Assembly: GCA_963806715.1 (NCBI GenBank)
Contig: CAWEAV010000080.1
Location: 1,501 to 65,500, forward strand
Length of the DNA: 64,000 nt
Reading direction: 5' to 3'
Origin: an uncultured delta proteobacterium
Lineage (GTDB): Bacteria; Desulfobacterota; BSN033; UBA1163
The notes under the pieces were generated by a model. That model did no database searches and had not been told where the DNA came from. It saw only the letters and a program-made list of their open reading frames with translations. A program made the position numbers and the translations under genes. Shown here piece after piece: positions 1-64,000 of this stretch. Position 1 is the first letter of the stretch. Each line of letters opens with the position of its first letter.

Positions 1-1
1 T

Positions 2-463
2 GGCTTGGGCGGAAAGGGCAATCCGGGGGTTGCGGGTCTGGTCCAACAAACACCCGGAAGCATCGGCTATGTCGAGCTCATCTATGCCCTTCAGAACAAG
101 ATGCCTTATGGCATGGTGAAGAACAAAAAGGGTAATTTTGTGACGGCCACCATTGCTTCTACAAGTAAGGCCGCCGATACCAATCTGCCTGATGATATGA
201 AGGTGAGCCTCACGGATACGGATGCTCCGGAGGGATACCCGATCAGCGGCTTTACCTGGATTCTCGTTTACAAAGACCAGAATTATGGAGACAGGACTGA
301 AGAAAAGGCAAAGGAGGTTGTTAAGTTACTCTGGTGGATGACCCATGAAGGACAGAAATACACCGAGCCTCTTGAATATGCTCCTCTTTCCAAAAAGGCC
401 GTGGAAAAGGCTGAAAAACTTATCAAATCCATCTCCTACAAGTCGAGCGTAGTCATGAAGTGA
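2..463 (+). CDS. pstS: Phosphate ABC transporter substrate-binding protein PstS, C-terminal part (gene starts upstream of the window)
   Basis: The frame is open from the window edge. The translation (GSIGYVELIYALQN...GYPISGFTWILVY) is PstS-like. It is followed directly by pstC, pstA, pstB and phoU. Confidence 0.85.
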   Translation, partial: GLGGKGNPGVAGLVQQTPGSIGYVELIYALQNKMPYGMVKNKKGNFVTATIASTSKAADTNLPDDMKVSLTDTDAPEGYPISGFTWILVYKDQNYGDRTEEKAKEVVKLLWWMTHEGQKYTEPLEYAPLSKKAVEKAEKLIKSISYKSSVVMK

Positions 464-478
464 TTTGAGGGAGGGACG

Positions 479-515
479 GGGGTGGAACCGATTCCACCCC
501 TTCTCCCGGGTTTTT
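479..515 (+). terminator. Hairpin after pstS; possible intra-operon attenuator or terminator
   Basis: Stem GGGGTGGAA (479-487), loop CCGA, stem TTCCACCCC (492-500). A T-run follows at 511-515 but is not directly adjacent to the stem. Confidence 0.4.
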
Positions 516-604
516 CTGGAAATACCCTTCTCAATGTGATCTTAAGGGGTTTGGTTTTCCACCCGAAGACATCCACTTCATGATAAAATAATGGGATATG
601 AAAA

Positions 605-1543
605 ATGAACCACAGCAGAGCCGAAGTTCTGGTGCTTGGGGCTAAAACAGAGACGATGCGCTGGCATAAACCCGTACTCTCGGAATCTTCCTTTCGTAGG
701 ATACTCTCCATTACAGGAGCGTTTGTCCTGCTTCTCCTGTTGGCCATCTTTTTTTCGCTGGTCATTGCGTCCTTCCCTGCCATTCGGAATTTCGGAATCC
801 GGTTTCTTTTCAGTGCCACATGGGACCCGGTAAGGAGTGAATTTGGGGCATTTCCCTTTCTCGTGGGTACTCTTGCCACTTCCTTTCTGGCCCTCGTCAT
901 TTCGGTCATCTTCTCCATACCCATCTCCATCTTTTTGGGGGAGTATTCTGCCCAGGGAGCTACGCCTGCCTTCATCAAGAGCATGATCGAACTGCTGGCG
1001 GGGGTTCCTTCGGTTATTTATGGATTCTGCGGACTATTCCTCCTTGCTCCCCTGGTAAGAATCTTGGAGATGAAACTGGGTGTGGCCCCCTACGGGGTGG
1101 GGATATTCACTGCTTCGCTCGTTCTTTCGATCATGATCATCCCCTATTCGGCCTCGATCGGACGAGAGGTGATCAGCCTCGTTCCTTCCGATCTCAAAGA
1201 GGCGGCCCTCTCGCTTGGGGCAACCCGCTTCGAGGTGATACGAAAGGTCGTTCTTCCCTATGCGGGTTCCGGAATAGTCGCAGGAATTCTTCTCTCCCTT
1301 GGAAGGGCCCTGGGAGAGACCATGGCCGTAACAATGGTCATCGGAAACTCGAATTTCATTCCGAAGGGTATATTCAGCCCGGCAAACACCCTGGCCAGTG
1401 TCATTGCCAACGAATTCACAGAAGCGACAGGGAGCCTCTACCTTGCAAGCTTGATTGAACTGGGACTTGTGCTCTTTATCGTCACCACCATCATAAACCT
1501 CATAGGTAAGTTGATCATCCGCCGGATGGGTGTGGGAGGATAA
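605..1543 (+). CDS. pstC: Phosphate ABC transporter permease PstC
   Basis: 312-aa polytopic membrane ORF in the conserved pst order, with an ABC permease EAA-like segment (EAALSLGATRFEVIRKVVLP). Confidence 0.9.
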   Translation: MNHSRAEVLVLGAKTETMRWHKPVLSESSFRRILSITGAFVLLLLLAIFFSLVIASFPAIRNFGIRFLFSATWDPVRSEFGAFPFLVGTLATSFLALVISVIFSIPISIFLGEYSAQGATPAFIKSMIELLAGVPSVIYGFCGLFLLAPLVRILEMKLGVAPYGVGIFTASLVLSIMIIPYSASIGREVISLVPSDLKEAALSLGATRFEVIRKVVLPYAGSGIVAGILLSLGRALGETMAVTMVIGNSNFIPKGIFSPANTLASVIANEFTEATGSLYLASLIELGLVLFIVTTIINLIGKLIIRRMGVGG

Positions 1544-1544
1544 C

Positions 1545-2393
1545 ATGAAAGAACCTTCGATCAGAAGAAGAATTTTATATGATAAGTTATTCAAGGTGAT
1601 CATCGTTCTCCTCACCTTTTGTTCTATCCTTCCCATGTTTTTCATCCTCTTTTTCATCACCAGCAAGGGCATCTCTGTTATCAACTGGAGATTTCTCACC
1701 CATCTTCCCAAGCCCGTAGGCGAGATGGGCGGTGGAATTTCAAACGCCATCATAGGAACCCTTATGTTGATCGGCATCGCGACGGCCTTTTCCGTTCCCG
1801 TTGGGATCTTGGCCGGAATTTTCCTTTCGGAGAACAGGAAGGGAAAGCTCGCATCTCTTACAAGATTGTGTGTCGAAACACTTCAGGGAATTCCTTCGAT
1901 TGTGATAGGAATCATTGCCTATATCTGGCTGGTTGTTTCGATGGGGTCGTTTTCAGCGCTCTCAGGAGGGATGGCTCTCGGTCTGATGATGCTGCCGGTC
2001 ATTATCACTGCGACAGAGGAGACCTTGAAACTTATTCCGGAGAGCTTAAGAGAAGCATCCCTGGCATTGGGAGTCTCCTACCCCAGGACGATTCTGAAAG
2101 TGATCCTGCCAGCAGGCGTAAGCGGTATCGTGACAGGAATCCTCTTGAGCATAGCGAGGGTCGCCGGTGAGACAGCGCCCCTTCTCTTTACGGCCTTCGG
2201 GAGTCCCTTTATGAACCTCAATGTCCTGAAACCCATTAACAGTCTTCCACTCATGATTTTCAACTATGCCACAAGTCCCTATCCCGAATGGCATACGCTC
2301 GCCTGGGGAGCCTCTTTTATATTGATCGTCCTTGTCCTGGGTTTAAATCTCTTCACCAAGGTTGTGACAAAAAGATGGAAAGTACAGTTTTAA
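1545..2393 (+). CDS. pstA: Phosphate ABC transporter permease PstA
   Basis: ATG at 1545 lies 1 nt after the pstC stop (the track ORF starts at an upstream GTG, 1530). It is a membrane ORF with EASLALGVSYPRTILKVILP and the PstA-typical C-terminus. Confidence 0.9.
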   Translation: MKEPSIRRRILYDKLFKVIIVLLTFCSILPMFFILFFITSKGISVINWRFLTHLPKPVGEMGGGISNAIIGTLMLIGIATAFSVPVGILAGIFLSENRKGKLASLTRLCVETLQGIPSIVIGIIAYIWLVVSMGSFSALSGGMALGLMMLPVIITATEETLKLIPESLREASLALGVSYPRTILKVILPAGVSGIVTGILLSIARVAGETAPLLFTAFGSPFMNLNVLKPINSLPLMIFNYATSPYPEWHTLAWGASFILIVLVLGLNLFTKVVTKRWKVQF

Positions 2394-3206
2394 GGATCGA
2401 GAATTTCAGCGCCTTTTTTGGGGAAAACCAGGTTTTGAAAGAGATCAACCTTTCGATACCCCAAAATAGAATTACAGCCATTATGGGGCCATCCGGCTGT
2501 GGGAAGACCACCCTCATTCGCTGCGTCAACCGGATGCACGAGCTCATTCCTGATGCCAGGGTCTCCGGTAAGATTTTTTTGGATCATGAAGACATCTATG
2601 CCACGGATCCCATCATCGTTCGAAGGCAAATTGGGATGGTTTTCCAAAAGCCCAATCCATTTCCCATGATGAGCATCTATGACAACGTGATTGCTGGATA
2701 TAACCTGAATGGGATCAAGTTGACCAAAGGATGAGAAGGAAAAAATCGTTGAGGAGTCGTTGCGAAAGGGCCCTTTGTGGGAAGAGGTTAAAGAGTCTCT
2801 TCATAGAAGGGGAACATTCCTCTCAGGCGGACAGCAGCAGAGACTCTGTATCGCGCGTGCTCTCGCCATGGGGCCCGCGGTCCTTCTCCTCGACGAACCC
2901 ACTTCCGCTCTGGATCCGAAGGCAACCTCGCATATCGAGGAGTTAATCGTGCAGCTGAAGGATACGGTTTCGATCATTCTCGTGACTCACAACATGGCGC
3001 AAGCGGCCCGCGTTTCGGACTTTGCTGCCTTTGTTTACTTGGGTGAGCTTGTCGAGTTCGGGCCAAGCGGAAGGATGTTTACCGCCCCCAAGGATAAGAG
3101 AACGGAGGAATATTTAACGGGGAAAGTTTGGCTAAAGATCTGGAAACAATCGAAAGGGGAGAGAAAAGGATGGAAACCCATTTTCAGAAGGAATTGCAGG
3201 AACTGA
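2375..3206 (+). pseudogene. pstB: Phosphate import ATP-binding protein PstB, reading frame interrupted (frameshift or sequencing indel)
   Basis: - N-part 2375-2734 carries Walker A GPSGCGKTT.
- The C-part, in another frame from about 2724, carries [19 protein letters not shown] and the H-loop VTHN.
- The junction is at A-run 2726-2728.
- The canonical C-terminus TGKFG-stop becomes readable at 3120-3135 if one base near 3126 is removed, so the readthrough to 3206 is probably a second indel. Confidence 0.85.
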
Positions 3207-3863
3207 AAGAAGACTTATTTAAGATGGCCGCCCTTGTGGAAGGGAGCGATCAGCGACGGCTGTCCAGTCCCTGGTCAAAAGGGATTCGGATCTTGCCCAG
3301 AAGACCTTTGAAGGAGAGGACAGGATCAACGCGATGGAGATTGCCATCGAGGATAAGTTGCTTGAAGCTTCTTGCCCTGAGGCAGCCCATGGCCGCCGAC
3401 CTGCGCTTCATTACCTCTGCGATGAAGATCGTTACTGATCTTGGAACGAATGGGTGACCAGGCAGTTAATATCGCCGAGCGGGCGATCTCATTAAACCAG
3501 GAGCCCCAACTCAAACCTTATATCGATATTCCTAAAATGGCCGAGATTACCCAGTCGATGGTTAAAGACGTCCTGGATGCCTTCGTTACACAAAACTCCA
3601 AGCTGGCCCGCTCAGTGTGTGAACGGGACGATCTGGTGGATGGGTTGAATGACCAGGTTTTTCGAGAGATCCTCACCTTTATGATGTCAGACCCGCAGAC
3701 GATTACAAGAGCAGTCCATTTGATGATTGTGTGCCGTTGTTTGGAAAGAATTGGAGATCACGCAACAAACATTGCAGAAGATGTGATCTTTATGCTGGAT
3801 GCACGTGTGATCAAGCATTATGCCGATGTCAAGAAAAAGGGTGAGGAGGAAAATATCCAATGA
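3170..3863 (+). pseudogene. phoU: Phosphate signalling regulator PhoU, frame interrupted about three times
   Basis: - ATG at 3170 follows a GGGGAGAG ribosome-binding site.
- PhoU-like sequence is readable across three frames: [25 protein letters not shown] / AVQSLVKRDSDLAQKTFEGEDRINAMEIAIEDKLLEA / LRQPMAADLRFITSAMKIVTDL / ERMGDQAVNIAERA...
- The frame switches near 3250, 3375 and 3440. Confidence 0.85.
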
Positions 3864-4291
3864 GCAAAGCAAAGGTTCTATTTCTATGTACAGGTAATTC
3901 AGCCCGCAGTCAAATGGCTGAAGCCTTTCTCAGGAAATACGGAGGAGACCAATTTGATGCATATAGTGCTGGACTTGAGCCGAAAGATATCAATCCATAC
4001 ACTAACCGTGTCATGGAGGAGATTGGAGTAAGTCTTAGCGGTCAGTATTCCAAACATGTCAAGGAATACATGGGCAAGGTACACTTCGGGTACTTGATTA
4101 CTGTCTGCGGCGAAGCTGAAAAAAACTGTCCCACGGCATTTCCCAGTATTGGCCAAAGAATCCATTGGTCATTTGAAGACCCCGCGGCCTTTGTGGGATC
4201 AGATGATGACAAATTGGCCAAATTTCGAGAAGTGAGGGACAGAATAGAACAACGAATCAAAGAATGGTTGATTGAACAACAAGAGAAATAA
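3860..4291 (+). CDS. arsC: Arsenate reductase, LMW-PTP (thioredoxin-coupled) type
   Basis: It has the CTGNSARS P-loop near the N-terminus plus downstream Cys residues. Its ATG overlaps the phoU stop (ATGA at 3860-3863). Confidence 0.85.
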   Translation: MSKAKVLFLCTGNSARSQMAEAFLRKYGGDQFDAYSAGLEPKDINPYTNRVMEEIGVSLSGQYSKHVKEYMGKVHFGYLITVCGEAEKNCPTAFPSIGQRIHWSFEDPAAFVGSDDDKLAKFREVRDRIEQRIKEWLIEQQEK

Positions 4292-4333
4292 AATGTTACC
4301 TGTTCTACCTATGTGATTCATCCATGAGGCAGA

Positions 4334-4768
4334 TTGACAGTGAAGGAAGTTTTCAGCGAGATTGAAATCCAGGCACCAGCGGAGCGTGTGTGGCAAGTCC
4401 TAACCGATTTTGCCAGCTATCCGGAGTGGAATCCTTTCATCTGCCGAATCAGCGGGCAGCCGAAAGAAGGAACGCGGCTTAAGGTATATATCGAGCTTCC
4501 GGGAGCCAAAGGTAGGACTTTTCGGCCAAAGGTTCTCAAAGCAGACCCAAACCACGAGCTTCGATGGTTAGGTCGGCTGCTGATACCCGGATTGTTTGAT
4601 GGCGATCACATTTTCAGCATCGAGCAGCTTGGAAGCAATCGTGTTCGATTTGTTCAGCGAGAGATATTTTCAGGTTTCCTTGTTTCTTTTCTCGCTCATG
4701 GACTGGATACGAAAATTAGGCTTGGGTTTGAGCGAATGAACCAAGCGCTTAAGTTGCGAGCGGAGTAA
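4334..4768 (+). CDS. SRPBCC (START/polyketide cyclase-like) domain protein
   Basis: 144 aa with the pattern IEIQAPAERVWQVLTDFASYPEWNP typical of the SRPBCC superfamily. The start codon is uncertain (TTG 4334 or GTG 4340). Confidence 0.65.
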   Translation: MTVKEVFSEIEIQAPAERVWQVLTDFASYPEWNPFICRISGQPKEGTRLKVYIELPGAKGRTFRPKVLKADPNHELRWLGRLLIPGLFDGDHIFSIEQLGSNRVRFVQREIFSGFLVSFLAHGLDTKIRLGFERMNQALKLRAE

Positions 4769-4774
4769 GCCTGT

Positions 4775-5098
4775 TTATTCAACCCATAGAACACAATTTT
4801 GTGTGCCGAAGGGATTCGGAACAAGTTCTGTGCCTGGGAGACCCTCAATCCATTGGTTATCAACAAGAAATTTGTACTCGTAACGGCCGGGAAGAAGGCT
4901 GGTTCTGATCTTCCAGTTTCCATCTCTGCCTCTCTTCATAGGCAACGATTGTGCATCCCATTGATTAAATTCGCCTGCGATAAACACCTCCTTTGCCTCT
5001 GGCGCCTGAAGGCTGAATTCTACCTTTTTCTCATTCTTGATCGTTTCTTGCTGAACCGATTTTTCGTTTGTTCTCCTTCTCTTGTCTCTTGCTTTCAT
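4775..5098 (-). CDS. Small protein with a CBM48 / AMPK-beta-like glycogen-binding domain
   Basis: 107 aa. VEFSLQAPEAKEVFIAGEFNQWD...GRYEYKFLVDNQW matches the early-set/CBM48 signature. Confidence 0.65.
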   Translation of the reverse strand: MKARDKRRRTNEKSVQQETIKNEKKVEFSLQAPEAKEVFIAGEFNQWDAQSLPMKRGRDGNWKIRTSLLPGRYEYKFLVDNQWIEGLPGTELVPNPFGTQNCVLWVE

Positions 5099-5116
5099 GT
5101 TTAAATCCTCCTTTTA

Positions 5117-5347
5117 TCAGACGAAAATTATTCCCGAAGCGCCATGCATGCAATTTCTCTCCATTCTTATGAGTCCAAACCCTCCGCAGAGGTGGCAAAC
5201 ATTGATCCCTCCATTTGCATAAAAATACTTGCCGGATCCGTTGCAATTAGAACAAAAGACCATGCCATATCTTTCTGGATTAATCCCTTTGCCTTTGGCC
5301 GTCCTTTTCACTTGTGTTCTTTCTGAATCAAATTCATCGTTCATCAC
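5117..5347 (-). CDS. Small DnaJ-type zinc-finger protein (two CxxCxGxG motifs)
   Basis: 76 aa with CSNCNGSG and CHLCGGFG. An AAGGAG ribosome-binding site lies upstream of the start. Confidence 0.5.
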   Translation of the reverse strand: MMNDEFDSERTQVKRTAKGKGINPERYGMVFCSNCNGSGKYFYANGGINVCHLCGGFGLIRMERNCMHGASGIIFV

Positions 5348-5590
5348 TCCGATAGCTCCTTGTCTGTAAAATTCTTTCTGTCGATAGTTAAAATCATGCT
5401 CTTGATTCTTCGGGTTTTGGGATTCTCATGGTTTTCCTTGACAAAGTAAAATACCATCGCTTTATCATTTACCGATGCGGAGCCAAATCCATCTTCTGGC
5501 TATAAGGTTTCCAAATCCCTTATCAAGCGTCTTTTCTATGGCGTATACTCTTCCCGTTCCTTTACTCCTAAATAGTTTTCTTCGCTGCCA

Positions 5591-5776
5591 TCATCGTGCT
5601 GTGCTCACTTCTTTGTGTCTACCGTGTTGTTGAGTATCCTCTTTCATCCAATGGTTTTCCTTGAGTATCTGGTCAATAATTGCTCCGCAATGGGGACATT
5701 TCCAACCCCAAGAATAGCCTCCATAATCATGTATTTTTTTGAGGATCATAGCATCACCACAATGATAGCAATTCAT
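5591..5776 (-). CDS. Small zinc-ribbon protein
   Basis: 61 aa with CYHCG ... CPHCG (two CxxC pairs). No other recognisable domain. Confidence 0.4.
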   Translation of the reverse strand: MNCYHCGDAMILKKIHDYGGYSWGWKCPHCGAIIDQILKENHWMKEDTQQHGRHKEVSTAR

Positions 5777-6200
5777 ATAAACCTCCTTAGTGATTTTGTT
5801 ACCTTCATTAAAACATGTGCATGTCGCAGTTTGATGACCTCAATGTGAAATTTCTGTTACAATTTGATCGTAAAGCATGGGAATGCGACCCCTACTCGAT
5901 TTAGGTCATTGTTTGAAGGGAGGGTATGTGATAGTGGTGTTTCTAAAAGAAGATTTCTAATATATTTACAAGAATATCAGGAGGCTTAACATGAAAAGAC
6001 CCTTGCCTTTTCCCGCTCACCCGAAAGACTCTTAGGGGAAAATATCCACCTATTTCACATCCTTTCAGGCTCCGCCTAAAGGGTAAAACCCGTGGTCTTC
6101 TGCGTAGGTAGATAAAAGGGATTCAACCAAGGATAAAAAATCTGAAAAGAAAACCTTGAAGAAAAAAAACTCTTTCAGACTAAATTCGGCTAACTCTTAT

Positions 6201-6234
6201 AATAAATAAGGCCTGCCCGGATTGGGCAGGCCTT
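6201..6234 (-). terminator. Rho-independent terminator downstream of the Nramp-like gene
   Basis: Stem AAGGCCTGCCC / GGGCAGGCCTT. On the minus strand it is followed by TTATTTATT. Confidence 0.6.
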
Positions 6235-6266
6235 CTCGTATCCACATATTATACTTTCTTTAAATT

Positions 6267-7769
6267 TCAGAATTTGATTCCCAAAATCTTCACGGTAAAA
6301 AATACTGAAAAAAAGAACCCAAAGAAGAGGAAGTTGGCGATAAGGATCGCTTCTCTCCACAACGCAGGCCGAAACTCCTTTGGAAGGAACTTCCTATTCA
6401 GGCGAATGGTGGCAACCGCTGAGAGTGCCATTGTAAAGTTGGCGATGTTGGCGCTGATGGCTAAGATGATCAGGGGTGCCGAGGTATTCATATAGGTCAC
6501 ACCCCAGGCAACAAATATAACCAGTAAAGGATAATAGACCTTCCTGATATCCATCTTTGCAAATTTTCTGACCTTTTCCGATGAGAACCACAACATGTCC
6601 GTGGACTGTCGTACGACCAGGTCCACGTTACTGATGGCTGTGGAATAGAGAATCCAGAACCCGAAGAAGAGGGCGAGGAACCAGCCAAAATTGCCAAGCT
6701 TTAAAATAAGCCCACTTGCAGAAGAAGCAGCAATCCCCCAGGCTGGAAGGGTTTGCCCCCTTGGAAGCACCGCAACATAAAGGATGCCTGGGAGGAACAT
6801 GCCTATCATGGCCCCAAAGTAGAATATGCCCCACTGATCGATATTCAGAAGCTTCCACCACCCCTTCCATCTCGAAATATTCAGTTCTGTCGGCATGGCA
6901 ACCTTCCCATGGGGGGAGACGTGAATGACCTTCCCGCCAATAGCGGCCGGGATATAACCGATCTTTCCTCCCATGCCGTACCCTTTATCCCGGTACCAGT
7001 TTGTGATGGCGTTATTGCCAAATCCCCCGTAAGCGGAATACCCGACAAGGGCACCCAGAAGGAGCACATCAACCCCCTTGGGTATATATCCAAAACTGAC
7101 AAATCCTACAAGCCCTTCCCACCAGATCGAAGCAGGAACAACGTATAGATCGAGCAAAAAGAGCCCTCCGAGAACGACAATCATCATGGCCCAGTTTGCC
7201 CATTCAAGCGTCCTTTCAATGGTCTTACCAAGAGAAATAACGACAGCGCAGGAGATAAATACAACATAGCCCCAGATAAGGACCGTTCCTTGATCAGGCC
7301 CCCCAGGAATTTTACCTAACTGGAAGGCAGCAAGAGCAGTCGCCGTGCCAAGGGCCCATCCAGGGAGTCCACGCTCACAGAATCCAATGATTGTGAAGAG
7401 CCATCCCCAGAATGCCTTTCCTGGTTTAAGCCTCATAAAACCGACAGTGATCGGCTCGCCTGTATAAAGGGTGTAACGGGTCATCTCGAGGTTGAGAAAA
7501 ACCTGGAGCAAGGAGGAACATGTCGTAATCCACAGCAGCGCAAGGCCCCATTTCACAAAAAGAGAAGGACCGATCAGCCATTCACCCCCGCCGATTGTTC
7601 CGCCAAGGGCAATGATGGCCGGTCCCAGGATGGCCAAAAGTTTCTTCGGGGTAAGTTTTCTCAGTGGCTCCGGAAAATCAGTTATTTCAAATTCAGGTCC
7701 ACAACCTCCAGGAACAGTTTTTTCCTTTTTTTCTTCATTCATAGTTGCCCCCATTTCCATCGTTCCCAT
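6267..7769 (-). CDS. Nramp-related divalent metal transporter family membrane protein
   Basis: 500-aa polytopic ORF. The N-terminal region LGPAIIALGGTIGGGEWLIGP...LNLEMTRYTLYTGEP resembles Nramp-like transporters. Confidence 0.7.
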   Translation of the reverse strand: MGTMEMGATMNEEKKEKTVPGGCGPEFEITDFPEPLRKLTPKKLLAILGPAIIALGGTIGGGEWLIGPSLFVKWGLALLWITTCSSLLQVFLNLEMTRYTLYTGEPITVGFMRLKPGKAFWGWLFTIIGFCERGLPGWALGTATALAAFQLGKIPGGPDQGTVLIWGYVVFISCAVVISLGKTIERTLEWANWAMMIVVLGGLFLLDLYVVPASIWWEGLVGFVSFGYIPKGVDVLLLGALVGYSAYGGFGNNAITNWYRDKGYGMGGKIGYIPAAIGGKVIHVSPHGKVAMPTELNISRWKGWWKLLNIDQWGIFYFGAMIGMFLPGILYVAVLPRGQTLPAWGIAASSASGLILKLGNFGWFLALFFGFWILYSTAISNVDLVVRQSTDMLWFSSEKVRKFAKMDIRKVYYPLLVIFVAWGVTYMNTSAPLIILAISANIANFTMALSAVATIRLNRKFLPKEFRPALWREAILIANFLFFGFFFSVFFTVKILGIKF

Positions 7770-7969
7770 AGACCAGAGGGAGAAAAAGTGAAATTTACTG
7801 GTTCAATCACCCCATAATAATTAAGACCTCCCGACCCCTTAAAAGGACCACCTCCTTTCACCCTTGTTTGCGCTTTCAATACATCCTACCGATTGTTGTT
7901 TTTAAAGTCAATTAAAAAAGTTTAAAATTCCCGAGGGGAGAATCGGAGAACCCCTTTGTCCGCTTGTTC

Positions 7970-8527
7970 TCAGTCCTTATCTTTATCAAATATCTCTTTG
8001 ACCTCCTGTGATGCTATTTTTGTCGATGCGATCGTTAGCAAAGAGGTTTTCGTAGGGTTGTCGTATCTTAGAGCAATTCGGGTAACACTCCCATCCCAAG
8101 AATATGCTCCCTGGAAGGGTTTATCCACGGTCCCATATTTTTCGAACAAGGATTTTTTCAAGTGATTAAAAGTTTCAGGTCCGGTGGCGGTTATCCGGAC
8201 TTCGGCAAACTTCCCCCTCCAAAATACATACTCAATTTTATCAAGCTGGGCCTCCCCCATTTTTAAATTATCTCCTTTTTTGATGTAATAAATCGTGATC
8301 TTCTCATCCGGTTTTGCGGGATCGCTGAGGCTCCTCACTTCCACCATATCTGTTTTGACTTCCGAGAATTCTGTGCCCCATTTGATGCCCCCGAACCCGT
8401 CGGGTTCCGAATTGGGCTTGAAACCGGGTGGAGACTTCTGTGTGCAGCCGATGATCCCTACCACGAATGCTAAAATGACGCTCCATCTTTGAAGTTTTTT
8501 CATCTTATCCGGCCGTCTATTGTTCAT
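7970..8527 (-). CDS. Lipoprotein of unknown function
   Basis: It has a signal peptide with lipobox VVGIIGC. There is no recognisable catalytic domain. Confidence 0.55.
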   Translation of the reverse strand: MNNRRPDKMKKLQRWSVILAFVVGIIGCTQKSPPGFKPNSEPDGFGGIKWGTEFSEVKTDMVEVRSLSDPAKPDEKITIYYIKKGDNLKMGEAQLDKIEYVFWRGKFAEVRITATGPETFNHLKKSLFEKYGTVDKPFQGAYSWDGSVTRIALRYDNPTKTSLLTIASTKIASQEVKEIFDKDKD

Positions 8528-8887
8528 CGATTTTTCAGTCGAAGGGAACGCTTATGGATGCCGTCTTCCACGACAACTGAGAATCTACCAAATTTGAATA
8601 GAAGCCTACTTTTGCCTTATCCTTTACCCAACAATTTCAAATAAGAAGCCCGCCCTGACACCTCCTTTCTGTGCTGTTTTTTTAAGTTAGGATAATATTC
8701 GATTGTGGTATTCCAAGTCAACAAATACATGAGTTCAACCCGAATTAAGTGATACACCCCCACCTTTATCCTCCCCATCCTGAGGGAGGAATCTGTTTTT
8801 TTGACTCAATGGGGATCCAACTGAACTCTATGAAATAAAGGGGAAATGAAGATGCTTTAGCTGAGAATTCTAAATGATAACGGAAAC

Positions 8888-9628
8888 TTATTTTAACAGG
8901 AGGAGAGGATCCATGGCCTTATTGTTTCTGCGAATTTCGAAATGGAGATGGGGGCCAGAGGCCCTTCCCGTCTGTCCGACTTTACCGATGGTCTGCCCCT
9001 TCTCAACCCACATACCCTCCTCTGCCAGGTTCACCTGGTTGTGGGCATAGACGCTAACAAATTCCTCTGAGTGGCGTAGAATAATCAAATTCCCATAGCC
9101 CCTGATCGCATTTCCAGAATAGATGACCCATCCCGAGTTGGAGGCCTTAATGGGTGTCCCGGGCGGGGAAGAGATATCGATGCCTTGATGGCTCTTCCGT
9201 TCTTCATCCTCAAAAAAATTGATACATCTTCCTTCAACGGGCCAGATAAAATCCTTTTTCGGATATTCCGTTCTCTCCTTCTCTTTCTCAGTGGGCTCCA
9301 ACACAACATCATCTATATAAATCTCAACTCTTAAAACTCTTTCTGCTCCAGGAATGAATATTTTCTGGCCTGTCTGAATCTTGCTCACGTTTGTGATCCC
9401 ATTCGATTTGGCCACCTCCTTGATATCGACTCCGTAGGTCTTGCAGATCCGATAGAAAGTCTGATGCCTTTCGACAATGTGATAGACCCCTTTCCTATCA
9501 GTTCGTCTCTCCGGGAGTGGAGTTGGCTTTTCGGTAGGAATCTTATGCCTTGCACAGGCGGGAACAAGGAATACCAAGAGGAGGAGGAAAATGCATAACA
9601 AATATTTTTGAGCCCTTCTTCCACACAT
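8888..9628 (-). CDS. nlpD: LysM domain / M23 family metallopeptidase (NlpD-like lipoprotein)
   Basis: It has lipobox LVPAC, a LysM segment (YHIVERHQTFYRICKTYGVDIKEVAKSNG) and M23 motifs HQGIDI and GPHLHFEI. It is adjacent to pcm, as in many bacteria. Confidence 0.85.
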   Translation of the reverse strand: MCGRRAQKYLLCIFLLLLVFLVPACARHKIPTEKPTPLPERRTDRKGVYHIVERHQTFYRICKTYGVDIKEVAKSNGITNVSKIQTGQKIFIPGAERVLRVEIYIDDVVLEPTEKEKERTEYPKKDFIWPVEGRCINFFEDEERKSHQGIDISSPPGTPIKASNSGWVIYSGNAIRGYGNLIILRHSEEFVSVYAHNQVNLAEEGMWVEKGQTIGKVGQTGRASGPHLHFEIRRNNKAMDPLLLLK

Positions 9629-9697
9629 AAATGGGCCTTTTCACAGATGACAAGAGGAACCCTTTAAGGGTTGCCGTAGCCTTTGGTCAGAAAAAGG

Positions 9698-10369
9698 TCA
9701 CTCTACCTCCCAACCATATTTTCCGATCAGTTTAACAAACCGACAACCCCCAAAATCCTCCTTTTTAATCCCATCTTCAGTTTTCGTGACTCGAATCAGG
9801 TCCTGAACATAGGCATCTCCAATAGGAATGGCCATTTTGCCGCCCACCTTTAATTGATCGATCAAGGGTTGGGGTATCTCCGGAGACCCTGCCGTCACCA
9901 TGATTGCGTCGAAGGGACTCTCATCGAGCCATCCAACGGTTCCATCAGAGAATTTGACCTCAATGTTCAAGTACCCTAAGTCGAGAAGCAATTTTCTTGC
10001 CTTAATCGCTAAGGAAAGGATCCTCTCAATAGAAAAGACCTTGGCAGCCAGTTCTGCTAAAATCGCCGTCTGATATCCGGAACCCGTTCCGATCTCCAGG
10101 ACTTTTTCTTTCCCTGTCAATGCCAAAGTCTCCGTCATCAAAGCGACCATATAGGGTTGGGAAATGGTCTGCTTCTCCCCTATGGGCAAGGGATGGTCGC
10201 TGTAAGCCTGACTTTGGAGGGCTTCTTCAACGAAGAGATGGCGAGGAACCTTTTTCATTGCAGCCATCAACCGGGGGTCCCTGATCCCTCTTGCAACAAT
10301 CTGCTCTTCTACCATCTTCAGTCTTGTCTTCGAATAATCCATCACGCTCTCTATGCCCTTGCCTAGCAA
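9698..10369 (-). CDS. pcm: Protein-L-isoaspartate O-methyltransferase
   Basis: It has the SAM-binding motif [16 protein letters not shown] and [10 protein letters not shown]. The start may be the internal Met at 10342. Confidence 0.9.
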
Positions 10370-10566
10370 AATGCCAACGCCAACTCAAAAAATTCCAAAT
10401 GTCAAAGTTCACGGTTCGACAAGCCTTCGGCCCGAGCGTTCGTCGGTTTTATCCTTCAGCATGTTCATGACACCGTCCTGAGCCTGTCAAAGGATGATCA
10501 TTAAGTTTCATTTGACATTTGCTTGTCTGCCACAGGCAGGGATTTTGAAACTTAGATTTAAAAACT

Positions 10567-13225
10567 TTATTCTTCCTTTTCTGCCTTCTTCTTTAATTCA
10601 TCCAAAATGTGGAGAGCCTCGAGAGGAGTGATTCGGTCGACTTGTATCCTCTTCAATTCGGATCGAATGGGATCAGGCTGAACAAAAAGGGAAAGCTGGG
10701 CAGGAAGCTTCGGTCTTCCCCCTTCGTTCTTTGTCCTTGCAAGCTTGGGCATTCCCATGGCATCCAATTCACCCCTCTCCAGGGTGAGGAGAATTTCTTT
10801 CGCTCGATCGATCACCTTTTGAGGAATCCCGGCCAGCCTTGCAACCTGAATACCGTAACTCCGATTGGTTCCACCCTCAATAATCTTACGAAGGAAAACG
10901 ATTTCATTGTTCCATTCACTGACCGCCACATTATAGTTTTTCACTCTCTCCTTGGTCAAGGCCAATTCTGTCAATTCATGGTAATGGGTGGCAAAAAGGG
11001 TTTTAGGCCTGAGGGAAGGATGGTCATGGAGGTATTCAACCACGGCCCAGGCAATACTCAGACCATCAAAGGTGCTCGTTCCTCTCCCGATCTCATCCAG
11101 AATGAGAAGGCTTCTTGAGGTTGCCTGATTCAGAATGCGAGCCGTCTCCATCATCTCAACCATGAACGTGCTCTGCCCCATGATGATGTTATCGGAAGCA
11201 CCGATCCGTGTAAAGATTCGGTCCACTGCTCCGATTTGAGCTTTTGCTGCCGGAACGAAGCTGCCTATCTGCGCCATAAGGACGATGAGGGCGACCTGTC
11301 TTAAGTAGGTCGATTTACCCGCCATATTGGGTCCTGTAATGATCAGGATTTGATGTTCATCACTATCGATCCGGGTATCGTTTGGAACAAACCTCTCCTG
11401 CAGGGTAATCCGCTCAATGACAGGATGGCGTCCGTCCTGAATGATCACGCCCGCCCTTTCATCCACAGTGGGTCTTGTGTAGCCATACCGATCGGCCACC
11501 TCTGCCAAAGAACTCAGAACATCGATCATGGCAATGGCGGAGGCCGTCTTTTAGAAGCCTGGGAGTGGCCTCCGAAATCCTTTTCCGGATCTCTTCAAAG
11601 ATCCGGTATTCCAATTGGCAGATTTCCTCTTCCGCACCCAGTACCTTTGTTTCAAACTCTTTGAGTTCCGGGGTAATGAATCGTTCTCCATTGACCAGCG
11701 TCTGCTTTCTCGTATAGCGGTCGGGAACGAGCTGGAGGTTGCTTCTGGTCACCTCGATATAGTAGCCAAAGATCTGATTATACCGGATCTTCAGGGAAGC
11801 GATTCCTGTCTTCTTTCTCTCCTCTGCTTCGAGTTGGAGGATCCAACCCTTCCCTTCCTTGCTGATCTTCCTCAACTCGTCCAATTCTTTGTTGTAGTTT
11901 GATTTGACGATCCCTCCCTCGCGGATAGTCAGTGGGGGATCTTCCACAATTGAGGATTCCAAGAGTTGATAAAGATCATCGAAATGCTCCAGCCCTGACG
12001 ACACTTCCTGGATAAAGGGTGCCTCGAAGGATGAGAGGAATGTCTTTAACCCCGGAAGGTTCTTGAGTGATCTTTTCAAGCCAATGAGATCTCTTGCATT
12101 TGCATGGCCAAGATAGATTCTCGAGGTCAGTCGTTCAATATCCTGGATGTCCTTTAAGAATTCCCGAAGGTCCTTCCTCTCAATTTTCTTCTCTTTTAGC
12201 TCCGAAACGCCTTCCAGTCTTTGACTGATCTCTCGAGCATCCATCAGGGGATAATTCAACCACTCCCGCAACTTGCGACTGCCCATTGCCGTCATGGTTT
12301 CATCCAAAACCCAAAAAAGGGACCCCTTCTTCCCCTGGCCGAAGAGCGACTGGGTTAGTTCCAGGTTCCGCTTTGTCGTCTCATCGATGGCCATGAAATC
12401 CTGCACCTGGTAAAAAGTGAGGCGCTGGAGGTGAAAAAGCGCTGTCTTCTCATTTTCCTTCGCATAGCGCAGGGCCATCTCTGCTGCAAGGGCAGCCAAC
12501 GGAGCCCCTTGGAGATTCATCTCCTCACTCAATTGAAACTGTTCTTTGATTTCGGTCAGTGAATGGAGATCTCCCCTCTTGGCATCATCAAAGTAGTTGA
12601 CCAATCCCTTTTCATAGGCCCTTTTGAATCTTTCAAAGCAGGGATGCTGCTGAAAGTCTTTAAAGGTCAAAATCTCTTTCGGTTCGTTTCGGAAGACCTC
12701 GTTCAGGAAAGGTTCAAATCCCGATATCTGGCAGGCCCTGAATTCGCCTGTTGAAATGTCAAGAAAGGCCAGCCCAAAGACTTCTCCTTCCACAGAGAAA
12801 GCCATGAGATAATTATTTTCGCTCTTTTCCAGATGAAGGGAATCGATGGAGAGGCCAGGAGTGAGGACTCGAATCACTTCCCTCTTAACGATCCCCTTGG
12901 CCAGTTTTGGATCTTCCACCTGTTCACAGATCGCAACCTTGTATCCCTTCTGCAGTAACTTTGAGATATAGGCCTCTGCGGCATGGTAAGGAATGCCACA
13001 GAGAGGAACACCTCCCTGCTGCCCTTTATTCCTCGACGTCAAAGCGATGTCCAGTTCCTTCGAACCCACATGAGCATCCTCGAAGAACATTTCATAGAAG
13101 TCTCCCATGCGAAAAAACAGGATGGAATCCGGGTACTGGCTCTTAATCTGGAGGTACTGTTTGATGGCCGGGGTCAAGGGTTTCATAAGTTTACGCAGGG
13201 CCTGCTCTGGGAACGGGCTCTGCAT
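10567..13225 (-). pseudogene. mutS: DNA mismatch repair protein MutS, one frame interruption
   Basis: - The N-part (11459-13225) and the C-part (10567-11529, Walker [10 protein letters not shown]) overlap.
- The sequence becomes continuous (..[16 protein letters not shown]..) if one base is added in T-run 11549-11552. Confidence 0.9.
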
Positions 13226-13481
13226 TTTTTAATCTTGTTTTTGTAGGGTACGGTCACCGTGGTCGTCTTTCCAAGAAATATTTTAATTCAGTTTAATTTA
13301 ACAGAATCTTTGGGGGTTGTAAAATGAAGAGGGAAACAGGGGAAGTAATAGGCTATAAGGTTTAAGGTCAGCCAAGAAACCAGAGATCCGGAGTGAAATG
13401 AGGGAATGAAGGTCTATCCCCAAATATCAAAAATTGTCTATTCGGCTCCCCCATTGCCTATTGCCTTTTTGCGCTACGTAA

Positions 13482-14522
13482 TCATGGGAAGAGCGGAACC
13501 ACTCCAAGGCCAAAGGTCTCAGGATAACCGAGCATGATGTTCATATTCTGGATGGCCTGGCCAGAGGCCCCTTTGACCAGGTTGTCGATCGCCGTCACGA
13601 GGACCAGCCGATCTCCTGACTCATTCACATTCAATCCAATGTCACAATAGTTGGATCCCCTCACATCCTTCGTGTTGGGAAGTTTTCCTTTCGGGTAAAC
13701 CCGAACAAAGGGTTCTTCCCGATAGAATTCGCGAAGGGCATTCAAGACCTCTTCGGTCTTCACCCTCTGAGTGAGACGAACATAGAGTGTGGTCAATATC
13801 CCCCGGTCCATCGGAATCAGATGGGGGACGAAGGTCACCTCGACCTTTTTCTGAACCATCAGACTCAGTTCCTGATCGATTTCGGGGAGGTGCCGGTGAT
13901 CAAAGATCTTATAGGCTTTCACGCCTTCATTGACTTCACAGAAAAGGGATCCTAAAACGACGTCCCGGCCTGCACCGCTCACACCGGATTTCGAATCGAT
14001 GATGATGTTCTCAGAAAAAATCATCTTTTTCTTCAGGAGTGGAATCAGGGGAATCAACGCCCCTGTGGGATAACATCCAGGATTTCCAACGATCTTCGCA
14101 TCCCGGATCTCCTTACGATGAAGCTCAGGTAAACCATAGACAGAATCGGACAGTAACTCCGGACAGGTATGTCTTTGATACCAGCGTTCATATACCCCAG
14201 GATCTTTAAGCCGGAAATCGGCGCTGAGATCCACCACCCTCTTCCCCTGTTGATAGAATGAAGGGACGGTCTCCATAGCCGTTTTATGAGGAACTGCAGC
14301 AAAGACAAAATCGACTTTATCTGCAACACGATCTGAAGAGAGCTCTTCACACTTCAATTGAAAACAGTGGGTAAGGGAGGGAAAGACCTGGTCAATCGGA
14401 ACGCCTGCATATTTCTGGGAAGTCAGAACCGTAACCTCCACTTCGGGGTGGAGGAGGAGCAGGCGCAGCAGTTCAACCCCCGTATATCCTGTTCCACCGA
14501 TAATGCCCACTCGTGTCTTCAT
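13482..14522 (-). CDS. argC: N-acetyl-gamma-glutamyl-phosphate reductase
   Basis: It has MKTRVGIIGGTGYTG Rossmann start and the active-site region GNPGCYPT. The track ORF extends 10 codons upstream to 14552. Confidence 0.9.
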   Translation of the reverse strand: MKTRVGIIGGTGYTGVELLRLLLLHPEVEVTVLTSQKYAGVPIDQVFPSLTHCFQLKCEELSSDRVADKVDFVFAAVPHKTAMETVPSFYQQGKRVVDLSADFRLKDPGVYERWYQRHTCPELLSDSVYGLPELHRKEIRDAKIVGNPGCYPTGALIPLIPLLKKKMIFSENIIIDSKSGVSGAGRDVVLGSLFCEVNEGVKAYKIFDHRHLPEIDQELSLMVQKKVEVTFVPHLIPMDRGILTTLYVRLTQRVKTEEVLNALREFYREEPFVRVYPKGKLPNTKDVRGSNYCDIGLNVNESGDRLVLVTAIDNLVKGASGQAIQNMNIMLGYPETFGLGVVPLFP

Positions 14523-14665
14523 AGAATAACCTCTCCGCTCAATTATCGTCAATCTCGTCTATTTCGTTGATATCGCCAATCTCGTATATCTCTTTAACTG
14601 AAAACCTGGCCAGAGGAACTTGAAACTTCGCCTTATCCTGGTCATGATCTGACCAGCTTAATAAC

Positions 14666-14695
14666 AAAAAGGGAGGTCCCCTGACCTCCCTTTTT
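14666..14695 (-). terminator. Rho-independent terminator after rpsI (palindromic, potentially bidirectional)
   Basis: AAAAAGGGAGGTC-CCCT-GACCTCCCTTTTT. Confidence 0.6.
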
Positions 14696-14721
14696 CAGTC
14701 GGATCAATTGAGGTCATGGGG

Positions 14722-15111
14722 TTAACGTTTCGAGAACTGGGGCCTGCGTCTGGCTCCCCTTCTTCCGTATTTTTTGCGCTCTTTGACCCTCGAGTCGCGT
14801 GTCAAAAAACCCGCCTTTTTCAAGGCATCCTTAAACTCGGGGTTATATTGAAGCAAGGCCTTTGAAATTCCATGACGGATCGCAATGGATTGGCCTGAAA
14901 CCCCTCCTCCCCGAACATTCACCAAGACATCGAACCTGTTCTGGGTTCCGGTAATTTCAAAGGGTTGAAGAATGATCATTTCTTCCGTCTCGATCGTAAA
15001 ATACTCTTTCAACCCTCTCTCATTTACGGAAAACTTTCCTTCTCCGGGCATCAGCCATACCCTTGCGATGGAGGTCTTTCTCTTGCCTGTGGCGTAAATC
15101 GGTTCTGTCAC
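14722..15111 (-). CDS. rpsI: 30S ribosomal protein S9
   Basis: The C-terminus is [20 protein letters not shown] at 15111 is preceded by AAGGAGAAGAGG right after the rplM stop. The longer track ORF (to 15183) overlaps rplM and is unlikely. Confidence 0.9.
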
Positions 15112-15127
15112 GGTTCCTCTTCTCCTT

Positions 15128-15556
15128 TTAAATGTCGATTGTGACGGGCCCCTGGGCTTCATGGGGATGTTTTGGCCCGGCATAGACCTTCAATTTCCGA
15201 AGCATCTGTCGGCCCAGACTATTCTTCGGGAGCATCCCTTTGACAGCCAGCCGAATCAACTCCGTGGGCTTCTTAGCCAAGAGTTTTTCGGCGCTGACGG
15301 CCTTGATTCCACCAGGGTGACCGCTGTGATGATAATAGACCTTGTCTTTCATCTTCTTTCCGGTCAAGGATACCTTGTTGGCGTTGATGACCACCACAAA
15401 ATCCCCCGTGTCCACATGGGGGGTGAAAATGGCTTTATTCTTGCCCCTCAAGATCTTAACCAATTCGGTCGCCATTCGGCCCAGGACTTTTCCCTCTGCA
15501 TTCACCAGATACCATTGATGATCGACACTCTCTTTTTTGGCTTGAAACGTCTTCAT
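15128..15556 (-). CDS. rplM: 50S ribosomal protein L13
   Basis: 142 aa. [30 protein letters not shown]... is canonical L13. Confidence 0.95.
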
Positions 15557-15824
15557 TTCACCACCCTTAAACTATTAAAATTAAGATATTATCGCGATAA
15601 ATGTCAAGGAGAAACTTTCACCCAAATCCCGACATAGAAATTAAAGGATGTTTCTCCGGGGAGATTTAAGGAAATTTTTTGGTTAAAAAATTGGGACTTC
15701 TCCAGGAGGACTCCTGAATTCGTGCATTTCAACGAATGCGATTCCCTCTCAACCTTGGATTTCGAAGATTTTGGGCAAACTCCTCCCTTGGCCTGACTCC
15801 CTCTCATCAACGTCTCTTGTTTCA

Positions 15825-17147
15825 TCATTCCAGGCATAAACTCAACTCAAAAGATTTTTTTCGAATCCCTCTGAATAATTCCAACTTCTCCAGATCCATC
15901 ATCAACTTCAGAACAGTCTCCCCAGCATGTTTGACAATCCGGCCGGCCACTTGCACCATCTTCCACCGAAAGGTCGCAATCGTCTGGTTTACCCAGGATT
16001 CCGGACAGGACAGCCGTTTGAATCCAATGAAAAGATTGTAGGCCAACACCCCTATCCTAAAGAACACCGCATTGGCATGGGTCTGCCCACAGGGCATCCG
16101 CTCCATCCCAATCCCAACCTTTACTTCCTTATTAAAGTTCTCCGCCTGCCCCCTCTGATTATGCCACTTCAGCACCCCAGCCGTATCCTTCTCTTCCTCC
16201 AACCAGTTCGTCGCTACGGCATGATAAAAATACTGCCCTTCCTTCCCCTCAAAGAGCTCGCCCTGTCTCCTCATCTCTCGTTTGATGACCAATCGAAATG
16301 CCTTCTTCGTCTCATTCATACAGTGCACCGTTTCCGACAACTCATACCCACATCCCCTCACCGGTTCCTTCCATTCCTCTTCCTTGATCGACCCAATCAA
16401 TGCCTTCACCGCTTTGTCCTGATCCGCTGTAATGGCATACTTCACCCCATCCTTCTCTAATTGGTTGAATAGCTCCGCCTGATACGAGGCGCTATCCGCC
16501 CGATAATACCCAATTCGCTTCCCCACCGGCATCCGCTTCTTGCACTCCAGGTAAAACCCCTTCTGCCCACTCTGAGGAGAAATATTGCCTTCCCGAAACT
16601 CATCATAAATACAAATTGCCACTTCATACAAAAAACCAAGTACCGGCATATACCCCTTGTTCCCGTTATAGGTGTACAAGGCATCCGCTTTCTCCCCAAT
16701 AACCTCCGTCGCATCCGCATCTAACGTATAACTCTCCCTCCCATCCCTCTTCAAAATCCTTCCATTGATCTTATTCCGAACCTCATCTAACCCCTTGAGC
16801 CCAACCTCCCCGGACTTCCGATCTCCCATTCTTCTTAACCAGTCCCCCACCGTATCAGGCTCAGGAATCTCATCCCGCCCAATCAACTTCATGAGCCCTT
16901 CCTCATTCTTTAATTCTCTTAGATCTTCCAAACTCCTCCCGCCCCCCTGCAACATCAACACCACGGCATCCACTATCTCGGAAGGATTAAACCCTCGATT
17001 ACTCCCGGGGGCCGGTAGGTACCGATCCGTCAGCTCTCTCAACCCTATCCCATGGTTGAACTCCGCCATCAATGCCAGTCCTCCATGGGCTGTCAACCTC
17101 TCCTTCGTTGTCTCTATCTTGAAAGGGAATACGGTTTGCTGTATCAT
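15825..17147 (-). CDS. DDE transposase, IS1380-family-like
   Basis: - The ORF is 440 aa from the ATG at 17147, which has AGGAGG 8 nt upstream.
- The N-terminus FPFKIETTKERLTAHGGLALMAEF and the overall length and pattern resemble IS1380-type transposases.
- The family assignment rests on my recall of the N-terminal pattern, not on a search. Confidence 0.65.
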   Translation of the reverse strand: MIQQTVFPFKIETTKERLTAHGGLALMAEFNHGIGLRELTDRYLPAPGSNRGFNPSEIVDAVVLMLQGGGRSLEDLRELKNEEGLMKLIGRDEIPEPDTVGDWLRRMGDRKSGEVGLKGLDEVRNKINGRILKRDGRESYTLDADATEVIGEKADALYTYNGNKGYMPVLGFLYEVAICIYDEFREGNISPQSGQKGFYLECKKRMPVGKRIGYYRADSASYQAELFNQLEKDGVKYAITADQDKAVKALIGSIKEEEWKEPVRGCGYELSETVHCMNETKKAFRLVIKREMRRQGELFEGKEGQYFYHAVATNWLEEEKDTAGVLKWHNQRGQAENFNKEVKVGIGMERMPCGQTHANAVFFRIGVLAYNLFIGFKRLSCPESWVNQTIATFRWKMVQVAGRIVKHAGETVLKLMMDLEKLELFRGIRKKSFELSLCLE

Positions 17148-17180
17148 AACAATTACCTCCTTTTGGTTTTTCGGTTTCAC
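15825..17180 (-). mobile_element. Insertion sequence (minimal extent; the true ends lie somewhere within 15557-15824 and 17181-17268)
   Basis: A single intact transposase gene occupies the gap between the rplM start (15556) and the secF stop (17269). I could not define terminal inverted repeats with confidence. Confidence 0.5.
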
Positions 17181-17268
17181 CTTGCTGGTGATATTCTTAT
17201 ATCACCGAAACCTCCAAATCAAAAGGGGGTTTTTTTATTTCTCAAATTCCTATATCTTTTTTAGGGTT

Positions 17269-18183
17269 TCACTTTCGCTTTCTTTTGTTGGTGATCTGTT
17301 CTTCCCAGAATAAAACAACAGGGCTCGCAATATAGACCGTAGAATAAGTTCCAGTCGTTATTCCGACAATTAGAGCAATTGTAAACTCACGGAGAACCTG
17401 TCCGGCAAAGAAGAAGAGGATCAGCACTGAGATCATGACCGTTCCTGTGGTGAGGACCGTTCGCCCGAGGCACTCATTGATACTCTCGTTAAACACCGCA
17501 ACGAGGTCTGTCTTCCTCATCTTCTTCATATTCTCTCTCACCCGGTCAAAAATGACAATGGTATCGTTGATTGAAAAACCAATGACGGTAAGGATGACTG
17601 CCATCAGGGACAAATTGTATTCCAGATTCAGGACAGAGATTGCCCCATAGGTCACGATAATATCGTGAAATAAGGAGATCACCCCGCCAAGTCCATAAGA
17701 AAACTTATGAAATCGAAAGGCAATATAGATCATGATTCCAAAGAGCGAGAGTCCCACCGCCCACACGGCCTTCTGTTTCAAATCCTTCCCAACCATCGGA
17801 CCAACGACCTCCGCCCTTAGAATCTCAAGTGCCTTGTCCTTGAATCGTTCTTGGAGCGCGGTCTGAATCTTCTTTGACACAGCCTCAAGATCTTCTGAAC
17901 TTTTCTCCACGCGGATCAAGAACTCGTTTTCTCCTCCGAAGTTTTGGACCACTGCCTCCTTCGACCCTGAAGTCTCCAAAGCATTTCGGATCTCCGAGAT
18001 GTTCAGCGCCTTCGAGAATTTAATCTGCAGTACCAGGCCACCCGCAAAATCGACCCCATTCCTTAGCCCGCCGTGATAAAGGATGGACCCAATGGTCACA
18101 ACAATGGCCAGAGCCGAAATCCAGAGGGTAATCTTCTTCATCCCTATAAAATCGTAATGGGTACCCGGCCGTATCAATTCCAT
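17269..18183 (-). CDS. secF: Protein translocase subunit SecF
   Basis: 304-aa membrane ORF immediately downstream of secD, with the SecF pattern VDFAGG...INDTIVIFDRVREN. Confidence 0.9.
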   Translation of the reverse strand: MELIRPGTHYDFIGMKKITLWISALAIVVTIGSILYHGGLRNGVDFAGGLVLQIKFSKALNISEIRNALETSGSKEAVVQNFGGENEFLIRVEKSSEDLEAVSKKIQTALQERFKDKALEILRAEVVGPMVGKDLKQKAVWAVGLSLFGIMIYIAFRFHKFSYGLGGVISLFHDIIVTYGAISVLNLEYNLSLMAVILTVIGFSINDTIVIFDRVRENMKKMRKTDLVAVFNESINECLGRTVLTTGTVMISVLILFFFAGQVLREFTIALIVGITTGTYSTVYIASPVVLFWEEQITNKRKRK

Positions 18184-18203
18184 ATGACAGTTCCCCTCAA
18201 CCG

Positions 18204-19797
18204 TTAAATGCTCAATCGTTTAACCGCAAATTTAAGTGTGATGAAATCGTAGATCAACCTTGTGACAAAAACAGCAGTAAAGAGGTTGGCCAGGAGACCG
18301 ATGCACAACGTTACAGCAAATCCCCTGACCGGACCGGTTCCGAACTGGTAGAGGATCACCCCAGAGATCAGAGCCGCCACATGGGAATCAAAAATGGCGG
18401 TGAAGGCACGATGATAGCCCTGATCGATCGCCATTCGAATCGTCTTTCCCAGCCTCAACTCCTCTTTGATCCTCTCATTAATCAGGATATTGGAATCAAC
18501 GGCCATTCCGATGGTCAGAACTAAGCCGGCAATGCCGGGAAGGGTCAGGGTCGCCCGGAACAGAGCCAGGTACTGCCAACGTTAGGATCACGTTCAGGAT
18601 AAGAGCAGAATCGGCAACCAGACCCGAATACCGGTAGTATATAACCATGAAGATAGCGACGACAATCGCACTCATCAGTATGGAGATAATCCCCTTGTGG
18701 ATCGAATCCTGTCCAAGAGAGGGCCCGATGGTTCTCTGTTCAATGATTTTCACAGGCGCAGGGAGAGAACCTGATCTAAGAACAATAGCTAAGTCACTCG
18801 CCTCTTTCATGTCAAACCGACCCGTAATCTGGGCTCTTCCCCCGCCAATCCTCTCCTGAATCACAGGAGCGGAATAGACATTGTTATCGAGAATGATCGC
18901 CAATCGCTTCTTCACATTGGCGCCGGTGATCTGTTCGAAAAGCTTCGCTCCGATATCATTAAACTCCATGGCCACATAGGGTTCGTGAAATTGGGAATCG
19001 AGGGATACACGCGCATCCTTGATCAAATCGCCCGTCATCAGTGTCTTTTCTTTCAGCAGGTAAGGAATCCTTCTCACCGCCCCTGTCTGGGGGTCCACCG
19101 CTCTTTGATACAGAATGATATCCCCAGGAGGAACATTCCCCTTCAATGCCTCCTCAAGGTTTCCTTCGTCATCGACCACCTTAAACTCCAATAGGGCGGT
19201 CTTCCCGATAAGATTGATCGCCCTCTCAGAGTCCCTGATCCCTGGGAGCTGAAGAAGGATTTGATTTGTACCCTGCCGGGTGATTTCAGGCTCTGTAACA
19301 CCGAATTGATCGATTCGATTTCTAATAATTTCGAGGGCCTGGTCGATAGCATGTCTCTTCGTATTCTCCACATCTTTGCTGTCAAGGACCAATTGGTACT
19401 TCCATACCCCTCCCTCTCCGGAGGTGGGCTTTTCATGGAGCATGGGAAACCGCTGGCTGAGGAGATTGTCAACCTTTTCTTTGGGCCCTGAAAATTCCAA
19501 GAAGATTGCATCCTTCTCACGATCAATCTTTCCGACTGGGATCCCTTGCTCTTTCAGGGCATCCGCCAGATTGTTCTTAACCTGTTCAACATAACTTTCT
19601 GCTGCCTTCTCTTCTTCAACCTGGAGGAGAAGATACATGCCTCCCTGCAAATCGAGGCCAAGATGAATCTTCTCCGCGGGAATGACTTTGCTAATCCACG
19701 GAGGCAGTTGAGAGATCGCATTGGGCAAAAGGAGAAGGATGGCGAAAACCGTAATCGCACTATAAAGAATAAATCTCCATCGCAGGCCTTTTAACAT
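18204..19797 (-). pseudogene. secD: Protein translocase subunit SecD, one frame interruption
   Basis: - N-part 18496-19797 and C-part 18204-18506.
- The conserved [34 protein letters not shown] is readable in the second frame.
- The junction is near 18565-18575. Confidence 0.9.
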
Positions 19798-19962
19798 GAA
19801 TGGCTCCTCTTCATCCTAACAAAATGAAACCAAGGGCCAGACTGCACCCTTGGGACTTTTTAACATAGCCTATTCCGATTGATTTTGCAAGAGAAAATTT
19901 TCCATCGAAAAGAATGCCAAAAATACCATTAAGAGTGATCCGAAGCAGTCTCTTTTTTCAAT

Positions 19963-19994
19963 AAAAAGGCCCAAGAATGATTCTCTTGGGCCTT
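19963..19994 (-). terminator. Rho-independent terminator after the acyl-CoA synthetase gene
   Basis: Stem AAGGCCCAAGA / TCTTGGGCCTT. On the minus strand it is followed by TTTTTATT. Confidence 0.6.
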
Positions 19995-20016
19995 CATCGT
20001 CTCCTTCAAATAGAGG

Positions 20017-21595
20017 CTATTTCACATCACTCCATTTCCCGTAACGCTCTCTCAAAATCCGGTGAAGGATCTTTCCGGTTGGAGTCATGGGCATTTCGTC
20101 ATCCTTGATGAAGTCGATCGATTTTGGAATTTTATACCCCGCAATCTTTCCCCTACATTGTTCTACGAGCTCCTTGTCTGTGACGCTTTTACCCTGATGG
20201 AGTGTCACGACCGCCTTGACCGCCTCTCCCCATTTTTCGTGGGGAATCCCAATCACGGCAACATATTTGACTGCCGGATGGGACCCAAGAAGATTCTCAA
20301 CTTCTGATGGGAAGACATTCTCCCCGCCGGTAATGATCATATTAGCCTTTCGATCGACCAGGACGAAATATCCGTCTTCATCCTGGTAGGCCATATCGCC
20401 TGCAGAGAACCATTCACCCTGAAAAACTGACTTCGTTTTCTCAGGGTCCTTCCAGTAGGCCTTAAAAATATGGGGTGTCCTCGAGTAAAGCTCTCCCACC
20501 TGGCCTCTTGGCACTTCTTTCCCATTCTCATCCAGGATCTTGATCCGGTCCGTCCCAAAGATCTCCCTCCCGATAGAGCCAAGCTTCTTGAACTGCTCTT
20601 CGGGTCGGAGGAGCGTCACCAGACCGGCTTCAGTCGAGCCATAGGCTTCCCAGAGTTCGGCGTTTTTGAAATAGTCCATGATCGCTAATTTGGTATCTTT
20701 CCGCGCAGGAGCCGAGGAGATGAGAAGCTGCCGGATTGAACTGACATCGATCTTCCTCTTCACTTCATCCGGAAGGGCCAGCATCATGATGTAGTGGGTG
20801 GGAACAAGAGAAGTGAACGTGATCTTCTCTCTTTCAATCGTCTTCAGGAGATCTACCGGATCAAAACTGATCATGTTGTACACGAATGCCTTCGCACTCA
20901 CATACGTATAGGCAAAAGAATAGTAGATAGAGTTGATGTGGCACATGGGCATGACGAGCATGACACAATCCGTGGGCCTGAGCGCCATATTGATTCCGTT
21001 TAAGACATACTGAGAAACATTTCCCTCATGGGTCCGGATGACACCTTTGGGTTTACCGGTGGTGCCCGAAGTATACATGATATTCCACATATCCTCTGCA
21101 TCAACAACCACATCGGGCTCCTCCGGGGATGCCTCTCGCGATGAGCGCTTCATAGCTTTGATATCCCTCGGGGACGGGCCGTCCCCGAAATAGATGTAGT
21201 TCTCTTTGGGTATCATGGGGAGCTTGTCACGGAAGGAATTGACCATCTGGACAAAATCCTTCTGGACGATGAAGGCCTTACATTCGGAGTGATTGATCAC
21301 ATACTCCATCTCAGGACCAGCAAGACGAAACATGATGGGAACTGTGACTTGACCGCCTTTTGCAGAGGCAGCATAGATCTCCATCCACTCGACACAGTTA
21401 TACGCCAAAATGGCAAAGCGATCCCCCTTTTTCACTCCCAGATTGACCAGCGCATTGGCCAGGCGGCAACTCCTGTCGTTCCATTGTTTGAAGGTCAATG
21501 TTCGGAATTTGTCTCGCAGCGCCCTCTTTATCAGGGAAATGCATGGCCATCATCTTCAGAACCGTCCCTGCTGTCATCCATTTGCTGATCGTCAT
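20017..21595 (-). pseudogene. AMP-dependent acyl-CoA synthetase/ligase, N-terminal frame interruption
   Basis: - The main ORF 20017-21498 carries the AMP-binding motif YTSGTTGKPKGV.
- The N-terminal 30 codons (start 21595) are in another frame.
- The junction is near 21515 (..FPDKEGA / RDKFRTLTFKQW..). Confidence 0.85.
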
Positions 21596-21724
21596 AAAAC
21601 CGCCTCCTTTATGAATGATTTTTAGTGGCTTGTGATTTTATACACATTCCTTACCAATAATGAAAATTTTTGTCAAGAAAAAGTTTTTGTACGATGGAGG
21701 ATTTTTGCTTGTGAAATTTTTATC

Positions 21725-21753
21725 TTGACAAATTTTGGGCACTAAAGTATAAA
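21725..21753 (+). promoter_or_regulatory. Sigma-70-like promoter upstream of the gcvH-like gene
   Basis: TTGACA (21725-21730), a 17-nt spacer, then TATAAA (21748-21753). An AAGGAGG ribosome-binding site lies at 21768-21774 before the ATG at 21779. Confidence 0.55.
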
Positions 21754-21778
21754 GCGACCAAATAGAAAGGAGGATGCC

Positions 21779-22135
21779 ATGAAAATAGAAGAGTATAATT
21801 TCCCAGACGATTTATACTACCACAAGGAGCATTTTTGGGCAAGGGTCGATGGAGATGTTGTCACCATTGGAACCACCGATTTTGCCCAAAAATTGGCCGG
21901 GCAGGTCGTGTATATCGAATTGCCCTCTCCCGGAAAGGCAGTGGAACAAGGTAAACCCTGCGGCTCGATGGAATCCGGAAAATGGGTGGGAAGGATCTAC
22001 GCCCCTGTCTCCGGGAAGATTGAGGCGATTAATGGCGAACTGGAAGATACTCCTGAACTGATCAACGAAAGCCCCTACGAAAAGGGCTGGATGTGCAAAA
22101 TCAAGGCCTCCAAACCTCCAGGGACCAGAAACTGA
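21779..22135 (+). CDS. gcvH: Glycine-cleavage H-like lipoyl carrier protein (orphan; no gcvT or gcvP nearby)
   Basis: - It matches the GcvH pattern: HFWARVDGDVVTIGTTDFAQ, the lipoyl-Lys context MESGKW, and YAPVSGKIEAIN...INESPYEKGWM.
- The C-terminus may be disturbed. An alternative frame reads ..ADFIKSEIEG-stop, ending at 22181. Confidence 0.8.
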   Translation: MKIEEYNFPDDLYYHKEHFWARVDGDVVTIGTTDFAQKLAGQVVYIELPSPGKAVEQGKPCGSMESGKWVGRIYAPVSGKIEAINGELEDTPELINESPYEKGWMCKIKASKPPGTRN

Positions 22136-22391
22136 TGAAAGAGAGCCTGCCGATTTCATCAAATCCGAAATCGAAGGGTAAAAAAGGTGAAAGAAGAAAA
22201 TCTTCATTGAAAAGCCAGTCTTTATTTGATTGACAGGGTTGAAAAAGTGTAAAAGTGATAACCGGATCGGATTTGTCACTTGATGAAATGACTTACAGGT
22301 TTTTAAATCGAAATTTTACAAATAAACTTCAGGGTGACGTTAGTTTTTATGATCCTTCAGAATTCATTCTTTCGAATTTTCCGGAGACTCC

Positions 22392-22874
22392 ATGCGTCGA
22401 TTGGTCGATACCTTGTCCTTTGAAGAACTTAAGAAGATCGACCAGGTCATTGCTAAATACAATGGGAAGCACGGATCTCTTATCCCTGCCCTCAAAGAAA
22501 GCCAGGATATCTGTGGTTACCTGCCAAGGCAGGTTCAAAGGCGAATCGCCGAAGGGTTAAACATCTCCCCTTCTCAGATCTACGGAGTCGTCTCCTTTTA
22601 TGCCTTTTTCACGACCATCCCAAGGGGAAAGCACATCATCCGGGTCTGCCTTGGGACGGCCTGCTATGTCAAAGGGAGTAAACAGATCCTGGAAAAACTT
22701 GAACAGGAGTTGGGCCTCAAGGTTGGAGGCATTACGAGGGACCGAAAATTTTCTCTTGAAGCGGTCCGGTGCCTCGGATGCTGCAGCTTAGCGCCGGCCA
22801 TGGTCATCGACAACGACACCCATGCCCTGATGGTACCCTCTGAGGCAGTCCGAATAGTCCGATCATACGAGTAG
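22392..22874 (+). CDS. nuoE: NuoE/HoxE/HndA-like [2Fe-2S] thioredoxin-like subunit of an NADH-dependent module
   Basis: 160 aa with the SLIPALKESQDICGYLP pattern and Cys motifs CLGTAC and CLGCC. Confidence 0.85.
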   Translation: MRRLVDTLSFEELKKIDQVIAKYNGKHGSLIPALKESQDICGYLPRQVQRRIAEGLNISPSQIYGVVSFYAFFTTIPRGKHIIRVCLGTACYVKGSKQILEKLEQELGLKVGGITRDRKFSLEAVRCLGCCSLAPAMVIDNDTHALMVPSEAVRIVRSYE

Positions 22875-22877
22875 CCC

Positions 22878-24766
22878 ATGCAGCTATCAAGAATAGAAGA
22901 TTTAGAAAAGATCAAGGAGCAGATCTTTCAGGACCTTACCCTTCAAAAAGAGGGGATTCGGACGAAGATCAATCTTCACATGGGGACATGCGGGATTGCT
23001 GCAGGGGCCAACAGGCTCCAGGCATTCATCAACAGAGAGATTGAGGAAAAAGGGCTGAAGGATATCAAGATCATCCATTCCGGCTGTGCAGGCCTTTGCA
23101 GCCGTGAACCCATGGTGACTATTGAATCTATCGGGCTCCCGCCCGTGAAATATTGTGACCTTAATGAGGAGAAGATTCAGGAGATTTTTAGCCGGCATGT
23201 TTTGAAGGGAGAGATCGTTGATGCCTATGCCCTTGCGTTCGAAATGGAGGGCGATGCTCCGATGACATCGGCTCCCGGAGAAGATCCCGAAATTCAGGAC
23301 ATCCCATTTTTCAAGCATCAGACTCTCTGGGCCCTTCGAAATAAAGGACTGATCGACGCGGAGGAAATTGATCAGGCTATCTCAAGGAGCGCCTATTTCG
23401 GACTGGCCAGGGTTCTCACCGCATGACCCCTGAGGCTGTCATTGAGGAGGTGAAGATCTCCGGTCTTCGAGGCCGCGGGGGTGCCGGGTTTCCTACAGGC
23501 GCAAAATGGGAGGAGGGAAGACGGTATGCCTCTTTTCCAAAGTACGTCATCTGCAACGGCGATGAAGGAGACCCGGGAGCCTTCATGGACCGTTCTCTTC
23601 TGGAGTCCGATCCCCATGCCGTATTGGAAGGAATGATCATCTGCGGTTATGCCATTGATTCCCATCAGGGATACGTTTATGTCAGGGCGGAATATCCCCT
23701 GGCGATCCACCGGCTCGGCATAGCCATCGAACAGGCCAGAAAGTACGGGCTTCTCGGGAGAGAACATCCTGGGTTCGGGATTCGATTTCGATATCGGGAT
23801 ATATCCTGGAGCCGGAGCTTTCGTCTGCGGAGAATCGACGGCCCTGATGTATTCTCTGGAAGGGAAACGGGGAATGCCCCGGATCAAACCCCCGCGCTCG
23901 ACTGAGGCCGGGTCTCTGGGGGCAGCCCACCGTTCTCAATAATGTCGAGACCTTCGCCAATATCCCGGCCGATTATTCGGAACGGAGGGAAATGGTTTGC
24001 CTCCATAGGGACCAAGGGCTCCAAGGGGACAAAGGTCTTTGCCCTGGCCGGTATGGTCAAGAATGTGGGACTCGTCGAGGTCCCCATGGGAACGACCCTC
24101 CGGACCATTGTGGAGGAGATTGGCGGAGGGGTTCCGGGGGGCCGAAAATTCAAGGCAATCCAGATTGGCGGACCTTCGGGGGCCTGTCTCCCCGCCCCGC
24201 TTCTCGATACCGAGGTCGATTTCGATTCTCTCGATGAGGCGGGAGCCATGATGGGCTCGGGCGGCCTCGTTGTCATGAATGATTCGACCTGCATGGTGGA
24301 TACGGCCCGGTTCTTCACTGATTTCTCTGTAGACGAATCCTGCGGGAAATGCGTCCCTTGCCGTATCGGATTGAAGGTGATGCTCAATATCCTGAATCGA
24401 ATCGCCGCGGGAAAGGGAACGATGGAAGATATCGACCTCCTGGAGCGATTGGGCAAGCATATCAAGGACTCCTCCCATTGCGGTCTTGGAAAGAGCGCTC
24501 CCAATCCCGTCCTCTCCACGATCCGTTATTTCCGGAATGAATACGAAGCCCATATCCAGGAGAGACGATGCCCGGCCCTGGTCTGCCCTGATCTGATCCA
24601 GTTCCGCGTCAATCCGGAAAAATGCAAGATGTGCGGTCTCTGTCAGAAGGCATGCCCGGTGGAGGCCGTCAGCTGGGAGAAGAAGGCACCGGCGGTCATC
24701 GATTCGGAAAAGTGCACGCAGTGCCGGTCCTGTATCCAGGCATGTAAGTTTTGGGCAATCGAATAG
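22878..24766 (+). pseudogene. nuoF: NuoF/HydB/HndC-like NAD(H)- and FMN-binding subunit with an N-terminal HndB-like 2Fe-2S domain and a C-terminal 2x[4Fe-4S] domain; at least four frame interruptions
   Basis: - Motifs recovered across frames: [84 protein letters not shown].
- The frame switches near 23420, 23756-23758 (G-run), 23905 and 23975. Confidence 0.85.
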
Positions 24767-24834
24767 CAATGGAATCGATGCGAAGATCTGGAATCAATTT
24801 TCAAACTATCCCATCATCCCCTTTTTAGACCATT

Positions 24835-27382
24835 ATGAAGAGCCAAACCGAATAAACTGAAGATCGATAGCATCGAGGTCGAGGTTGAACGGGGAAAGAT
24901 GATTCTCGAGGCAGCCGAGGCTGCCGGGGTCAGGATCCCTACCCTCTGCCATGACCGAAGGCTCGTCCCTTTTGGCGCCTGCCGGCTCTGTGTGGTCCAG
25001 CAAAAAGGAAAGAAAGAGCTCCAGCTTGCCTGTTTTACCCCGGCCAGGGATGGGATGGAGATCATCACCCAATCCCCTGAGATCAAGGAATCAAGAAGAC
25101 TCCAGCTCCAGCTCATCCTTCTCAATCACCCCATGATCTGTCCCCGCTGTGAAAGGAAGGGAGAGTGTGCCCTCCAACCCTGGTCTATGAGTATGGGGTG
25201 GAGGAGACCCAATATCCATGGGAAAAGATTTCTCTTCCCGATAGATGACATCTCTTCTCTTCTCCAGAGGGATCCGAACAAATGTATCCTCTGCGGCCGG
25301 TGTGTTCGGATCTGCGACGAGGTTCAGGGGATAGGAGAGCTTTCCTTTACCGAGAGGGGAATAAAATCATCGATCGACACCGATTTTCACCGGCCCCTCG
25401 ATTGCGAATTCTGCGGCCAGTGTCTGGATACCTGTCCTGTGGCTGCAATCACGAGTGACTGTTTTGACTACGCACCGAAGGCATGGGAATTGAAAGAGAC
25501 AACGACGCCCTGCCCTTACTGTGGCTGTGGATGCCTCCTTACAATAGGTTCGAAAGACGGAGAGGTGAAGCGCGTCTTCTCCGATCCATGTCCGGGGCCG
25601 AGTGACGGCAATCTCTGCGTCAAGGGCCGATTTGGATGGGACTTCATCGATCACCCGGACCGGATCAAGACCCCGCTGCTGAGGGTCAAGGGTGAATTGA
25701 GAGAGGCCTCCTGGGACGAAGCGCTCCATTTCATTGCGACAGAACTCGAAAAGTCAAAGACCCAATCGGGTCCGGAGTCGATCGCCGGCATTCGTTTCCA
25801 GCCGATTGACCAACGAAGAATACTATCTCTCCAAAAAACTGTTTAGAGAAGCTATCGGAACAGATCAGATCATGCCTTGAGTGGCGGCAGCGCTTACGAA
25901 GGATTGACAGAGGGATTATCCCAAACATTAGGCATCCCTGCTTCTACCAATTCGATTCATGAACTGAGAAGACGGATTGCATCCTGATCATCGGGGTTGA
26001 CCCGGCAGAAACCCATCCTATCGTGAAGAATGAAATCCATCTCGCCATCCGGAAGAACAGGGCTCAGTTGATCGTGGTCGGGAGCTATGATATCGGCCTC
26101 AGTCGAAATACGCAGATTTCGCCTCTTTCAGCCTCCAGCCATCCTTCTCCTCGGAAAACCCGGAATGGAGGTCCCTCTTCTGAATGGAATCACCCGGACG
26201 ATCCTAAAAGAGGGTCTCGAGAATAAGGGTTTCATCGATGAAAGAACCGAGGGAATTGAAGCCTTGAGGAAGAAGGTTACAGATCTCGGAAACCGAAGTG
26301 ACTGAAGCGCTTTCAGAGACAACGAGAAAGGATCTCGAAAAGGCAGCCAGGGCCTTTGCCCAGGCCAAACACGGCATGATCCTGATCGGAGCAGGAGACT
26401 GGTCGCATCTTCCCCATAAAAGGATTGCCGTTGCTGCTTCGAACCTTGCCCTGATGACAGGGCATCTTGGAAAAGAATCTTCCGGCATCCTCGTCCTCCC
26501 GGAAAAATGTAACAGTCAGGGAGCTATCGATCAGGGGATCCTTTCAAATGGAGGGACCAAGAGTCTTCTTGAAAAAGGTGGAAGAAGGAAGATTAAGGGC
26601 TCTTTACGTTGTAGGTGAGGACCTTCTCGCCCTCTCTTCCCAGCCTGATCGTCTGAGAAAAGCCTTGAGAATCTTCCCCTTCTCGTGGCCCAGGACCTCT
26701 TCATGACAGAGACAGCAAAGATGGCCCATGTCGTTCTTCCTGCCGCCTCTTTTGTCGAGAAAGAAGGAACCTATACCAATTTGGAGCGGAGGGTCCAGAA
26801 GACTCAACCCCCTGCGTCCTCCGGCGCATGGGTCAAAACCGGATTTTGACATCTTCCTTCATCTCCTTCATATGCTTGAATGCCTCTTCCTGGTAGAACA
26901 CCCGGAGGCCATCTTTAAGGAGATTTCCCATCAGAATCCGACATTATCAAGGGATCGAGTATGGAGAGCAGTGGCCAAAAGGGGCTTCTTACCTCTATTC
27001 GAATGGATTCCCGAAGGGGAAAGGCAAAATTGATCCCTGTTGAGGATCGGGATCTTCAATTCTTCTCCAGTGAAAAAGGGGAATACCCTCTTCTTCTGAT
27101 CCAGAGGCCTTCGCTCTTTCAATCAGGTCTTCTCAGCTCAAAGAGTGAGAACCTGGGAATGGTTCAAAGAGAGCCTCTTCTGGAGATCAATCCTGATGAC
27201 GCGGGAAGCCTGGGGATCGAAGATGGAGAGGCGGTCCGGATTTTAAACCCTGCAGGCCGGTCAATGAAGATAAAAGTGAAGGTTTCCAAAAGACCTGCCA
27301 AGGGGTCATGACGGCTCCCTGGCCTTGCCCGTTGATTGAGGAAAGGGGGATTGTATCAGTAAAGATTGAAAAAACGACTTAG
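24835..27382 (+). pseudogene. NuoG / formate-dehydrogenase-alpha-like subunit (N-terminal 2Fe-2S and 4Fe-4S domains plus a molybdopterin-oxidoreductase fold); about ten or more frame interruptions
   Basis: - Readable segments: IPTLCHDRRLVPFGACRLCVV, HPMICPRCERKGECALQ, CILCGRCVRICDE, CEFCGQCLDTCPV, CPYCGCGCLL...GNLCVKGRFGW, SSRLTNEEYYL, LIIGVDPAETHPIV and [31 protein letters not shown].
- The C-terminal barrel segment reads LEINPDDAGSLGIEDGEAVRI.
- The ATG at 24835 is already out of frame with the body. Confidence 0.75.
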
Positions 27383-27397
27383 ACGAAGAAGAATGTC

Positions 27398-27466
27398 ATG
27401 CTGAATTTGGTTCAGCATCTGGCTCTATTTCTTTGAGGAAACCAGACCCTGAAACGAGTTCAGGGT
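27398..27466. repeat. Two related hairpins in the nuoG-like/hdrC spacer
   Basis: ATGCTGAA-TTTGG-TTCAGCAT (27398-27418) and ACCCTGAA-ACGAG-TTCAGGGT (27446-27466). Both share a CTGAA-N5-TTCAG core. Confidence 0.45.
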
Positions 27467-27487
27467 GACAACAGCAGAGAGTATTTC

Positions 27488-27986
27488 ATGATCGATTCTA
27501 AAACCCTTGATCCTGATTTCAGTCTTCTCATTGCCAAGGAACCAGGGGGAGAACACATCAAGCGGTGCTTCTCCTGTGGAACCTGTACTGCGGGCTGCCC
27601 GGTCCGGGAAGTCACAGACCGGTACAATCCGAGGAAAGATCATTCGGATGGCCATCCTGGGGATGAAGAAGGAGGTCCTCTCCAGTCAGTTCATCTGGCT
27701 CTGTTCCTCCTGCTACACCTGTTTTGAACGGTGTCCCCAGGATGTGAGAATCCCTGAACTGATGAATGCCATCAGGAATATTGCGGTGAGAGAAGGCTAT
27801 ATTCCTCCGGCCATGAAGGTGCAACTGGACCTCCTCTCATCCTTTGGCCGACTCCTGGAGATCACCGATTTCGAAAATGACAGGAGAAAGGAACTGAATC
27901 TACCCCTCGTCCAGGGAAAGACGGAAGAGATCAAAAAGATCTTGGAAAAGCTGGGGCTTCATCGTGAAGAAAAGACAGAAAAATAG
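27488..27986 (+). pseudogene. hdrC: Heterodisulfide reductase subunit C-like protein, one frame interruption
   Basis: It has two ferredoxin-type motifs, CFSCGTCTAGCP and CSSCYTCFERCP. The frame switches near 27640 (..RYNPRK / IIRMAILG..). Confidence 0.85.
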
Positions 27987-28860
27987 TCCTTCAGAGGTTC
28001 ATTATACCCTTTTCCTGGGTTGCACGGTCCCTGTCCGGGCTGCCAATTATGAGCTCTCTGCCCGGAAAGTGGCGGAAAGGCTGGATGTCCAGCTCCATGA
28101 CATCCCTGAGTTCGCCTGTTGCGGTTATCCGATCAAATCGGTCAATCACTATGCCTATCTCCTGATGGCTGCCCGCAACCTCGCCCTTGCCGAGGAGAAA
28201 GGATCATCCCCTCTGCACCCTCTGCAGCGCCTGCTGTGGCGCCCTGACCGAGGCCAATCACGAAATCCAGGAGGACGAAAAGCTTCGAAAAAGGATCAAT
28301 GAGGATCTTTCGCGCTGGATCGGGAAGAAGTACAAAGGAGGCGTCCGGGTGACCCACTTCATCCGGGTCCTGAAGGAGGATGTGGGATACAAGAGGATTG
28401 CGGAAGAGATCCAGGTCGATCTTTCGTCCCTTCATCTCGCCCCCCATTACGGTTGCCACTATACCAAACATCGACCATTTATGCGAGGATCGAAGATCCC
28501 GAGAATCCCAAAAGCCTGGATGAACTGATCGAGGTCGAGCGGAGCACAAATCGATCTCTTATGAAAATAAACTTTCGTGCTGCGGCGGTGGGGTGTCTGG
28601 CCATTGATGAGCAGGTGGCCCTCGGAATGGCAAAGAACAAACTGGACCATATTCGGGCCAGCCAGGCCGATGCCATGATCCTCATCTGCCCCTTCTGCGA
28701 CATCATGTACGAATCGAACCAGAAAAAGATCGAGAAGGTGGCTGGGAAAGAATACAAATTGCCCATCCTGTTCTATCCCCAACTCCTGGGACTCGCCATG
28801 GGGATGGAGCCGGATGAACTGGGAATGAAGATGAACCGTGTGAAGCCGCAGAGCTCTTGA
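27964..28860 (+). pseudogene. hdrB: Heterodisulfide reductase subunit B-like protein (two CCG domains), several frame interruptions
   Basis: - EFACCGYP (first CCG) and KLSCCGGGV (second CCG, in a third frame near 28575).
- The C-terminus ADAMILICPFCDIMYESNQ is readable.
- The GTG start overlaps the end of hdrC. Confidence 0.85.
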
Positions 28861-28887
28861 AGAAGATCAACAGGAGGCCGAGCTAAG

Positions 28888-31153
28888 ATGAGCCAGTCAG
28901 GACATCCCCCTCTCGAGATCCGGTCGGTGCCGTGCTGGTCGTCGGCGGAGGGATTGGAGGCATCCAGACCTCCCTCGACCTCGCGGAATCGCGGTTTCAA
29001 GGTCTACCTCCTGGAGAAGAATATCAGCATTGGCGGAACCATGGCCCAGCTCGACAAGACCTTCCCCACCAATGACTGCTCCATGTGCATCATGTCTCCC
29101 AAGCTGGTCGATGCGGGCACGGCACCGGAACATCGAGATCCTGACCAATGCGAAAGTGGAGAAGGTTGAAGGAGAAGCCTGGCCACTTCAAGGTTCTCGT
29201 CCACAAAAAGGCCCGCTCCGTGACGATTGAAGACTGTAAGGCCTGCGGCGACTGCGTCAAAGTCTGTCCCGTGAAGATTCCCAATGACTATGAACAGGGT
29301 CTTGTGACCCGGGCAGCCATCTACCAGCTCTTTGCCCAGGCGATGCCGAGCGCCTACGGGATTGAGAAGCGGGGCATTCCTCCCTGCCGTGCCGCCTGCC
29401 CTCTCCATGTCAATGCCCAGGGATACGTTGCCCTGATCTCTGTGGGCAAATTCAAGGAGGCCTTCGAACTCGTCAGAGAGAAACTGCCCTTCCCGGGGAT
29501 CCTTGCCTATGCCTGCTCTCACCCCTGCGAATGGGAATGCAAACGGATCGAAGAGGATCGGCCAATTCCCATCTGCCATCTCAAGAGGTTCCTCGTTGAT
29601 CATGTCGAAGAACCTGAGTTTGAATTCACAACACCCCAGGAGAATGGAAAGAAGGTGGCCATCATCGGCTCAGGTCCTGCCGGACTCATGGCAGCCCATG
29701 ATCTGAGAAGGATGGGCTATACGTCACCCTCTTCGAAGCCAGAGACAAGATGGGAGGCCTCTTGACGGATGGCTTTCCCTCTTATCGACTTACCCAAAAA
29801 GGTGGTCGAGAAGGATCTCTCCATCATCGAAAAGATGGGGATCGAAGTCCATCTCAAAACGCGGGTCGGGAAGGTCTCTGTGGGAGCTCTCTTGCAAGGT
29901 TTCGATGCCATCTTTATTGCCACGGCGTTTCCGGAGACAGACCGATGGTCAAGGCCTTTAAGGGACTGAAGGGAACCCGATGGGGAACCATTCTTGCGGA
30001 CCCCATCACCCTTGAAACAAGCCTTAAGGGAGTCTTTGCAGGAGGCGATACGGTTACAGGTCCTGGAACGATTGTCGAATCCATGGCCCATGGAAGAAAG
30101 GCCGCGATCTCCATCGATCGTTACCTTCGCGGAGAAGATTTGACACAGGACAGGGAATCCGAAGGGAGCCAGAAATCGCCTCTGGGGACCAAGCTTCCCT
30201 ATTCCCAACGGAAGGAGCGAGAGACACCTCCGGATATGGTCAAGCCTCTCGATTCAGGCCTCACGGCCGAGGAGGCCATCGAAGAGGCAAAGCGCTGTCT
30301 CCAGTGCGGAGGATGCTCCGAATGCATGGAGTGTGTCAAGGCCTGTGAGGCGAAGGCCATCAACCACCAGATGAAAGATGAGAAAGTGGAGATCGAGGTG
30401 GGTTCCATCATCCTCTCCCCAGGGTTTGATGAATTCTCCCCTTCCATGAAGACGGAGTATGGTTATGGCCGATTTCCCAATGTGGTCTCAAGCATTGAAT
30501 TTGAGCGATTCCTTTCTGCCTCCGGTCCTTTCAAGGGACAGATTCTGAGACCCTCGGATGACAAACACCCCAAAAAGGTGGCCTGGATCCAATGCGTCGG
30601 GTCAAGGGATCCCCATATTGGGAAGGGGTATTGTTCATCTGTCTGCTGTATGTACGCGACGAAAGAGGCGGTCATCGCAAAAGAACATGCCCGGGAGATG
30701 GAAGCCACCATCTTCTTCATGGACATGAGGGCTTACGGAAAGGACTTCGACAAGTATATCGAAAGGGCGAAGAAGGAGTATGGGGTCCGTTACATCCGCT
30801 CGCGCATCTCTCATCTCAAGGAAGACCCGGACAGCCATAACCTTTTCATTCATTACGAGACCGAAGAAGGAGAGATGGTCTCTGAAGAGTTCGACATGGT
30901 CGTCCTTTCTGTCGGCCTCGAGCCTGTCCGGGATCACCTTGAGATATCGAAGATCTTCGGGATCGATCTTAACCACTACGGATTTGCCCAGACATCGACA
31001 TTTGCCCCGCTTCAGACCTCAAGACCAGGCGTCTTTGTGAGTGGTGTCTTCTCCGGACCTAAAGATGTCCCCGAAACGGTAGCGCAGGCCTCCGCAGCCG
31101 CCGCAGAAGCCTCCTCCCTTCTCGCCCCTCTCGAGAGGGACCCTGGTGACTGA
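28888..31153 (+). pseudogene. hdrA: HdrA-like flavoprotein carrying an inserted GltD/NfnB-like domain; multiple frame interruptions
   Basis: - HdrA signatures: [54 protein letters not shown] and WIQCVGSRD...YCSSVCCMYATK.
- They are interrupted by a GltD-like block: PPCRAACPLHVNAQGY...CSHPCEWECKR, KKVAIIGSGPAGLMAAHDL and GVFAGGDTVTGPGTIVESMAHGRKAA.
- The first frame switch is in C-run 28906-28910. Confidence 0.8.
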
Positions 31154-32893
31154 AAAGGAGTACGTCCCGGAGAAGAATGTGAATTACGAGAGGCCGCGAA
31201 TAGGGGCCTTCATCTGCCACTGCGGAATCAATATCGCGGGCGTTGTGGACGTGCCTTCTGTCGTGGAATATGCCAGGACCCTTCCCCATGTGGTTTATGT
31301 GGATGGAAATCTCTACACCTGTTCACAGGATACCCAGGAGGTCATCAAAAAGGCGATTGAGGAGCATCAATTGAATCGGATCGTTGTGGCCTCATGCACC
31401 CCAAGAACCCATGAACCTCTCTTCCAGGATACGATCCGGGAGGCTGGCCTTAACCGCTATCTCTTCGAGATGACCAACATCCGGGATCAGTGTTCCTGGG
31501 TCCATATGCATCAACCCAGAGAAGCCACGGAGAAGGCAAAAGACCTGGTGAGAATGGCCATTGCCAAGGCAGCCCTCCTCGAACCCCTTCCCACCCAGAT
31601 GATCGAGATGAACCAGAAGGCCCTGGTCATCGGAGGTGGCCTTGCAGGAATGACGGCTGCCCTTGAAAATTGCCCAGGCAGGCTTTGAAGTCTTTTTAGT
31701 TGAAAGAGAGGAAGAACTGGGGGGAAAAGCCAGAAGAATCCACTACACTCTCGATGGCATGGATGTCCAATCCCATCTCAAAGACTCATCGGTGAGGTTG
31801 AGAGACATCCCAGCATCCATATCTTCAGGGGAACAACAATCGAAAAGGTGGATGGGTTTGTCGGAAATTTCAAGACAGGGATCAAAACCAAGGGTGAAAT
31901 AAGAACCATCGATCACGGCGTAGTCATTGTTGCCACGGGGGCTGAAGAATATCGCCCGGCAGAATTTCTCTATGGCCAGGATAGTCGGGTCACCACTCAG
32001 ATGGACCTCGAAAAGGAGATGGTCCTCCATCCGGAGTCATTCAAGGCCTCTAAGAATATCGTGATGATCCAGTGTGTTGGGTCAAGAAACGAGGAGAGAC
32101 CTTACTGCAGCCGGATCTGCTGCTCCGAGGCGATTAAGAACGCCCTGATGCTCAAGCAGATCAATCCCGGAGAACAATGTCTATATCCTCTATCGTGACA
32201 TTCGGACCTATGGCTTCAAAGAGGACTATTACGAGAAAGCCAGGGATGCGGGTGTCCTCTTCATCCGTTATGACCAGGAGAAGGAACCTCGCCTTGAAAA
32301 AGGAGAAGAAGGTCTCCAGGTCATCGTCCATGAACCTGATCCTCCATGACGACCTTCTCATCCGGGCCGATCGCGTGGTCCTGAGCCCTGGAATCATTGC
32401 TCCCCATGAAAATGAGGGCCTTTCGAAGATGCTCAAGGTGCCTTTCAATGCGGATGGTTTCTTCCTCGAGGCCCACATGAAACTGAGACCGGTCGATTTC
32501 GCCACTGAAGGGATCTTCCTGGCAGGTCTGGCCCACAGTCCCAAATCGATCGATGAGACGCTCTCTCAGGCCAATGCGGCCGTCTCCCGGGCTCTGACGC
32601 TTCTTGACCAGGACCCATCTCGAAACGATCGGAACCATCTCCGAGATCGACGAGAAAAAGTGTGTCGGCTGCGGCCTCTGTGCAGACCTCTGTCCGTATA
32701 AGGCGATTGAGATCGTCTGGAAGAGAACGGTCGTGGGCGAAAAACTGGTGGCCCAGGTCAACAAGGCCCTCTGCAAGGGATGCGGTGTCTGCACAGCCTC
32801 TTGCCGGTCAGGCTCTGTGGACCTGAAAGGATTTAGCAACGGAAGAGATCGTGGCCCAGATCACAGAACTCTGTGCTTCATGATAAGATCCGC
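31146..32893 (+). pseudogene. hdrA: Second, canonical-length HdrA-like flavoprotein; multiple frame interruptions. It may be fused to the preceding gene.
   Basis: - It has the N-terminal Cys domain IGAFICHCGINIAG and ALVIGGGLAGMTAAL.
- It also has IQCVGSRNEERPYCSRICCSEAIK and C-terminal ferredoxin motifs CVGCGLCADLCP and CKGCGVCTASC.
- The GTG at 31146 overlaps the upstream stop (GTGACTGA). Confidence 0.8.
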
Positions 32894-32941
32894 AATGACA
32901 AATCCCGACTCCCAATGGTGCAGATGGTGAAGAGTCAAGTG

Positions 32942-32995
32942 GTCATTTGGTTACTCAATGATCCGAATTGATCATTGGGATTTGACGATTTTGTT
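32942..32995. repeat. AT-rich TTTGG-type intergenic spacer repeat (copy A)
   Basis: It contains GTCATTTGGTTA (32943-32954), identical to 35610-35621. It also has TGGTTACT, shared with 48006-48013. Confidence 0.45.
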
Positions 32996-33023
32996 CTGAG
33001 TTTCAATTCGAAGGCATTGTAAA

Positions 33024-33491
33024 ATGGAATCTAAATGGGAACCGAAAATTTTGGCTTTTCTCTGTAACTGGTGCTCTTACGCAGGAGCAGACCTTGCAGG
33101 GACTTCGAGGATCCAGTATCCGCCGAACATCCGGGTGATCCGGGTCCCCTGCTCCGGAAGGATCAATCCCCTCTTCATCCTCAAGGCCTTAAGGAGCGGG
33201 ATCGATGGCGTTCTGGTCTCCGGTTGTCATCCCGGGGATTGCCACTACCTCAGTGGAAACTACGTTGGCAGAAGAAAGTCAGCGACCCTGAAGCGTTTTC
33301 TTGAATACCTGGGCATTGAGGAAGGCCGGGTCCAGTTCTCCTGGGTCTCTGCTGCAGAAGGGATCAAGTTCTCCCAGGTGATCGATGAGGTCACCCAGGA
33401 CATAAAGAAATTGGGCCCCCAAAAGCAATTCATTGAAGAAAAGGATTCAAAGGGTCCAAGTGGTCAAGGGTTCAGAGTTAAAAGTATCTGA
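33024..33491 (+). CDS. mvhD: MvhD/FlxD-like [2Fe-2S] hydrogenase delta-subunit family protein
   Basis: KILAFLCNWCSYAGADLAG...IRVPCSGRINP...LVSGCHPGDCHY is the MvhD/FlpD signature. The 155-aa ORF is uninterrupted. Confidence 0.85.
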   Translation: MESKWEPKILAFLCNWCSYAGADLAGTSRIQYPPNIRVIRVPCSGRINPLFILKALRSGIDGVLVSGCHPGDCHYLSGNYVGRRKSATLKRFLEYLGIEEGRVQFSWVSAAEGIKFSQVIDEVTQDIKKLGPQKQFIEEKDSKGPSGQGFRVKSI

Positions 33492-33548
33492 ATCTAAAGG
33501 CCTTGAACTCCTGAACCTGGAATCCTTGAACCCTTTCAGGAATTGAAT

Positions 33549-34495
33549 ATGGTTCAAAAAGAATTAGAGAAGAAGCCAAAAAGCTCCTCGCAAATAAAGA
33601 AGTCGATGTCATCGTTGGTTTTGGCGAAGGAACTCTTCCCCTCCGGGCCACGCCTATCTTTGTCCGGAACCCCGAGGAGGTCGACCGCCTCATCTGGAAC
33701 TCCTTCTGTGAAAACAATCTGGCCACTTATCTTCACAAGCTGGAGCGATTTAAGGTGGGGCTTGTCGTCAAGGGGTGTGATGCCCGCTCCGTCATTGCCC
33801 TTTCTCTCGAAGAAAGGTTCAGAAATAATCCCGTCTATCTCATTGGTGTTCCCTGCCAGAGAATGGTGGACCGGAGGAAGGTAAAAAAGGCCGTTAAGAA
33901 AGAGATTCTGAAGGCTGACTGAGGAAGGGGATCAGATCATCGTTTCAGGAGACGGCTTTGAGATCGCTCTGAAGAGAGAAGATTTTCTTATATCCTTCCT
34001 GTCAGGTCTGTACCCATCGAAACCCGGCACAAGCCAATGTACTCGTTGCCGATCCCGTTGAGGAGAAAGCCCTCGTCGAGAATCATCCGGAGTGGAGGCC
34101 TTTGAAAAGATGAGCCCCCAGGAGCGTTGGGAGTTTTTTGAGAAAGAGGCGAGCCGCTGCATCCGATGCTATGCCTGCAGGGAAGCCTGCCCCATGTGCT
34201 ACTGTAAAGAGTGCTTCGTTGACAGCTCCAGGCCCAAATGGATCGAGAAGGGTCTCGAACCCGAAGGACCTCCAATTCTATCATATCGTCAGAGCCTACC
34301 ATCAGACAGGAAGGTGTTCGGCCTGTGGGGCGTGTGAACGGGCCTGCCCCATGGAGATCAAGCTCAATTATATGACCCAGAAACTGAACCAGGATGTCAG
34401 AGGACCTTTACGGGTTTGAGACCGGAGTGGATCGGGATACCCCTCCTCCCCTTTCGACCTTTGAGACAGAGGATAAACAGGAATTCATCAAATGA
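33549..34495 (+). pseudogene. FlxC-like iron-sulfur protein, several frame interruptions
   Basis: - Readable segments: VDVIVGFGEGTLPLRATPIFV...VGLVVKGCDARS...LIGVPCQ, CIRCYACREACPMCYC and CSACGACERACP.
- The position between mvhD and the flxB-like gene matches the flx cluster order.
- The stop overlaps the next ATG (AAATGA at 34490-34495). Confidence 0.5.
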
Positions 34496-35537
34496 AGTTG
34501 AGACTCGATAAAAAAGATTTCTTGCCTTTCCTTCAAAGCCTGATCGATCATTACGATCTCTTTGCCCCTGTCGAACTGGCGGAAGGGGTTTCGGCCTATA
34601 GAAGGATCGATCGGCCTGAAGAAGTCAATTTCAAGGTCCTGAATCCGCAGAAACCCCTGAAGGAGGTCTTCTTCCCCCAGACCGAGGTCATGTTCTCCTA
34701 TCAGAAGGCTGGGAAAAAGAATCAGGTGATCCCCCTGAAGGAGATCGAAAAGAGAACGGGTGATTCTCGGAGCGAGGCCGTGCGACATCGAGGCCATCTC
34801 CCTCATTGAGGGTGTCTATTGCGGCAAAGAATATACGGACATCTATTTTCAGAATAAGAGAAAGGCGACCACGATCATTGGGATGGCCTGTCGACACTCC
34901 CCTATCCACCTGTTTCTGTTCCTCAACCGGGGGAGGTCCCTTTATCCGAAAGGGCTCTGATATCTTCCTCATCGATCTAGGCGAGGCCTATCTCGTAGAG
35001 CTGGCTCACGGAAAATGGCAAACGGCTCCAGAGGAATCAATATTTTAAGGAGGCTTCTTCAAGGGATATAGCGCTGGCTGAAGAGGCAGAGAAGAAGGCC
35101 TCGAAGAAGATGGAATCCTCGGCCGCTCATAGCCTTCCAATCGAAGGGATCGAGAAGAGACTGGACGTCCTGGTGGAGTCTCCCTTCTGGGACAGGATCC
35201 ATGAGAAATGCATCGGGTGCAGCACCTGCACTTTTCTCTGCCCCACTTGCCACTGTTTCGATATCGCGGATGAAGCCTCTGGAGATAAGGGACAACGTGT
35301 TCGGAATTGGGACTCATGCCTTTCCACCCTCTATTCCCTGGAGACATCCGGACATAATCCCCGGCCAACCGGCAAGGGAACGGACCCGGCAGAGGATCAT
35401 GCATAAATTGAATTATTTCCCGAAGACTCTTCGGAAAGATCGCCTGTGTGGGTTGCGGACGGTGCATTCTTTATTGTCCTGTCAATTTCGACATCCGCCA
35501 GACGATCGAAGAGATCCAAAATGCGAAAGAATCATAA
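34492..35537 (+). pseudogene. FlxB-like / sulfhydrogenase-beta / AsrA-like iron-sulfur protein, several frame interruptions
   Basis: Readable segments: ILGARPCDIEAISL, GMAC...CFCSSTGGGP, EKCIGCSTCTFLCPTCHCFD and CVGCGRCILYCPVN. Confidence 0.6.
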
Positions 35538-35603
35538 CCAATTTCCAAGCATCACTAACTAAATAAGCTCCAATGAACAATATTCAAACTTGGTAACCTC
35601 TCG

Positions 35604-35662
35604 GTCATTGTCATTTGGTTATTGAAAGTTATTTGGGATATGGAATTTGGTCATTGGAATTT
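35604..35662. repeat. AT-rich TTTGG-type intergenic spacer repeat (copy B)
   Basis: GTCATTTGGTTA (35610-35621) equals 32943-32954. TTTGGTCATTG (35646-35656) equals the reverse complement of 47728-47738. Confidence 0.45.
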
Positions 35663-35668
35663 ACTCTT

Positions 35669-36502
35669 ATGAAAAACCCTTATCTTCCTATTCCCATGGT
35701 GGTTAAAAAGGCTTCCATGTCGAAACAATGGACCGGATGCTCCGGACCCTTGAATTGAGTTTTGTTAAGGAAGAAGATGAGAAGGCCTTCCACTATACCC
35801 CGGGCCAATTCTGCGAGCTCTCCGTCCTTGGAAAAGGAGAGGCTCCCTTCGGGATCGCTTCTTCGCCAACGGAAAAGGGCTCTTTAAAATTCACCATCAA
35901 TAAGGCTGGAGTTGTTACCACTGCCATTCATCAGCTTGAAGAGGGTGAGGAGATCGGGATTCGAGGCCCTCTGGGCAATTCCTATCCCCTCCATCTCTTT
36001 GAAGGGAAAAATGTGTTGGTGATCGGCGGCGGATTCGCCTTTACGACCCTCCGATCTCTCATTGTCTATCTCTCCCATCCGGATCACCGAAACAGATTCA
36101 AAGAGATCACGGTCATCTACGGAGCGAGGATGCCGGGCCTTCTCCTCTATAAAGAAGAACTCGCGGAGTGGCAGAAACGGGGCGATATCAAAATCGTGGT
36201 AACCGTGGACCAGGGAGATAAGGACTGGGACGGGAAAGGTCGGGCTTGTCCCGAATGTCCTGGAGGAGGTCGCTCCCACATCCGAAAACACCTATGCCGT
36301 AATCTGCGGGCCTCCCATCATGATCAAGTTCACCTTTCCCAAGCTGATGGCCCTTCGATTCCCCAATGAGCGGATCTACACCTCCCTCGAAAAGAGGATG
36401 AAGTGCGGCATCGGGAAATGTGGCAGATGCAACATTGGACACCTCTACGTTTGCAAGGATGGCCCTGTATTCAGCTATGAACAACTTGGAAAAATTGCCT
36501 AA
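35669..36502 (+). pseudogene. FlxA-like FAD/NAD(P)H-binding oxidoreductase (PyrK/AsrB/sulfhydrogenase-gamma family), two frame interruptions
   Basis: It has the ferredoxin-reductase-type pattern YTPGQFCEL...APFGIASSP, VLVIGGGFAFTTLRS and the C-terminal 2Fe-2S motif CGIGKCGRCNIG. The frame switches near 35715 and 36240. Confidence 0.7.
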
Positions 36503-36622
36503 GGATTATTAGGACTTTCAACATTGGAATATTGGAATAGTGGAACAACAATCCAACCTTCCAGTATGCCAACATTCCATCATCAAGGTGAGGCTGTAAC
36601 TTAAAAGAAGGGAGAAGAGATA

Positions 36623-39202
36623 ATGGATTACATCAAAGCATTAATCGAAATCGTGGGCGAAAAGAATGTGAAGACCGATCAGATCGAGCGGCTCTGCCAT
36701 TCCCGGGACATGTCTGTCCATGAAGGGATTCCGGATGCCATCGTTTTCGCCAAGACCACGGAGGAGGTCTCAAAAATTCTCAAACTGGCCAATGAGAATG
36801 ACATCAAGGTCATTCCTCGCGGTTCAGGGACAAGCACAACCGGAGCCGTCCTCGCCTGTTTTGGGGGTATCATCCTCGATGTGAGCCGGATGAATAAGAT
36901 CAAAGAGATTCAAAAGAAGGATGGTTACGCGGTGGTTGAACCCGGTGTCATCTGCGCAACCCTTAATGCTGCTCTTGCTCCCACCCACTTCTTCCCACCT
37001 GACCCTGGCAGTGCAACCATCGCCTCTATCGGCGGGATGGTCTCAACGAATGCCAGCGGAAACCGTGCCATCAAATACGGCGCAACCAAAGACTACATAT
37101 GGGGGCTGGAAGTCGTTCTGGCTGATGGAAGGGTGATGAGGACAGGTTCAACAGCGCCCAAGACCTCTTCGGGATACGATCTCGCTCACCTCTTCTGCCG
37201 GGCAGAAGGGACCCTTGGAGTCATCACGGAGATTACGGTAAAAATCCTCCCCATGCCCGAATATATTGCCTATGCCCAGTTGAGGTTCCCTTCGATTGAG
37301 GACGCAGGCAAGGCTGCCGAAGGGATCCTCGGCTCCGGCATTCCCCTCTCCTCCTGTGAGATTCTGGACCGGGCCTGCATCGACGTGGTCAACAAGGCCA
37401 TGGGCCTCAATGTTCCGGACAATGTGGAGTGTCTTCTTTTCATCGAGATCGATGGAAACAAGCAGGCCGTGAAGGAGAACATCGAGAAGATCGAAAAGAT
37501 CTCAAAAGAGTGCAATGGTCTCGGCAATGAATGGGATGACGATCCTTCCCGGCGCCTGAAGATGTGGGCAGGCCGCCAGGGTCTTGTTCCCTCTCTTTCC
37601 AAGATCAAGAGGGGAGCAAAGCTGATTCCTTTTGTCGAGGATTTCGGAGTTTCTATTTCCAAGATTCCAGAGATGATACGGGAACTCCAGAAACTCCGTG
37701 ATAAACACAACTTCCCCATTCCTATCTTCGGTCATATCGGTGACGGGAACCTCCATGCCGCCCTGGTCATCGACGGCCGAAAGAAGGAGGAGTGGGATGT
37801 GGTGAAAAAGATCGCCCAGGATTTTGTCGATCTCACCATGAAATTCAAGGGAACCCTGACCGCAGAACATGGCATCGGTGTGGCCAAGGCCCCTTACATC
37901 CGCGAAGAGCTCGGGTTGAGTCTTGATGTGATGAAGTCGATCAAAAAATCCCTCGACCCAAAGAACATCTTGAACCCCGGTAAAATGGGTCTTGACGATA
38001 GCGTAAAAGATATCTATGACTTCTTCACCTATAAAGAATTCATTGAGACACCCGAAAAGATCAAGCGCTTCGATACGGCAGTGGACAACGAGATCTTTGC
38101 CTGCATCAATTGCGGCTTTTGCCGCGCGGGGTGCACGGTATATGCGCGGACCGGGTTGGAATCGGAGAACGCCAGGGGAAGGGTGATTCAGGCTTACTAT
38201 ATGATGAAGGGTGTACTGGAACCCTCCAAGGAGGTGGCGGACAAATTCTACCTCTGCACCACCTGTCTCAACTGCAAGTCCACCTGCCCTGCCGGGGTCA
38301 TGGTCTCTGAGATTGTGGAAGCGGGCCGGCGTAAATTGGTCGAGGCAGGATATTGTCCGGAAATTCATAAAACACTGATCGAGAATCTGAAGGCCACCGG
38401 AAATCCCTTTGGTGAATCGAAGGAGAAGAGGACAGATGTCTTCCCATCCTCATTTAAGCCCAAGAAGGGACCGGTCGATACCCTCCTCTTCACAGGGTGC
38501 GTCTCTTCCTATCAGGACATTAACATCGTTCCCAGCATCATGAAGATCATGGACACGGCTGGAGCCGATTACACAGCCCTGGGAAAAGACGAGAATTGCT
38601 GCGGATATATCTCTTACCTGGTCGGAACAAAAGAATTCGTGGACATAGCTGAAAAGAATAAGGAGGCCTTCGCAAAGGTTCAACCGAAACAGATCGTAAC
38701 CACCTGTGCAGGCTGTTATAAAACATTCAAGGAACTCTATCCCAAACATGTCCCCCTTAATGGCGTCAAAATAGTCCATGCCATCGAATACATCGATCAA
38801 CTCGTCGAAAGTGGAAAAGTGAAATTCAAAGATGGAACGCCCATGAAGGTGGCCTACCATGATCCCTGCGACTTGGGTCGTCATCTCAATATCTTTGAAC
38901 CCCCCAGAAATCTCCTCAAGAAGGTCCCTGGAGTGACCCTGATTGAATTCAAGAACAACCGGCTCCTGGCAAAATGCTGCGGAGGTGGAGGCGGCCTGAA
39001 GGCATTCAACAATGAACTCTCAGGCGAGATTGCCTATCACCGGGCCCTGGAGGCCCTCGATGTCGGAGCGGATACGATTGTCTCGGCCTGCCCGGCCTGT
39101 AAATCGAATTTGAACCTGGCTGCTGCAAAGATTCGAAAGGAAAAGAAAGGCCGCTTAAGAGTGATGGACCTTTCAGAATTGGTAGCCGAATCACTCGCCT
39201 AA
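36623..39202 (+). CDS. FAD-linked oxidase (GlcD/D-lactate dehydrogenase-like) fused to a 2x[4Fe-4S] plus double-CCG (GlcF/HdrD-like) domain
   Basis: - Uninterrupted 859-aa ORF.
- N-terminal FAD_binding_4-like region (IPRGSGTSTTGA) and a GTLTAEHGIGVAK C-terminal oxidase motif.
- These are followed by CINCGFCRAGC, CTTCLNCKSTCP, ENCCGY and AKCCGGGGG. Confidence 0.85.
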   Translation: MDYIKALIEIVGEKNVKTDQIERLCHSRDMSVHEGIPDAIVFAKTTEEVSKILKLANENDIKVIPRGSGTSTTGAVLACFGGIILDVSRMNKIKEIQKKDGYAVVEPGVICATLNAALAPTHFFPPDPGSATIASIGGMVSTNASGNRAIKYGATKDYIWGLEVVLADGRVMRTGSTAPKTSSGYDLAHLFCRAEGTLGVITEITVKILPMPEYIAYAQLRFPSIEDAGKAAEGILGSGIPLSSCEILDRACIDVVNKAMGLNVPDNVECLLFIEIDGNKQAVKENIEKIEKISKECNGLGNEWDDDPSRRLKMWAGRQGLVPSLSKIKRGAKLIPFVEDFGVSISKIPEMIRELQKLRDKHNFPIPIFGHIGDGNLHAALVIDGRKKEEWDVVKKIAQDFVDLTMKFKGTLTAEHGIGVAKAPYIREELGLSLDVMKSIKKSLDPKNILNPGKMGLDDSVKDIYDFFTYKEFIETPEKIKRFDTAVDNEIFACINCGFCRAGCTVYARTGLESENARGRVIQAYYMMKGVLEPSKEVADKFYLCTTCLNCKSTCPAGVMVSEIVEAGRRKLVEAGYCPEIHKTLIENLKATGNPFGESKEKRTDVFPSSFKPKKGPVDTLLFTGCVSSYQDINIVPSIMKIMDTAGADYTALGKDENCCGYISYLVGTKEFVDIAEKNKEAFAKVQPKQIVTTCAGCYKTFKELYPKHVPLNGVKIVHAIEYIDQLVESGKVKFKDGTPMKVAYHDPCDLGRHLNIFEPPRNLLKKVPGVTLIEFKNNRLLAKCCGGGGGLKAFNNELSGEIAYHRALEALDVGADTIVSACPACKSNLNLAAAKIRKEKKGRLRVMDLSELVAESLA

Positions 39203-39213
39203 AACCGCATAGC

Positions 39214-39254
39214 CCCCTCACCCTTTCCCTCTCCCCGTTGGGTGGGGTGAGGGG
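39214..39254. repeat. GC-rich hairpin of the CCCTCACCC family
   Basis: CCCCTCACCC (39214-39223) pairs perfectly with GGGTGAGGGG (39245-39254). The 9-mer CCCTCACCC recurs at 47902-47910 and 57252-57260. Confidence 0.55.
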
Positions 39255-39273
39255 AATAGTCGCGTCGCATAAA

Positions 39274-39311
39274 GAAAGGCTTCTCTCAAATTGGGAGAAG
39301 CCTTTCTTATT
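39274..39311. terminator. Bidirectional rho-independent terminator between convergent genes
   Basis: The stem is GAAAGGCTTCTC / GAGAAGCCTTTC, with T-rich flanks on both strands. Confidence 0.55.
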
Positions 39312-39427
39312 CAATCATCACACTATAATTCGTCACTCCGAATCCCGCCATGGCGGGATTTCAGGGTCTCGTTTTTGTGGAATTTCGGATTTCATTATTG
39401 AATGTTTTTACGCCATGCACTTTGCTC

Positions 39428-39973
39428 TTAAATCATGAGGTATTCTTCCCAGATCTCCCTCATCTTTTTAAACATCTCACGCAACTCGTAAAGGAGCGTC
39501 ATTTCATCGACATAATCGCTGACGGATGCCGCTCCTAATGTTTCGATGAATCGTTCGCATCGGGTTTGAGAAACGGCGTGAAGCCGGTCACACCCGATGG
39601 CTCTGGCTCGACTCTTTCCCATGGGAAAGTTTTCATGGGGATTAAGCTCCCAATCATAATATCGCAAATGACCACAGCGAAGGCAGGGATTTCCCCTGTG
39701 CTGAACGGTCCGCTCGATTTGCTCATCCACGGTTTCTCGGAACATCTTCTTGATTAAGGTCGTCCTCTCCTTTTGAGCCAACGATTGAGTTAGATCGATC
39801 ACCTCCTTTTTTGATTCCTTGACCGAAATGGAAAGCTCCTCCAAGATAAAGAAAGGGCTATGGACCCGGCCAAGTTGCAATAATCGAATCTCCTGACCGA
39901 CCAGATACTCGACCGCCAATTTCAATGCTTCTTTCATTTCTTTCTGATGAGGTGTTTTTCTATTTGATCCCAT
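39428..39973 (-). CDS. Hypothetical Cys-containing protein (CxxC plus two distal Cys)
   Basis: 181-aa ORF with no domain that I recognise. The segment NPCLRCGHLRYYDW...IGCDRL...TRCERF suggests a metal site. Confidence 0.45.
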   Translation of the reverse strand: MGSNRKTPHQKEMKEALKLAVEYLVGQEIRLLQLGRVHSPFFILEELSISVKESKKEVIDLTQSLAQKERTTLIKKMFRETVDEQIERTVQHRGNPCLRCGHLRYYDWELNPHENFPMGKSRARAIGCDRLHAVSQTRCERFIETLGAASVSDYVDEMTLLYELREMFKKMREIWEEYLMI

Positions 39974-40034
39974 GACACTTTATTACCAAAAAGAAGGCTT
40001 CTTTGCAAGAGGGAAATACATTGTTCTCTTTTCT

Positions 40035-41231
40035 TCAATTTTCTTCCCACCCCTCTTCATACCGGTCCATCCTGAAATGCTGGAGCAATTGATGAAATTC
40101 CTCGGTATGGAGGGGATTATTGGCCATTCCAAAGAGGTGGGTCTTGCACGAACAGTCTGAGCAGCCAAAGCCGGAAATGCTCCATTCGGCGATTCGTGAC
40201 ATAGCCTGGGCAATACCGCATTCAAGCCTGTCTGAAGAACGGATGGCCAGGACAGAATGAAACTCAGCCACAGCCCTCAGATCATCGATGTGCCAGTGGT
40301 GCTGTTTTCTCAATCGTTTGTGGCGTTCTATTCTTTTTGAAAGGTTCGCCATCGCTGATCCCACGTAAATATAAAACCCCTTTTTAAATGGAATCTTTCC
40401 TAATATCCCAATATCGATATTTCTATTCGTTTTTAACTGAAGGATGAGAAAGTAGCTTCCTCTATCAAAGGCCTCCTTCTCAATATAGCCCCATGGAATT
40501 TGGAGGACTCTAACTTCTGAAGAAAGAGAGAGGTCCTGATTCCATTTCACAGAGAGAGGGGTGACATGAACCCTATCTCTTATTTGGAGAAGGGTCCGGG
40601 CAAAGTTTAAGTCTGTGTGATAATCGGGCATAAAGATCTGTGCAAAGGGCCAATGGACAATGAAGAGAACAAAGGTTCTTATCCCCTCTTCCGATAGCCT
40701 GGCCAGTTCTCGAAGATGGCGTGCCCCTCTTTCGGTTATGGCATCCGGAAACATGGCAACCCTTTTACCCACTAACGTACACGATTTCACTTCCAGCAGG
40801 ATATCCTGTGTGCCTTCTCGAAGTAGAAAATCGAGCCTGCTCCTTCCTACCTTCACCTCAGATCTAACAATTTGAGCCCCTTCCAGTTCTGGAACCTTCC
40901 TGTTTTGAAGAAGGAATCGGGCCACTTCATTAGTAAGATGGGTGTGAAGCATGATGGGGTAGCCATCGCGCTCCACAGCCACTGCTGTATATTGAGTTTT
41001 TCGGTCCCCAGGTTCCTCTTTCTTAATCAGATGAATCACGCAACCAGGCAACAGAAGCTCTTGTAGCCTTCCGGGGTTGGGAAGAAAGGCAGAGAGAATC
41101 CGGCCCTTCTCTTCGCACCGGATTAGAAACCGATTGGGCCGGTTTAGAAAATTTGCTCTAAAGGTCGTATCGAAAAATCTCAATGTTTTATCATCCCTTA
41201 TATCCGGTCTTATCATTGAATTTGGTTCCAA
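40035..41231 (-). CDS. sfsA: SfsA-family nuclease fused to a C-terminal DUF123 (GIY-YIG-like) domain
   Basis: - The SfsA core (SEVKVGRSRLDFLL...LLEVKSCTL...FPDAITERGARHLRELA) parallels E. coli SfsA.
- The C-terminal GFYIYVGSA...RIERH...HWHIDDL...GFGCSDCSCKTHLF matches the DUF123 signature. Confidence 0.8.
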   Translation of the reverse strand: MEPNSMIRPDIRDDKTLRFFDTTFRANFLNRPNRFLIRCEEKGRILSAFLPNPGRLQELLLPGCVIHLIKKEEPGDRKTQYTAVAVERDGYPIMLHTHLTNEVARFLLQNRKVPELEGAQIVRSEVKVGRSRLDFLLREGTQDILLEVKSCTLVGKRVAMFPDAITERGARHLRELARLSEEGIRTFVLFIVHWPFAQIFMPDYHTDLNFARTLLQIRDRVHVTPLSVKWNQDLSLSSEVRVLQIPWGYIEKEAFDRGSYFLILQLKTNRNIDIGILGKIPFKKGFYIYVGSAMANLSKRIERHKRLRKQHHWHIDDLRAVAEFHSVLAIRSSDRLECGIAQAMSRIAEWSISGFGCSDCSCKTHLFGMANNPLHTEEFHQLLQHFRMDRYEEGWEEN

Positions 41232-41242
41232 AAAATAATAGA

Positions 41243-42169
41243 ATGAAAACGATGCGGTATCCGACGGTTATCCTCGAAGGGAAAAAGCTGCCAAGGATTA
41301 TTCCATCTATAGAACCCGCGCCTCCATCGGGACTTGAGGAGATTTCGTCCCTGATGAGGAAAGCCTATGAGATGGAGGCATGGTGTTTCGATCTTCCCAC
41401 AGTAAAACACTACCAATCTTTCAGGGAATTGAGGGTATTGACGGAAGATGAAGACCTCATTGGCCTCCCCCATATTGGGGCCAAGGAAGGAGTTTCTCTC
41501 TCAGGGATTCCTCTTCATCGGTTCGAAACAAAAGTAAGCGGAACAATCATGAAGAACCTCTTCCCTCCCGATCTTGTCCGGAATTTAAGAGAAATGGGCA
41601 TTTGGAAGAGCCCCTATTTCTTTCCTGACCTTGAAACTTTTGAAGTCTTCACCCAGAAAGAGATCGATCGCATCAGCTTCGATTCCTCCCGTTTTGACAA
41701 AGCCCTTTCTCCTTTTCGACCGAATACGTCCCCTTTCCTCTTCATTGGAGAAAAATATGGGGATTGGCTTCTGGGGTTGGGACGCGTGGATCTTCTTAAA
41801 GAGATGGTTCTCAGGGTCAGGGAAAAGGGGTTCATCCCGATCCTGTCCGGCCAATGGGCCACTTTTTTCCTACCCAAGGCCAAACCCCTTGACGCAGCAG
41901 CCTATGCCATCCCTATCAACAAAAAGAGGAGCTTTTTTGATCTTGGTCATGCCTGCGAACTCATCAAGAAGTTCGATAGACCTGTCATCAGCCTCGATTC
42001 CCTCGGGGACAAAGAACTTTCGAAAACACCTGACGAAGCCTTCTCATTTCTCTTCGAAGAACTGAAGATCCATCTTGCCATCGTTAAAGTCAGGACAGAG
42101 GAAGAAATGGAACGAATCCTGAAGTCTTCCGAAAAGATTCCATCCCTTATGCCCCACCGAAAAACATGA
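41243..42169 (+). CDS. Hypothetical protein (about 309 aa)
   Basis: A long uninterrupted ORF, taking the start at the ATG of MKTMRYP. No recognisable domain. It is divergent from the sfsA-DUF123 gene. Confidence 0.45.
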   Translation: MKTMRYPTVILEGKKLPRIIPSIEPAPPSGLEEISSLMRKAYEMEAWCFDLPTVKHYQSFRELRVLTEDEDLIGLPHIGAKEGVSLSGIPLHRFETKVSGTIMKNLFPPDLVRNLREMGIWKSPYFFPDLETFEVFTQKEIDRISFDSSRFDKALSPFRPNTSPFLFIGEKYGDWLLGLGRVDLLKEMVLRVREKGFIPILSGQWATFFLPKAKPLDAAAYAIPINKKRSFFDLGHACELIKKFDRPVISLDSLGDKELSKTPDEAFSFLFEELKIHLAIVKVRTEEEMERILKSSEKIPSLMPHRKT

Positions 42170-42797
42170 TTGCGCCTGTCACCAGAGGAATGCTGAGATT
42201 ATCATTTAGCCGGATCGGTAGCACTTCAATCAAGGTGCCCCCCAAGGCGGCCAGAGTCCCTGAGAAACGATTCAGATTGGGGTGGAGCCAGACAATCAGC
42301 AAAGAAGTAAAAAAGAAAGCCGCGCTTCCTTCCAGGGTTTTTCCAAAGATGCGAATCCGCCCCATCCCTTTCCCGACGAGAGCGGCGGCAGTATCGGAAA
42401 GGATGAGGATCAGAAGGCTCGTAATGGCAATCGGCTTTGGAAAAAGGAGGACCGCCAGGATGGTCGAGAAAAGAAAATAGGTTGAACCCATCAGAGTCGG
42501 TTTCTCTTCTTCCCTGAGAACTCGTCCAAAAAAGAACCGTTTAAAAAGGGAGGCCATTCCCGCATGAAAGTGGCGAAGGAGATCAACGGAGAGAAGACTT
42601 AAAAAAAGAGGGACAACAAAGAGAAGCACTGTTTCTCGAGAGGTCAGAGCGTACCCGATGGGAATGATCAGGGTGGCAAGATGAACCATCTTTCTTCTGA
42701 TCTCTACGCCACTGATCATCCCTTTCAACTCCAGCTCGGACTGATTCGTTCGGAATTCGGAGTATTTGATTTTTAAAAGCGCATAAATAATTCGCAC
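42147..42797 (-). CDS. CTP-dependent polyprenol/dolichol/phytol kinase or CdsA-family membrane protein
   Basis: It is polytopic, and SDTAAALVGKGMGRIRIFGKTLEGS matches the cytidylyltransferase-family motif. The real start may be the internal Met near 42719. Confidence 0.6.
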   Translation of the reverse strand: MRIIYALLKIKYSEFRTNQSELELKGMISGVEIRRKMVHLATLIIPIGYALTSRETVLLFVVPLFLSLLSVDLLRHFHAGMASLFKRFFFGRVLREEEKPTLMGSTYFLFSTILAVLLFPKPIAITSLLILILSDTAAALVGKGMGRIRIFGKTLEGSAAFFFTSLLIVWLHPNLNRFSGTLAALGGTLIEVLPIRLNDNLSIPLVTGAIMFFGGA

Positions 42798-43197
42798 CCA
42801 ATTGAGCGATTCTTGCGGGTTGTCATTCTAAGGGGCCGACAGGCGACGAAGAATCTTACAAATTAGATTCAGCCAAAGAAAGATTCTTCGCTTAGCCCAG
42901 AATGCAAAAAATCCCTCATGTTTCTTTATGGAAAAAAATCGCTCAATTTAGGCTGCAGTGAAGGGCTTTGTGCCCGCTATCTTCCGCCCATGATGGGTTA
43001 CTACCCCAATTGAGTCAACAAATCTCGACAAATCCCCTCTGACTCCCCTTTACTAAAGGGGAGGACTAATTGTTATCCCCCTTTCGTAAAAGGGGGATGG
43101 AGGGGGATTTTGATAGAGCGCTCTGCAAGCTCTTTAATGGTTTCATCATCAGGGAAATATTTGATTGAAGAACTCATTTTTCGCTCAATTGGGGTAC
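42796..43197. repeat. Cluster of nested inverted repeats
   Basis: - AATTGAGCG occurs at 42800-42808, with its reverse complement at 42940-42948.
- CCCCAATTGAG occurs at 43004-43014, with the reverse complement at 43182-43194.
- Inner hairpin CGAAGAATCTT / AAGATTCTTCG lies around 42846-42891.
- Two further hairpins: CTCCCCTT / AAGGGGAG (43043-43063) and ATCCCCCTT / AAGGGGGAT (43075-43098). Confidence 0.5.
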
Positions 43198-44024
43198 AAC
43201 TTTAATTTCTTAGTTATCTTAATCTCCGAACTCTGAACTCCGAACTCACGACTTGTCTTTTCCGAACTCCGAATGATTGACTTCCTATTCTCAGCCTTAA
43301 CCTTTAGGGTCTTTATCTTTTCAATCTCTTCAGGGGTGAGATAACGAAATTGCCCGAGGGGAAGACTGCCTAACTGGATGGGTCCAAACCCCACCCGTTT
43401 CAATTTGAGAACGGGATGCCCAATGGCAGCGAATATTCGCTTGACCAGATGATTTCTTCCTTCGGTCACAACAACCCGTACCCAGCTATGCTTCTCCTTT
43501 TCGCTGACAACAAGACAGGAGGCGACCTTAGCCCTTCCATCATCGAGCCTCACTCCTCTCTTTAATCGGACCAAATCTTTCTCCTCTGGAACCCCTATCA
43601 CTTTTGCCAGGTAGGTCCTCGGAGTCTCAAATCGAGGGTGGGTGAGAATATTTGCAAGCTCTCCATCATTGGTCAGAATGAGGAGCCCTTCGGCATCAAA
43701 GTCGAGCCGACCCACCGGGTAAACCTTCTCCCTCACTGCCTTGCAAAGATCGATCACAGTAGGCCTCTCATGAGGGTCCTCCACAGTTGAAAGATAATTT
43801 CGAGGTTTGTTCAGAAGGAGGGTCACTCTGGATTCAAGTCGAGTAATCAGTTTTCCGTCAACCTTGATGTGATCTTTCAAAGGATCAGCCTTTGACCCTA
43901 ATGTATCAACGACTCTGCCGTTGACCGTTACCCTCCCGTGAAGAATCAGTTCTTCTGCTTCCCTCCTCGAGACAATTCCGGCTTGAGACAATATTTTTTG
44001 TATCCGCTCAAGAGACATCTTCAT
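43185..44024 (-). CDS. rluB: 23S rRNA pseudouridine synthase RluB-like (S4 domain plus RsuA/RluB catalytic domain)
   Basis: It has an S4 N-terminus (LERIQKILSQAGIVSRREAEELI) and the catalytic GRLDFDAEGLL motif. The last 25 or so codons run through CCGAACTC repeats and the CCCCAATTGAGCG repeat, so the natural C-terminus is uncertain. Confidence 0.85.
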   Translation of the reverse strand: MKMSLERIQKILSQAGIVSRREAEELILHGRVTVNGRVVDTLGSKADPLKDHIKVDGKLITRLESRVTLLLNKPRNYLSTVEDPHERPTVIDLCKAVREKVYPVGRLDFDAEGLLILTNDGELANILTHPRFETPRTYLAKVIGVPEEKDLVRLKRGVRLDDGRAKVASCLVVSEKEKHSWVRVVVTEGRNHLVKRIFAAIGHPVLKLKRVGFGPIQLGSLPLGQFRYLTPEEIEKIKTLKVKAENRKSIIRSSEKTSREFGVQSSEIKITKKLKLYPN

Positions 44025-44658
44025 CCCCAGGGTAATCGACCTCCTCTAATACCTCTTCAATTTCTGTCTCCACTGTGGAGGGACTCGGTGGAGATGGGCT
44101 TTCCCCGCCTTCGGTCTTGGGCATTTCTCCCGCGGTTGGCGGAGGGATGACCTCTTTGAGGCTCGGAAGATCCGAAATCGCGTTGAGGCCAAAGAGCTCA
44201 AGAAAGGTCTTCGTGGTCCCATAGATCATGGGCCGCCCTGGAAGGTCCTTTCTTCCCATCATCTTCACCAACCCTTTCTCCATCAGGGTCCGAAGAACCC
44301 ATCCCGAATCCGCACCCCGGATCTGCTCAATTTCGGGCCGGATAATCGGCTGACGGTAGGCAACCATGGCTAAGGTCTCCAGGGCGGATCGGCTCAGCTT
44401 TACGGCCTTGACCTTTCTGAGACGGTTAACCCATTCCGCCCATCGGGGTTTTGTCCGAAACTGATATCCTCCCGCAACCTCAACCAGTTCAACCCCTCTC
44501 GAATCCTCTTCGCAATCGGCTTGAAGCTCCTGGATTCCCTTCCGCATGGCTTCCGGGTCTAATTCCGGGAGAATCTCCACGAGGGTTTCGAACCGAATCG
44601 GTATCCCTGAGACGAATAGGATGCTCTCTAAGATCGGTTTGATATCAACTTCATCCAT
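44008..44658 (-). CDS. scpB: Segregation and condensation protein B
   Basis: ILESILFVSG...LETLAMVAYRQPI...IRG...LMEKGLV is the ScpB pattern. Confidence 0.85.
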   Translation of the reverse strand: MDEVDIKPILESILFVSGIPIRFETLVEILPELDPEAMRKGIQELQADCEEDSRGVELVEVAGGYQFRTKPRWAEWVNRLRKVKAVKLSRSALETLAMVAYRQPIIRPEIEQIRGADSGWVLRTLMEKGLVKMMGRKDLPGRPMIYGTTKTFLELFGLNAISDLPSLKEVIPPPTAGEMPKTEGGESPSPPSPSTVETEIEEVLEEVDYPGDEDVS

Positions 44659-44667
44659 AACCTCATC

Positions 44668-44898
44668 CTATTTCGATTCGTTAAAATCGATTTTCTCTCC
44701 TACAGAAATGGAAGAAACGGCGTGCTTATAAATGAGCTGGTCCTCCTCACCCCTCAGGATGAGGCTGAAATTGTCAAAACTCATAATGATACCTTCGATC
44801 TTTTGACCGGTGATCAGTTCTATGGTCACACGGGTCCGATCTCGGCGTATTTGATTGAGAAACTGATCCTGAATATTGATTTGATTCTTGATCATCAT
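44668..44898 (-). CDS. hfq: RNA chaperone Hfq
   Basis: It has Sm motifs QDQFLNQIRRDRTRVTIELITGQKIEGIIMSFDNFSLIL...IYKHAVSSI. It lies downstream of miaA, as is usual. Confidence 0.9.
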   Translation of the reverse strand: MMIKNQINIQDQFLNQIRRDRTRVTIELITGQKIEGIIMSFDNFSLILRGEEDQLIYKHAVSSISVGEKIDFNESK

Positions 44899-44901
44899 CC
44901 T

Positions 44902-45849
44902 TTACCCTCCTCCCACCAAAAAAGATGAAACTTCCTGAAAGACCCTTTGCGGATCCAAAGGCTCATCACACCAGCGAACGTCTGGATCGGCCTTAAACCA
45001 CGTCCATTGCCGTTTTGCATAGCGACGCGTATCCGTTTTGATCTGCCGAATTGCCTCGGCCCGATCCATCTTCTTCAGAATCACCTGAGTTAATTGTTTA
45101 TAACCCAAACTCTGCATTGGCTTCAATCGGGGTCCATATCCCATTCCCATTAACCTCTCGACTTCTTCAAGGAATCCTTGCTCCATCATCCGGTTGACCC
45201 TCTCTTCAATTCGCCGGTAGAGTTTTCCGCGGTCCATTTCGAGGCCGATCTTTAAAAGGCGATAGGGCCTGTCTCCAAAGCAGTGCTGCTCCCTGAAAAA
45301 CGAAACAGGGGTTCCTGTGGATTCAAACACTTCCAGAGCCCGTATGACTCGGAAAAGATCGTTTTGATGAAGTTGAGCGGCCGTTTTAGGATCGACTTCC
45401 TTTAACCGATCATAAAGAAAATCGCTGCCCTTCTCCTCTTCCTCCTGTTTTAACCTCTCTCTTACACCGGGATCAATGGGTGGACTTGGGAAAAGCCCCT
45501 GGGTGAGGGCCTTGATATAAAGGCCTGTCCCCCCCACGATCCAAATAGACTTTCCCCTCTTGTCCAGTTGTTCGATGACCCTTCGCCCCAAAGTTCGATA
45601 TAGGCCTGCGTGAAAAGGCTCATCCGGATGGACCAGGTCGATCAAATGATGCTGGACCCTCTTCTGTTCTTCCGGAGATGGCTTGCCAGTACCAATATCC
45701 ATGTATTTATAGACCTGCATGGAATCGGCGCTGATAATTTCACCCCCGGAATTCTCGGCCAACGCAATGGCCAATCGAGTCTTTCCCACCCCTGTTGGGC
45801 CAAGGACAACCACGAGCTGAGGACGATCTGTTACCGGTCGGGAAACCAT
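44902..45849 (-). CDS. miaA: tRNA dimethylallyltransferase
   Basis: It has the P-loop VVLGPTGVGKTRLAIALA, plus SADSMQVYKYMDIGTGKP. Confidence 0.9.
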   Translation of the reverse strand: MVSRPVTDRPQLVVVLGPTGVGKTRLAIALAENSGGEIISADSMQVYKYMDIGTGKPSPEEQKRVQHHLIDLVHPDEPFHAGLYRTLGRRVIEQLDKRGKSIWIVGGTGLYIKALTQGLFPSPPIDPGVRERLKQEEEEKGSDFLYDRLKEVDPKTAAQLHQNDLFRVIRALEVFESTGTPVSFFREQHCFGDRPYRLLKIGLEMDRGKLYRRIEERVNRMMEQGFLEEVERLMGMGYGPRLKPMQSLGYKQLTQVILKKMDRAEAIRQIKTDTRRYAKRQWTWFKADPDVRWCDEPLDPQRVFQEVSSFLVGGG

Positions 45850-46082
45850 GTTGTAAAAATTCTAATGAATTCAAAGTGAGACTTCAAGTTTTTCAGTTCA
45901 TAATGGAGCCCCATGGACAAAGACCCCACCTTCTGCAGAGGCGAATAAAAACTCTTGAAAAGAATGAGCCACTAATATAAGATAGAGCCATTTCATCCTT
46001 TTGCTGGTTTAAGCCTCATTCTCTTCAAAGACAGGATGAGCAACCCGTGCCAAGTGTAGCTTCATTTCATTAGGAGCCTTTT

Positions 46083-46892
46083 ATGTCAACCCAAATCGTC
46101 CATCCTCGATCCAATCCTGAATTGAAATGTCTTTACGAAATTGCCCGACTCCCCCATCCAAACCAGCTCCAGGACTATTTCCTGGGCGTCATGAAAATCA
46201 TGTCTCAATATTTCCCGATCGAATATTCGGCGCTCATCCTCCACGATTCACAAAAGAATTTCTTTTCGGTGGAAGCCCTCTATGGAATTGGAAGGGAAGA
46301 TCACCCTTCGGGTTGTCACCAGCGGACAGGGGTCATCAGTAAAGTCCTTGCGTCGCGCCTCCCCATGGTCATTCAAGATCTCGGACACGAGCCCCTTTAC
46401 CATGAAATAGGCAAAGGAACGAAACGGGTTGAGAAGATTCATCCACCCATGCTCTGCGTTCCCATCATCGCAGACCGGGTCCCCATCGGTGTCCTCACGA
46501 CCAGTTCCCTCTATGGCCCGAGGGAGGACTTGGCCGAAGATCTGCAATTTCTCTCGATGCTTGCCATCATCCTGTCCCCGGTCATCAAGGACCTTCAGGG
46601 CAGAAAGAACGAGCCCCTTGCTAAATCGGATAATCCAAAGTTAAAATTTTTGGTATTGGAAGAAAGCTTGGAGGCAAAACTCACCGAGGTCCTGGACAAG
46701 CTTGCTCCTTATGCGGACTCGAACACACAAACAGGAATTCTGGATGACATTGTTTCCGTGGTTGAAAAAATCCTGATCCGGTCTGCGCTGGAGAGGATGG
46801 AACATGTCCAGGTCGCCGCGGCTCAACTCTTGGGGATAAACCGAAACACGCTCCACAAAAAGATGAAGGAGCTCAAGATTAAACCGCGGTGA
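46083..46892 (+). CDS. GAF domain / Fis-type HTH transcriptional regulator (no AAA+ module)
   Basis: It has an N-terminal GAF-like region and the C-terminal motif QVAAAQLLGINRNTLHKKMKELKI. Confidence 0.65.
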   Translation: MSTQIVHPRSNPELKCLYEIARLPHPNQLQDYFLGVMKIMSQYFPIEYSALILHDSQKNFFSVEALYGIGREDHPSGCHQRTGVISKVLASRLPMVIQDLGHEPLYHEIGKGTKRVEKIHPPMLCVPIIADRVPIGVLTTSSLYGPREDLAEDLQFLSMLAIILSPVIKDLQGRKNEPLAKSDNPKLKFLVLEESLEAKLTEVLDKLAPYADSNTQTGILDDIVSVVEKILIRSALERMEHVQVAAAQLLGINRNTLHKKMKELKIKPR

Positions 46893-46999
46893 TTCATTTT
46901 CGGCTTGTGGATTGCAGAATTCGGAATGAATCCCCTGAAATCATCCATCTGAAATCTGAAATTATCAAACAACCCATCACTGATGAGGCATAATCAATC

Positions 47000-47686
47000 A
47001 TGTCCGATATCGAAAATACCGTAAAGATCGAATCTATCTGTCGCCAGTGGGGGTGTTCCCTCTTTGGGGTGGCCAATCTCCAGACCTTTCGGAAAGAGGG
47101 AAGCCTTCTTTCCCCGAGAATCATGGAGCGGCATCCCCGTGCGATTTCGATCGGGTATCATCTCTCCGATGCCGTCCTGGATGACATTGAAGACCGACCT
47201 ACCCCCCTCTATTTTCAACATTATCAGAGAGTCAACATTCTTCTTGATACCCTTGGGCTCATCCTGACCAATGCCATGCAAGACCTCGGATACCACGCCG
47301 TACCCATCCCTGCTTCCCAACTGGTAGATTGGGTAAACCAGAGAGGGCATCTCTCGCACAAGCATGTGGCGCAGGCAGCGGGAATCGGATGGATTGGCCG
47401 GAACAACCTTCTCGTTAATGAACGGTATGGAGCAAGGATTCGTCTCCTGACCGTCCTGACCGACCTCCCTCTTCGGAACAGTTCGCCATCATTCGAAAAC
47501 TGCGGCTCATGCCGTGCCTGTATGACTGTCTGCCCGGCAGGGGCCATTAAGGAACGAAGAGAGGACTTCGATCACATCCGCTGCTATGAGCAACTGAAAG
47601 TATTTTCAAAAACGCTCCGTTTCAGCCACCAGATCTGCGGCGTTTGCGTCAAAGCATGCCAAGGACGACAAGGAAACAAGGAATAA
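47000..47686 (+). CDS. Epoxyqueuosine-reductase-related / reductive-dehalogenase-like 4Fe-4S protein
   Basis: HKHVAQAAGIGWIGRNNLLVNERYGARIRL and CGSCRACMTVCPAGAI resemble the QueG family core. It is shorter than canonical QueG. Confidence 0.5.
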   Translation: MSDIENTVKIESICRQWGCSLFGVANLQTFRKEGSLLSPRIMERHPRAISIGYHLSDAVLDDIEDRPTPLYFQHYQRVNILLDTLGLILTNAMQDLGYHAVPIPASQLVDWVNQRGHLSHKHVAQAAGIGWIGRNNLLVNERYGARIRLLTVLTDLPLRNSSPSFENCGSCRACMTVCPAGAIKERREDFDHIRCYEQLKVFSKTLRFSHQICGVCVKACQGRQGNKE

Positions 47687-47850
47687 CCAAATCTCAAGCA
47701 CCAAGAATCAAATAATGACCAAAATCTCAATGACCAAAATGGTTCCTGTCGCTCGGCCCTCTCCAGAGTGGGAAGAGGGAAAAAAGAGGGGCGTTTTGGT
47801 AATTTGAATTTGGCAATTGGTATTCCATGGAAAATAGTGCAAAACATTGT

Positions 47851-47937
47851 CCTCCCCCCTTGCGGGGGAGGATGAAGGTGGGGGGTAACAAGTCATGTCC
47901 ACCCTCACCCGCACCCTCCCCCATCGAGAGGGAGGGG
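47851..47937. repeat. GC-rich hairpins of the CCCTCACCC family
   Basis: CCTCCCCC / GGGGGAGG (47851-47871), CCCTCACCC (47902-47910), and CCCTCCC / GGGAGGG (47914-47936). Confidence 0.5.
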
Positions 47938-47984
47938 ATTGGTTCTATTTTCATAGTTCGTGGGTGATAAGCTTATCATGTAAA

Positions 47985-48031
47985 ATTCATTTGGGATTTG
48001 GAATCTGGTTACTGAAATTTGATTTGATTGG
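47985..48031. repeat. AT-rich TTTGG-type intergenic spacer repeat (copy C); related reverse-oriented copies at 47714-47742
   Basis: TCATTTGGGATTTGGAATCTGGTTACTGAAATTTGATTTGATTGG. It shares TCATTTGG and TGGTTACT with copies A and B. Confidence 0.4.
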
Positions 48032-48076
48032 CCTTGATTGATGTAAGCGTTATGTTCTGGTAATAAGGCACTTATT

Positions 48077-49939
48077 ATGACAAGTTACGATGTGATTGTC
48101 GTGGGGGGTGGACATGCAGGAATCGAAGCCTCTCTGGCCTCGGCCCGGATGGGCCATCCTACCCTTCTCATCACCCAGAATGTTGACCAGATCGGTTATA
48201 TGTCCTGCAATCCAGCGGTTGGTGGCTTGGCCAAAGGGCATCTCGTAAAAGAGATTGATGCCCTTGGCGGAGAGATGGGCAGGGCAACGGATGAAACAGG
48301 CATTCAGTTCCGCCAGATTAACACCACAAAGGGGCCCGCTGTCCGCTCTTCAAGGGCACAGGTTGACCGGCAGCAGTACCGCCTCCGGATGAAAAAGGCG
48401 ATCGAGGACCAGGAGAATCTCTTCATGAAGCAGGCAACGGTTGAAGAGATTCTGATTGAAGACAATCGGATCGTCGGTATAAAGACCCATCTGGGGGAAG
48501 AGATTCAGGCCCGAACCCTGATTCTGACTCCCGGGACTTTCCTGAATGGCCTCATTCACATCGGACTAACCCATTTCCCTTCCGGAAGAATGGGAGACCC
48601 TCCTTCTGTTGGTTTATCTGAATCTCTCAAAGGACTTGGATTCCGTGTGGGAAGGCTGAAGACCGGAACAACACCAAGGCTCGATGGCCATACCATTGAC
48701 TTCTCCAAACTTTCTGCACAATGGGGAGACACAAACCCTGTCCCCTTTTCTTTCTCGACCTTAAAAATCGAAATAGAACAGGTCCCCTGTTATCTGACTT
48801 ATACGAATGAAACGACCCATGCGATCATTAAGAGCGGCCTCGACCGTTCCCCTCTCTATTGCGGTATCATCAAAGGAGTTGGCCCGCGGTATTGCCCTTC
48901 CATTGAGGATAAGGTGGTCCGATTTGCCGATAAGAAAAGGCACCAGGTTTTTCTTGAGCCCGATGGCCGGATGACGACTGAGATCTATCCCAATGGCATT
49001 TCGACCAGCCTGCCCCTGGATATTCAAATCCGAATGCTGAGATCGATTGAGGGTCTCGAGGATGTGGAGATCATCCGGCCAGGTTATGCCATCGAATATG
49101 ATTTCGTGGACCCTACAGAGCTAAATCCTTCTCTCGAAACCAAGAAGATCCGTGGCCTCTTTCACGCGGGTCAGATCAATGGAACATCGGGCTATGAAGA
49201 GGCAGCAGCGCAAGGATTGGTGGCCGGGATCAATGCCTGCCTTTCCATTCGCGGAGAAGAGCCTCTCATTCTGAAGCGCTCTGATGCCTATATCGGGGTT
49301 CTCATCGACGACCTCGTCACCAAAGGAACAGGCGAGCCTTACCGGATGTTTACTTCCCGGGCCGAATATCGTCTACACCTCAGAGAAGACAATGCCGATT
49401 TAAGGTTGAGTGAGAAAGGGTACCAGATTGGATTATTGAAAGGAGAAGATTACCGACCCTTTCTTGAGAAAAAATCGGCTATCGAAAGGACTCTCTCAAA
49501 GATCTCAGGCTTCAAGATCAATCCCACCAAGGAGAATTCCGGGATCGTCCAGCAATTGGGAAGCGGTCCCTTGAAGAAAGATATCTCACTTCAGGAATTA
49601 CTCAAAAGACCGGAAATTCACTTTGAGCATCTTTCCGTCTTCGATCCGGATCTGAAATCGGTCCTCAAAGAAGTCTGGGAGCAGGTGGAGATTCAGGTGA
49701 AATATGAGGGCTATATCAAAAGACAGATGGACCAGATCGAGCGGTTTCAAAAATTGGAAGAGGTCGATTTCCCGAAAGATTTCGATTTTAGTTCGGTGAT
49801 CGGTCTCTCAAAAGAGGTCATGGAAAAGCTGAAAAGAATTCGCCCCTATTCCCTTGGCCAGGCTTCTCGGATCTCGGGTGTGACGCCTGCCGCCCTCTCC
49901 ATCTTAATGGTTAACCTCAAGAAACAGGGACATCTATGA
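48077..49939 (+). CDS. mnmG: tRNA uridine 5-carboxymethylaminomethyl modification enzyme MnmG (GidA)
   Basis: Uninterrupted 620 aa. YDVIVVGGGHAGIEASLASARMG...NPAVGGLAKGHLVKEIDALGG is canonical. Confidence 0.95.
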   Translation: MTSYDVIVVGGGHAGIEASLASARMGHPTLLITQNVDQIGYMSCNPAVGGLAKGHLVKEIDALGGEMGRATDETGIQFRQINTTKGPAVRSSRAQVDRQQYRLRMKKAIEDQENLFMKQATVEEILIEDNRIVGIKTHLGEEIQARTLILTPGTFLNGLIHIGLTHFPSGRMGDPPSVGLSESLKGLGFRVGRLKTGTTPRLDGHTIDFSKLSAQWGDTNPVPFSFSTLKIEIEQVPCYLTYTNETTHAIIKSGLDRSPLYCGIIKGVGPRYCPSIEDKVVRFADKKRHQVFLEPDGRMTTEIYPNGISTSLPLDIQIRMLRSIEGLEDVEIIRPGYAIEYDFVDPTELNPSLETKKIRGLFHAGQINGTSGYEEAAAQGLVAGINACLSIRGEEPLILKRSDAYIGVLIDDLVTKGTGEPYRMFTSRAEYRLHLREDNADLRLSEKGYQIGLLKGEDYRPFLEKKSAIERTLSKISGFKINPTKENSGIVQQLGSGPLKKDISLQELLKRPEIHFEHLSVFDPDLKSVLKEVWEQVEIQVKYEGYIKRQMDQIERFQKLEEVDFPKDFDFSSVIGLSKEVMEKLKRIRPYSLGQASRISGVTPAALSILMVNLKKQGHL

Positions 49940-50238
49940 ATTTTTACACGGTTAAGTCTGATGTTGCAAAAACCTTCCCGTGGAGAAGCGGACAGGTGGG
50001 CTGAAAACCATTAAAGCGGAAACCTTTGACAGGTTGATTGACTGATGAGATTCCATACTTCCTGGACTTCCCCTTTGGTGAAGTTGAGGATGAACCCTAA
50101 AATATTAAAGGAGACCGCGTTTTAAGGGTTTGAAAGCCTACCTGTCCGCGAAATTTGTGCAACTATAATAGGGTTAAGTCTGAGAATTTGTCTCTTACCC
50201 CCTGCTGAGGCCGCATATCCGTATTAAGAGGGAGGATT

Positions 50239-50787
50239 TTAGGACGGAGAAAGAGTGGCCATCCGTTTTTCGTAATCCGACTTGACCTGCTCATAGATCT
50301 TTGCATTTTCGATGGCAAGACCACTCTGCATCGCGATGGCAGAAAGAAAATCGATGTCATCCTTTCCAAATCGGCAAGGGACAGAGGTATAGAGACGAAG
50401 GACGCCAATGATCCTCCCCCTTAAAATGATCGGAACAGAAACGATGGAGGCGATTCCTTCCCGGTTTGCTTCAAGAGGGTACTGGACTCTTGGATCGGAG
50501 GTGGCCTCTTCTATGATGACGGGTTCTCCCTTGAGCGTATCCGCAATCGATCGGTCGGCAGAGAGAGGACCTTTTTGAACATACTGTTCGCTCAAACCAT
50601 AGAATGATTTGACCTCCAGCCTCTCGCCCTTCTCATCGAGAAGCATCAGCGTGCACCCCTTCGAACCCGTCATCTCGCACGTGCTTCTCACGACCAGTTG
50701 GAGAACCGTTTTGAGATCGATGGAGGAACTGATCGCTCGCGTAATTTGGATGAATGCTGAATAATAGGTATATTCGCTGTCCTTCAT
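50239..50787 (-). CDS. GAF domain protein
   Basis: 182 aa with a GAF-like pattern (GSKGCTLMLLDEKGERLEV ... VSVPIILRGRIIGVLRLY). It is the last gene of the molybdoenzyme string. Confidence 0.6.
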   Translation of the reverse strand: MKDSEYTYYSAFIQITRAISSSIDLKTVLQLVVRSTCEMTGSKGCTLMLLDEKGERLEVKSFYGLSEQYVQKGPLSADRSIADTLKGEPVIIEEATSDPRVQYPLEANREGIASIVSVPIILRGRIIGVLRLYTSVPCRFGKDDIDFLSAIAMQSGLAIENAKIYEQVKSDYEKRMATLSPS

Positions 50788-50827
50788 TGCGTCACCTCCT
50801 GACCAACATCCGGATTGTAATGATGGA

Positions 50828-51121
50828 TTAACCTAAACTCCTTCTCATCCCTCTCTTGATCAGGTCTTTGAACTCTACAGAAGGCGGGGGGTCTTCTGAC
50901 GGGGTTACAAAAAGGGATAAAAGGATTAGCGCCGCGAATGGAATAGCCCAGATGAAAGCGGCAAAGAAAAAAGCCAAGAGAACCCCGAATAACCCCTTGA
51001 GAAGGATGCCGTATTTAAGGATGATAAACCACGTTCCAATAATGCAGAAGATCGTCCATGCGAGCGTTGAATAATGAACAACTGTTGAAAACCAAGCCTT
51101 GCTAAAAAGTTTCGTCCCCAT
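50828..51121 (-). CDS. Small membrane protein (three predicted helices)
   Basis: 97-aa hydrophobic ORF tightly spaced within the operon. Confidence 0.45.
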   Translation of the reverse strand: MGTKLFSKAWFSTVVHYSTLAWTIFCIIGTWFIILKYGILLKGLFGVLLAFFFAAFIWAIPFAALILLSLFVTPSEDPPPSVEFKDLIKRGMRRSLG

Positions 51122-51157
51122 ATTCCCCTCCCTTCATGCCTTAGAGCAAGTTACCCC

Positions 51158-52399
51158 CTATTCCAACGAGCGGTAAATGGAATGCTTGATCATGAGAACC
51201 TTCTCCTCTGCCTTAGCCATCAATCCCTGGGCATAGCCAAAATTATGAACCCCCTTGCTCTTATCTTCGTCGACCACCTTTACAAATTCATTCACCTCTT
51301 TCGTCAAGGCCTCGACTTTTTTCCTTGACTCAGGAGTCAGTTTTTTCTCAACCCCTAATGCCTCAAGAGAGCCTTTCAACCTCTTCATTCGATCAGAGAC
51401 TTCCTGCTGCCATTCATCCGTCATTTTCCCGTATGCACTGTCATGGCACTGAACGCAAGCTTTCTTAACCTCCGTAAGAGAATGGCCCTGGGAAATCGTA
51501 GCATGGCATTCAGTGCACTTTACTTCGCGGGCCATGACGTCCGGCTGAGGCTCCTTCTCACCGAAGGCTTCTCCCCCGATGAAAAGCATTTGAGACTCAT
51601 GGCAATCGGTGCATTTCGCTTTGGGCTGGTGGTGACAGCTCAGGCACTCCATCCTGGTCTTATTGATTTTTCCATGCTCCTTGCCGGAAACGTGACAGAC
51701 ATTACAGTTCAGCAATCGCGGGATATGTTTCTGGTGAGGGAAAGAGATCCCGTAAATCATAATCTTCGCATTCTCAAATCCTCTGTGGCATTTGCTGCAC
51801 TCCGAATGGGAGACCTCGGTTGTCTCCGGCAGTGGAATCGCCCCTTTCGGGTGGCATTTGGAGCAGGAGGTCTTATCCCTGCGATGGCATTCGAAGCAGG
51901 CCTCTTTGGGCGGTCGGAAGGTGGGCGGGTCGTGGGGATCATGGTAAATATTGTAGTGGCAGGAGGTGCAGGCGTTTTTCAGTCTTTGGATATGGAACCG
52001 GTGCGGAATGGAGACATTGTAAGGGTTGATTTTAGGGGAGGCTCTCTCCATATCAAAGACACGTTGATGGCAGCGGATGCAGTTTGGATTGATCTGGTCA
52101 AGTTTGGCAGAAAAACCCGCATGCTCGCCTCCGCTTTCGAGGGGGAAGATGTTGATGCTTGGAACCAGGGCATGACCGGTCGCATGACACTCAGAGCAGT
52201 TGATCTTGGGATGGAGCGTTGACTGCTCCCAAAAAGGGGCCTCCTGCTGCCGGTAGTGGCAGGTGAGGCAGAATTCCTTCTTGGTCGTCGTATAGGTGGG
52301 CAAGGTAATCGCGGCATTAAAGCCGAAAATCATCAAAACGCCGCCCAATGTCCAGGCCCAGAAAGGAAGACGAGGGATTTTTAAATTGAACCGATTCAA
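51158..52399 (-). CDS. Membrane-anchored multihaem cytochrome c (12 CxxCH motifs)
   Basis: - It has an N-terminal transmembrane helix.
- CxxCH motifs counted in the translation: CLTCH, CSECH, CIRCH, CTSCH, CFECH, CSKCH, CSKCH, CNVCH, CLSCH, CTDCH, CTECH, CVQCH. Confidence 0.85.
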   Translation of the reverse strand: MNRFNLKIPRLPFWAWTLGGVLMIFGFNAAITLPTYTTTKKEFCLTCHYRQQEAPFWEQSTLHPKINCSECHATGHALVPSINIFPLESGGEHAGFSAKLDQINPNCIRCHQRVFDMERASPKINPYNVSIPHRFHIQRLKNACTSCHYNIYHDPHDPPTFRPPKEACFECHRRDKTSCSKCHPKGAIPLPETTEVSHSECSKCHRGFENAKIMIYGISFPHQKHIPRLLNCNVCHVSGKEHGKINKTRMECLSCHHQPKAKCTDCHESQMLFIGGEAFGEKEPQPDVMAREVKCTECHATISQGHSLTEVKKACVQCHDSAYGKMTDEWQQEVSDRMKRLKGSLEALGVEKKLTPESRKKVEALTKEVNEFVKVVDEDKSKGVHNFGYAQGLMAKAEEKVLMIKHSIYRSLE

Positions 52400-52411
52400 C
52401 CGCTCCCTCCG

Positions 52412-53200
52412 TTACTCATTCTTCAGCAGTCCGGGAATTCCGATTTTCCCGATGGCGTGGATGCTGTTGGAGATCTCAAGGGGAATGGGAATGATGGTGC
52501 TGTTCTTTTCACCCGCAATTTCTGTGAGCGTCTGTAAATAACGCAGTTGAATTGCGACGGGCTCAATGGAGATGATCCTGGCAGCCTGCCGCAGCGTCTC
52601 TGCGGCCTGATATTCTCCCTGGGCATGGATGACTTTTGCCCGTTTTTCCCTCTCTGCTTCTGCTTGCTTCGCCATGGCCCGCTGCATCGGATCGGGCAGT
52701 TGAACATCCTTCACTTCCACCACGCTCACCATCACTCCCCAGGGTTCCGTGTGCTGATCGATGATCTCTCTGAGCCGTTTGTTGATCTTATCGCGCTCGA
52801 AGAGGAGCTCATCAAGGTCCGATTGCCCCAGGACGCTCCTGAGAGTGGTGAGGGCGATCTGCGTGGTCGCCTTGATATAATCGGCCACCTGGAGAATGGC
52901 CTTTACAGGGTCGACGACCATAAAGTAGACAACGGCATCGACCTTGATGGTTACGTTATCTTTGGTGATGACGACCTGGGGCTCCACCACCATGGTGACG
53001 ACCCGGAGCTCGACCTTCACCATCCGATCGACGATGGGAATGATCAGATTGAAGCCGGGATTTCTCGTCCTGATGAGCCGGCCAAAACGGAGGACCACGC
53101 CTCGTTCATATTGCCTGACGATCTTGATGGAGAGGCTGAGAAAGATGAGGCCAAAGAGCCCCAGGATGATGATGAGTGAGATCCACCGGATGGTTTCCAT
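52412..53200 (-). CDS. SPFH/Band 7 (stomatin-like) membrane protein
   Basis: It has an N-terminal transmembrane helix and the pattern [15 protein letters not shown]...[18 protein letters not shown]. Confidence 0.85.
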
Positions 53201-53289
53201 TAATCTATTTCCTCCTTGACCCGAGATTTAAGTCCTCTAAATCCTCCCGCCGTCCCATGGGCCGTTCGGAGAAAAAGGAGACAGGGGAT

Positions 53290-55513
53290 TTAGACCTTTT
53301 CTACTTTGATCACCGTATCCATCCATCCCTGTCCCTCTCCGAACGGATCCTGTTGGATTGGGATGATGGGGTTTGGATGCACACCTGTCCCGTTTTTCCC
53401 CCACCAGAGAAGAGGGGTTTCCGGGTCCTGGCTTTGAAACGGTTTGCCCTGCGGGATTCGACCATAATTCCAGCGCCCCACGTTGTCGGAAAGGGCTACA
53501 ACACGGGGATGAATGCCCTGGGTAATGAAGATCGGGGTCACCAGGGAACCCAGAGGAGAGGTGATTCTGACTCGATCGCCATTGCTCAAGCTCATCCTTT
53601 GAGCGCTTTCCTCGTTGATCCAGAGGGGGTTTCTGTGGACGATCTCCGTGAGCCACTTACAATTGGCTGTTTGAGAGTAGGAGTGGACATTCCACTGAAA
53701 TGTGACGAGATGAAATTGGCCAGCCTCCAAACGCTGATGGTGCGAAATCGGGGAATAGGTGGGGAGGGAGGGCTCAAACTGAAACTTTCCGGAGGGGGTT
53801 CTCAATTTCTTCTGTTTATAGGAGTTGTATAGAAGGTTCGCCTCCCGGTCAATCCAGATTCCTTTCTCCATCAAAAAATCGACTCCCCCGGCATCGACCA
53901 GCCCGGGAATCTTGCGAATCATCGCTTCAATGTAATGTTCCGTCTTTCCAAACCTGAAGTAGCGTTCTATCCCGCCGCCGATCCGGTCTGCCAGCTCGAT
54001 CAGGATGTCCGGAAAAGATAGGGATTTCCCCAAAGGTTTGACGATCGGTTGTCTCAAGGCGATGAAAGGGACCCGTTCCATGGGAGGGGGTGAAAGCAGG
54101 TCCCATCGTTCGAGGTAGGTCGCCTCTGGCAGTACAAGGTCCGCGTAGATGTTGCTCTCATTAAGGAATGGATCGATCGAGACATGGAAAGGAATTCGCC
54201 TTTCATCGAGGAGAACACTGGAAACAAGTTTTGAGTCCGGTCCCTTGTAAACAGGATTATCCATATGGGTCATCAGAACCCCTAACTGCTGCATCCCCCG
54301 ATTCACACGAAGAAAAAGGTTCTGGGATTCCGGGTACATTCGCTGCGGTTTTGGGGGTTTCGGGTCCGGGGGGTCAAGGGTGTAACCTTCCGGAAAGCAG
54401 TAACCGCCCTTGGCGTCCAGATTTCCCACCAGGGCATTGAGAAGGAGGATGCTCTTTTGATTTGACGTTCCATTGACGTGCTTCAGGGCACCTCCTCCTG
54501 CAATGGCCAGGCCTGGCTTCGAGGCGGCAAACTCTACCGCGATGCGTTCGATATCCGAAGCCCTGACACCGGTGATGCTTTCTGCTTTTTTAGGGGTGTA
54601 AGGGGCGAGGTGCCGCAAGAGCCGAAGAGGAGAGGTATCGGTCCACCGCTCAATGAAGTCCTTATCCCAGAGGCCCTCATTGGCAATGACGTGGGCCATT
54701 GAAAGGACCACCATTCCGTCGGTCCCGGGGATGATCGAAAACCACTCATCACTCTTTCCAGCGGTCTGGGAGATCCTCACATCGAACGTAACGAGTTTCG
54801 CACCCAGATTGATCCTGGCATCAATCAGCCTCTGGATGAAAGGCAAATAGAGGAAATGGCTTTCGTAGGGGTTACCCCCAAAATTGAGGATATATCGGGC
54901 ATGGGCGATATCGCCCATGCCCATCTCATAGCCTGTGATGGCCCGAAGCGCAGAAGATCCGTTGGGCGATTCCAAGAGCGCGTGATGAAAAGTGGTGGGA
55001 CCTCCGAAGGCCGAGGCGAATCTTCCCGCGAGGTCATTGCTCGATAGGTCCCACGTATTTCGAAGGATAAAATTTTGATGTTGTCCTTCTGCCTGGAGGG
55101 CCTGGAGCCGAAGAGCCACTTCCTTCAGGGCCTCATCCCAGGGGACCTGCTTCCAGCGACCCTCGCCCCTCTTCCCGACTCGCCTCAAAGGATAAGGGAT
55201 TCGGTCAGGGTTGTAGAGGTGGTTGATCCCCGCAATCCCTTTTGCGCAGAGCCTTCCACGGCTGTTCGGGTCAAGGGGGTTTCCTCCGATCTTTTCAAGC
55301 TTTCCATATTCCAGATATCCCAATATCCCACAGCCGGCAGGACACATCATACAGGCACTGGGGACCGATTTCCGAATCCTTCCTGTGGTTCGGGAAACGC
55401 TCTTTCCCTTTTCCAAAGCAGATGGGTTTCCCCTCTAAGGGAACCCCTGCGGCCAGAAGCGCTATCCCTCCGGCCCCCCATTTGATAAAGTCTCTTCTGC
55501 TAATTCGAGACAT
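53290..55513 (-). pseudogene. Tat-exported molybdopterin oxidoreductase catalytic subunit (Psr/Phs/Ttr-type), one frame interruption near the N-terminus
   Basis: - The Tat motif MSRISRRDFIKWGAGGIALLAAG (start 55513) is in one frame.
- The body, from about 55400 in another frame, has the 4Fe-4S motif CMMCPAGCG...C and a 708-aa molybdopterin fold.
- The junction lies in the A/G-rich run near 55395-55416. Confidence 0.85.
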
Positions 55514-55523
55514 CGATCCTCCT

Positions 55524-56423
55524 TCAACTCAAGGGAAGGCTCAACCCTCCAATGACCATGATGCAGCGCATGGCAAAAATCCCGATCATTACCATAACAG
55601 AAGCCAGGGCAAAGGCGGGAATCGAACGTTTTGTAAAAGGAAAAAGGAGAAGGAAAAGGGGAAGGATCGATCCTAAACCAACCTCGATTCCCAAGAAAAG
55701 GAAACTGAATTGTCCATTGAGAAGCATATGGGCGGCCTGATAGGCCTCTGTCGTGGAGGTCAGGAGAACCGTGAGATCGATCCCGATGAGAAGGAGGTCT
55801 AAGATGATGCTCGCCACCAAAAAGTTTCCCAAGGCATAGATGAGGGGTCGATCCGGCTCCTTTTTTCGTCGAAGAACAAAATCCTTCGTGATCACGACGA
55901 GGATCATTAAGGCAAGCCCGGAAACCATTGCCGAGACAAGAAAAATCGGAGGCATAATGGCTGTGTTCCATAACACCCGGGCTTTTCCGAGGGCGAGGAT
56001 AAACCCTGTATATCCATGAACCATGAGTGCCAGAGGAATGCCGATCAGGCCAAAGGTCTTGGTCCTCTTAAGATCACCTTTAAACATGAAGTATCCATAG
56101 ACCATACAATTCATGGGATACAGAGACAGGAGAAAAGTTCCCCAGGTGATCGGAGAAGTGATCCTGAGATAGAGGATGAGGTGCCAGAACCTCAACGGCT
56201 GCTCCAGGTCGATAAGGAGGATCACGGGCGCGATCATTAAAAGAAGGGTGGCCATCACCACCCCGATCTTCCCTAAGGGTTTAAACCGGACCATTCCAAA
56301 TCCGTAGGCCATCGTCGAGATGATAAAGGAGCCTGCGCTCAGACCAGTCAGATAGAAGTAGGTTGCGATGGGGATGCCGAGGGGCATCTCATGCTCAACG
56401 TTATAGATGATGTTTACGTCCAT
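55524..56423 (-). CDS. NrfD/PsrC-type polytopic membrane quinol-interacting subunit
   Basis: 299-aa membrane ORF with about eight helices, located between the FeS and Mo subunits. It overlaps the FeS gene by 10 nt. Confidence 0.8.
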   Translation of the reverse strand: MDVNIIYNVEHEMPLGIPIATYFYLTGLSAGSFIISTMAYGFGMVRFKPLGKIGVVMATLLLMIAPVILLIDLEQPLRFWHLILYLRITSPITWGTFLLSLYPMNCMVYGYFMFKGDLKRTKTFGLIGIPLALMVHGYTGFILALGKARVLWNTAIMPPIFLVSAMVSGLALMILVVITKDFVLRRKKEPDRPLIYALGNFLVASIILDLLLIGIDLTVLLTSTTEAYQAAHMLLNGQFSFLFLGIEVGLGSILPLFLLLFPFTKRSIPAFALASVMVMIGIFAMRCIMVIGGLSLPLS

Positions 56424-57028
56424 TCCTTCCTCCCGGCAAAAGGGTCCATCGCATCCAGATCCGCTGCGATATAGTAAACCTTTGGATAGGTGCCCATCTC
56501 AGGTTTGAGTAACTGGAAGGGGTGCTTGGATATCAGTTTGGTGATCTCATCATCGGGGTTGTTTAAATCCCCGAAAATTCTCGCCCTGGCGGGACAGACC
56601 TCAACACAGGCTGGCTCCAGGCCTGCATAGACCCGGTGATGGCAAAAGTAACACTTTTGAACGATGGGGATCAGGGGGTTAATGTATCTCGCATTGTACG
56701 GGCAAGAGGCGAGACAGTATTTACAGCCGATGCACCGATGTTCATCGATGATGACGATTCCATCTTCCCGTTTCCAGGTTGCCTGGACCGGGCAATTGAT
56801 GACACAGGGAGGGTGGTCGCATTGATTGCAGAGGGTGGGGAGGAAGTGGCGCGTCGTGTTTGGATATCTCCCCTTTTCTATGATCTTCACCCATGAGCGA
56901 AATACCCCCAAAGGAACACGGTTTTCTGCTTTACAGGCCACCGAACAGCTGTGGCAACCGATGCAGCGTCGAAGATCGATGGCCATCGCATACCTTTTCT
57001 TGTCCTTTGCGTTCCCCATCTTCGCCAT
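56414..57028 (-). CDS. 4x[4Fe-4S] ferredoxin-type subunit (PsrB/DmsB/TtrB-like)
   Basis: Cys groups: CIGCHSCSVAC, CNQCDHPPC, CIGCKYCLASCP and CHHRV...PACVEVCP. Confidence 0.85.
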   Translation of the reverse strand: MAKMGNAKDKKRYAMAIDLRRCIGCHSCSVACKAENRVPLGVFRSWVKIIEKGRYPNTTRHFLPTLCNQCDHPPCVINCPVQATWKREDGIVIIDEHRCIGCKYCLASCPYNARYINPLIPIVQKCYFCHHRVYAGLEPACVEVCPARARIFGDLNNPDDEITKLISKHPFQLLKPEMGTYPKVYYIAADLDAMDPFAGRKEWT

Positions 57029-57202
57029 TGGAAGGCACTCTATTCTTAAAATGAAGTCTTGTCTATCGGTGAATTCATCTATTTTTCAGAAGAAACTCCT
57101 CTATTTTTGAGGGGATATTTACCTAAAGAATAGAGCGACAGTGACAGTGTCAGTGTCGGTGATTTGTGTAAGCAAACTTTGCGTGAGGGTTCCCAATGAT
57201 CT

Positions 57203-57287
57203 CCTCTCCCCGGCAGGGGGGAGGAAAAGGGTGAGGGGAAAACCGATAGCACCCTCACCCCCGCCCTCTCCCACAAGCGGGAGAGGG
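57203..57287. repeat. GC-rich hairpins of the CCCTCACCC family (three stem-loops)
   Basis: CCTCTCCCC / GGGGGGAGG (57203-57224), GGGTGAGGG / CCCTCACCC (57229-57260) and CCCTCTCCC / GGGAGAGGG (57264-57287). Confidence 0.55.
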
Positions 57288-57404
57288 AGAATCACTTTCA
57301 TGGTTCGAGGGTGATGCTCCGTCAGAAATGTGGAATTTTAGTGTGTTGGTCTCAGCAGGTTTGGCAGTTTATACGAGGTTTCCCGGTTTTATGTGGAGTC
57401 GGTT

Positions 57405-58058
57405 TCAAAGTTTGGTGAGTCCCGTCCGGATTGCATATTTAACGAGCCCTACCTTATCATGGATATTCAATTTCTCCATGATATGGGCTTTGTGGGCTTC
57501 TACGGTCTTTTTGCTGATGCAGAGGTGGGAGGCAATCTGAGGGACGGAATTCCCTTCAGCGATCAATTGTAAAATCTCTCTCTCCCGGGTGGAAAGGAGA
57601 TCATCCATGCAAGCTTTCTCTCCCTGTTCCGCCCGCCGGATATATTCCTCGATCACTTTCTTTGAAATGGAGGGGCTGAGATAGGAATCTCCCTGAGAGA
57701 TCGCGCGAATGGCTGAAACGAGATCGGTCATGGCTGAATCCTTGATGAGGTAACCCGAAGCTCCTGCCTTGAGGATCTGAAAGATAATCTCCTCGTTGTC
57801 ATACATGGTGAGAACTAACACTTTCATTGAGGGAAAGAGTCTTTTAATCGTGCGGGTGGCATCCAATCCATTCAAATTCCGCATTGCAATATCCATCAAG
57901 ACCACGTCCGGAACCATTTTTTTTGCTATTTCCGTGGCCTCCAGACCGTCTGAGGCCTCCCCAACGACTTCAATGTCTGGTTCGGACCTGAGCAGGGCAG
58001 AGAGGCCCTGCCGAACGATGGTATGATCTTCAGCAATGAGAACCCGTATTTTTTTCAT
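57405..58058 (-). CDS. NarL/LuxR-family response regulator (REC plus HTH)
   Basis: The sequence runs from the ATG at 58058 (MKKIRVLIAEDH). It has a phospho-acceptor context (VVLMDIAM) and the LuxR HTH LSTREREILQLIAEGNSVPQIASHLCISKKTVEAHK. Confidence 0.85.
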   Translation of the reverse strand: MKKIRVLIAEDHTIVRQGLSALLRSEPDIEVVGEASDGLEATEIAKKMVPDVVLMDIAMRNLNGLDATRTIKRLFPSMKVLVLTMYDNEEIIFQILKAGASGYLIKDSAMTDLVSAIRAISQGDSYLSPSISKKVIEEYIRRAEQGEKACMDDLLSTREREILQLIAEGNSVPQIASHLCISKKTVEAHKAHIMEKLNIHDKVGLVKYAIRTGLTKL

Positions 58059-59561
58059 TTGCGCCATTTCTTCTCGGGTAAGGAACCTCGATATAGAGAT
58101 AGGTCCCGGAATCCGGTCTCGATTGAATATCAATCTTCCCCCCAAAAGAGAGATCCTTTCTTGCATCCCGATGATGCCAAAGCCCCTTTCGAGAGACTCC
58201 GGCCGCAGCACTCTGTTCAAATCGAATCCCCTGCCGTTATCCATAATCGAGACCGTAATAATGGGGTCCTTCCATTCAAGGGAGATGTCAACGCGACTGG
58301 CCCCGGCATGTTTGGCAACATTGTTCAAGGCCTCCTGGATGATGCGGTAAAAAGCCGTTTCAATCTGCGAAGGAAGCTTCTCCTCGAACCCAACCGCCTG
58401 GAAATTAGAGTAGATATCCAATCGATTTGAAAAATTCTGGATATACCATCTCAACGTCGGGATCAGGCCCACATCATCGAGCAGGGTAGGCCGAAGATCC
58501 ATCGAGAGCTGGCGCATCGCTGTGAGGGTCTGATTGGATAGGGATTTAGCTTCCCTCAATCGTTCTCGGACGATGGGGAAAGTGGAGGGAAGGTCTCTAT
58601 CCATCATATCCAGATCGAATTTAATGGCCGTCAGGGCCTGGCCAATCTCGTCATGAAGTTCCCGTGAGATTCGCTTCCTCTCATTTTCTTGGGCTTCAAT
58701 GATTTGGGAAAGATATTTTCGCTCCAGCCTCATCTTTTCCATGAGCGTTTTTGCCATCTGGTTGAACGAGTCTGCCAGCCTCTTGATCTCGTCGTCGCTC
58801 TTGATGCGAATGGTTCTCTCGAAATCCCCTCGACCGAAAAAGGAGGCTGCTTCGACGAAGTATTGGATTCTTTTAACCACCAATTGGTCCAGGGCGATGC
58901 CGATGGCCAAGGTAGAAATCCCAATGATGAAGAATAGGAGTAAGATATTTTCTTTCAACTCTGCCTGGAGTTGAGCCTCGATATTATTCAGAGTGAAATC
59001 TGTAACAAGAACCCCCGTAATCTTTTCTCCGGGAGGGTGGCACGAATAACATTCCTGATGATTCAAGATGGGGTTGACGTTTCGAAAGATCTTCTCCCCT
59101 GAGAGGGAAGAGTAAATGACAGTCTTATTAAGGGCCTCCGTGGTTCGGTGATGACAGGTCTGACAGGTGGGATCATGGATGTCTATGATTTTTCCCACTT
59201 CTTTTTCGTCGATGGAGATCATGATCCGCCCAGTCCGGTTCAGGATAAAGATATTCTTGACATCGGGGTACTGACGGACCACCTCCAGAATATACTTCAT
59301 CTCGCCTTTATTCTTGGATAACATCGAACTTTTTAAAACATCGTTGACCATCTGTGTAAGGTGGGGACTGATGTTCTCCTGAAGGTTACGGATCAACTTT
59401 TCTCGATGCTGAACATATTGGATGGTGAAGAGAATGCTCATCGTGAATGAGAGCAGCCCAACCAGACCGATGCTGATCTTAAAGCGCAGGCTCTTATAAA
59501 ACTTTGTATGTCCCATCGACCCTTCATCTGAATCCAAGCCCTGCGTTTGGAGCAACCGCAA
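58030..59561 (-). pseudogene. NarX-like (HisKA_3) sensor histidine kinase with a dihaem-c-type periplasmic domain. The frame is interrupted near its 3' end, producing a spurious fusion to the response regulator.
   Basis: - It has two transmembrane helices, a HAMP domain, the H-box ELHDEIGQALTAIK and an ATPase domain.
- The canonical kinase C-terminus IDIQSRPDSGTYLYIEVPY...stop (stop at 58030-58032) is readable only in a different frame, downstream of the C6 run at 58138-58143.
- CxxCH motifs lie at 59151-59165 and 59037-59051. Confidence 0.8.
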
Positions 59562-59781
59562 AGGCTTGCGCCCTGGTATCCCCCATAAAGGAGTTTAAAA
59601 TTTGAGGAATCACTCGGACGGATTTCAAATACAACCATTAATATCAAAAATGTATCTTTTGTCAATCACAAAAATGGCTTGTGAAAATTATCTCTTTATG
59701 TCGAACTCAATTTAGTCATAAGAAACATCAAGGTTTTGGCTGTGTCCATGGTTGACTCGTGCGTCGGATAGTCGTCCCTTT

Positions 59782-60651
59782 TCAGGAGTGATTCAGTCCC
59801 CCCTGCCCCTCAGTTGTCTTGTTGAACGCCTTCTTTCGAAGCTCCAAAATTTCTTGCTCGGATGGGATGATATCCTCTGCTTTGAAGCAGCAAAGCCTTT
59901 GGATTACCTGTCGAAAACCTGAGCCAGAAACAGGCCGATGAGAGGGAATGTCTTTTTCGAAGAAGGGAGCAAGATAGGGTTCAAGTTGTTTTACTGCTCC
60001 CTCTTTTTCTGTGGGAAGCCTTGAGGGATAACTTTTCAGAGCTTTCCTAAGGTCCTGCAACTTCGCTCTCTTGGTCCACTTGTTGGCCAGACCCAGGTAT
60101 ACAGACTCGGCCCCTTTCATTTCATACCCGGTTAGTCCCAGATATTCGGGATATCCCTTGGGACATTTGGAAAACATCCAGCCCGTGGCACCCACATCGG
60201 GAAAAAAACCGATCCTCGTTTCTGGCATGGCCATCACGGTTTGTTTTGTGGCAACAACAATGTCGGCACCCGCAGACAGGCCAACACCTCCACCCATGGT
60301 AACGCCATCGGCAATCACAATTACCGGTTTGGGGAACTGATGGATGTAAAGGTCCAGGGCATATTCTTCTTGAAAGAACTGATCTGCACGCCCCAAGACC
60401 CTCTCCTTCACGGCCTCTGATAGTATCTTGACATCACCTCCTGAACAGAACCCTCTACTGCCTGCTCCAAGGAAAAGGACAAACTGGAATCGATCCTCCG
60501 TCCGGACCTCGTCCAGAGCGTAACGGATTAATCGAACCATCTCTGTTGTGAGCGCGTTGATCTCATGGGGTCGATTGAGGATAATCGCCATCATGCGGGG
60601 ATAACGCTTTACAAGAACCACAGGTTCTGGCTCATTCCTCAGGTTTACCAT
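59782..60651 (-). CDS. Enoyl-CoA hydratase/isomerase superfamily protein (3-hydroxyisobutyryl-CoA hydrolase-like)
   Basis: It has the crotonase fold pattern GAGSRGFCSGGDV...IADGVTMGGGVGLS...MPETRIGFFPDVG. Confidence 0.75.
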   Translation of the reverse strand: MVNLRNEPEPVVLVKRYPRMMAIILNRPHEINALTTEMVRLIRYALDEVRTEDRFQFVLFLGAGSRGFCSGGDVKILSEAVKERVLGRADQFFQEEYALDLYIHQFPKPVIVIADGVTMGGGVGLSAGADIVVATKQTVMAMPETRIGFFPDVGATGWMFSKCPKGYPEYLGLTGYEMKGAESVYLGLANKWTKRAKLQDLRKALKSYPSRLPTEKEGAVKQLEPYLAPFFEKDIPSHRPVSGSGFRQVIQRLCCFKAEDIIPSEQEILELRKKAFNKTTEGQGGLNHS

Positions 60652-60783
60652 CGCATTGTGCCGCCGCTTGAAGGGTTACTCTCAAAAGTATTATACCAGA
60701 TCCTGTTTCAGGCGTAAGGGTGTTTTCATCCCCAGCAATTGTTTCCTTGACAACTAAATTCATACATGATAAGAAGTTAAGAC

Positions 60784-60805
60784 ATCAGATGTATAGACAT
60801 CTGAT
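60784..60805. promoter_or_regulatory. Candidate GntR(HutC-subfamily) operator upstream of the GntR gene
   Basis: This is a perfect 9-bp inverted repeat, ATCAGATGT-ATAG-ACATCTGAT. Its centre, GTATAGAC, fits the HutC-type GT-N-TA-N-AC consensus. It lies 14 nt before the ATG at 60819, and a TTGACA hexamer sits at 60747-60752. Confidence 0.5.
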
Positions 60806-60818
60806 AAAGGAAAATTAA

Positions 60819-61551
60819 ATGATCGTTAGACCTTCTTCTCTTTATATTTCCGTTAAGAATGAAATAGAGAAATTAATTAATTCGAACGAATTTAAGCCTG
60901 GTGATAAATTGCCATCGGAATTTGAGATGGCAAAAAAATACAATGTTAGCAGATTGACTCTTCGGGAGGCATTGAGATCTTTAGAAGAAGAAGGACTCTT
61001 GGCGAGAAAACAAGGCGTTGGGACTTTTATAAAAGCCACCTCACCAAGGATTAAAAGTATCTTAGACATTAATTATGGTGTAACTGAGATGATTTGGAAC
61101 ATGGGGTATCATCCTGGCACTAAAAAAATAGAGATTGGAGAGATTTTTGCTGATTCTAACACGGCAAAGTTGTTTAATATTAATAAGGATTCCAAGTTAA
61201 TTACCATCGAAAGAATACGCACAGCTGATGAAACGCCTGTCGTTTACTCTCTGGATATGATACCCCTCATGGGTCCTTCCAAATTTCAATGACTTAGGAG
61301 CACTGGGTGAATCTGTTTACGATTTTCTTGAAACCAAATGCAATGTTGTTTTCTCAAGCAGCATGGCGAGGCTGGTTCCAACAAAAGCAAATCGAAAACT
61401 TGCAACGAACCTAAATATAAAGGTGGCTTCCCCCTTACTCCATTTAGTTCAGGTGGATACGGACCAGGTCGGAAGGCCCGTTGTCTATTCGAGAGAGTAC
61501 TTTGTAAATGATTATTTTGATTTTGTCATTTATAGAAAACGAAAGAAATGA
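60819..61551 (+). pseudogene. GntR-family (HutC/UTRA type) transcriptional regulator, one frame interruption
   Basis: It has an N-terminal winged HTH (PSEFEMAKKYNVSRLTLREALRSLEEEGLLARKQGVGTFI). The UTRA-like C-part continues in another frame (61363-61551). The junction is near 61290. Confidence 0.8.
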
Positions 61552-61675
61552 ATCTGGATTTTGAGAAGAATGTAGCGATTTAGGCAATTTAAAATAAGTT
61601 GTTTAATGTTCATGAGCAGTTCACCTTTGGTCTTTACATTATCAGAAAGTGCGAAGGAAAAAGTGAGATGATATC

Positions 61676-62522
61676 ATGTCACAACTAGGCAAGCAAATCC
61701 GTATGCGGAGACTCATTTTAGAGGAGAGTAATTCTTGTGTCATTTGTGCTCTTGACCATGGAATGACTTCGCCGAAATTCTTGAATGGTTTGAACGACAC
61801 CAAGTTGCGTGCCCGTGAGGCAATAACAGGAGGAGCGAATGTGTCTCATGATGAGCCGTGGGTTTGCCAAGCGTTGTGCTGTTGAATTCCGGCGCTCCAC
61901 CTCGTTGGCTTTGATGCTCAGCGCGTCAGCGGCAGGTCGGCCCGACGGGGGCGTGATTACCCAGATTGGCACAGTGGCGGAGGCACTCCGCTTAGGGGCG
62001 GATGCGGTTGTCGTCTATACAGCTTTAGCCGGCGACAATGAGGATTGGATGATCTCTTACTTGTCAAAAGTGGGTGAAGTATGTGAAAGAGAAGGGATGC
62101 CACTAATTGCCGAGGCGGAATGGCCCAATGCGTACCAGACACTCGATAAATTTTCTACAGACCTGGGGACTGAATACTTGAAGCGGAATGCCCGCTTGTG
62201 TGTTGAACTGGGAGCCGACATCGTCAAGGTCAATTGGAGCGGAGATGCCAAATCATTTGGCGAAATCGTACAGGCCTGCGATGCACCTGTGGTGATTGCT
62301 GGAGGAACAATGATACCCGACGAAGAGTTGCTGTACCGGTTTGAAAAGGTTCGGGATGTCGGAGCCATTGGCTGTTCGGTCGGACGGAATATTTTCCAGC
62401 ACGAACACCCAGGGGCAATCACCCGTGCCATCTCACAGGATTTTCCACGAGAAGTGGAGTGCCAAAGAGACCATAATGAACTGAAGAGCACTCTAAAGGA
62501 TGCAACAGGAGAAGGCGGATGA
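61676..62522 (+). pseudogene. Class I aldolase of the DhnA/FbaB/LsrF family, one frame interruption
   Basis: ALDHGMTSP...GANV / LMMSRGFA...ADAVVVY...ADIVKVNWSG...PVVIAGG resembles DeoC/LacD-superfamily class I aldolases. The junction is near 61850. Confidence 0.65.
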
Positions 62523-63465
62523 AGGGAAGAGGGCTTTCAGCAAGGCCTGAACGGGTAGAATTACGGGTACCGGCCTCCACGTCAAACCTGGGGCCAGGAT
62601 TCGATGCCGATCGGTCTTGCCGTAAGCTTATACAGAATGAATTTTTGTTTGAAAGGCTTGAAACAGGGTTCGAAATTGTCATCGAAGGAGAGGGAAGCGA
62701 CGTATTCGAGCGTGGGCCTGAAAACCGTGCCTATCGAGGCTATCCGGCAGCCTCTGCAAAGTTTGGGAAATAGGGTATCTGGATTAAGAATCGTACAGCA
62801 CAATGCTATACCTTTAGCCCGTGGGCTAGGAGGAAGCGGTACTGCAGTATTGGCAGGCACAATTGCAGCCTTTTACTGTTCGCTGGGGTCGGACCGGAAA
62901 CGGTCACGGGTTCTTGATCAGTCCTTCACCATGGAAACGCATCCAGACAACATTACTCCATCTCTAGTAGGTGGGTTGACCGTTTCTATCATAGATGACG
63001 GACATGTGGATTACTAAAAATAATCCCTCCATCCAATCTGACAACGGTGATACTGATTCCTGATCGTGGTCTGGATACGGGTGAAGCTCGCAAGGTCGTT
63101 CCTCAGCAGTTTCTCGTGACGATATGATCTTCAATATCCGCGGGGCGGGCGATGATCATGGCAGCCTTGGCAACAGGTCAGTTGGACCATCTAGCTCTGG
63201 CGATGCGAGATCGGTTGCATCAACCCTATCGTTCACGATTAATGCCAGGGATGATGGATATATTCCAAGCGGCTCTGAATGCTGGTTCTCCAGGCGTCGC
63301 ATTAAGCGGTGCTGGCTCTGGTATCTTTGCCTTTGCCTATCCTACATAATGAAAAAGCCATTGGTGAGGCGATGAAAGCCACTGCGGCCCGATTTGGTAT
63401 GAAGGCCTACAACCTGTATCTGCCTATTGATCATTACTGGAGTAAAAATAGTCGATGTGTCCTGA
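62519..63465 (+). pseudogene. GHMP kinase, homoserine-kinase (ThrB)-like, several frame interruptions
   Basis: Readable segments: VELRVPASTSNLGPGFDA, NAIPLARGLGGSGTAVLAG, THPDNITPSLVGGL and ALSGAGSGIFAF. The terminal GVKIVDVS-stop is readable at 63442-63465. Confidence 0.7.
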
Positions 63466-63476
63466 GCGGAAGGCTT

Positions 63477-64000
63477 ATGACAATGACGAAAGTCAGACGG
63501 CCGGCCGATTTTAGCCATCACGATGGGAGATCCTGCCGGTATTGGACCTGAGATTGTTGTACGAGCGCTGAATCGGCACTCGGAAGTTATCAAATTTGCC
63601 GTCCTTTGATAGTGGGCGATGGATCCGTCATGCAAGCCACCTTGGAAGGATGGGATTATCCCTACGAGCTTCATTCCATGATGAACGTTTCTGAAGCTAC
63701 ATTTCGAATTTGGACAAATCGACTTGCTTGACCTGAAAAATGTCGATATGTCGCGATTGAAAAAGGCTCAAGTCAGCGCAATGGCCGGCAATGCGGCCTA
63801 TGAATATATCATCCGGGCAATCGACATGGCATTGACTAAGCAACGTTGACGCAATCGTCACATGTCCAATACACAAGGATGCTCTTAATCAGGCCGGCCA
63901 TCATTATCCTGGGCATACCGAGATTTTGGCTCATCACACGGGTACCAAGGAATTTGCGATGATGTTAATCGCCGGAGGATTGCGGGTAGTTCTGGTTACA
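63477..64000 (+). pseudogene. pdxA: PdxA-family 4-hydroxythreonine-4-phosphate dehydrogenase-like gene. The 3' end lies beyond the window, and there are several frame interruptions.
   Basis: ILAITMGDPAGIGPEIVVRAL and [29 protein letters not shown] are readable in different frames. Confidence 0.75.

Follow-up and report, generated by a model that had tools for sequence, protein, structure and literature searches.

Described systems closest to the locus

Desulfovibrio and syntrophs have an NADH dehydrogenase/heterodisulfide reductase known as Hdr/Flox (FlxABCD-HdrABC; Ramos et al. 2015, as cited in PMC5947623 and PMC5017805), for which DsrC is the proposed substrate in sulfate reducers. The DNA analysed here (a stretch of 64,000 nucleotides, hereafter the window) belongs to an uncultured Syntrophaceae-type (Thermodesulfobacteriota) bacterium and carries the same gene set in the same order, hdrC-hdrB-hdrA-flxD(mvhD)-flxC-flxB-flxA, with an FAD/NAD(P)H-binding FlxA that has a [2Fe-2S] site, FlxB and FlxC as Fe-S proteins and two CCG domains in HdrB. 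By its sequence, then, the core of the locus is a syntroph-type Hdr/Flox cluster. It differs from the described one in its HdrA, in which two HdrA units are fused and an NfnB/GltD-like insert is present, and in the addition of an upstream NuoEFG-type module, a flanking GcvH and a GlcD-HdrD fusion. The fused HdrA is of the HdrL type, i.e. a large HdrA protein with a pyridine-nucleotide-oxidoreductase domain, encoded beside hdrABC and mvhD in Desulfobacterium autotrophicum and Syntrophobacter fumaroxidans (HdrABC-HdrL; PMC2702500, PMC5947623). The relatives L016 and L008 fit this description fully, whereas in the window protein the insert has been reduced to its Fe-S and FAD parts by loss of the NAD(P)H Rossmann subdomain.

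For the combination of a NuoEFG-type module with an Hdr core, a precedent is the class II benzoyl-CoA reductase Bam[(BC)2DEFGHI]2 of Geobacter metallireducens, whose cryo-EM structure shows BamGH(I) as confurcating input, BamF (MvhD) as adaptor, BamE as fused HdrA dimer and BamD as HdrBC-like module (bioRxiv 10.64898/2026.04.10.717634). The window shares with it the HydBC-type NuoE/F module plus NuoG-like Fe-S subunit (BamGHI), the MvhD-type adaptor, the fused HdrA dimer and the HdrBC-like CCG module, together two bifurcation-type modules in series. It differs in that no tungsten BamB/BamC catalytic module is found among the window genes, HdrB and HdrC are separate proteins, HdrA is extended by an NfnB-like insert, FlxABC and GlcD-HdrD come in addition, and the NuoG-like protein still has a molybdopterin domain, though a degenerate one (the likely BamI, 9MQX_A, measures no more than 247 aa). 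A pairing of a HydBC-type flavin module with a GltD/NfnB-like Fe-S/FAD domain is also found in the Bfu-family enzymes StnABC and NfnABC (PDB 8OH5/8OH9, 9N5U; PMC10482914); there, however, the GltD-like domain is an NADP(H)-binding fusion partner of the NuoG-like subunit, while in the window it is nested in HdrA and, in this NuoEFG-linked variant, has no NAD(P)H site. Finally, a GcvH-type lipoate-binding protein is obligatorily encoded beside Hdr-like CCG proteins in sHdr-LbpA sulfur oxidation (PMC6067878), and such a gene flanks the Hdr cluster here as well. Unlike sHdr-LbpA loci, the window holds no sulfur-oxidation genes, dedicated lipoate ligase or LipS genes, its H protein scores as canonical GcvH, and the taxa involved are anaerobic syntroph-type bacteria.

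The original prediction had regarded the combined layout as undescribed. Its rarity stands, but the novelty of its parts does not, all of them being of described types (Hdr/Flox, HdrL, HydBC/Bfu modules), and the benzoyl-CoA reductase structure means that the novelty of coupling NuoEFG to Hdr was overstated. Rather than a new kind of system, the locus is a rare version of electron-bifurcating machinery that is already known.

Gene content and order

Every listed gene between 21779 and 39202 lies on the + strand, in the predicted order gcvH, nuoE, nuoF, nuoG-like, hdrC, hdrB, hdrA, mvhD, flxC, flxB, flxA and glcD-hdrD, and Pfam searches of intact orthologues and of frame-corrected window sequences confirmed the domain content. 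The claimed tight junctions are present as well (3 nt between nuoE and nuoF, overlapping hdrC and hdrB, an ATGA shared by flxC and flxB), as are the spacers at 27.4, 32.9, 35.6 and 36.5 kb, which measure ~110-140 nt.

The gcvH gene (21779-22181) encodes a lipoyl-carrier H protein (Pfam GCV_H 4.5e-40, passing the NCBIfam GcvH cut-offs) in which the lipoyl-Lys position is kept (ESGKW). Its ORF as given ends at 22135, and the true 3' end, judged against L016 and L194, is at ~22181, beyond frameshifts at 22.10-22.17 kb. The nuoE/hydC-like gene (22392-22874, an intact ORF of 160 aa) encodes a [2Fe-2S] thioredoxin-like subunit with NCBIfam matches to NuoE/HoxE families and 64.6% identity to the NuoE of L041, which itself matches Pfam 2Fe-2S_thioredx. 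The nuoF/hydB-like FMN-NADH subunit (22878-24766; four frameshifts, at 23421, 23765, 23910 and 23971) starts with a Trx-like 2Fe-2S domain and ends in a 2x[4Fe-4S] domain; the corrected sequence matches Complex1_51K, NADH_4Fe-4S, SLBB and two Fer4 domains, and the best solved-structure matches of its orthologue are the bifurcating HydB, StnB and NfnB over the full length, which identifies it, on sequence, as a full-length HydB-type subunit.

The third subunit (24835-27382, ~846 aa, 14 frameshifts) had been called nuoG/fdhA-like. Its corrected sequence matches Fer2_4, NADH-G_4Fe-4S_3, Fer4_Nqo3, Molybdop_Fe4S4, Molybdopterin and Molydop_binding, and in sequence it matches NAD-dependent FdsA best (E 1e-124), with an NCBIfam Fdh-alpha match that falls below the cut-off of that family. 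Were it a catalytic formate dehydrogenase, the locus would encode a bacterial formate-driven Fdh-Hdr complex as in methanogens. This is extremely improbable: the Mo-ligand Cys/Sec and adjacent His of FdsA are replaced by Ala-Tyr in the window and Ala-Ser in L030, a check of the gene for a Sec codon found none, and the whole protein aligns with HydA of NiFe-HydABCSL (7T2R_A), which is NuoG-like and non-catalytic. Because the catalytic Cys/Sec-His is absent, the NuoG-like half of the earlier label applies and the formate dehydrogenase half falls away.

In the core, hdrC (27488-27986; 2x[4Fe-4S]) has one frameshift, at 27635, and a corrected product 92% identical to L030 HdrC, while hdrB (27964-28886; six frameshifts, CCG x2 in the orthologue) is 88% identical to its L030 counterpart. 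What had been read as two overlapping hdrA genes is one fused HdrA-HdrA gene (28888-32883, ~1330 aa, at least 13 frameshifts), the apparent overlap at 31.15 kb being a +1 indel within a gene that is a single ORF in L029, L016, L008 and L190. Its first HdrA unit holds the GltD/NfnB-like insert (aa ~165-460, nt ~29.4-30.3 kb), whose best non-Hdr matches are StnC and NfnA. Compared with L016 and L008 the insert has an exact gap of 160 aa, corresponding to the GGGNxAxDxAR Rossmann subdomain, and a search of it gave no NADPH-subdomain match, although the Fe-S and FAD parts are kept. The protein is a mosaic, as aa ~165-460 are 60-90% identical to NuoEFG/ETF-linked HdrAt and the remainder is 75-98% identical to Flx-linked HdrAL.

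Downstream follow the intact [2Fe-2S] adaptor mvhD/flxD (33024-33491; no frameshifts, FlpD in the orthologue, 97% identical to that of L029), the Fe-S protein gene flxC (33549-34495; at least five frameshifts, Fer4 families in the orthologue), the sulfhydrogenase-beta/AsrA-like flxB (34492-35537; Fer4_22, five frameshifts) and the sulfhydrogenase-gamma/AsrB-like flxA (35669-36502; FAD/NAD(P)H-binding, [2Fe-2S], three frameshifts). The intact GlcD-HdrD fusion (36623-39202, 859 aa), which together with GcvH brackets the Hdr/Flox core, joins an FAD-linked 2-hydroxy-acid dehydrogenase to 2x[4Fe-4S] and two CCG domains (FAD_binding_4, FAD-oxidase_C, Fer4_8, CCG x2) and has 29 related loci at 53-97% identity. 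It is the further CCG protein that had been noticed beside the Hdr core, and the gene content likewise bears out two pyridine-nucleotide entry modules (HydB-type NuoF and FlxA) around that core.

Integrity of the gene string

As given, the block cannot be read as plain ORFs, since its frames are broken between 22.1 and 36.5 kb by at least 51 one- or two-base indels. Frameshift-aware protein-to-DNA alignment gives 51 from nuoF to flxA (38 of +1, 2 of +2, 11 of -1), and the gcvH 3' end adds at least two. This density (51 in 13 kb, while the neighbouring glcD-hdrD gene has none in 2.6 kb), together with the absence of the block from about one third of relatives (Type A loci), which makes it dispensable, could indicate that the 14-kb block is a decaying string of pseudogenes with many real frameshifts in this strain. 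Such decay is improbable, however. The corrected frames contain no internal stop codon in ~4,400 codons, and amino-acid identity to an intact Illumina relative (79-97%) exceeds nucleotide identity (77-87%), which is a signature of purifying selection. Bacterial pseudogenes are deletion-biased, whereas insertions make up 78% of the indels here; the housekeeping genes mutS, secD, pstB and phoU elsewhere on the contig are likewise split; and the closest relative, the long-read MAG L027, is fragmented throughout. The frameshifts therefore look like consensus errors (~50) rather than decay.

The segment that Type A relatives lack is also the error-rich one (22.10-36.49 kb), suggesting a lower-coverage or strain-variable path, and the error-rich stretch starts exactly at the gcvH-nuoE junction, which occurs in this window only and has no counterpart in other assemblies. 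Both observations would fit an assembler having joined separate loci or strains, a chimera that the original prediction had named as a possible refutation. Against it, the nuoG-hdrC junction recurs in L030 (an Illumina MAG), L027 and L190, nuoF-nuoG-hdrC-hdrB-hdrA is contiguous in L030 and L190, hdrA...flxA-glcD/hdrD is contiguous in L027 and L029, and the frameshifted 3' end of gcvH shares the error-rich path with nuoE, all of which leaves a chimera very improbable. The 17-kb gene string is genuine.

Distribution in relatives and proposed electron path

The window and all related loci come from MAGs. Syntrophaceae MAGs commonly carry the hdrCB-hdrA-mvhD-flxCBA-glcD/hdrD part, but only four assemblies have a NuoEFG-type (HydBC/Bfu-type) module upstream of hdrC (the window, L027, L030 and L190), i.e. 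in 4 of 24 related Hdr-Flx loci, so the layout is as uncommon as had been supposed. In at least 12 related genomes the orthologous nuoEFG instead adjoins etfBA-acad-hdrAt-hdrA2. It is therefore conceivable that the NuoEFG-like genes form a separate unit for another enzyme (e.g. an ETF/acyl-CoA dehydrogenase/HdrA system) that a rearrangement brought beside Hdr-Flx, as a juxtaposition and not as one machine; FlxA already offers an NAD(P)H site, so that there is no obvious need for NuoEFG. The 110-nt nuoG-hdrC spacer of the window (27380-27490) points the same way, as it is highly structured (a long hairpin on the + strand without a following U-tract; MFE -35.6 kcal/mol, z = -3.35) and has two promoter-like matches at chance level, which makes separate transcription of nuoG and hdrC possible. 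Nevertheless, the terminator scan found nothing in this spacer and no + strand terminator-like sites in the intergenic spacers generally (counts were at chance level), so that the strong terminators that would have separated the modules were not found, and in L190 nuoG and hdrC share an ATGA as stop and start. The redox gene cluster is probably co-transcribed, judging from these signals. The L190 genome moreover retains another NuoEFG at its ETF cluster (L036), which makes the Hdr-linked copy an extra, dedicated one.

The HdrA insert also bears on coupling. The NAD(P)H subdomain is missing from all four NuoEFG-linked HdrAL and from 12 of 12 ETF/NuoEFG-linked hdrAt, the full insert is kept in 20 of 20 relatives without NuoEFG, and L115 has neither NuoEFG nor any HdrA insert, although one event may lie at the origin of all four NuoEFG-linked loci, in which case this co-variation could amount to only one or two independent observations. 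The insert of the four resembles that of the paralogous HdrA in nuoEFG-etfBA-acad clusters. Since the insert co-varies with NuoEFG in both paralogous systems, mere juxtaposition seems rather unlikely, and the pattern suggests, by analogy with BamGHI-BamF-BamE, that NuoEFG supplies electron input to HdrA.

The explanation that we favour, with moderate confidence, combines these elements: an Hdr/Flox cluster with an added NuoEFG module, a swapped HdrA insert, consensus errors in the sequence and an electron path that we infer, as we do physical association, direction and substrates, from the genes themselves. A small lineage would have gained a HydBC/Bfu-type NADH-ferredoxin flavin module (NuoE, NuoF, NuoG-like) upstream of hdrC and exchanged its NfnB/GltD-like HdrA insert for one that lacks the NAD(P)H site and derives from the paralogous HdrA that normally occurs with NuoEFG, ETF and acyl-CoA dehydrogenase. 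NADH and reduced ferredoxin would bind NuoEF at or near its FMN, and electrons would pass through the NuoG-like Fe-S chain to the Fe-S/FAD insert and MvhD, and on to the bifurcating FAD of HdrA, which would send one part to HdrBC, where a disulfide carrier would be reduced, and the other along a low-potential branch made up of the ferredoxin domain and FlxABC. This path, which most likely follows the BamGHI-BamF-BamE-BamD plan, may also run in reverse, and GlcD-HdrD could couple 2-hydroxy acid oxidation to the same thiol/disulfide carrier. A multi-input bifurcating assembly, as first proposed from gene content, is plausible, and the way in which the HdrA insert varies together with NuoEFG supports it.

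In L190, NuoG shares 91% identity with the second NuoG of the same genome and only 67-68% with the NuoG of the window, which suggests either intragenomic conversion or a second acquisition.

Gene string and gene identities

All recognisable genes between 21.8 and 39.2 kb lie on the + strand, and ORF calling yielded only fragments from ~22.9 to 36.5 kb, while the flanking genes and a gene of 859 aa at 36623-39202 were intact. Identities were assigned by Pfam, NCBIfam and solved-structure searches, using both intact orthologues and corrected window sequences, and they upheld the genes that the original prediction had listed and their order. The string starts with GcvH, which scores above the curated GcvH cut-offs, followed by an NADH module consisting of a NuoE/HydC-like protein, a NuoF/HydB-like protein and a NuoG-like protein of 846 aa with a molybdopterin-type domain. 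According to Pfam, the NuoF/HydB-like protein combines an N-terminal Trx-like [2Fe-2S] domain, the FMN/NADH core and a C-terminal 2x[4Fe-4S] ferredoxin domain, and over its full length it is closest to the structures of the bifurcating subunits HydB, StnB and NfnB (E 1e-198 to 1e-251). Next come HdrC, HdrB (with two CCG domains), HdrA, the MvhD-like FlxD, FlxC, FlxB and FlxA, contiguous and on one strand as judged by tblastn with intact orthologues and by Pfam, in an order that is identical in more than 20 relatives. FlxB and FlxA are similar to sulfhydrogenase beta/gamma and AsrA/AsrB; FlxA contains FAD_binding_6, NAD_binding_1 and DHODB_Fe-S_bind domains, i.e. FAD and NAD(P)H binding plus a [2Fe-2S] site, and the motifs of FlxA and HdrB are present in the corrected window proteins. 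The intact 859-aa protein is a GlcD-HdrD fusion, for which an exact-protein look-up gave no record; searching with it retrieved 29 related loci, with amino-acid identities of 53-97%, from MAGs of Syntrophaceae/Thermodesulfobacteriota.

What did not stand, besides the reading frames, was the count of two hdrA genes and the naming of the third subunit of the NADH module as nuoG/fdhA. HdrA is one giant HdrA-HdrA fusion: the supposed second hdrA is its C-terminal half, and what looks like a border between two genes at 31.15 kb is a +1 indel. A formate dehydrogenase was rejected for the nuoG-like gene since the catalytic residues are gone, Cys386-His387 of R. capsulatus FdsA being replaced by Ala-Ser in L030 (an Illumina-based relative) and by Ala-Tyr in the window.

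Many relatives have a separate small HndB-like [2Fe-2S] gene between nuoE and nuoF (e.g. the related locus L041, 7280-7663, with nuoF at 7872-9761), which is missing in the window. The N-terminal Trx-like domain of the window NuoF (22878-23426) is closer to the separate HndB of L041 (59%) than to the N-terminus of the L041 NuoF (36%), which suggests a fusion or a deletion.

A terminator scan found no + strand terminator-like sites in the spacers of the string, and promoter-like matches were at chance level, with promoter and terminator counts at or below shuffle expectation and thus uninformative. The 110-nt nuoG-hdrC spacer (27380-27490) can form a stable long hairpin (-35.6 kcal/mol, z -3.35) without a U-tract; L030 has a longer spacer of different sequence here, and L190, another relative with the same gene layout, has none. 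Neither Rfam nor tRNA scanning of the window gave any match.

Frameshifts as probable consensus errors

With the proteins of intact relatives as tblastn queries, repeated frame switches were seen in the window, and nucleotide alignments to L029 and L030 showed mostly single-base insertions there. The counterparts of these genes in the Illumina-based relatives L008, L016, L029 and L030 are long, unbroken ORFs. A purpose-written frameshift-aware protein-to-DNA alignment placed 51 frameshifts (38 of +1, 2 of +2 and 11 of -1), distributed over nuoF (4), the nuoG-like gene (14), hdrC (1), hdrB (6), hdrA (13), flxC (5), flxB (5) and flxA (3), with none in mvhD. Beyond these, the final 25 codons of gcvH hold at least two, and hdrA and flxC probably have one more apiece at their 5' starts. 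The density is ~1 per 260 nt over 22.10-36.49 kb, falls to zero in the following 2.6 kb, and is, in 22100-36490, ~20-fold that of the remaining contig.

The corrected sequence has no internal stops in ~4,400 codons, which also led to the rejection of selenocysteine behind an in-frame TGA. Compared with the Illumina MAG SMAG_U16415 (L030, L029 and L022), identity is 79-97% for the proteins and only 77-87% for the nucleotides, and the higher identity of the amino acids is a signature of purifying selection. Bacterial pseudogenes are deletion-biased, whereas the window indels are dominated by insertions. Elsewhere on the contig, pstB (2288-3203), phoU (3128-3863), mutS (10567-13225, - strand) and secD (18204-19797, - strand) are split as well, each into two overlapping or abutting ORFs that match consecutive stretches of a single Pfam family, so frameshifts also occur sporadically outside the block. 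In the closest relative, the long-read MAG L027, the genes are fragmented throughout, glcD-hdrD included. Following these several lines (no internal stops, purifying selection, insertion excess, other split genes and the fragmented L027), the indels point to consensus errors of a long-read assembly. Homopolymer-type nanopore errors are not an obvious cause of them, as most insertions fall outside homopolymer runs, with a reference identity (~80%) too low to fix the exact inserted base.

The boundaries of the error-rich stretch coincide with those of a segment missing in relatives without the Hdr-Flx block (Type A, below), an overlap with which a strain-variable, lower-coverage path would fit; the clustering may be caused by low coverage, strain mixing or failed polishing. 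For annotation, the lesson is that a long-read MAG can contain 14 kb of almost illegible sequence between clean flanks, and that the gene calls in this stretch would be overlooked or labelled pseudogenes.

Distribution of the layout

The gcvH / glcD-hdrD pair is common to three architectures. Type A has hdrE-like, hdrD and gcvH genes on one strand and a divergent glcD-hdrD, without the Hdr-Flx block. Type B, gcvH-hdrC-hdrB-hdrA(~1485 aa)-mvhD-flxCBA-glcD/hdrD, was found at 20 loci (L191-L210) in an HdrB-seeded scan. The third, with nuoE-nuoF-nuoG directly upstream of hdrC, is that of the window, L030 (Illumina), L027 and L190, and in L190 the nuoG stop TGA even overlaps the hdrC start ATG. Since other assemblies carry the same joins, the nuoG-hdrC and flxA-glcD junctions are independently replicated; the gcvH-nuoE junction is seen in the window only.

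Orthologous nuoE-(hndB)-nuoF-nuoG genes also occur in at least 12 other Syntrophaceae-type genomes, holders of Type B among them, where they are followed by etfB-etfA-acad-hdrAt(761 aa)-hdrA2(660 aa), hdrAt encoding a paralogous HdrA. In the ACAD-seeded genome scan for this cluster, MAGs of the window lineage were not among the matches listed, and the locus L115 was recovered.

A further, unrelated instance of NuoEF(G) genes among hdrA and mvhD was seen by tblastn in a Chloroflexota MAG (L260, 5061-15511), ordered hdrC-hdrB-(GlcD/HdrD-like)-hdrA-nuoE-hndB-nuoF-short nuoG-hdrA-mvhD. In five other loci (L003, L015, L017, L018 and L020) a segment of 5-9 kb lies between flxA or gcvH and glcD-hdrD and contains a distant molybdopterin-type gene (20-24% to NuoG), so that the site beside glcD-hdrD seems insertion-prone.

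Mosaic HdrA and its co-variation with NuoEFG

The most informative result of the analysis is that HdrA is a mosaic. Type B HdrA contains a complete NfnB/GltD-like insert, including the NAD(P)H Rossmann subdomain (VVVGGGNAAIDAAR...), and it is exactly this subdomain of ~160 aa that is missing in the window, L030, L027 and L190, as well as in the ETF/NuoEFG-linked HdrAt. In a sliding-window comparison, residues ~165-460 of the window HdrA are 60-90% identical to HdrAt (L041, L035) versus 35-65% to Type B HdrA, while the remainder is 75-98% identical to Type B HdrA versus 20-60% to HdrAt/HdrA2. The HdrA of L190 is a mosaic as in the window.

The NAD(P)H subdomain is absent from 4/4 fused HdrA proteins linked to NuoEFG and from 12/12 ETF/NuoEFG-linked HdrAt, the full insert is present in all 20 Type B loci (without NuoEFG), and no insert is found in the single locus L115, which also lacks NuoEFG; in both paralogous systems, therefore, the NADPH-less insert goes with the presence of NuoEFG, with the reservation that these counts are phylogenetically non-independent and that the four NuoEFG-linked loci may derive from a single event. 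L115 (5742-13817) comprises hdrD-like, etfB, etfA, acad, hdrA (443 aa) and hdrA2, and its HdrA has only the canonical ferredoxin loop in place of the GltD-like insert; L115 thus represents the ETF-linked cluster in a state with neither insert nor NuoEFG.

Regarding the number of events, the L190 genome has two NuoEFG sets, one per system, and the NuoG of L190 shares 91% identity with the ETF-linked copy of the same genome (L036) but only 67-68% with that of the window. For L190 and the window lineage the HdrA insert is equidistant; the NuoG identities would imply either two acquisitions, i.e. a second independent recruitment in L190, or intragenomic gene conversion. The locus and its relatives constitute a natural swap experiment, in which gain of a NuoEFG/HydBC-type module accompanies loss of the HdrA NAD(P)H subdomain in two paralogous systems, a pattern that predicts which parts are in contact and that carries the stacking of modules, as recently demonstrated in class II benzoyl-CoA reductase, over to the Hdr/Flox system of syntrophs.

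Comparison with known systems and proposed mechanism

HdrABC-type complexes are widespread in anaerobic bacteria, with electron inputs and a disulfide substrate that are largely unknown. The window contains the contiguous, one-strand gene set of FlxABCD-HdrABC (Hdr/Flox), and its FlxA (FAD, NAD(P)H binding, [2Fe-2S]) and HdrB (two CCG motifs) match that system. Its complex is associated with NADH-dependent reduction of ferredoxin and of a disulfide (DsrC), an activity that the window genes may share. Hdr/Flox and HdrL have been described in sulfate reducers and syntrophs (PMC5947623, PMC5017805, PMC2702500). The definition of HdrL, a large HdrA-containing protein in which one or two domains bind NAD(P)H (PMC5947623), fits the HdrA of L016 and L008 and not that of the window, L030, L027 and L190. 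The domain plan of NuoF and the presence of a NuoE-like subunit match the HydBC/Bfu-type flavin module, for which bifurcation or confurcation with NADH and ferredoxin would be the expected activity. From NAD-dependent formate dehydrogenases (FdsABG / FdhA-HylABC type) the alpha-like subunit differs by the missing catalytic Cys/Sec-His at the Mo/W site.

Class II benzoyl-CoA reductase (BCRII; bioRxiv 10.64898/2026.04.10.717634) is a described case in which HydBC-type and HdrA-type modules are stacked. Set against that description, the window has domain-level equivalents (not a statement of orthology) of BamD, E, F, G, H and I, with FlxABC and GlcD-HdrD in addition; no AOR-family ORF representing the tungsten AOR-type BamB, or BamC, was present among the window ORFs scanned, nor inside the 17-kb string. 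Literature searches did not find the combination of Hdr/Flox with a NuoEFG-type module or the HdrA insert swap. With its components known and their combination not found in the literature searched, the locus is a variant of the known Hdr/Flox, HdrL and stacked-module systems.

Among non-Hdr proteins, the insert is structurally closest to StnC and NfnA, which belong to the HydBC-type ("Bfu") transhydrogenases; these enzymes connect a GltD-like domain to a HydBC module. In the 2026 cryo-EM study of BCRII, the HydBC-type BamGH confurcates NADH and reduced ferredoxin, after which electrons pass via the Fe-S clusters of BamI and the MvhD adaptor BamF to BamE, a fused HdrA dimer that bifurcates at its first FAD only; from there one branch leads to the HdrBC-like BamD and the other is a low-potential output (bioRxiv 10.64898/2026.04.10.717634). 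By analogy, the NuoEFG-like module would stand in for the NAD(P)H site that HdrA has lost, serving HdrA as electron input or output, and HdrBC would have a protein or cofactor disulfide as target. The multi-input bifurcating assembly envisaged in the original prediction finds partial support, the electron path being deduced from gene content.

Two linked ideas follow, which as a pair we consider rather improbable and put forward tentatively: that the NADPH-less insert is a docking or wiring adaptor for HydBC/NuoEFG-type modules, and that GcvH is a thiol/disulfide carrier. Under the first, one HdrA site would have three interchangeable input states: it would carry nothing, an insert that binds NAD(P)H by itself, or an adaptor insert combined with NuoEFG. 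If true, this would amount to a plug-and-play rule for the stacking of bifurcation modules beyond benzoyl-CoA reductase.

GcvH as candidate carrier

The gcvH gene lies beside hdrC/B, or hdrD-hdrE, and glcD-hdrD in more than 30 loci, adjoining HdrB, HdrD-HdrE or GlcD-HdrD in all architectures seen, and the lipoyl-Lys is conserved in the window sequence. In L009 (7232-9735, - strand), and likewise in L012, L014, L023, L024 and L026, none of which has the Hdr-Flx block, gcvH is co-directional with HdrD (394 aa in the L009 type, Fer4_8 plus two CCG) and a gene for an HdrE/DsrM-like membrane protein (Nitrate_red_gam), and divergent from glcD-hdrD. The Desulfarculaceae loci L025 and L028 read hdrA-mvhD-hdrC-hdrB-gcvH-glcD/hdrD. 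Together, these arrangements imply that GcvH is always beside CCG-domain proteins.

In syntrophs without CoM-S-S-CoB, GcvH may be the thiol/disulfide carrier that has long been sought for bacterial Hdr enzymes, in which case it would link 2-hydroxy-acid oxidation by GlcD-HdrD to the reduction of NAD+/ferredoxin or quinone. The sHdr-LbpA system likewise has a GcvH-like protein with lipoyl-Lys beside CCG-domain Hdr proteins; its lipoate ligase and LipS genes and sulfur-oxidation context were not found among the window ORFs scanned. A literature search for a GcvH-Hdr/GlcD-HdrD partnership in anaerobes returned only the sHdr-LbpA work, and no description of the constant GcvH neighbour outside sulfur oxidisers was found in the literature searched. 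As such a constant neighbour, GcvH is a concrete and testable carrier candidate.

Other features of the window

An IS element occupies 15593-17302, with a DDE_Tnp_1_4 transposase ORF at 15825-17180 (- strand); the relatives L007, L009, L023 and L026 are uninterrupted between the secF-flanking genes there. On the - strand, 51158-57028 encodes a multihaem cytochrome c (413 aa), a molybdopterin-type protein (708 aa), NrfD and a Fer4_11 protein, which by sequence form a predicted Qrc/Psr-like membrane redox complex. These genes are followed, at 57405-59561, by a hybrid histidine kinase/LuxR response regulator.
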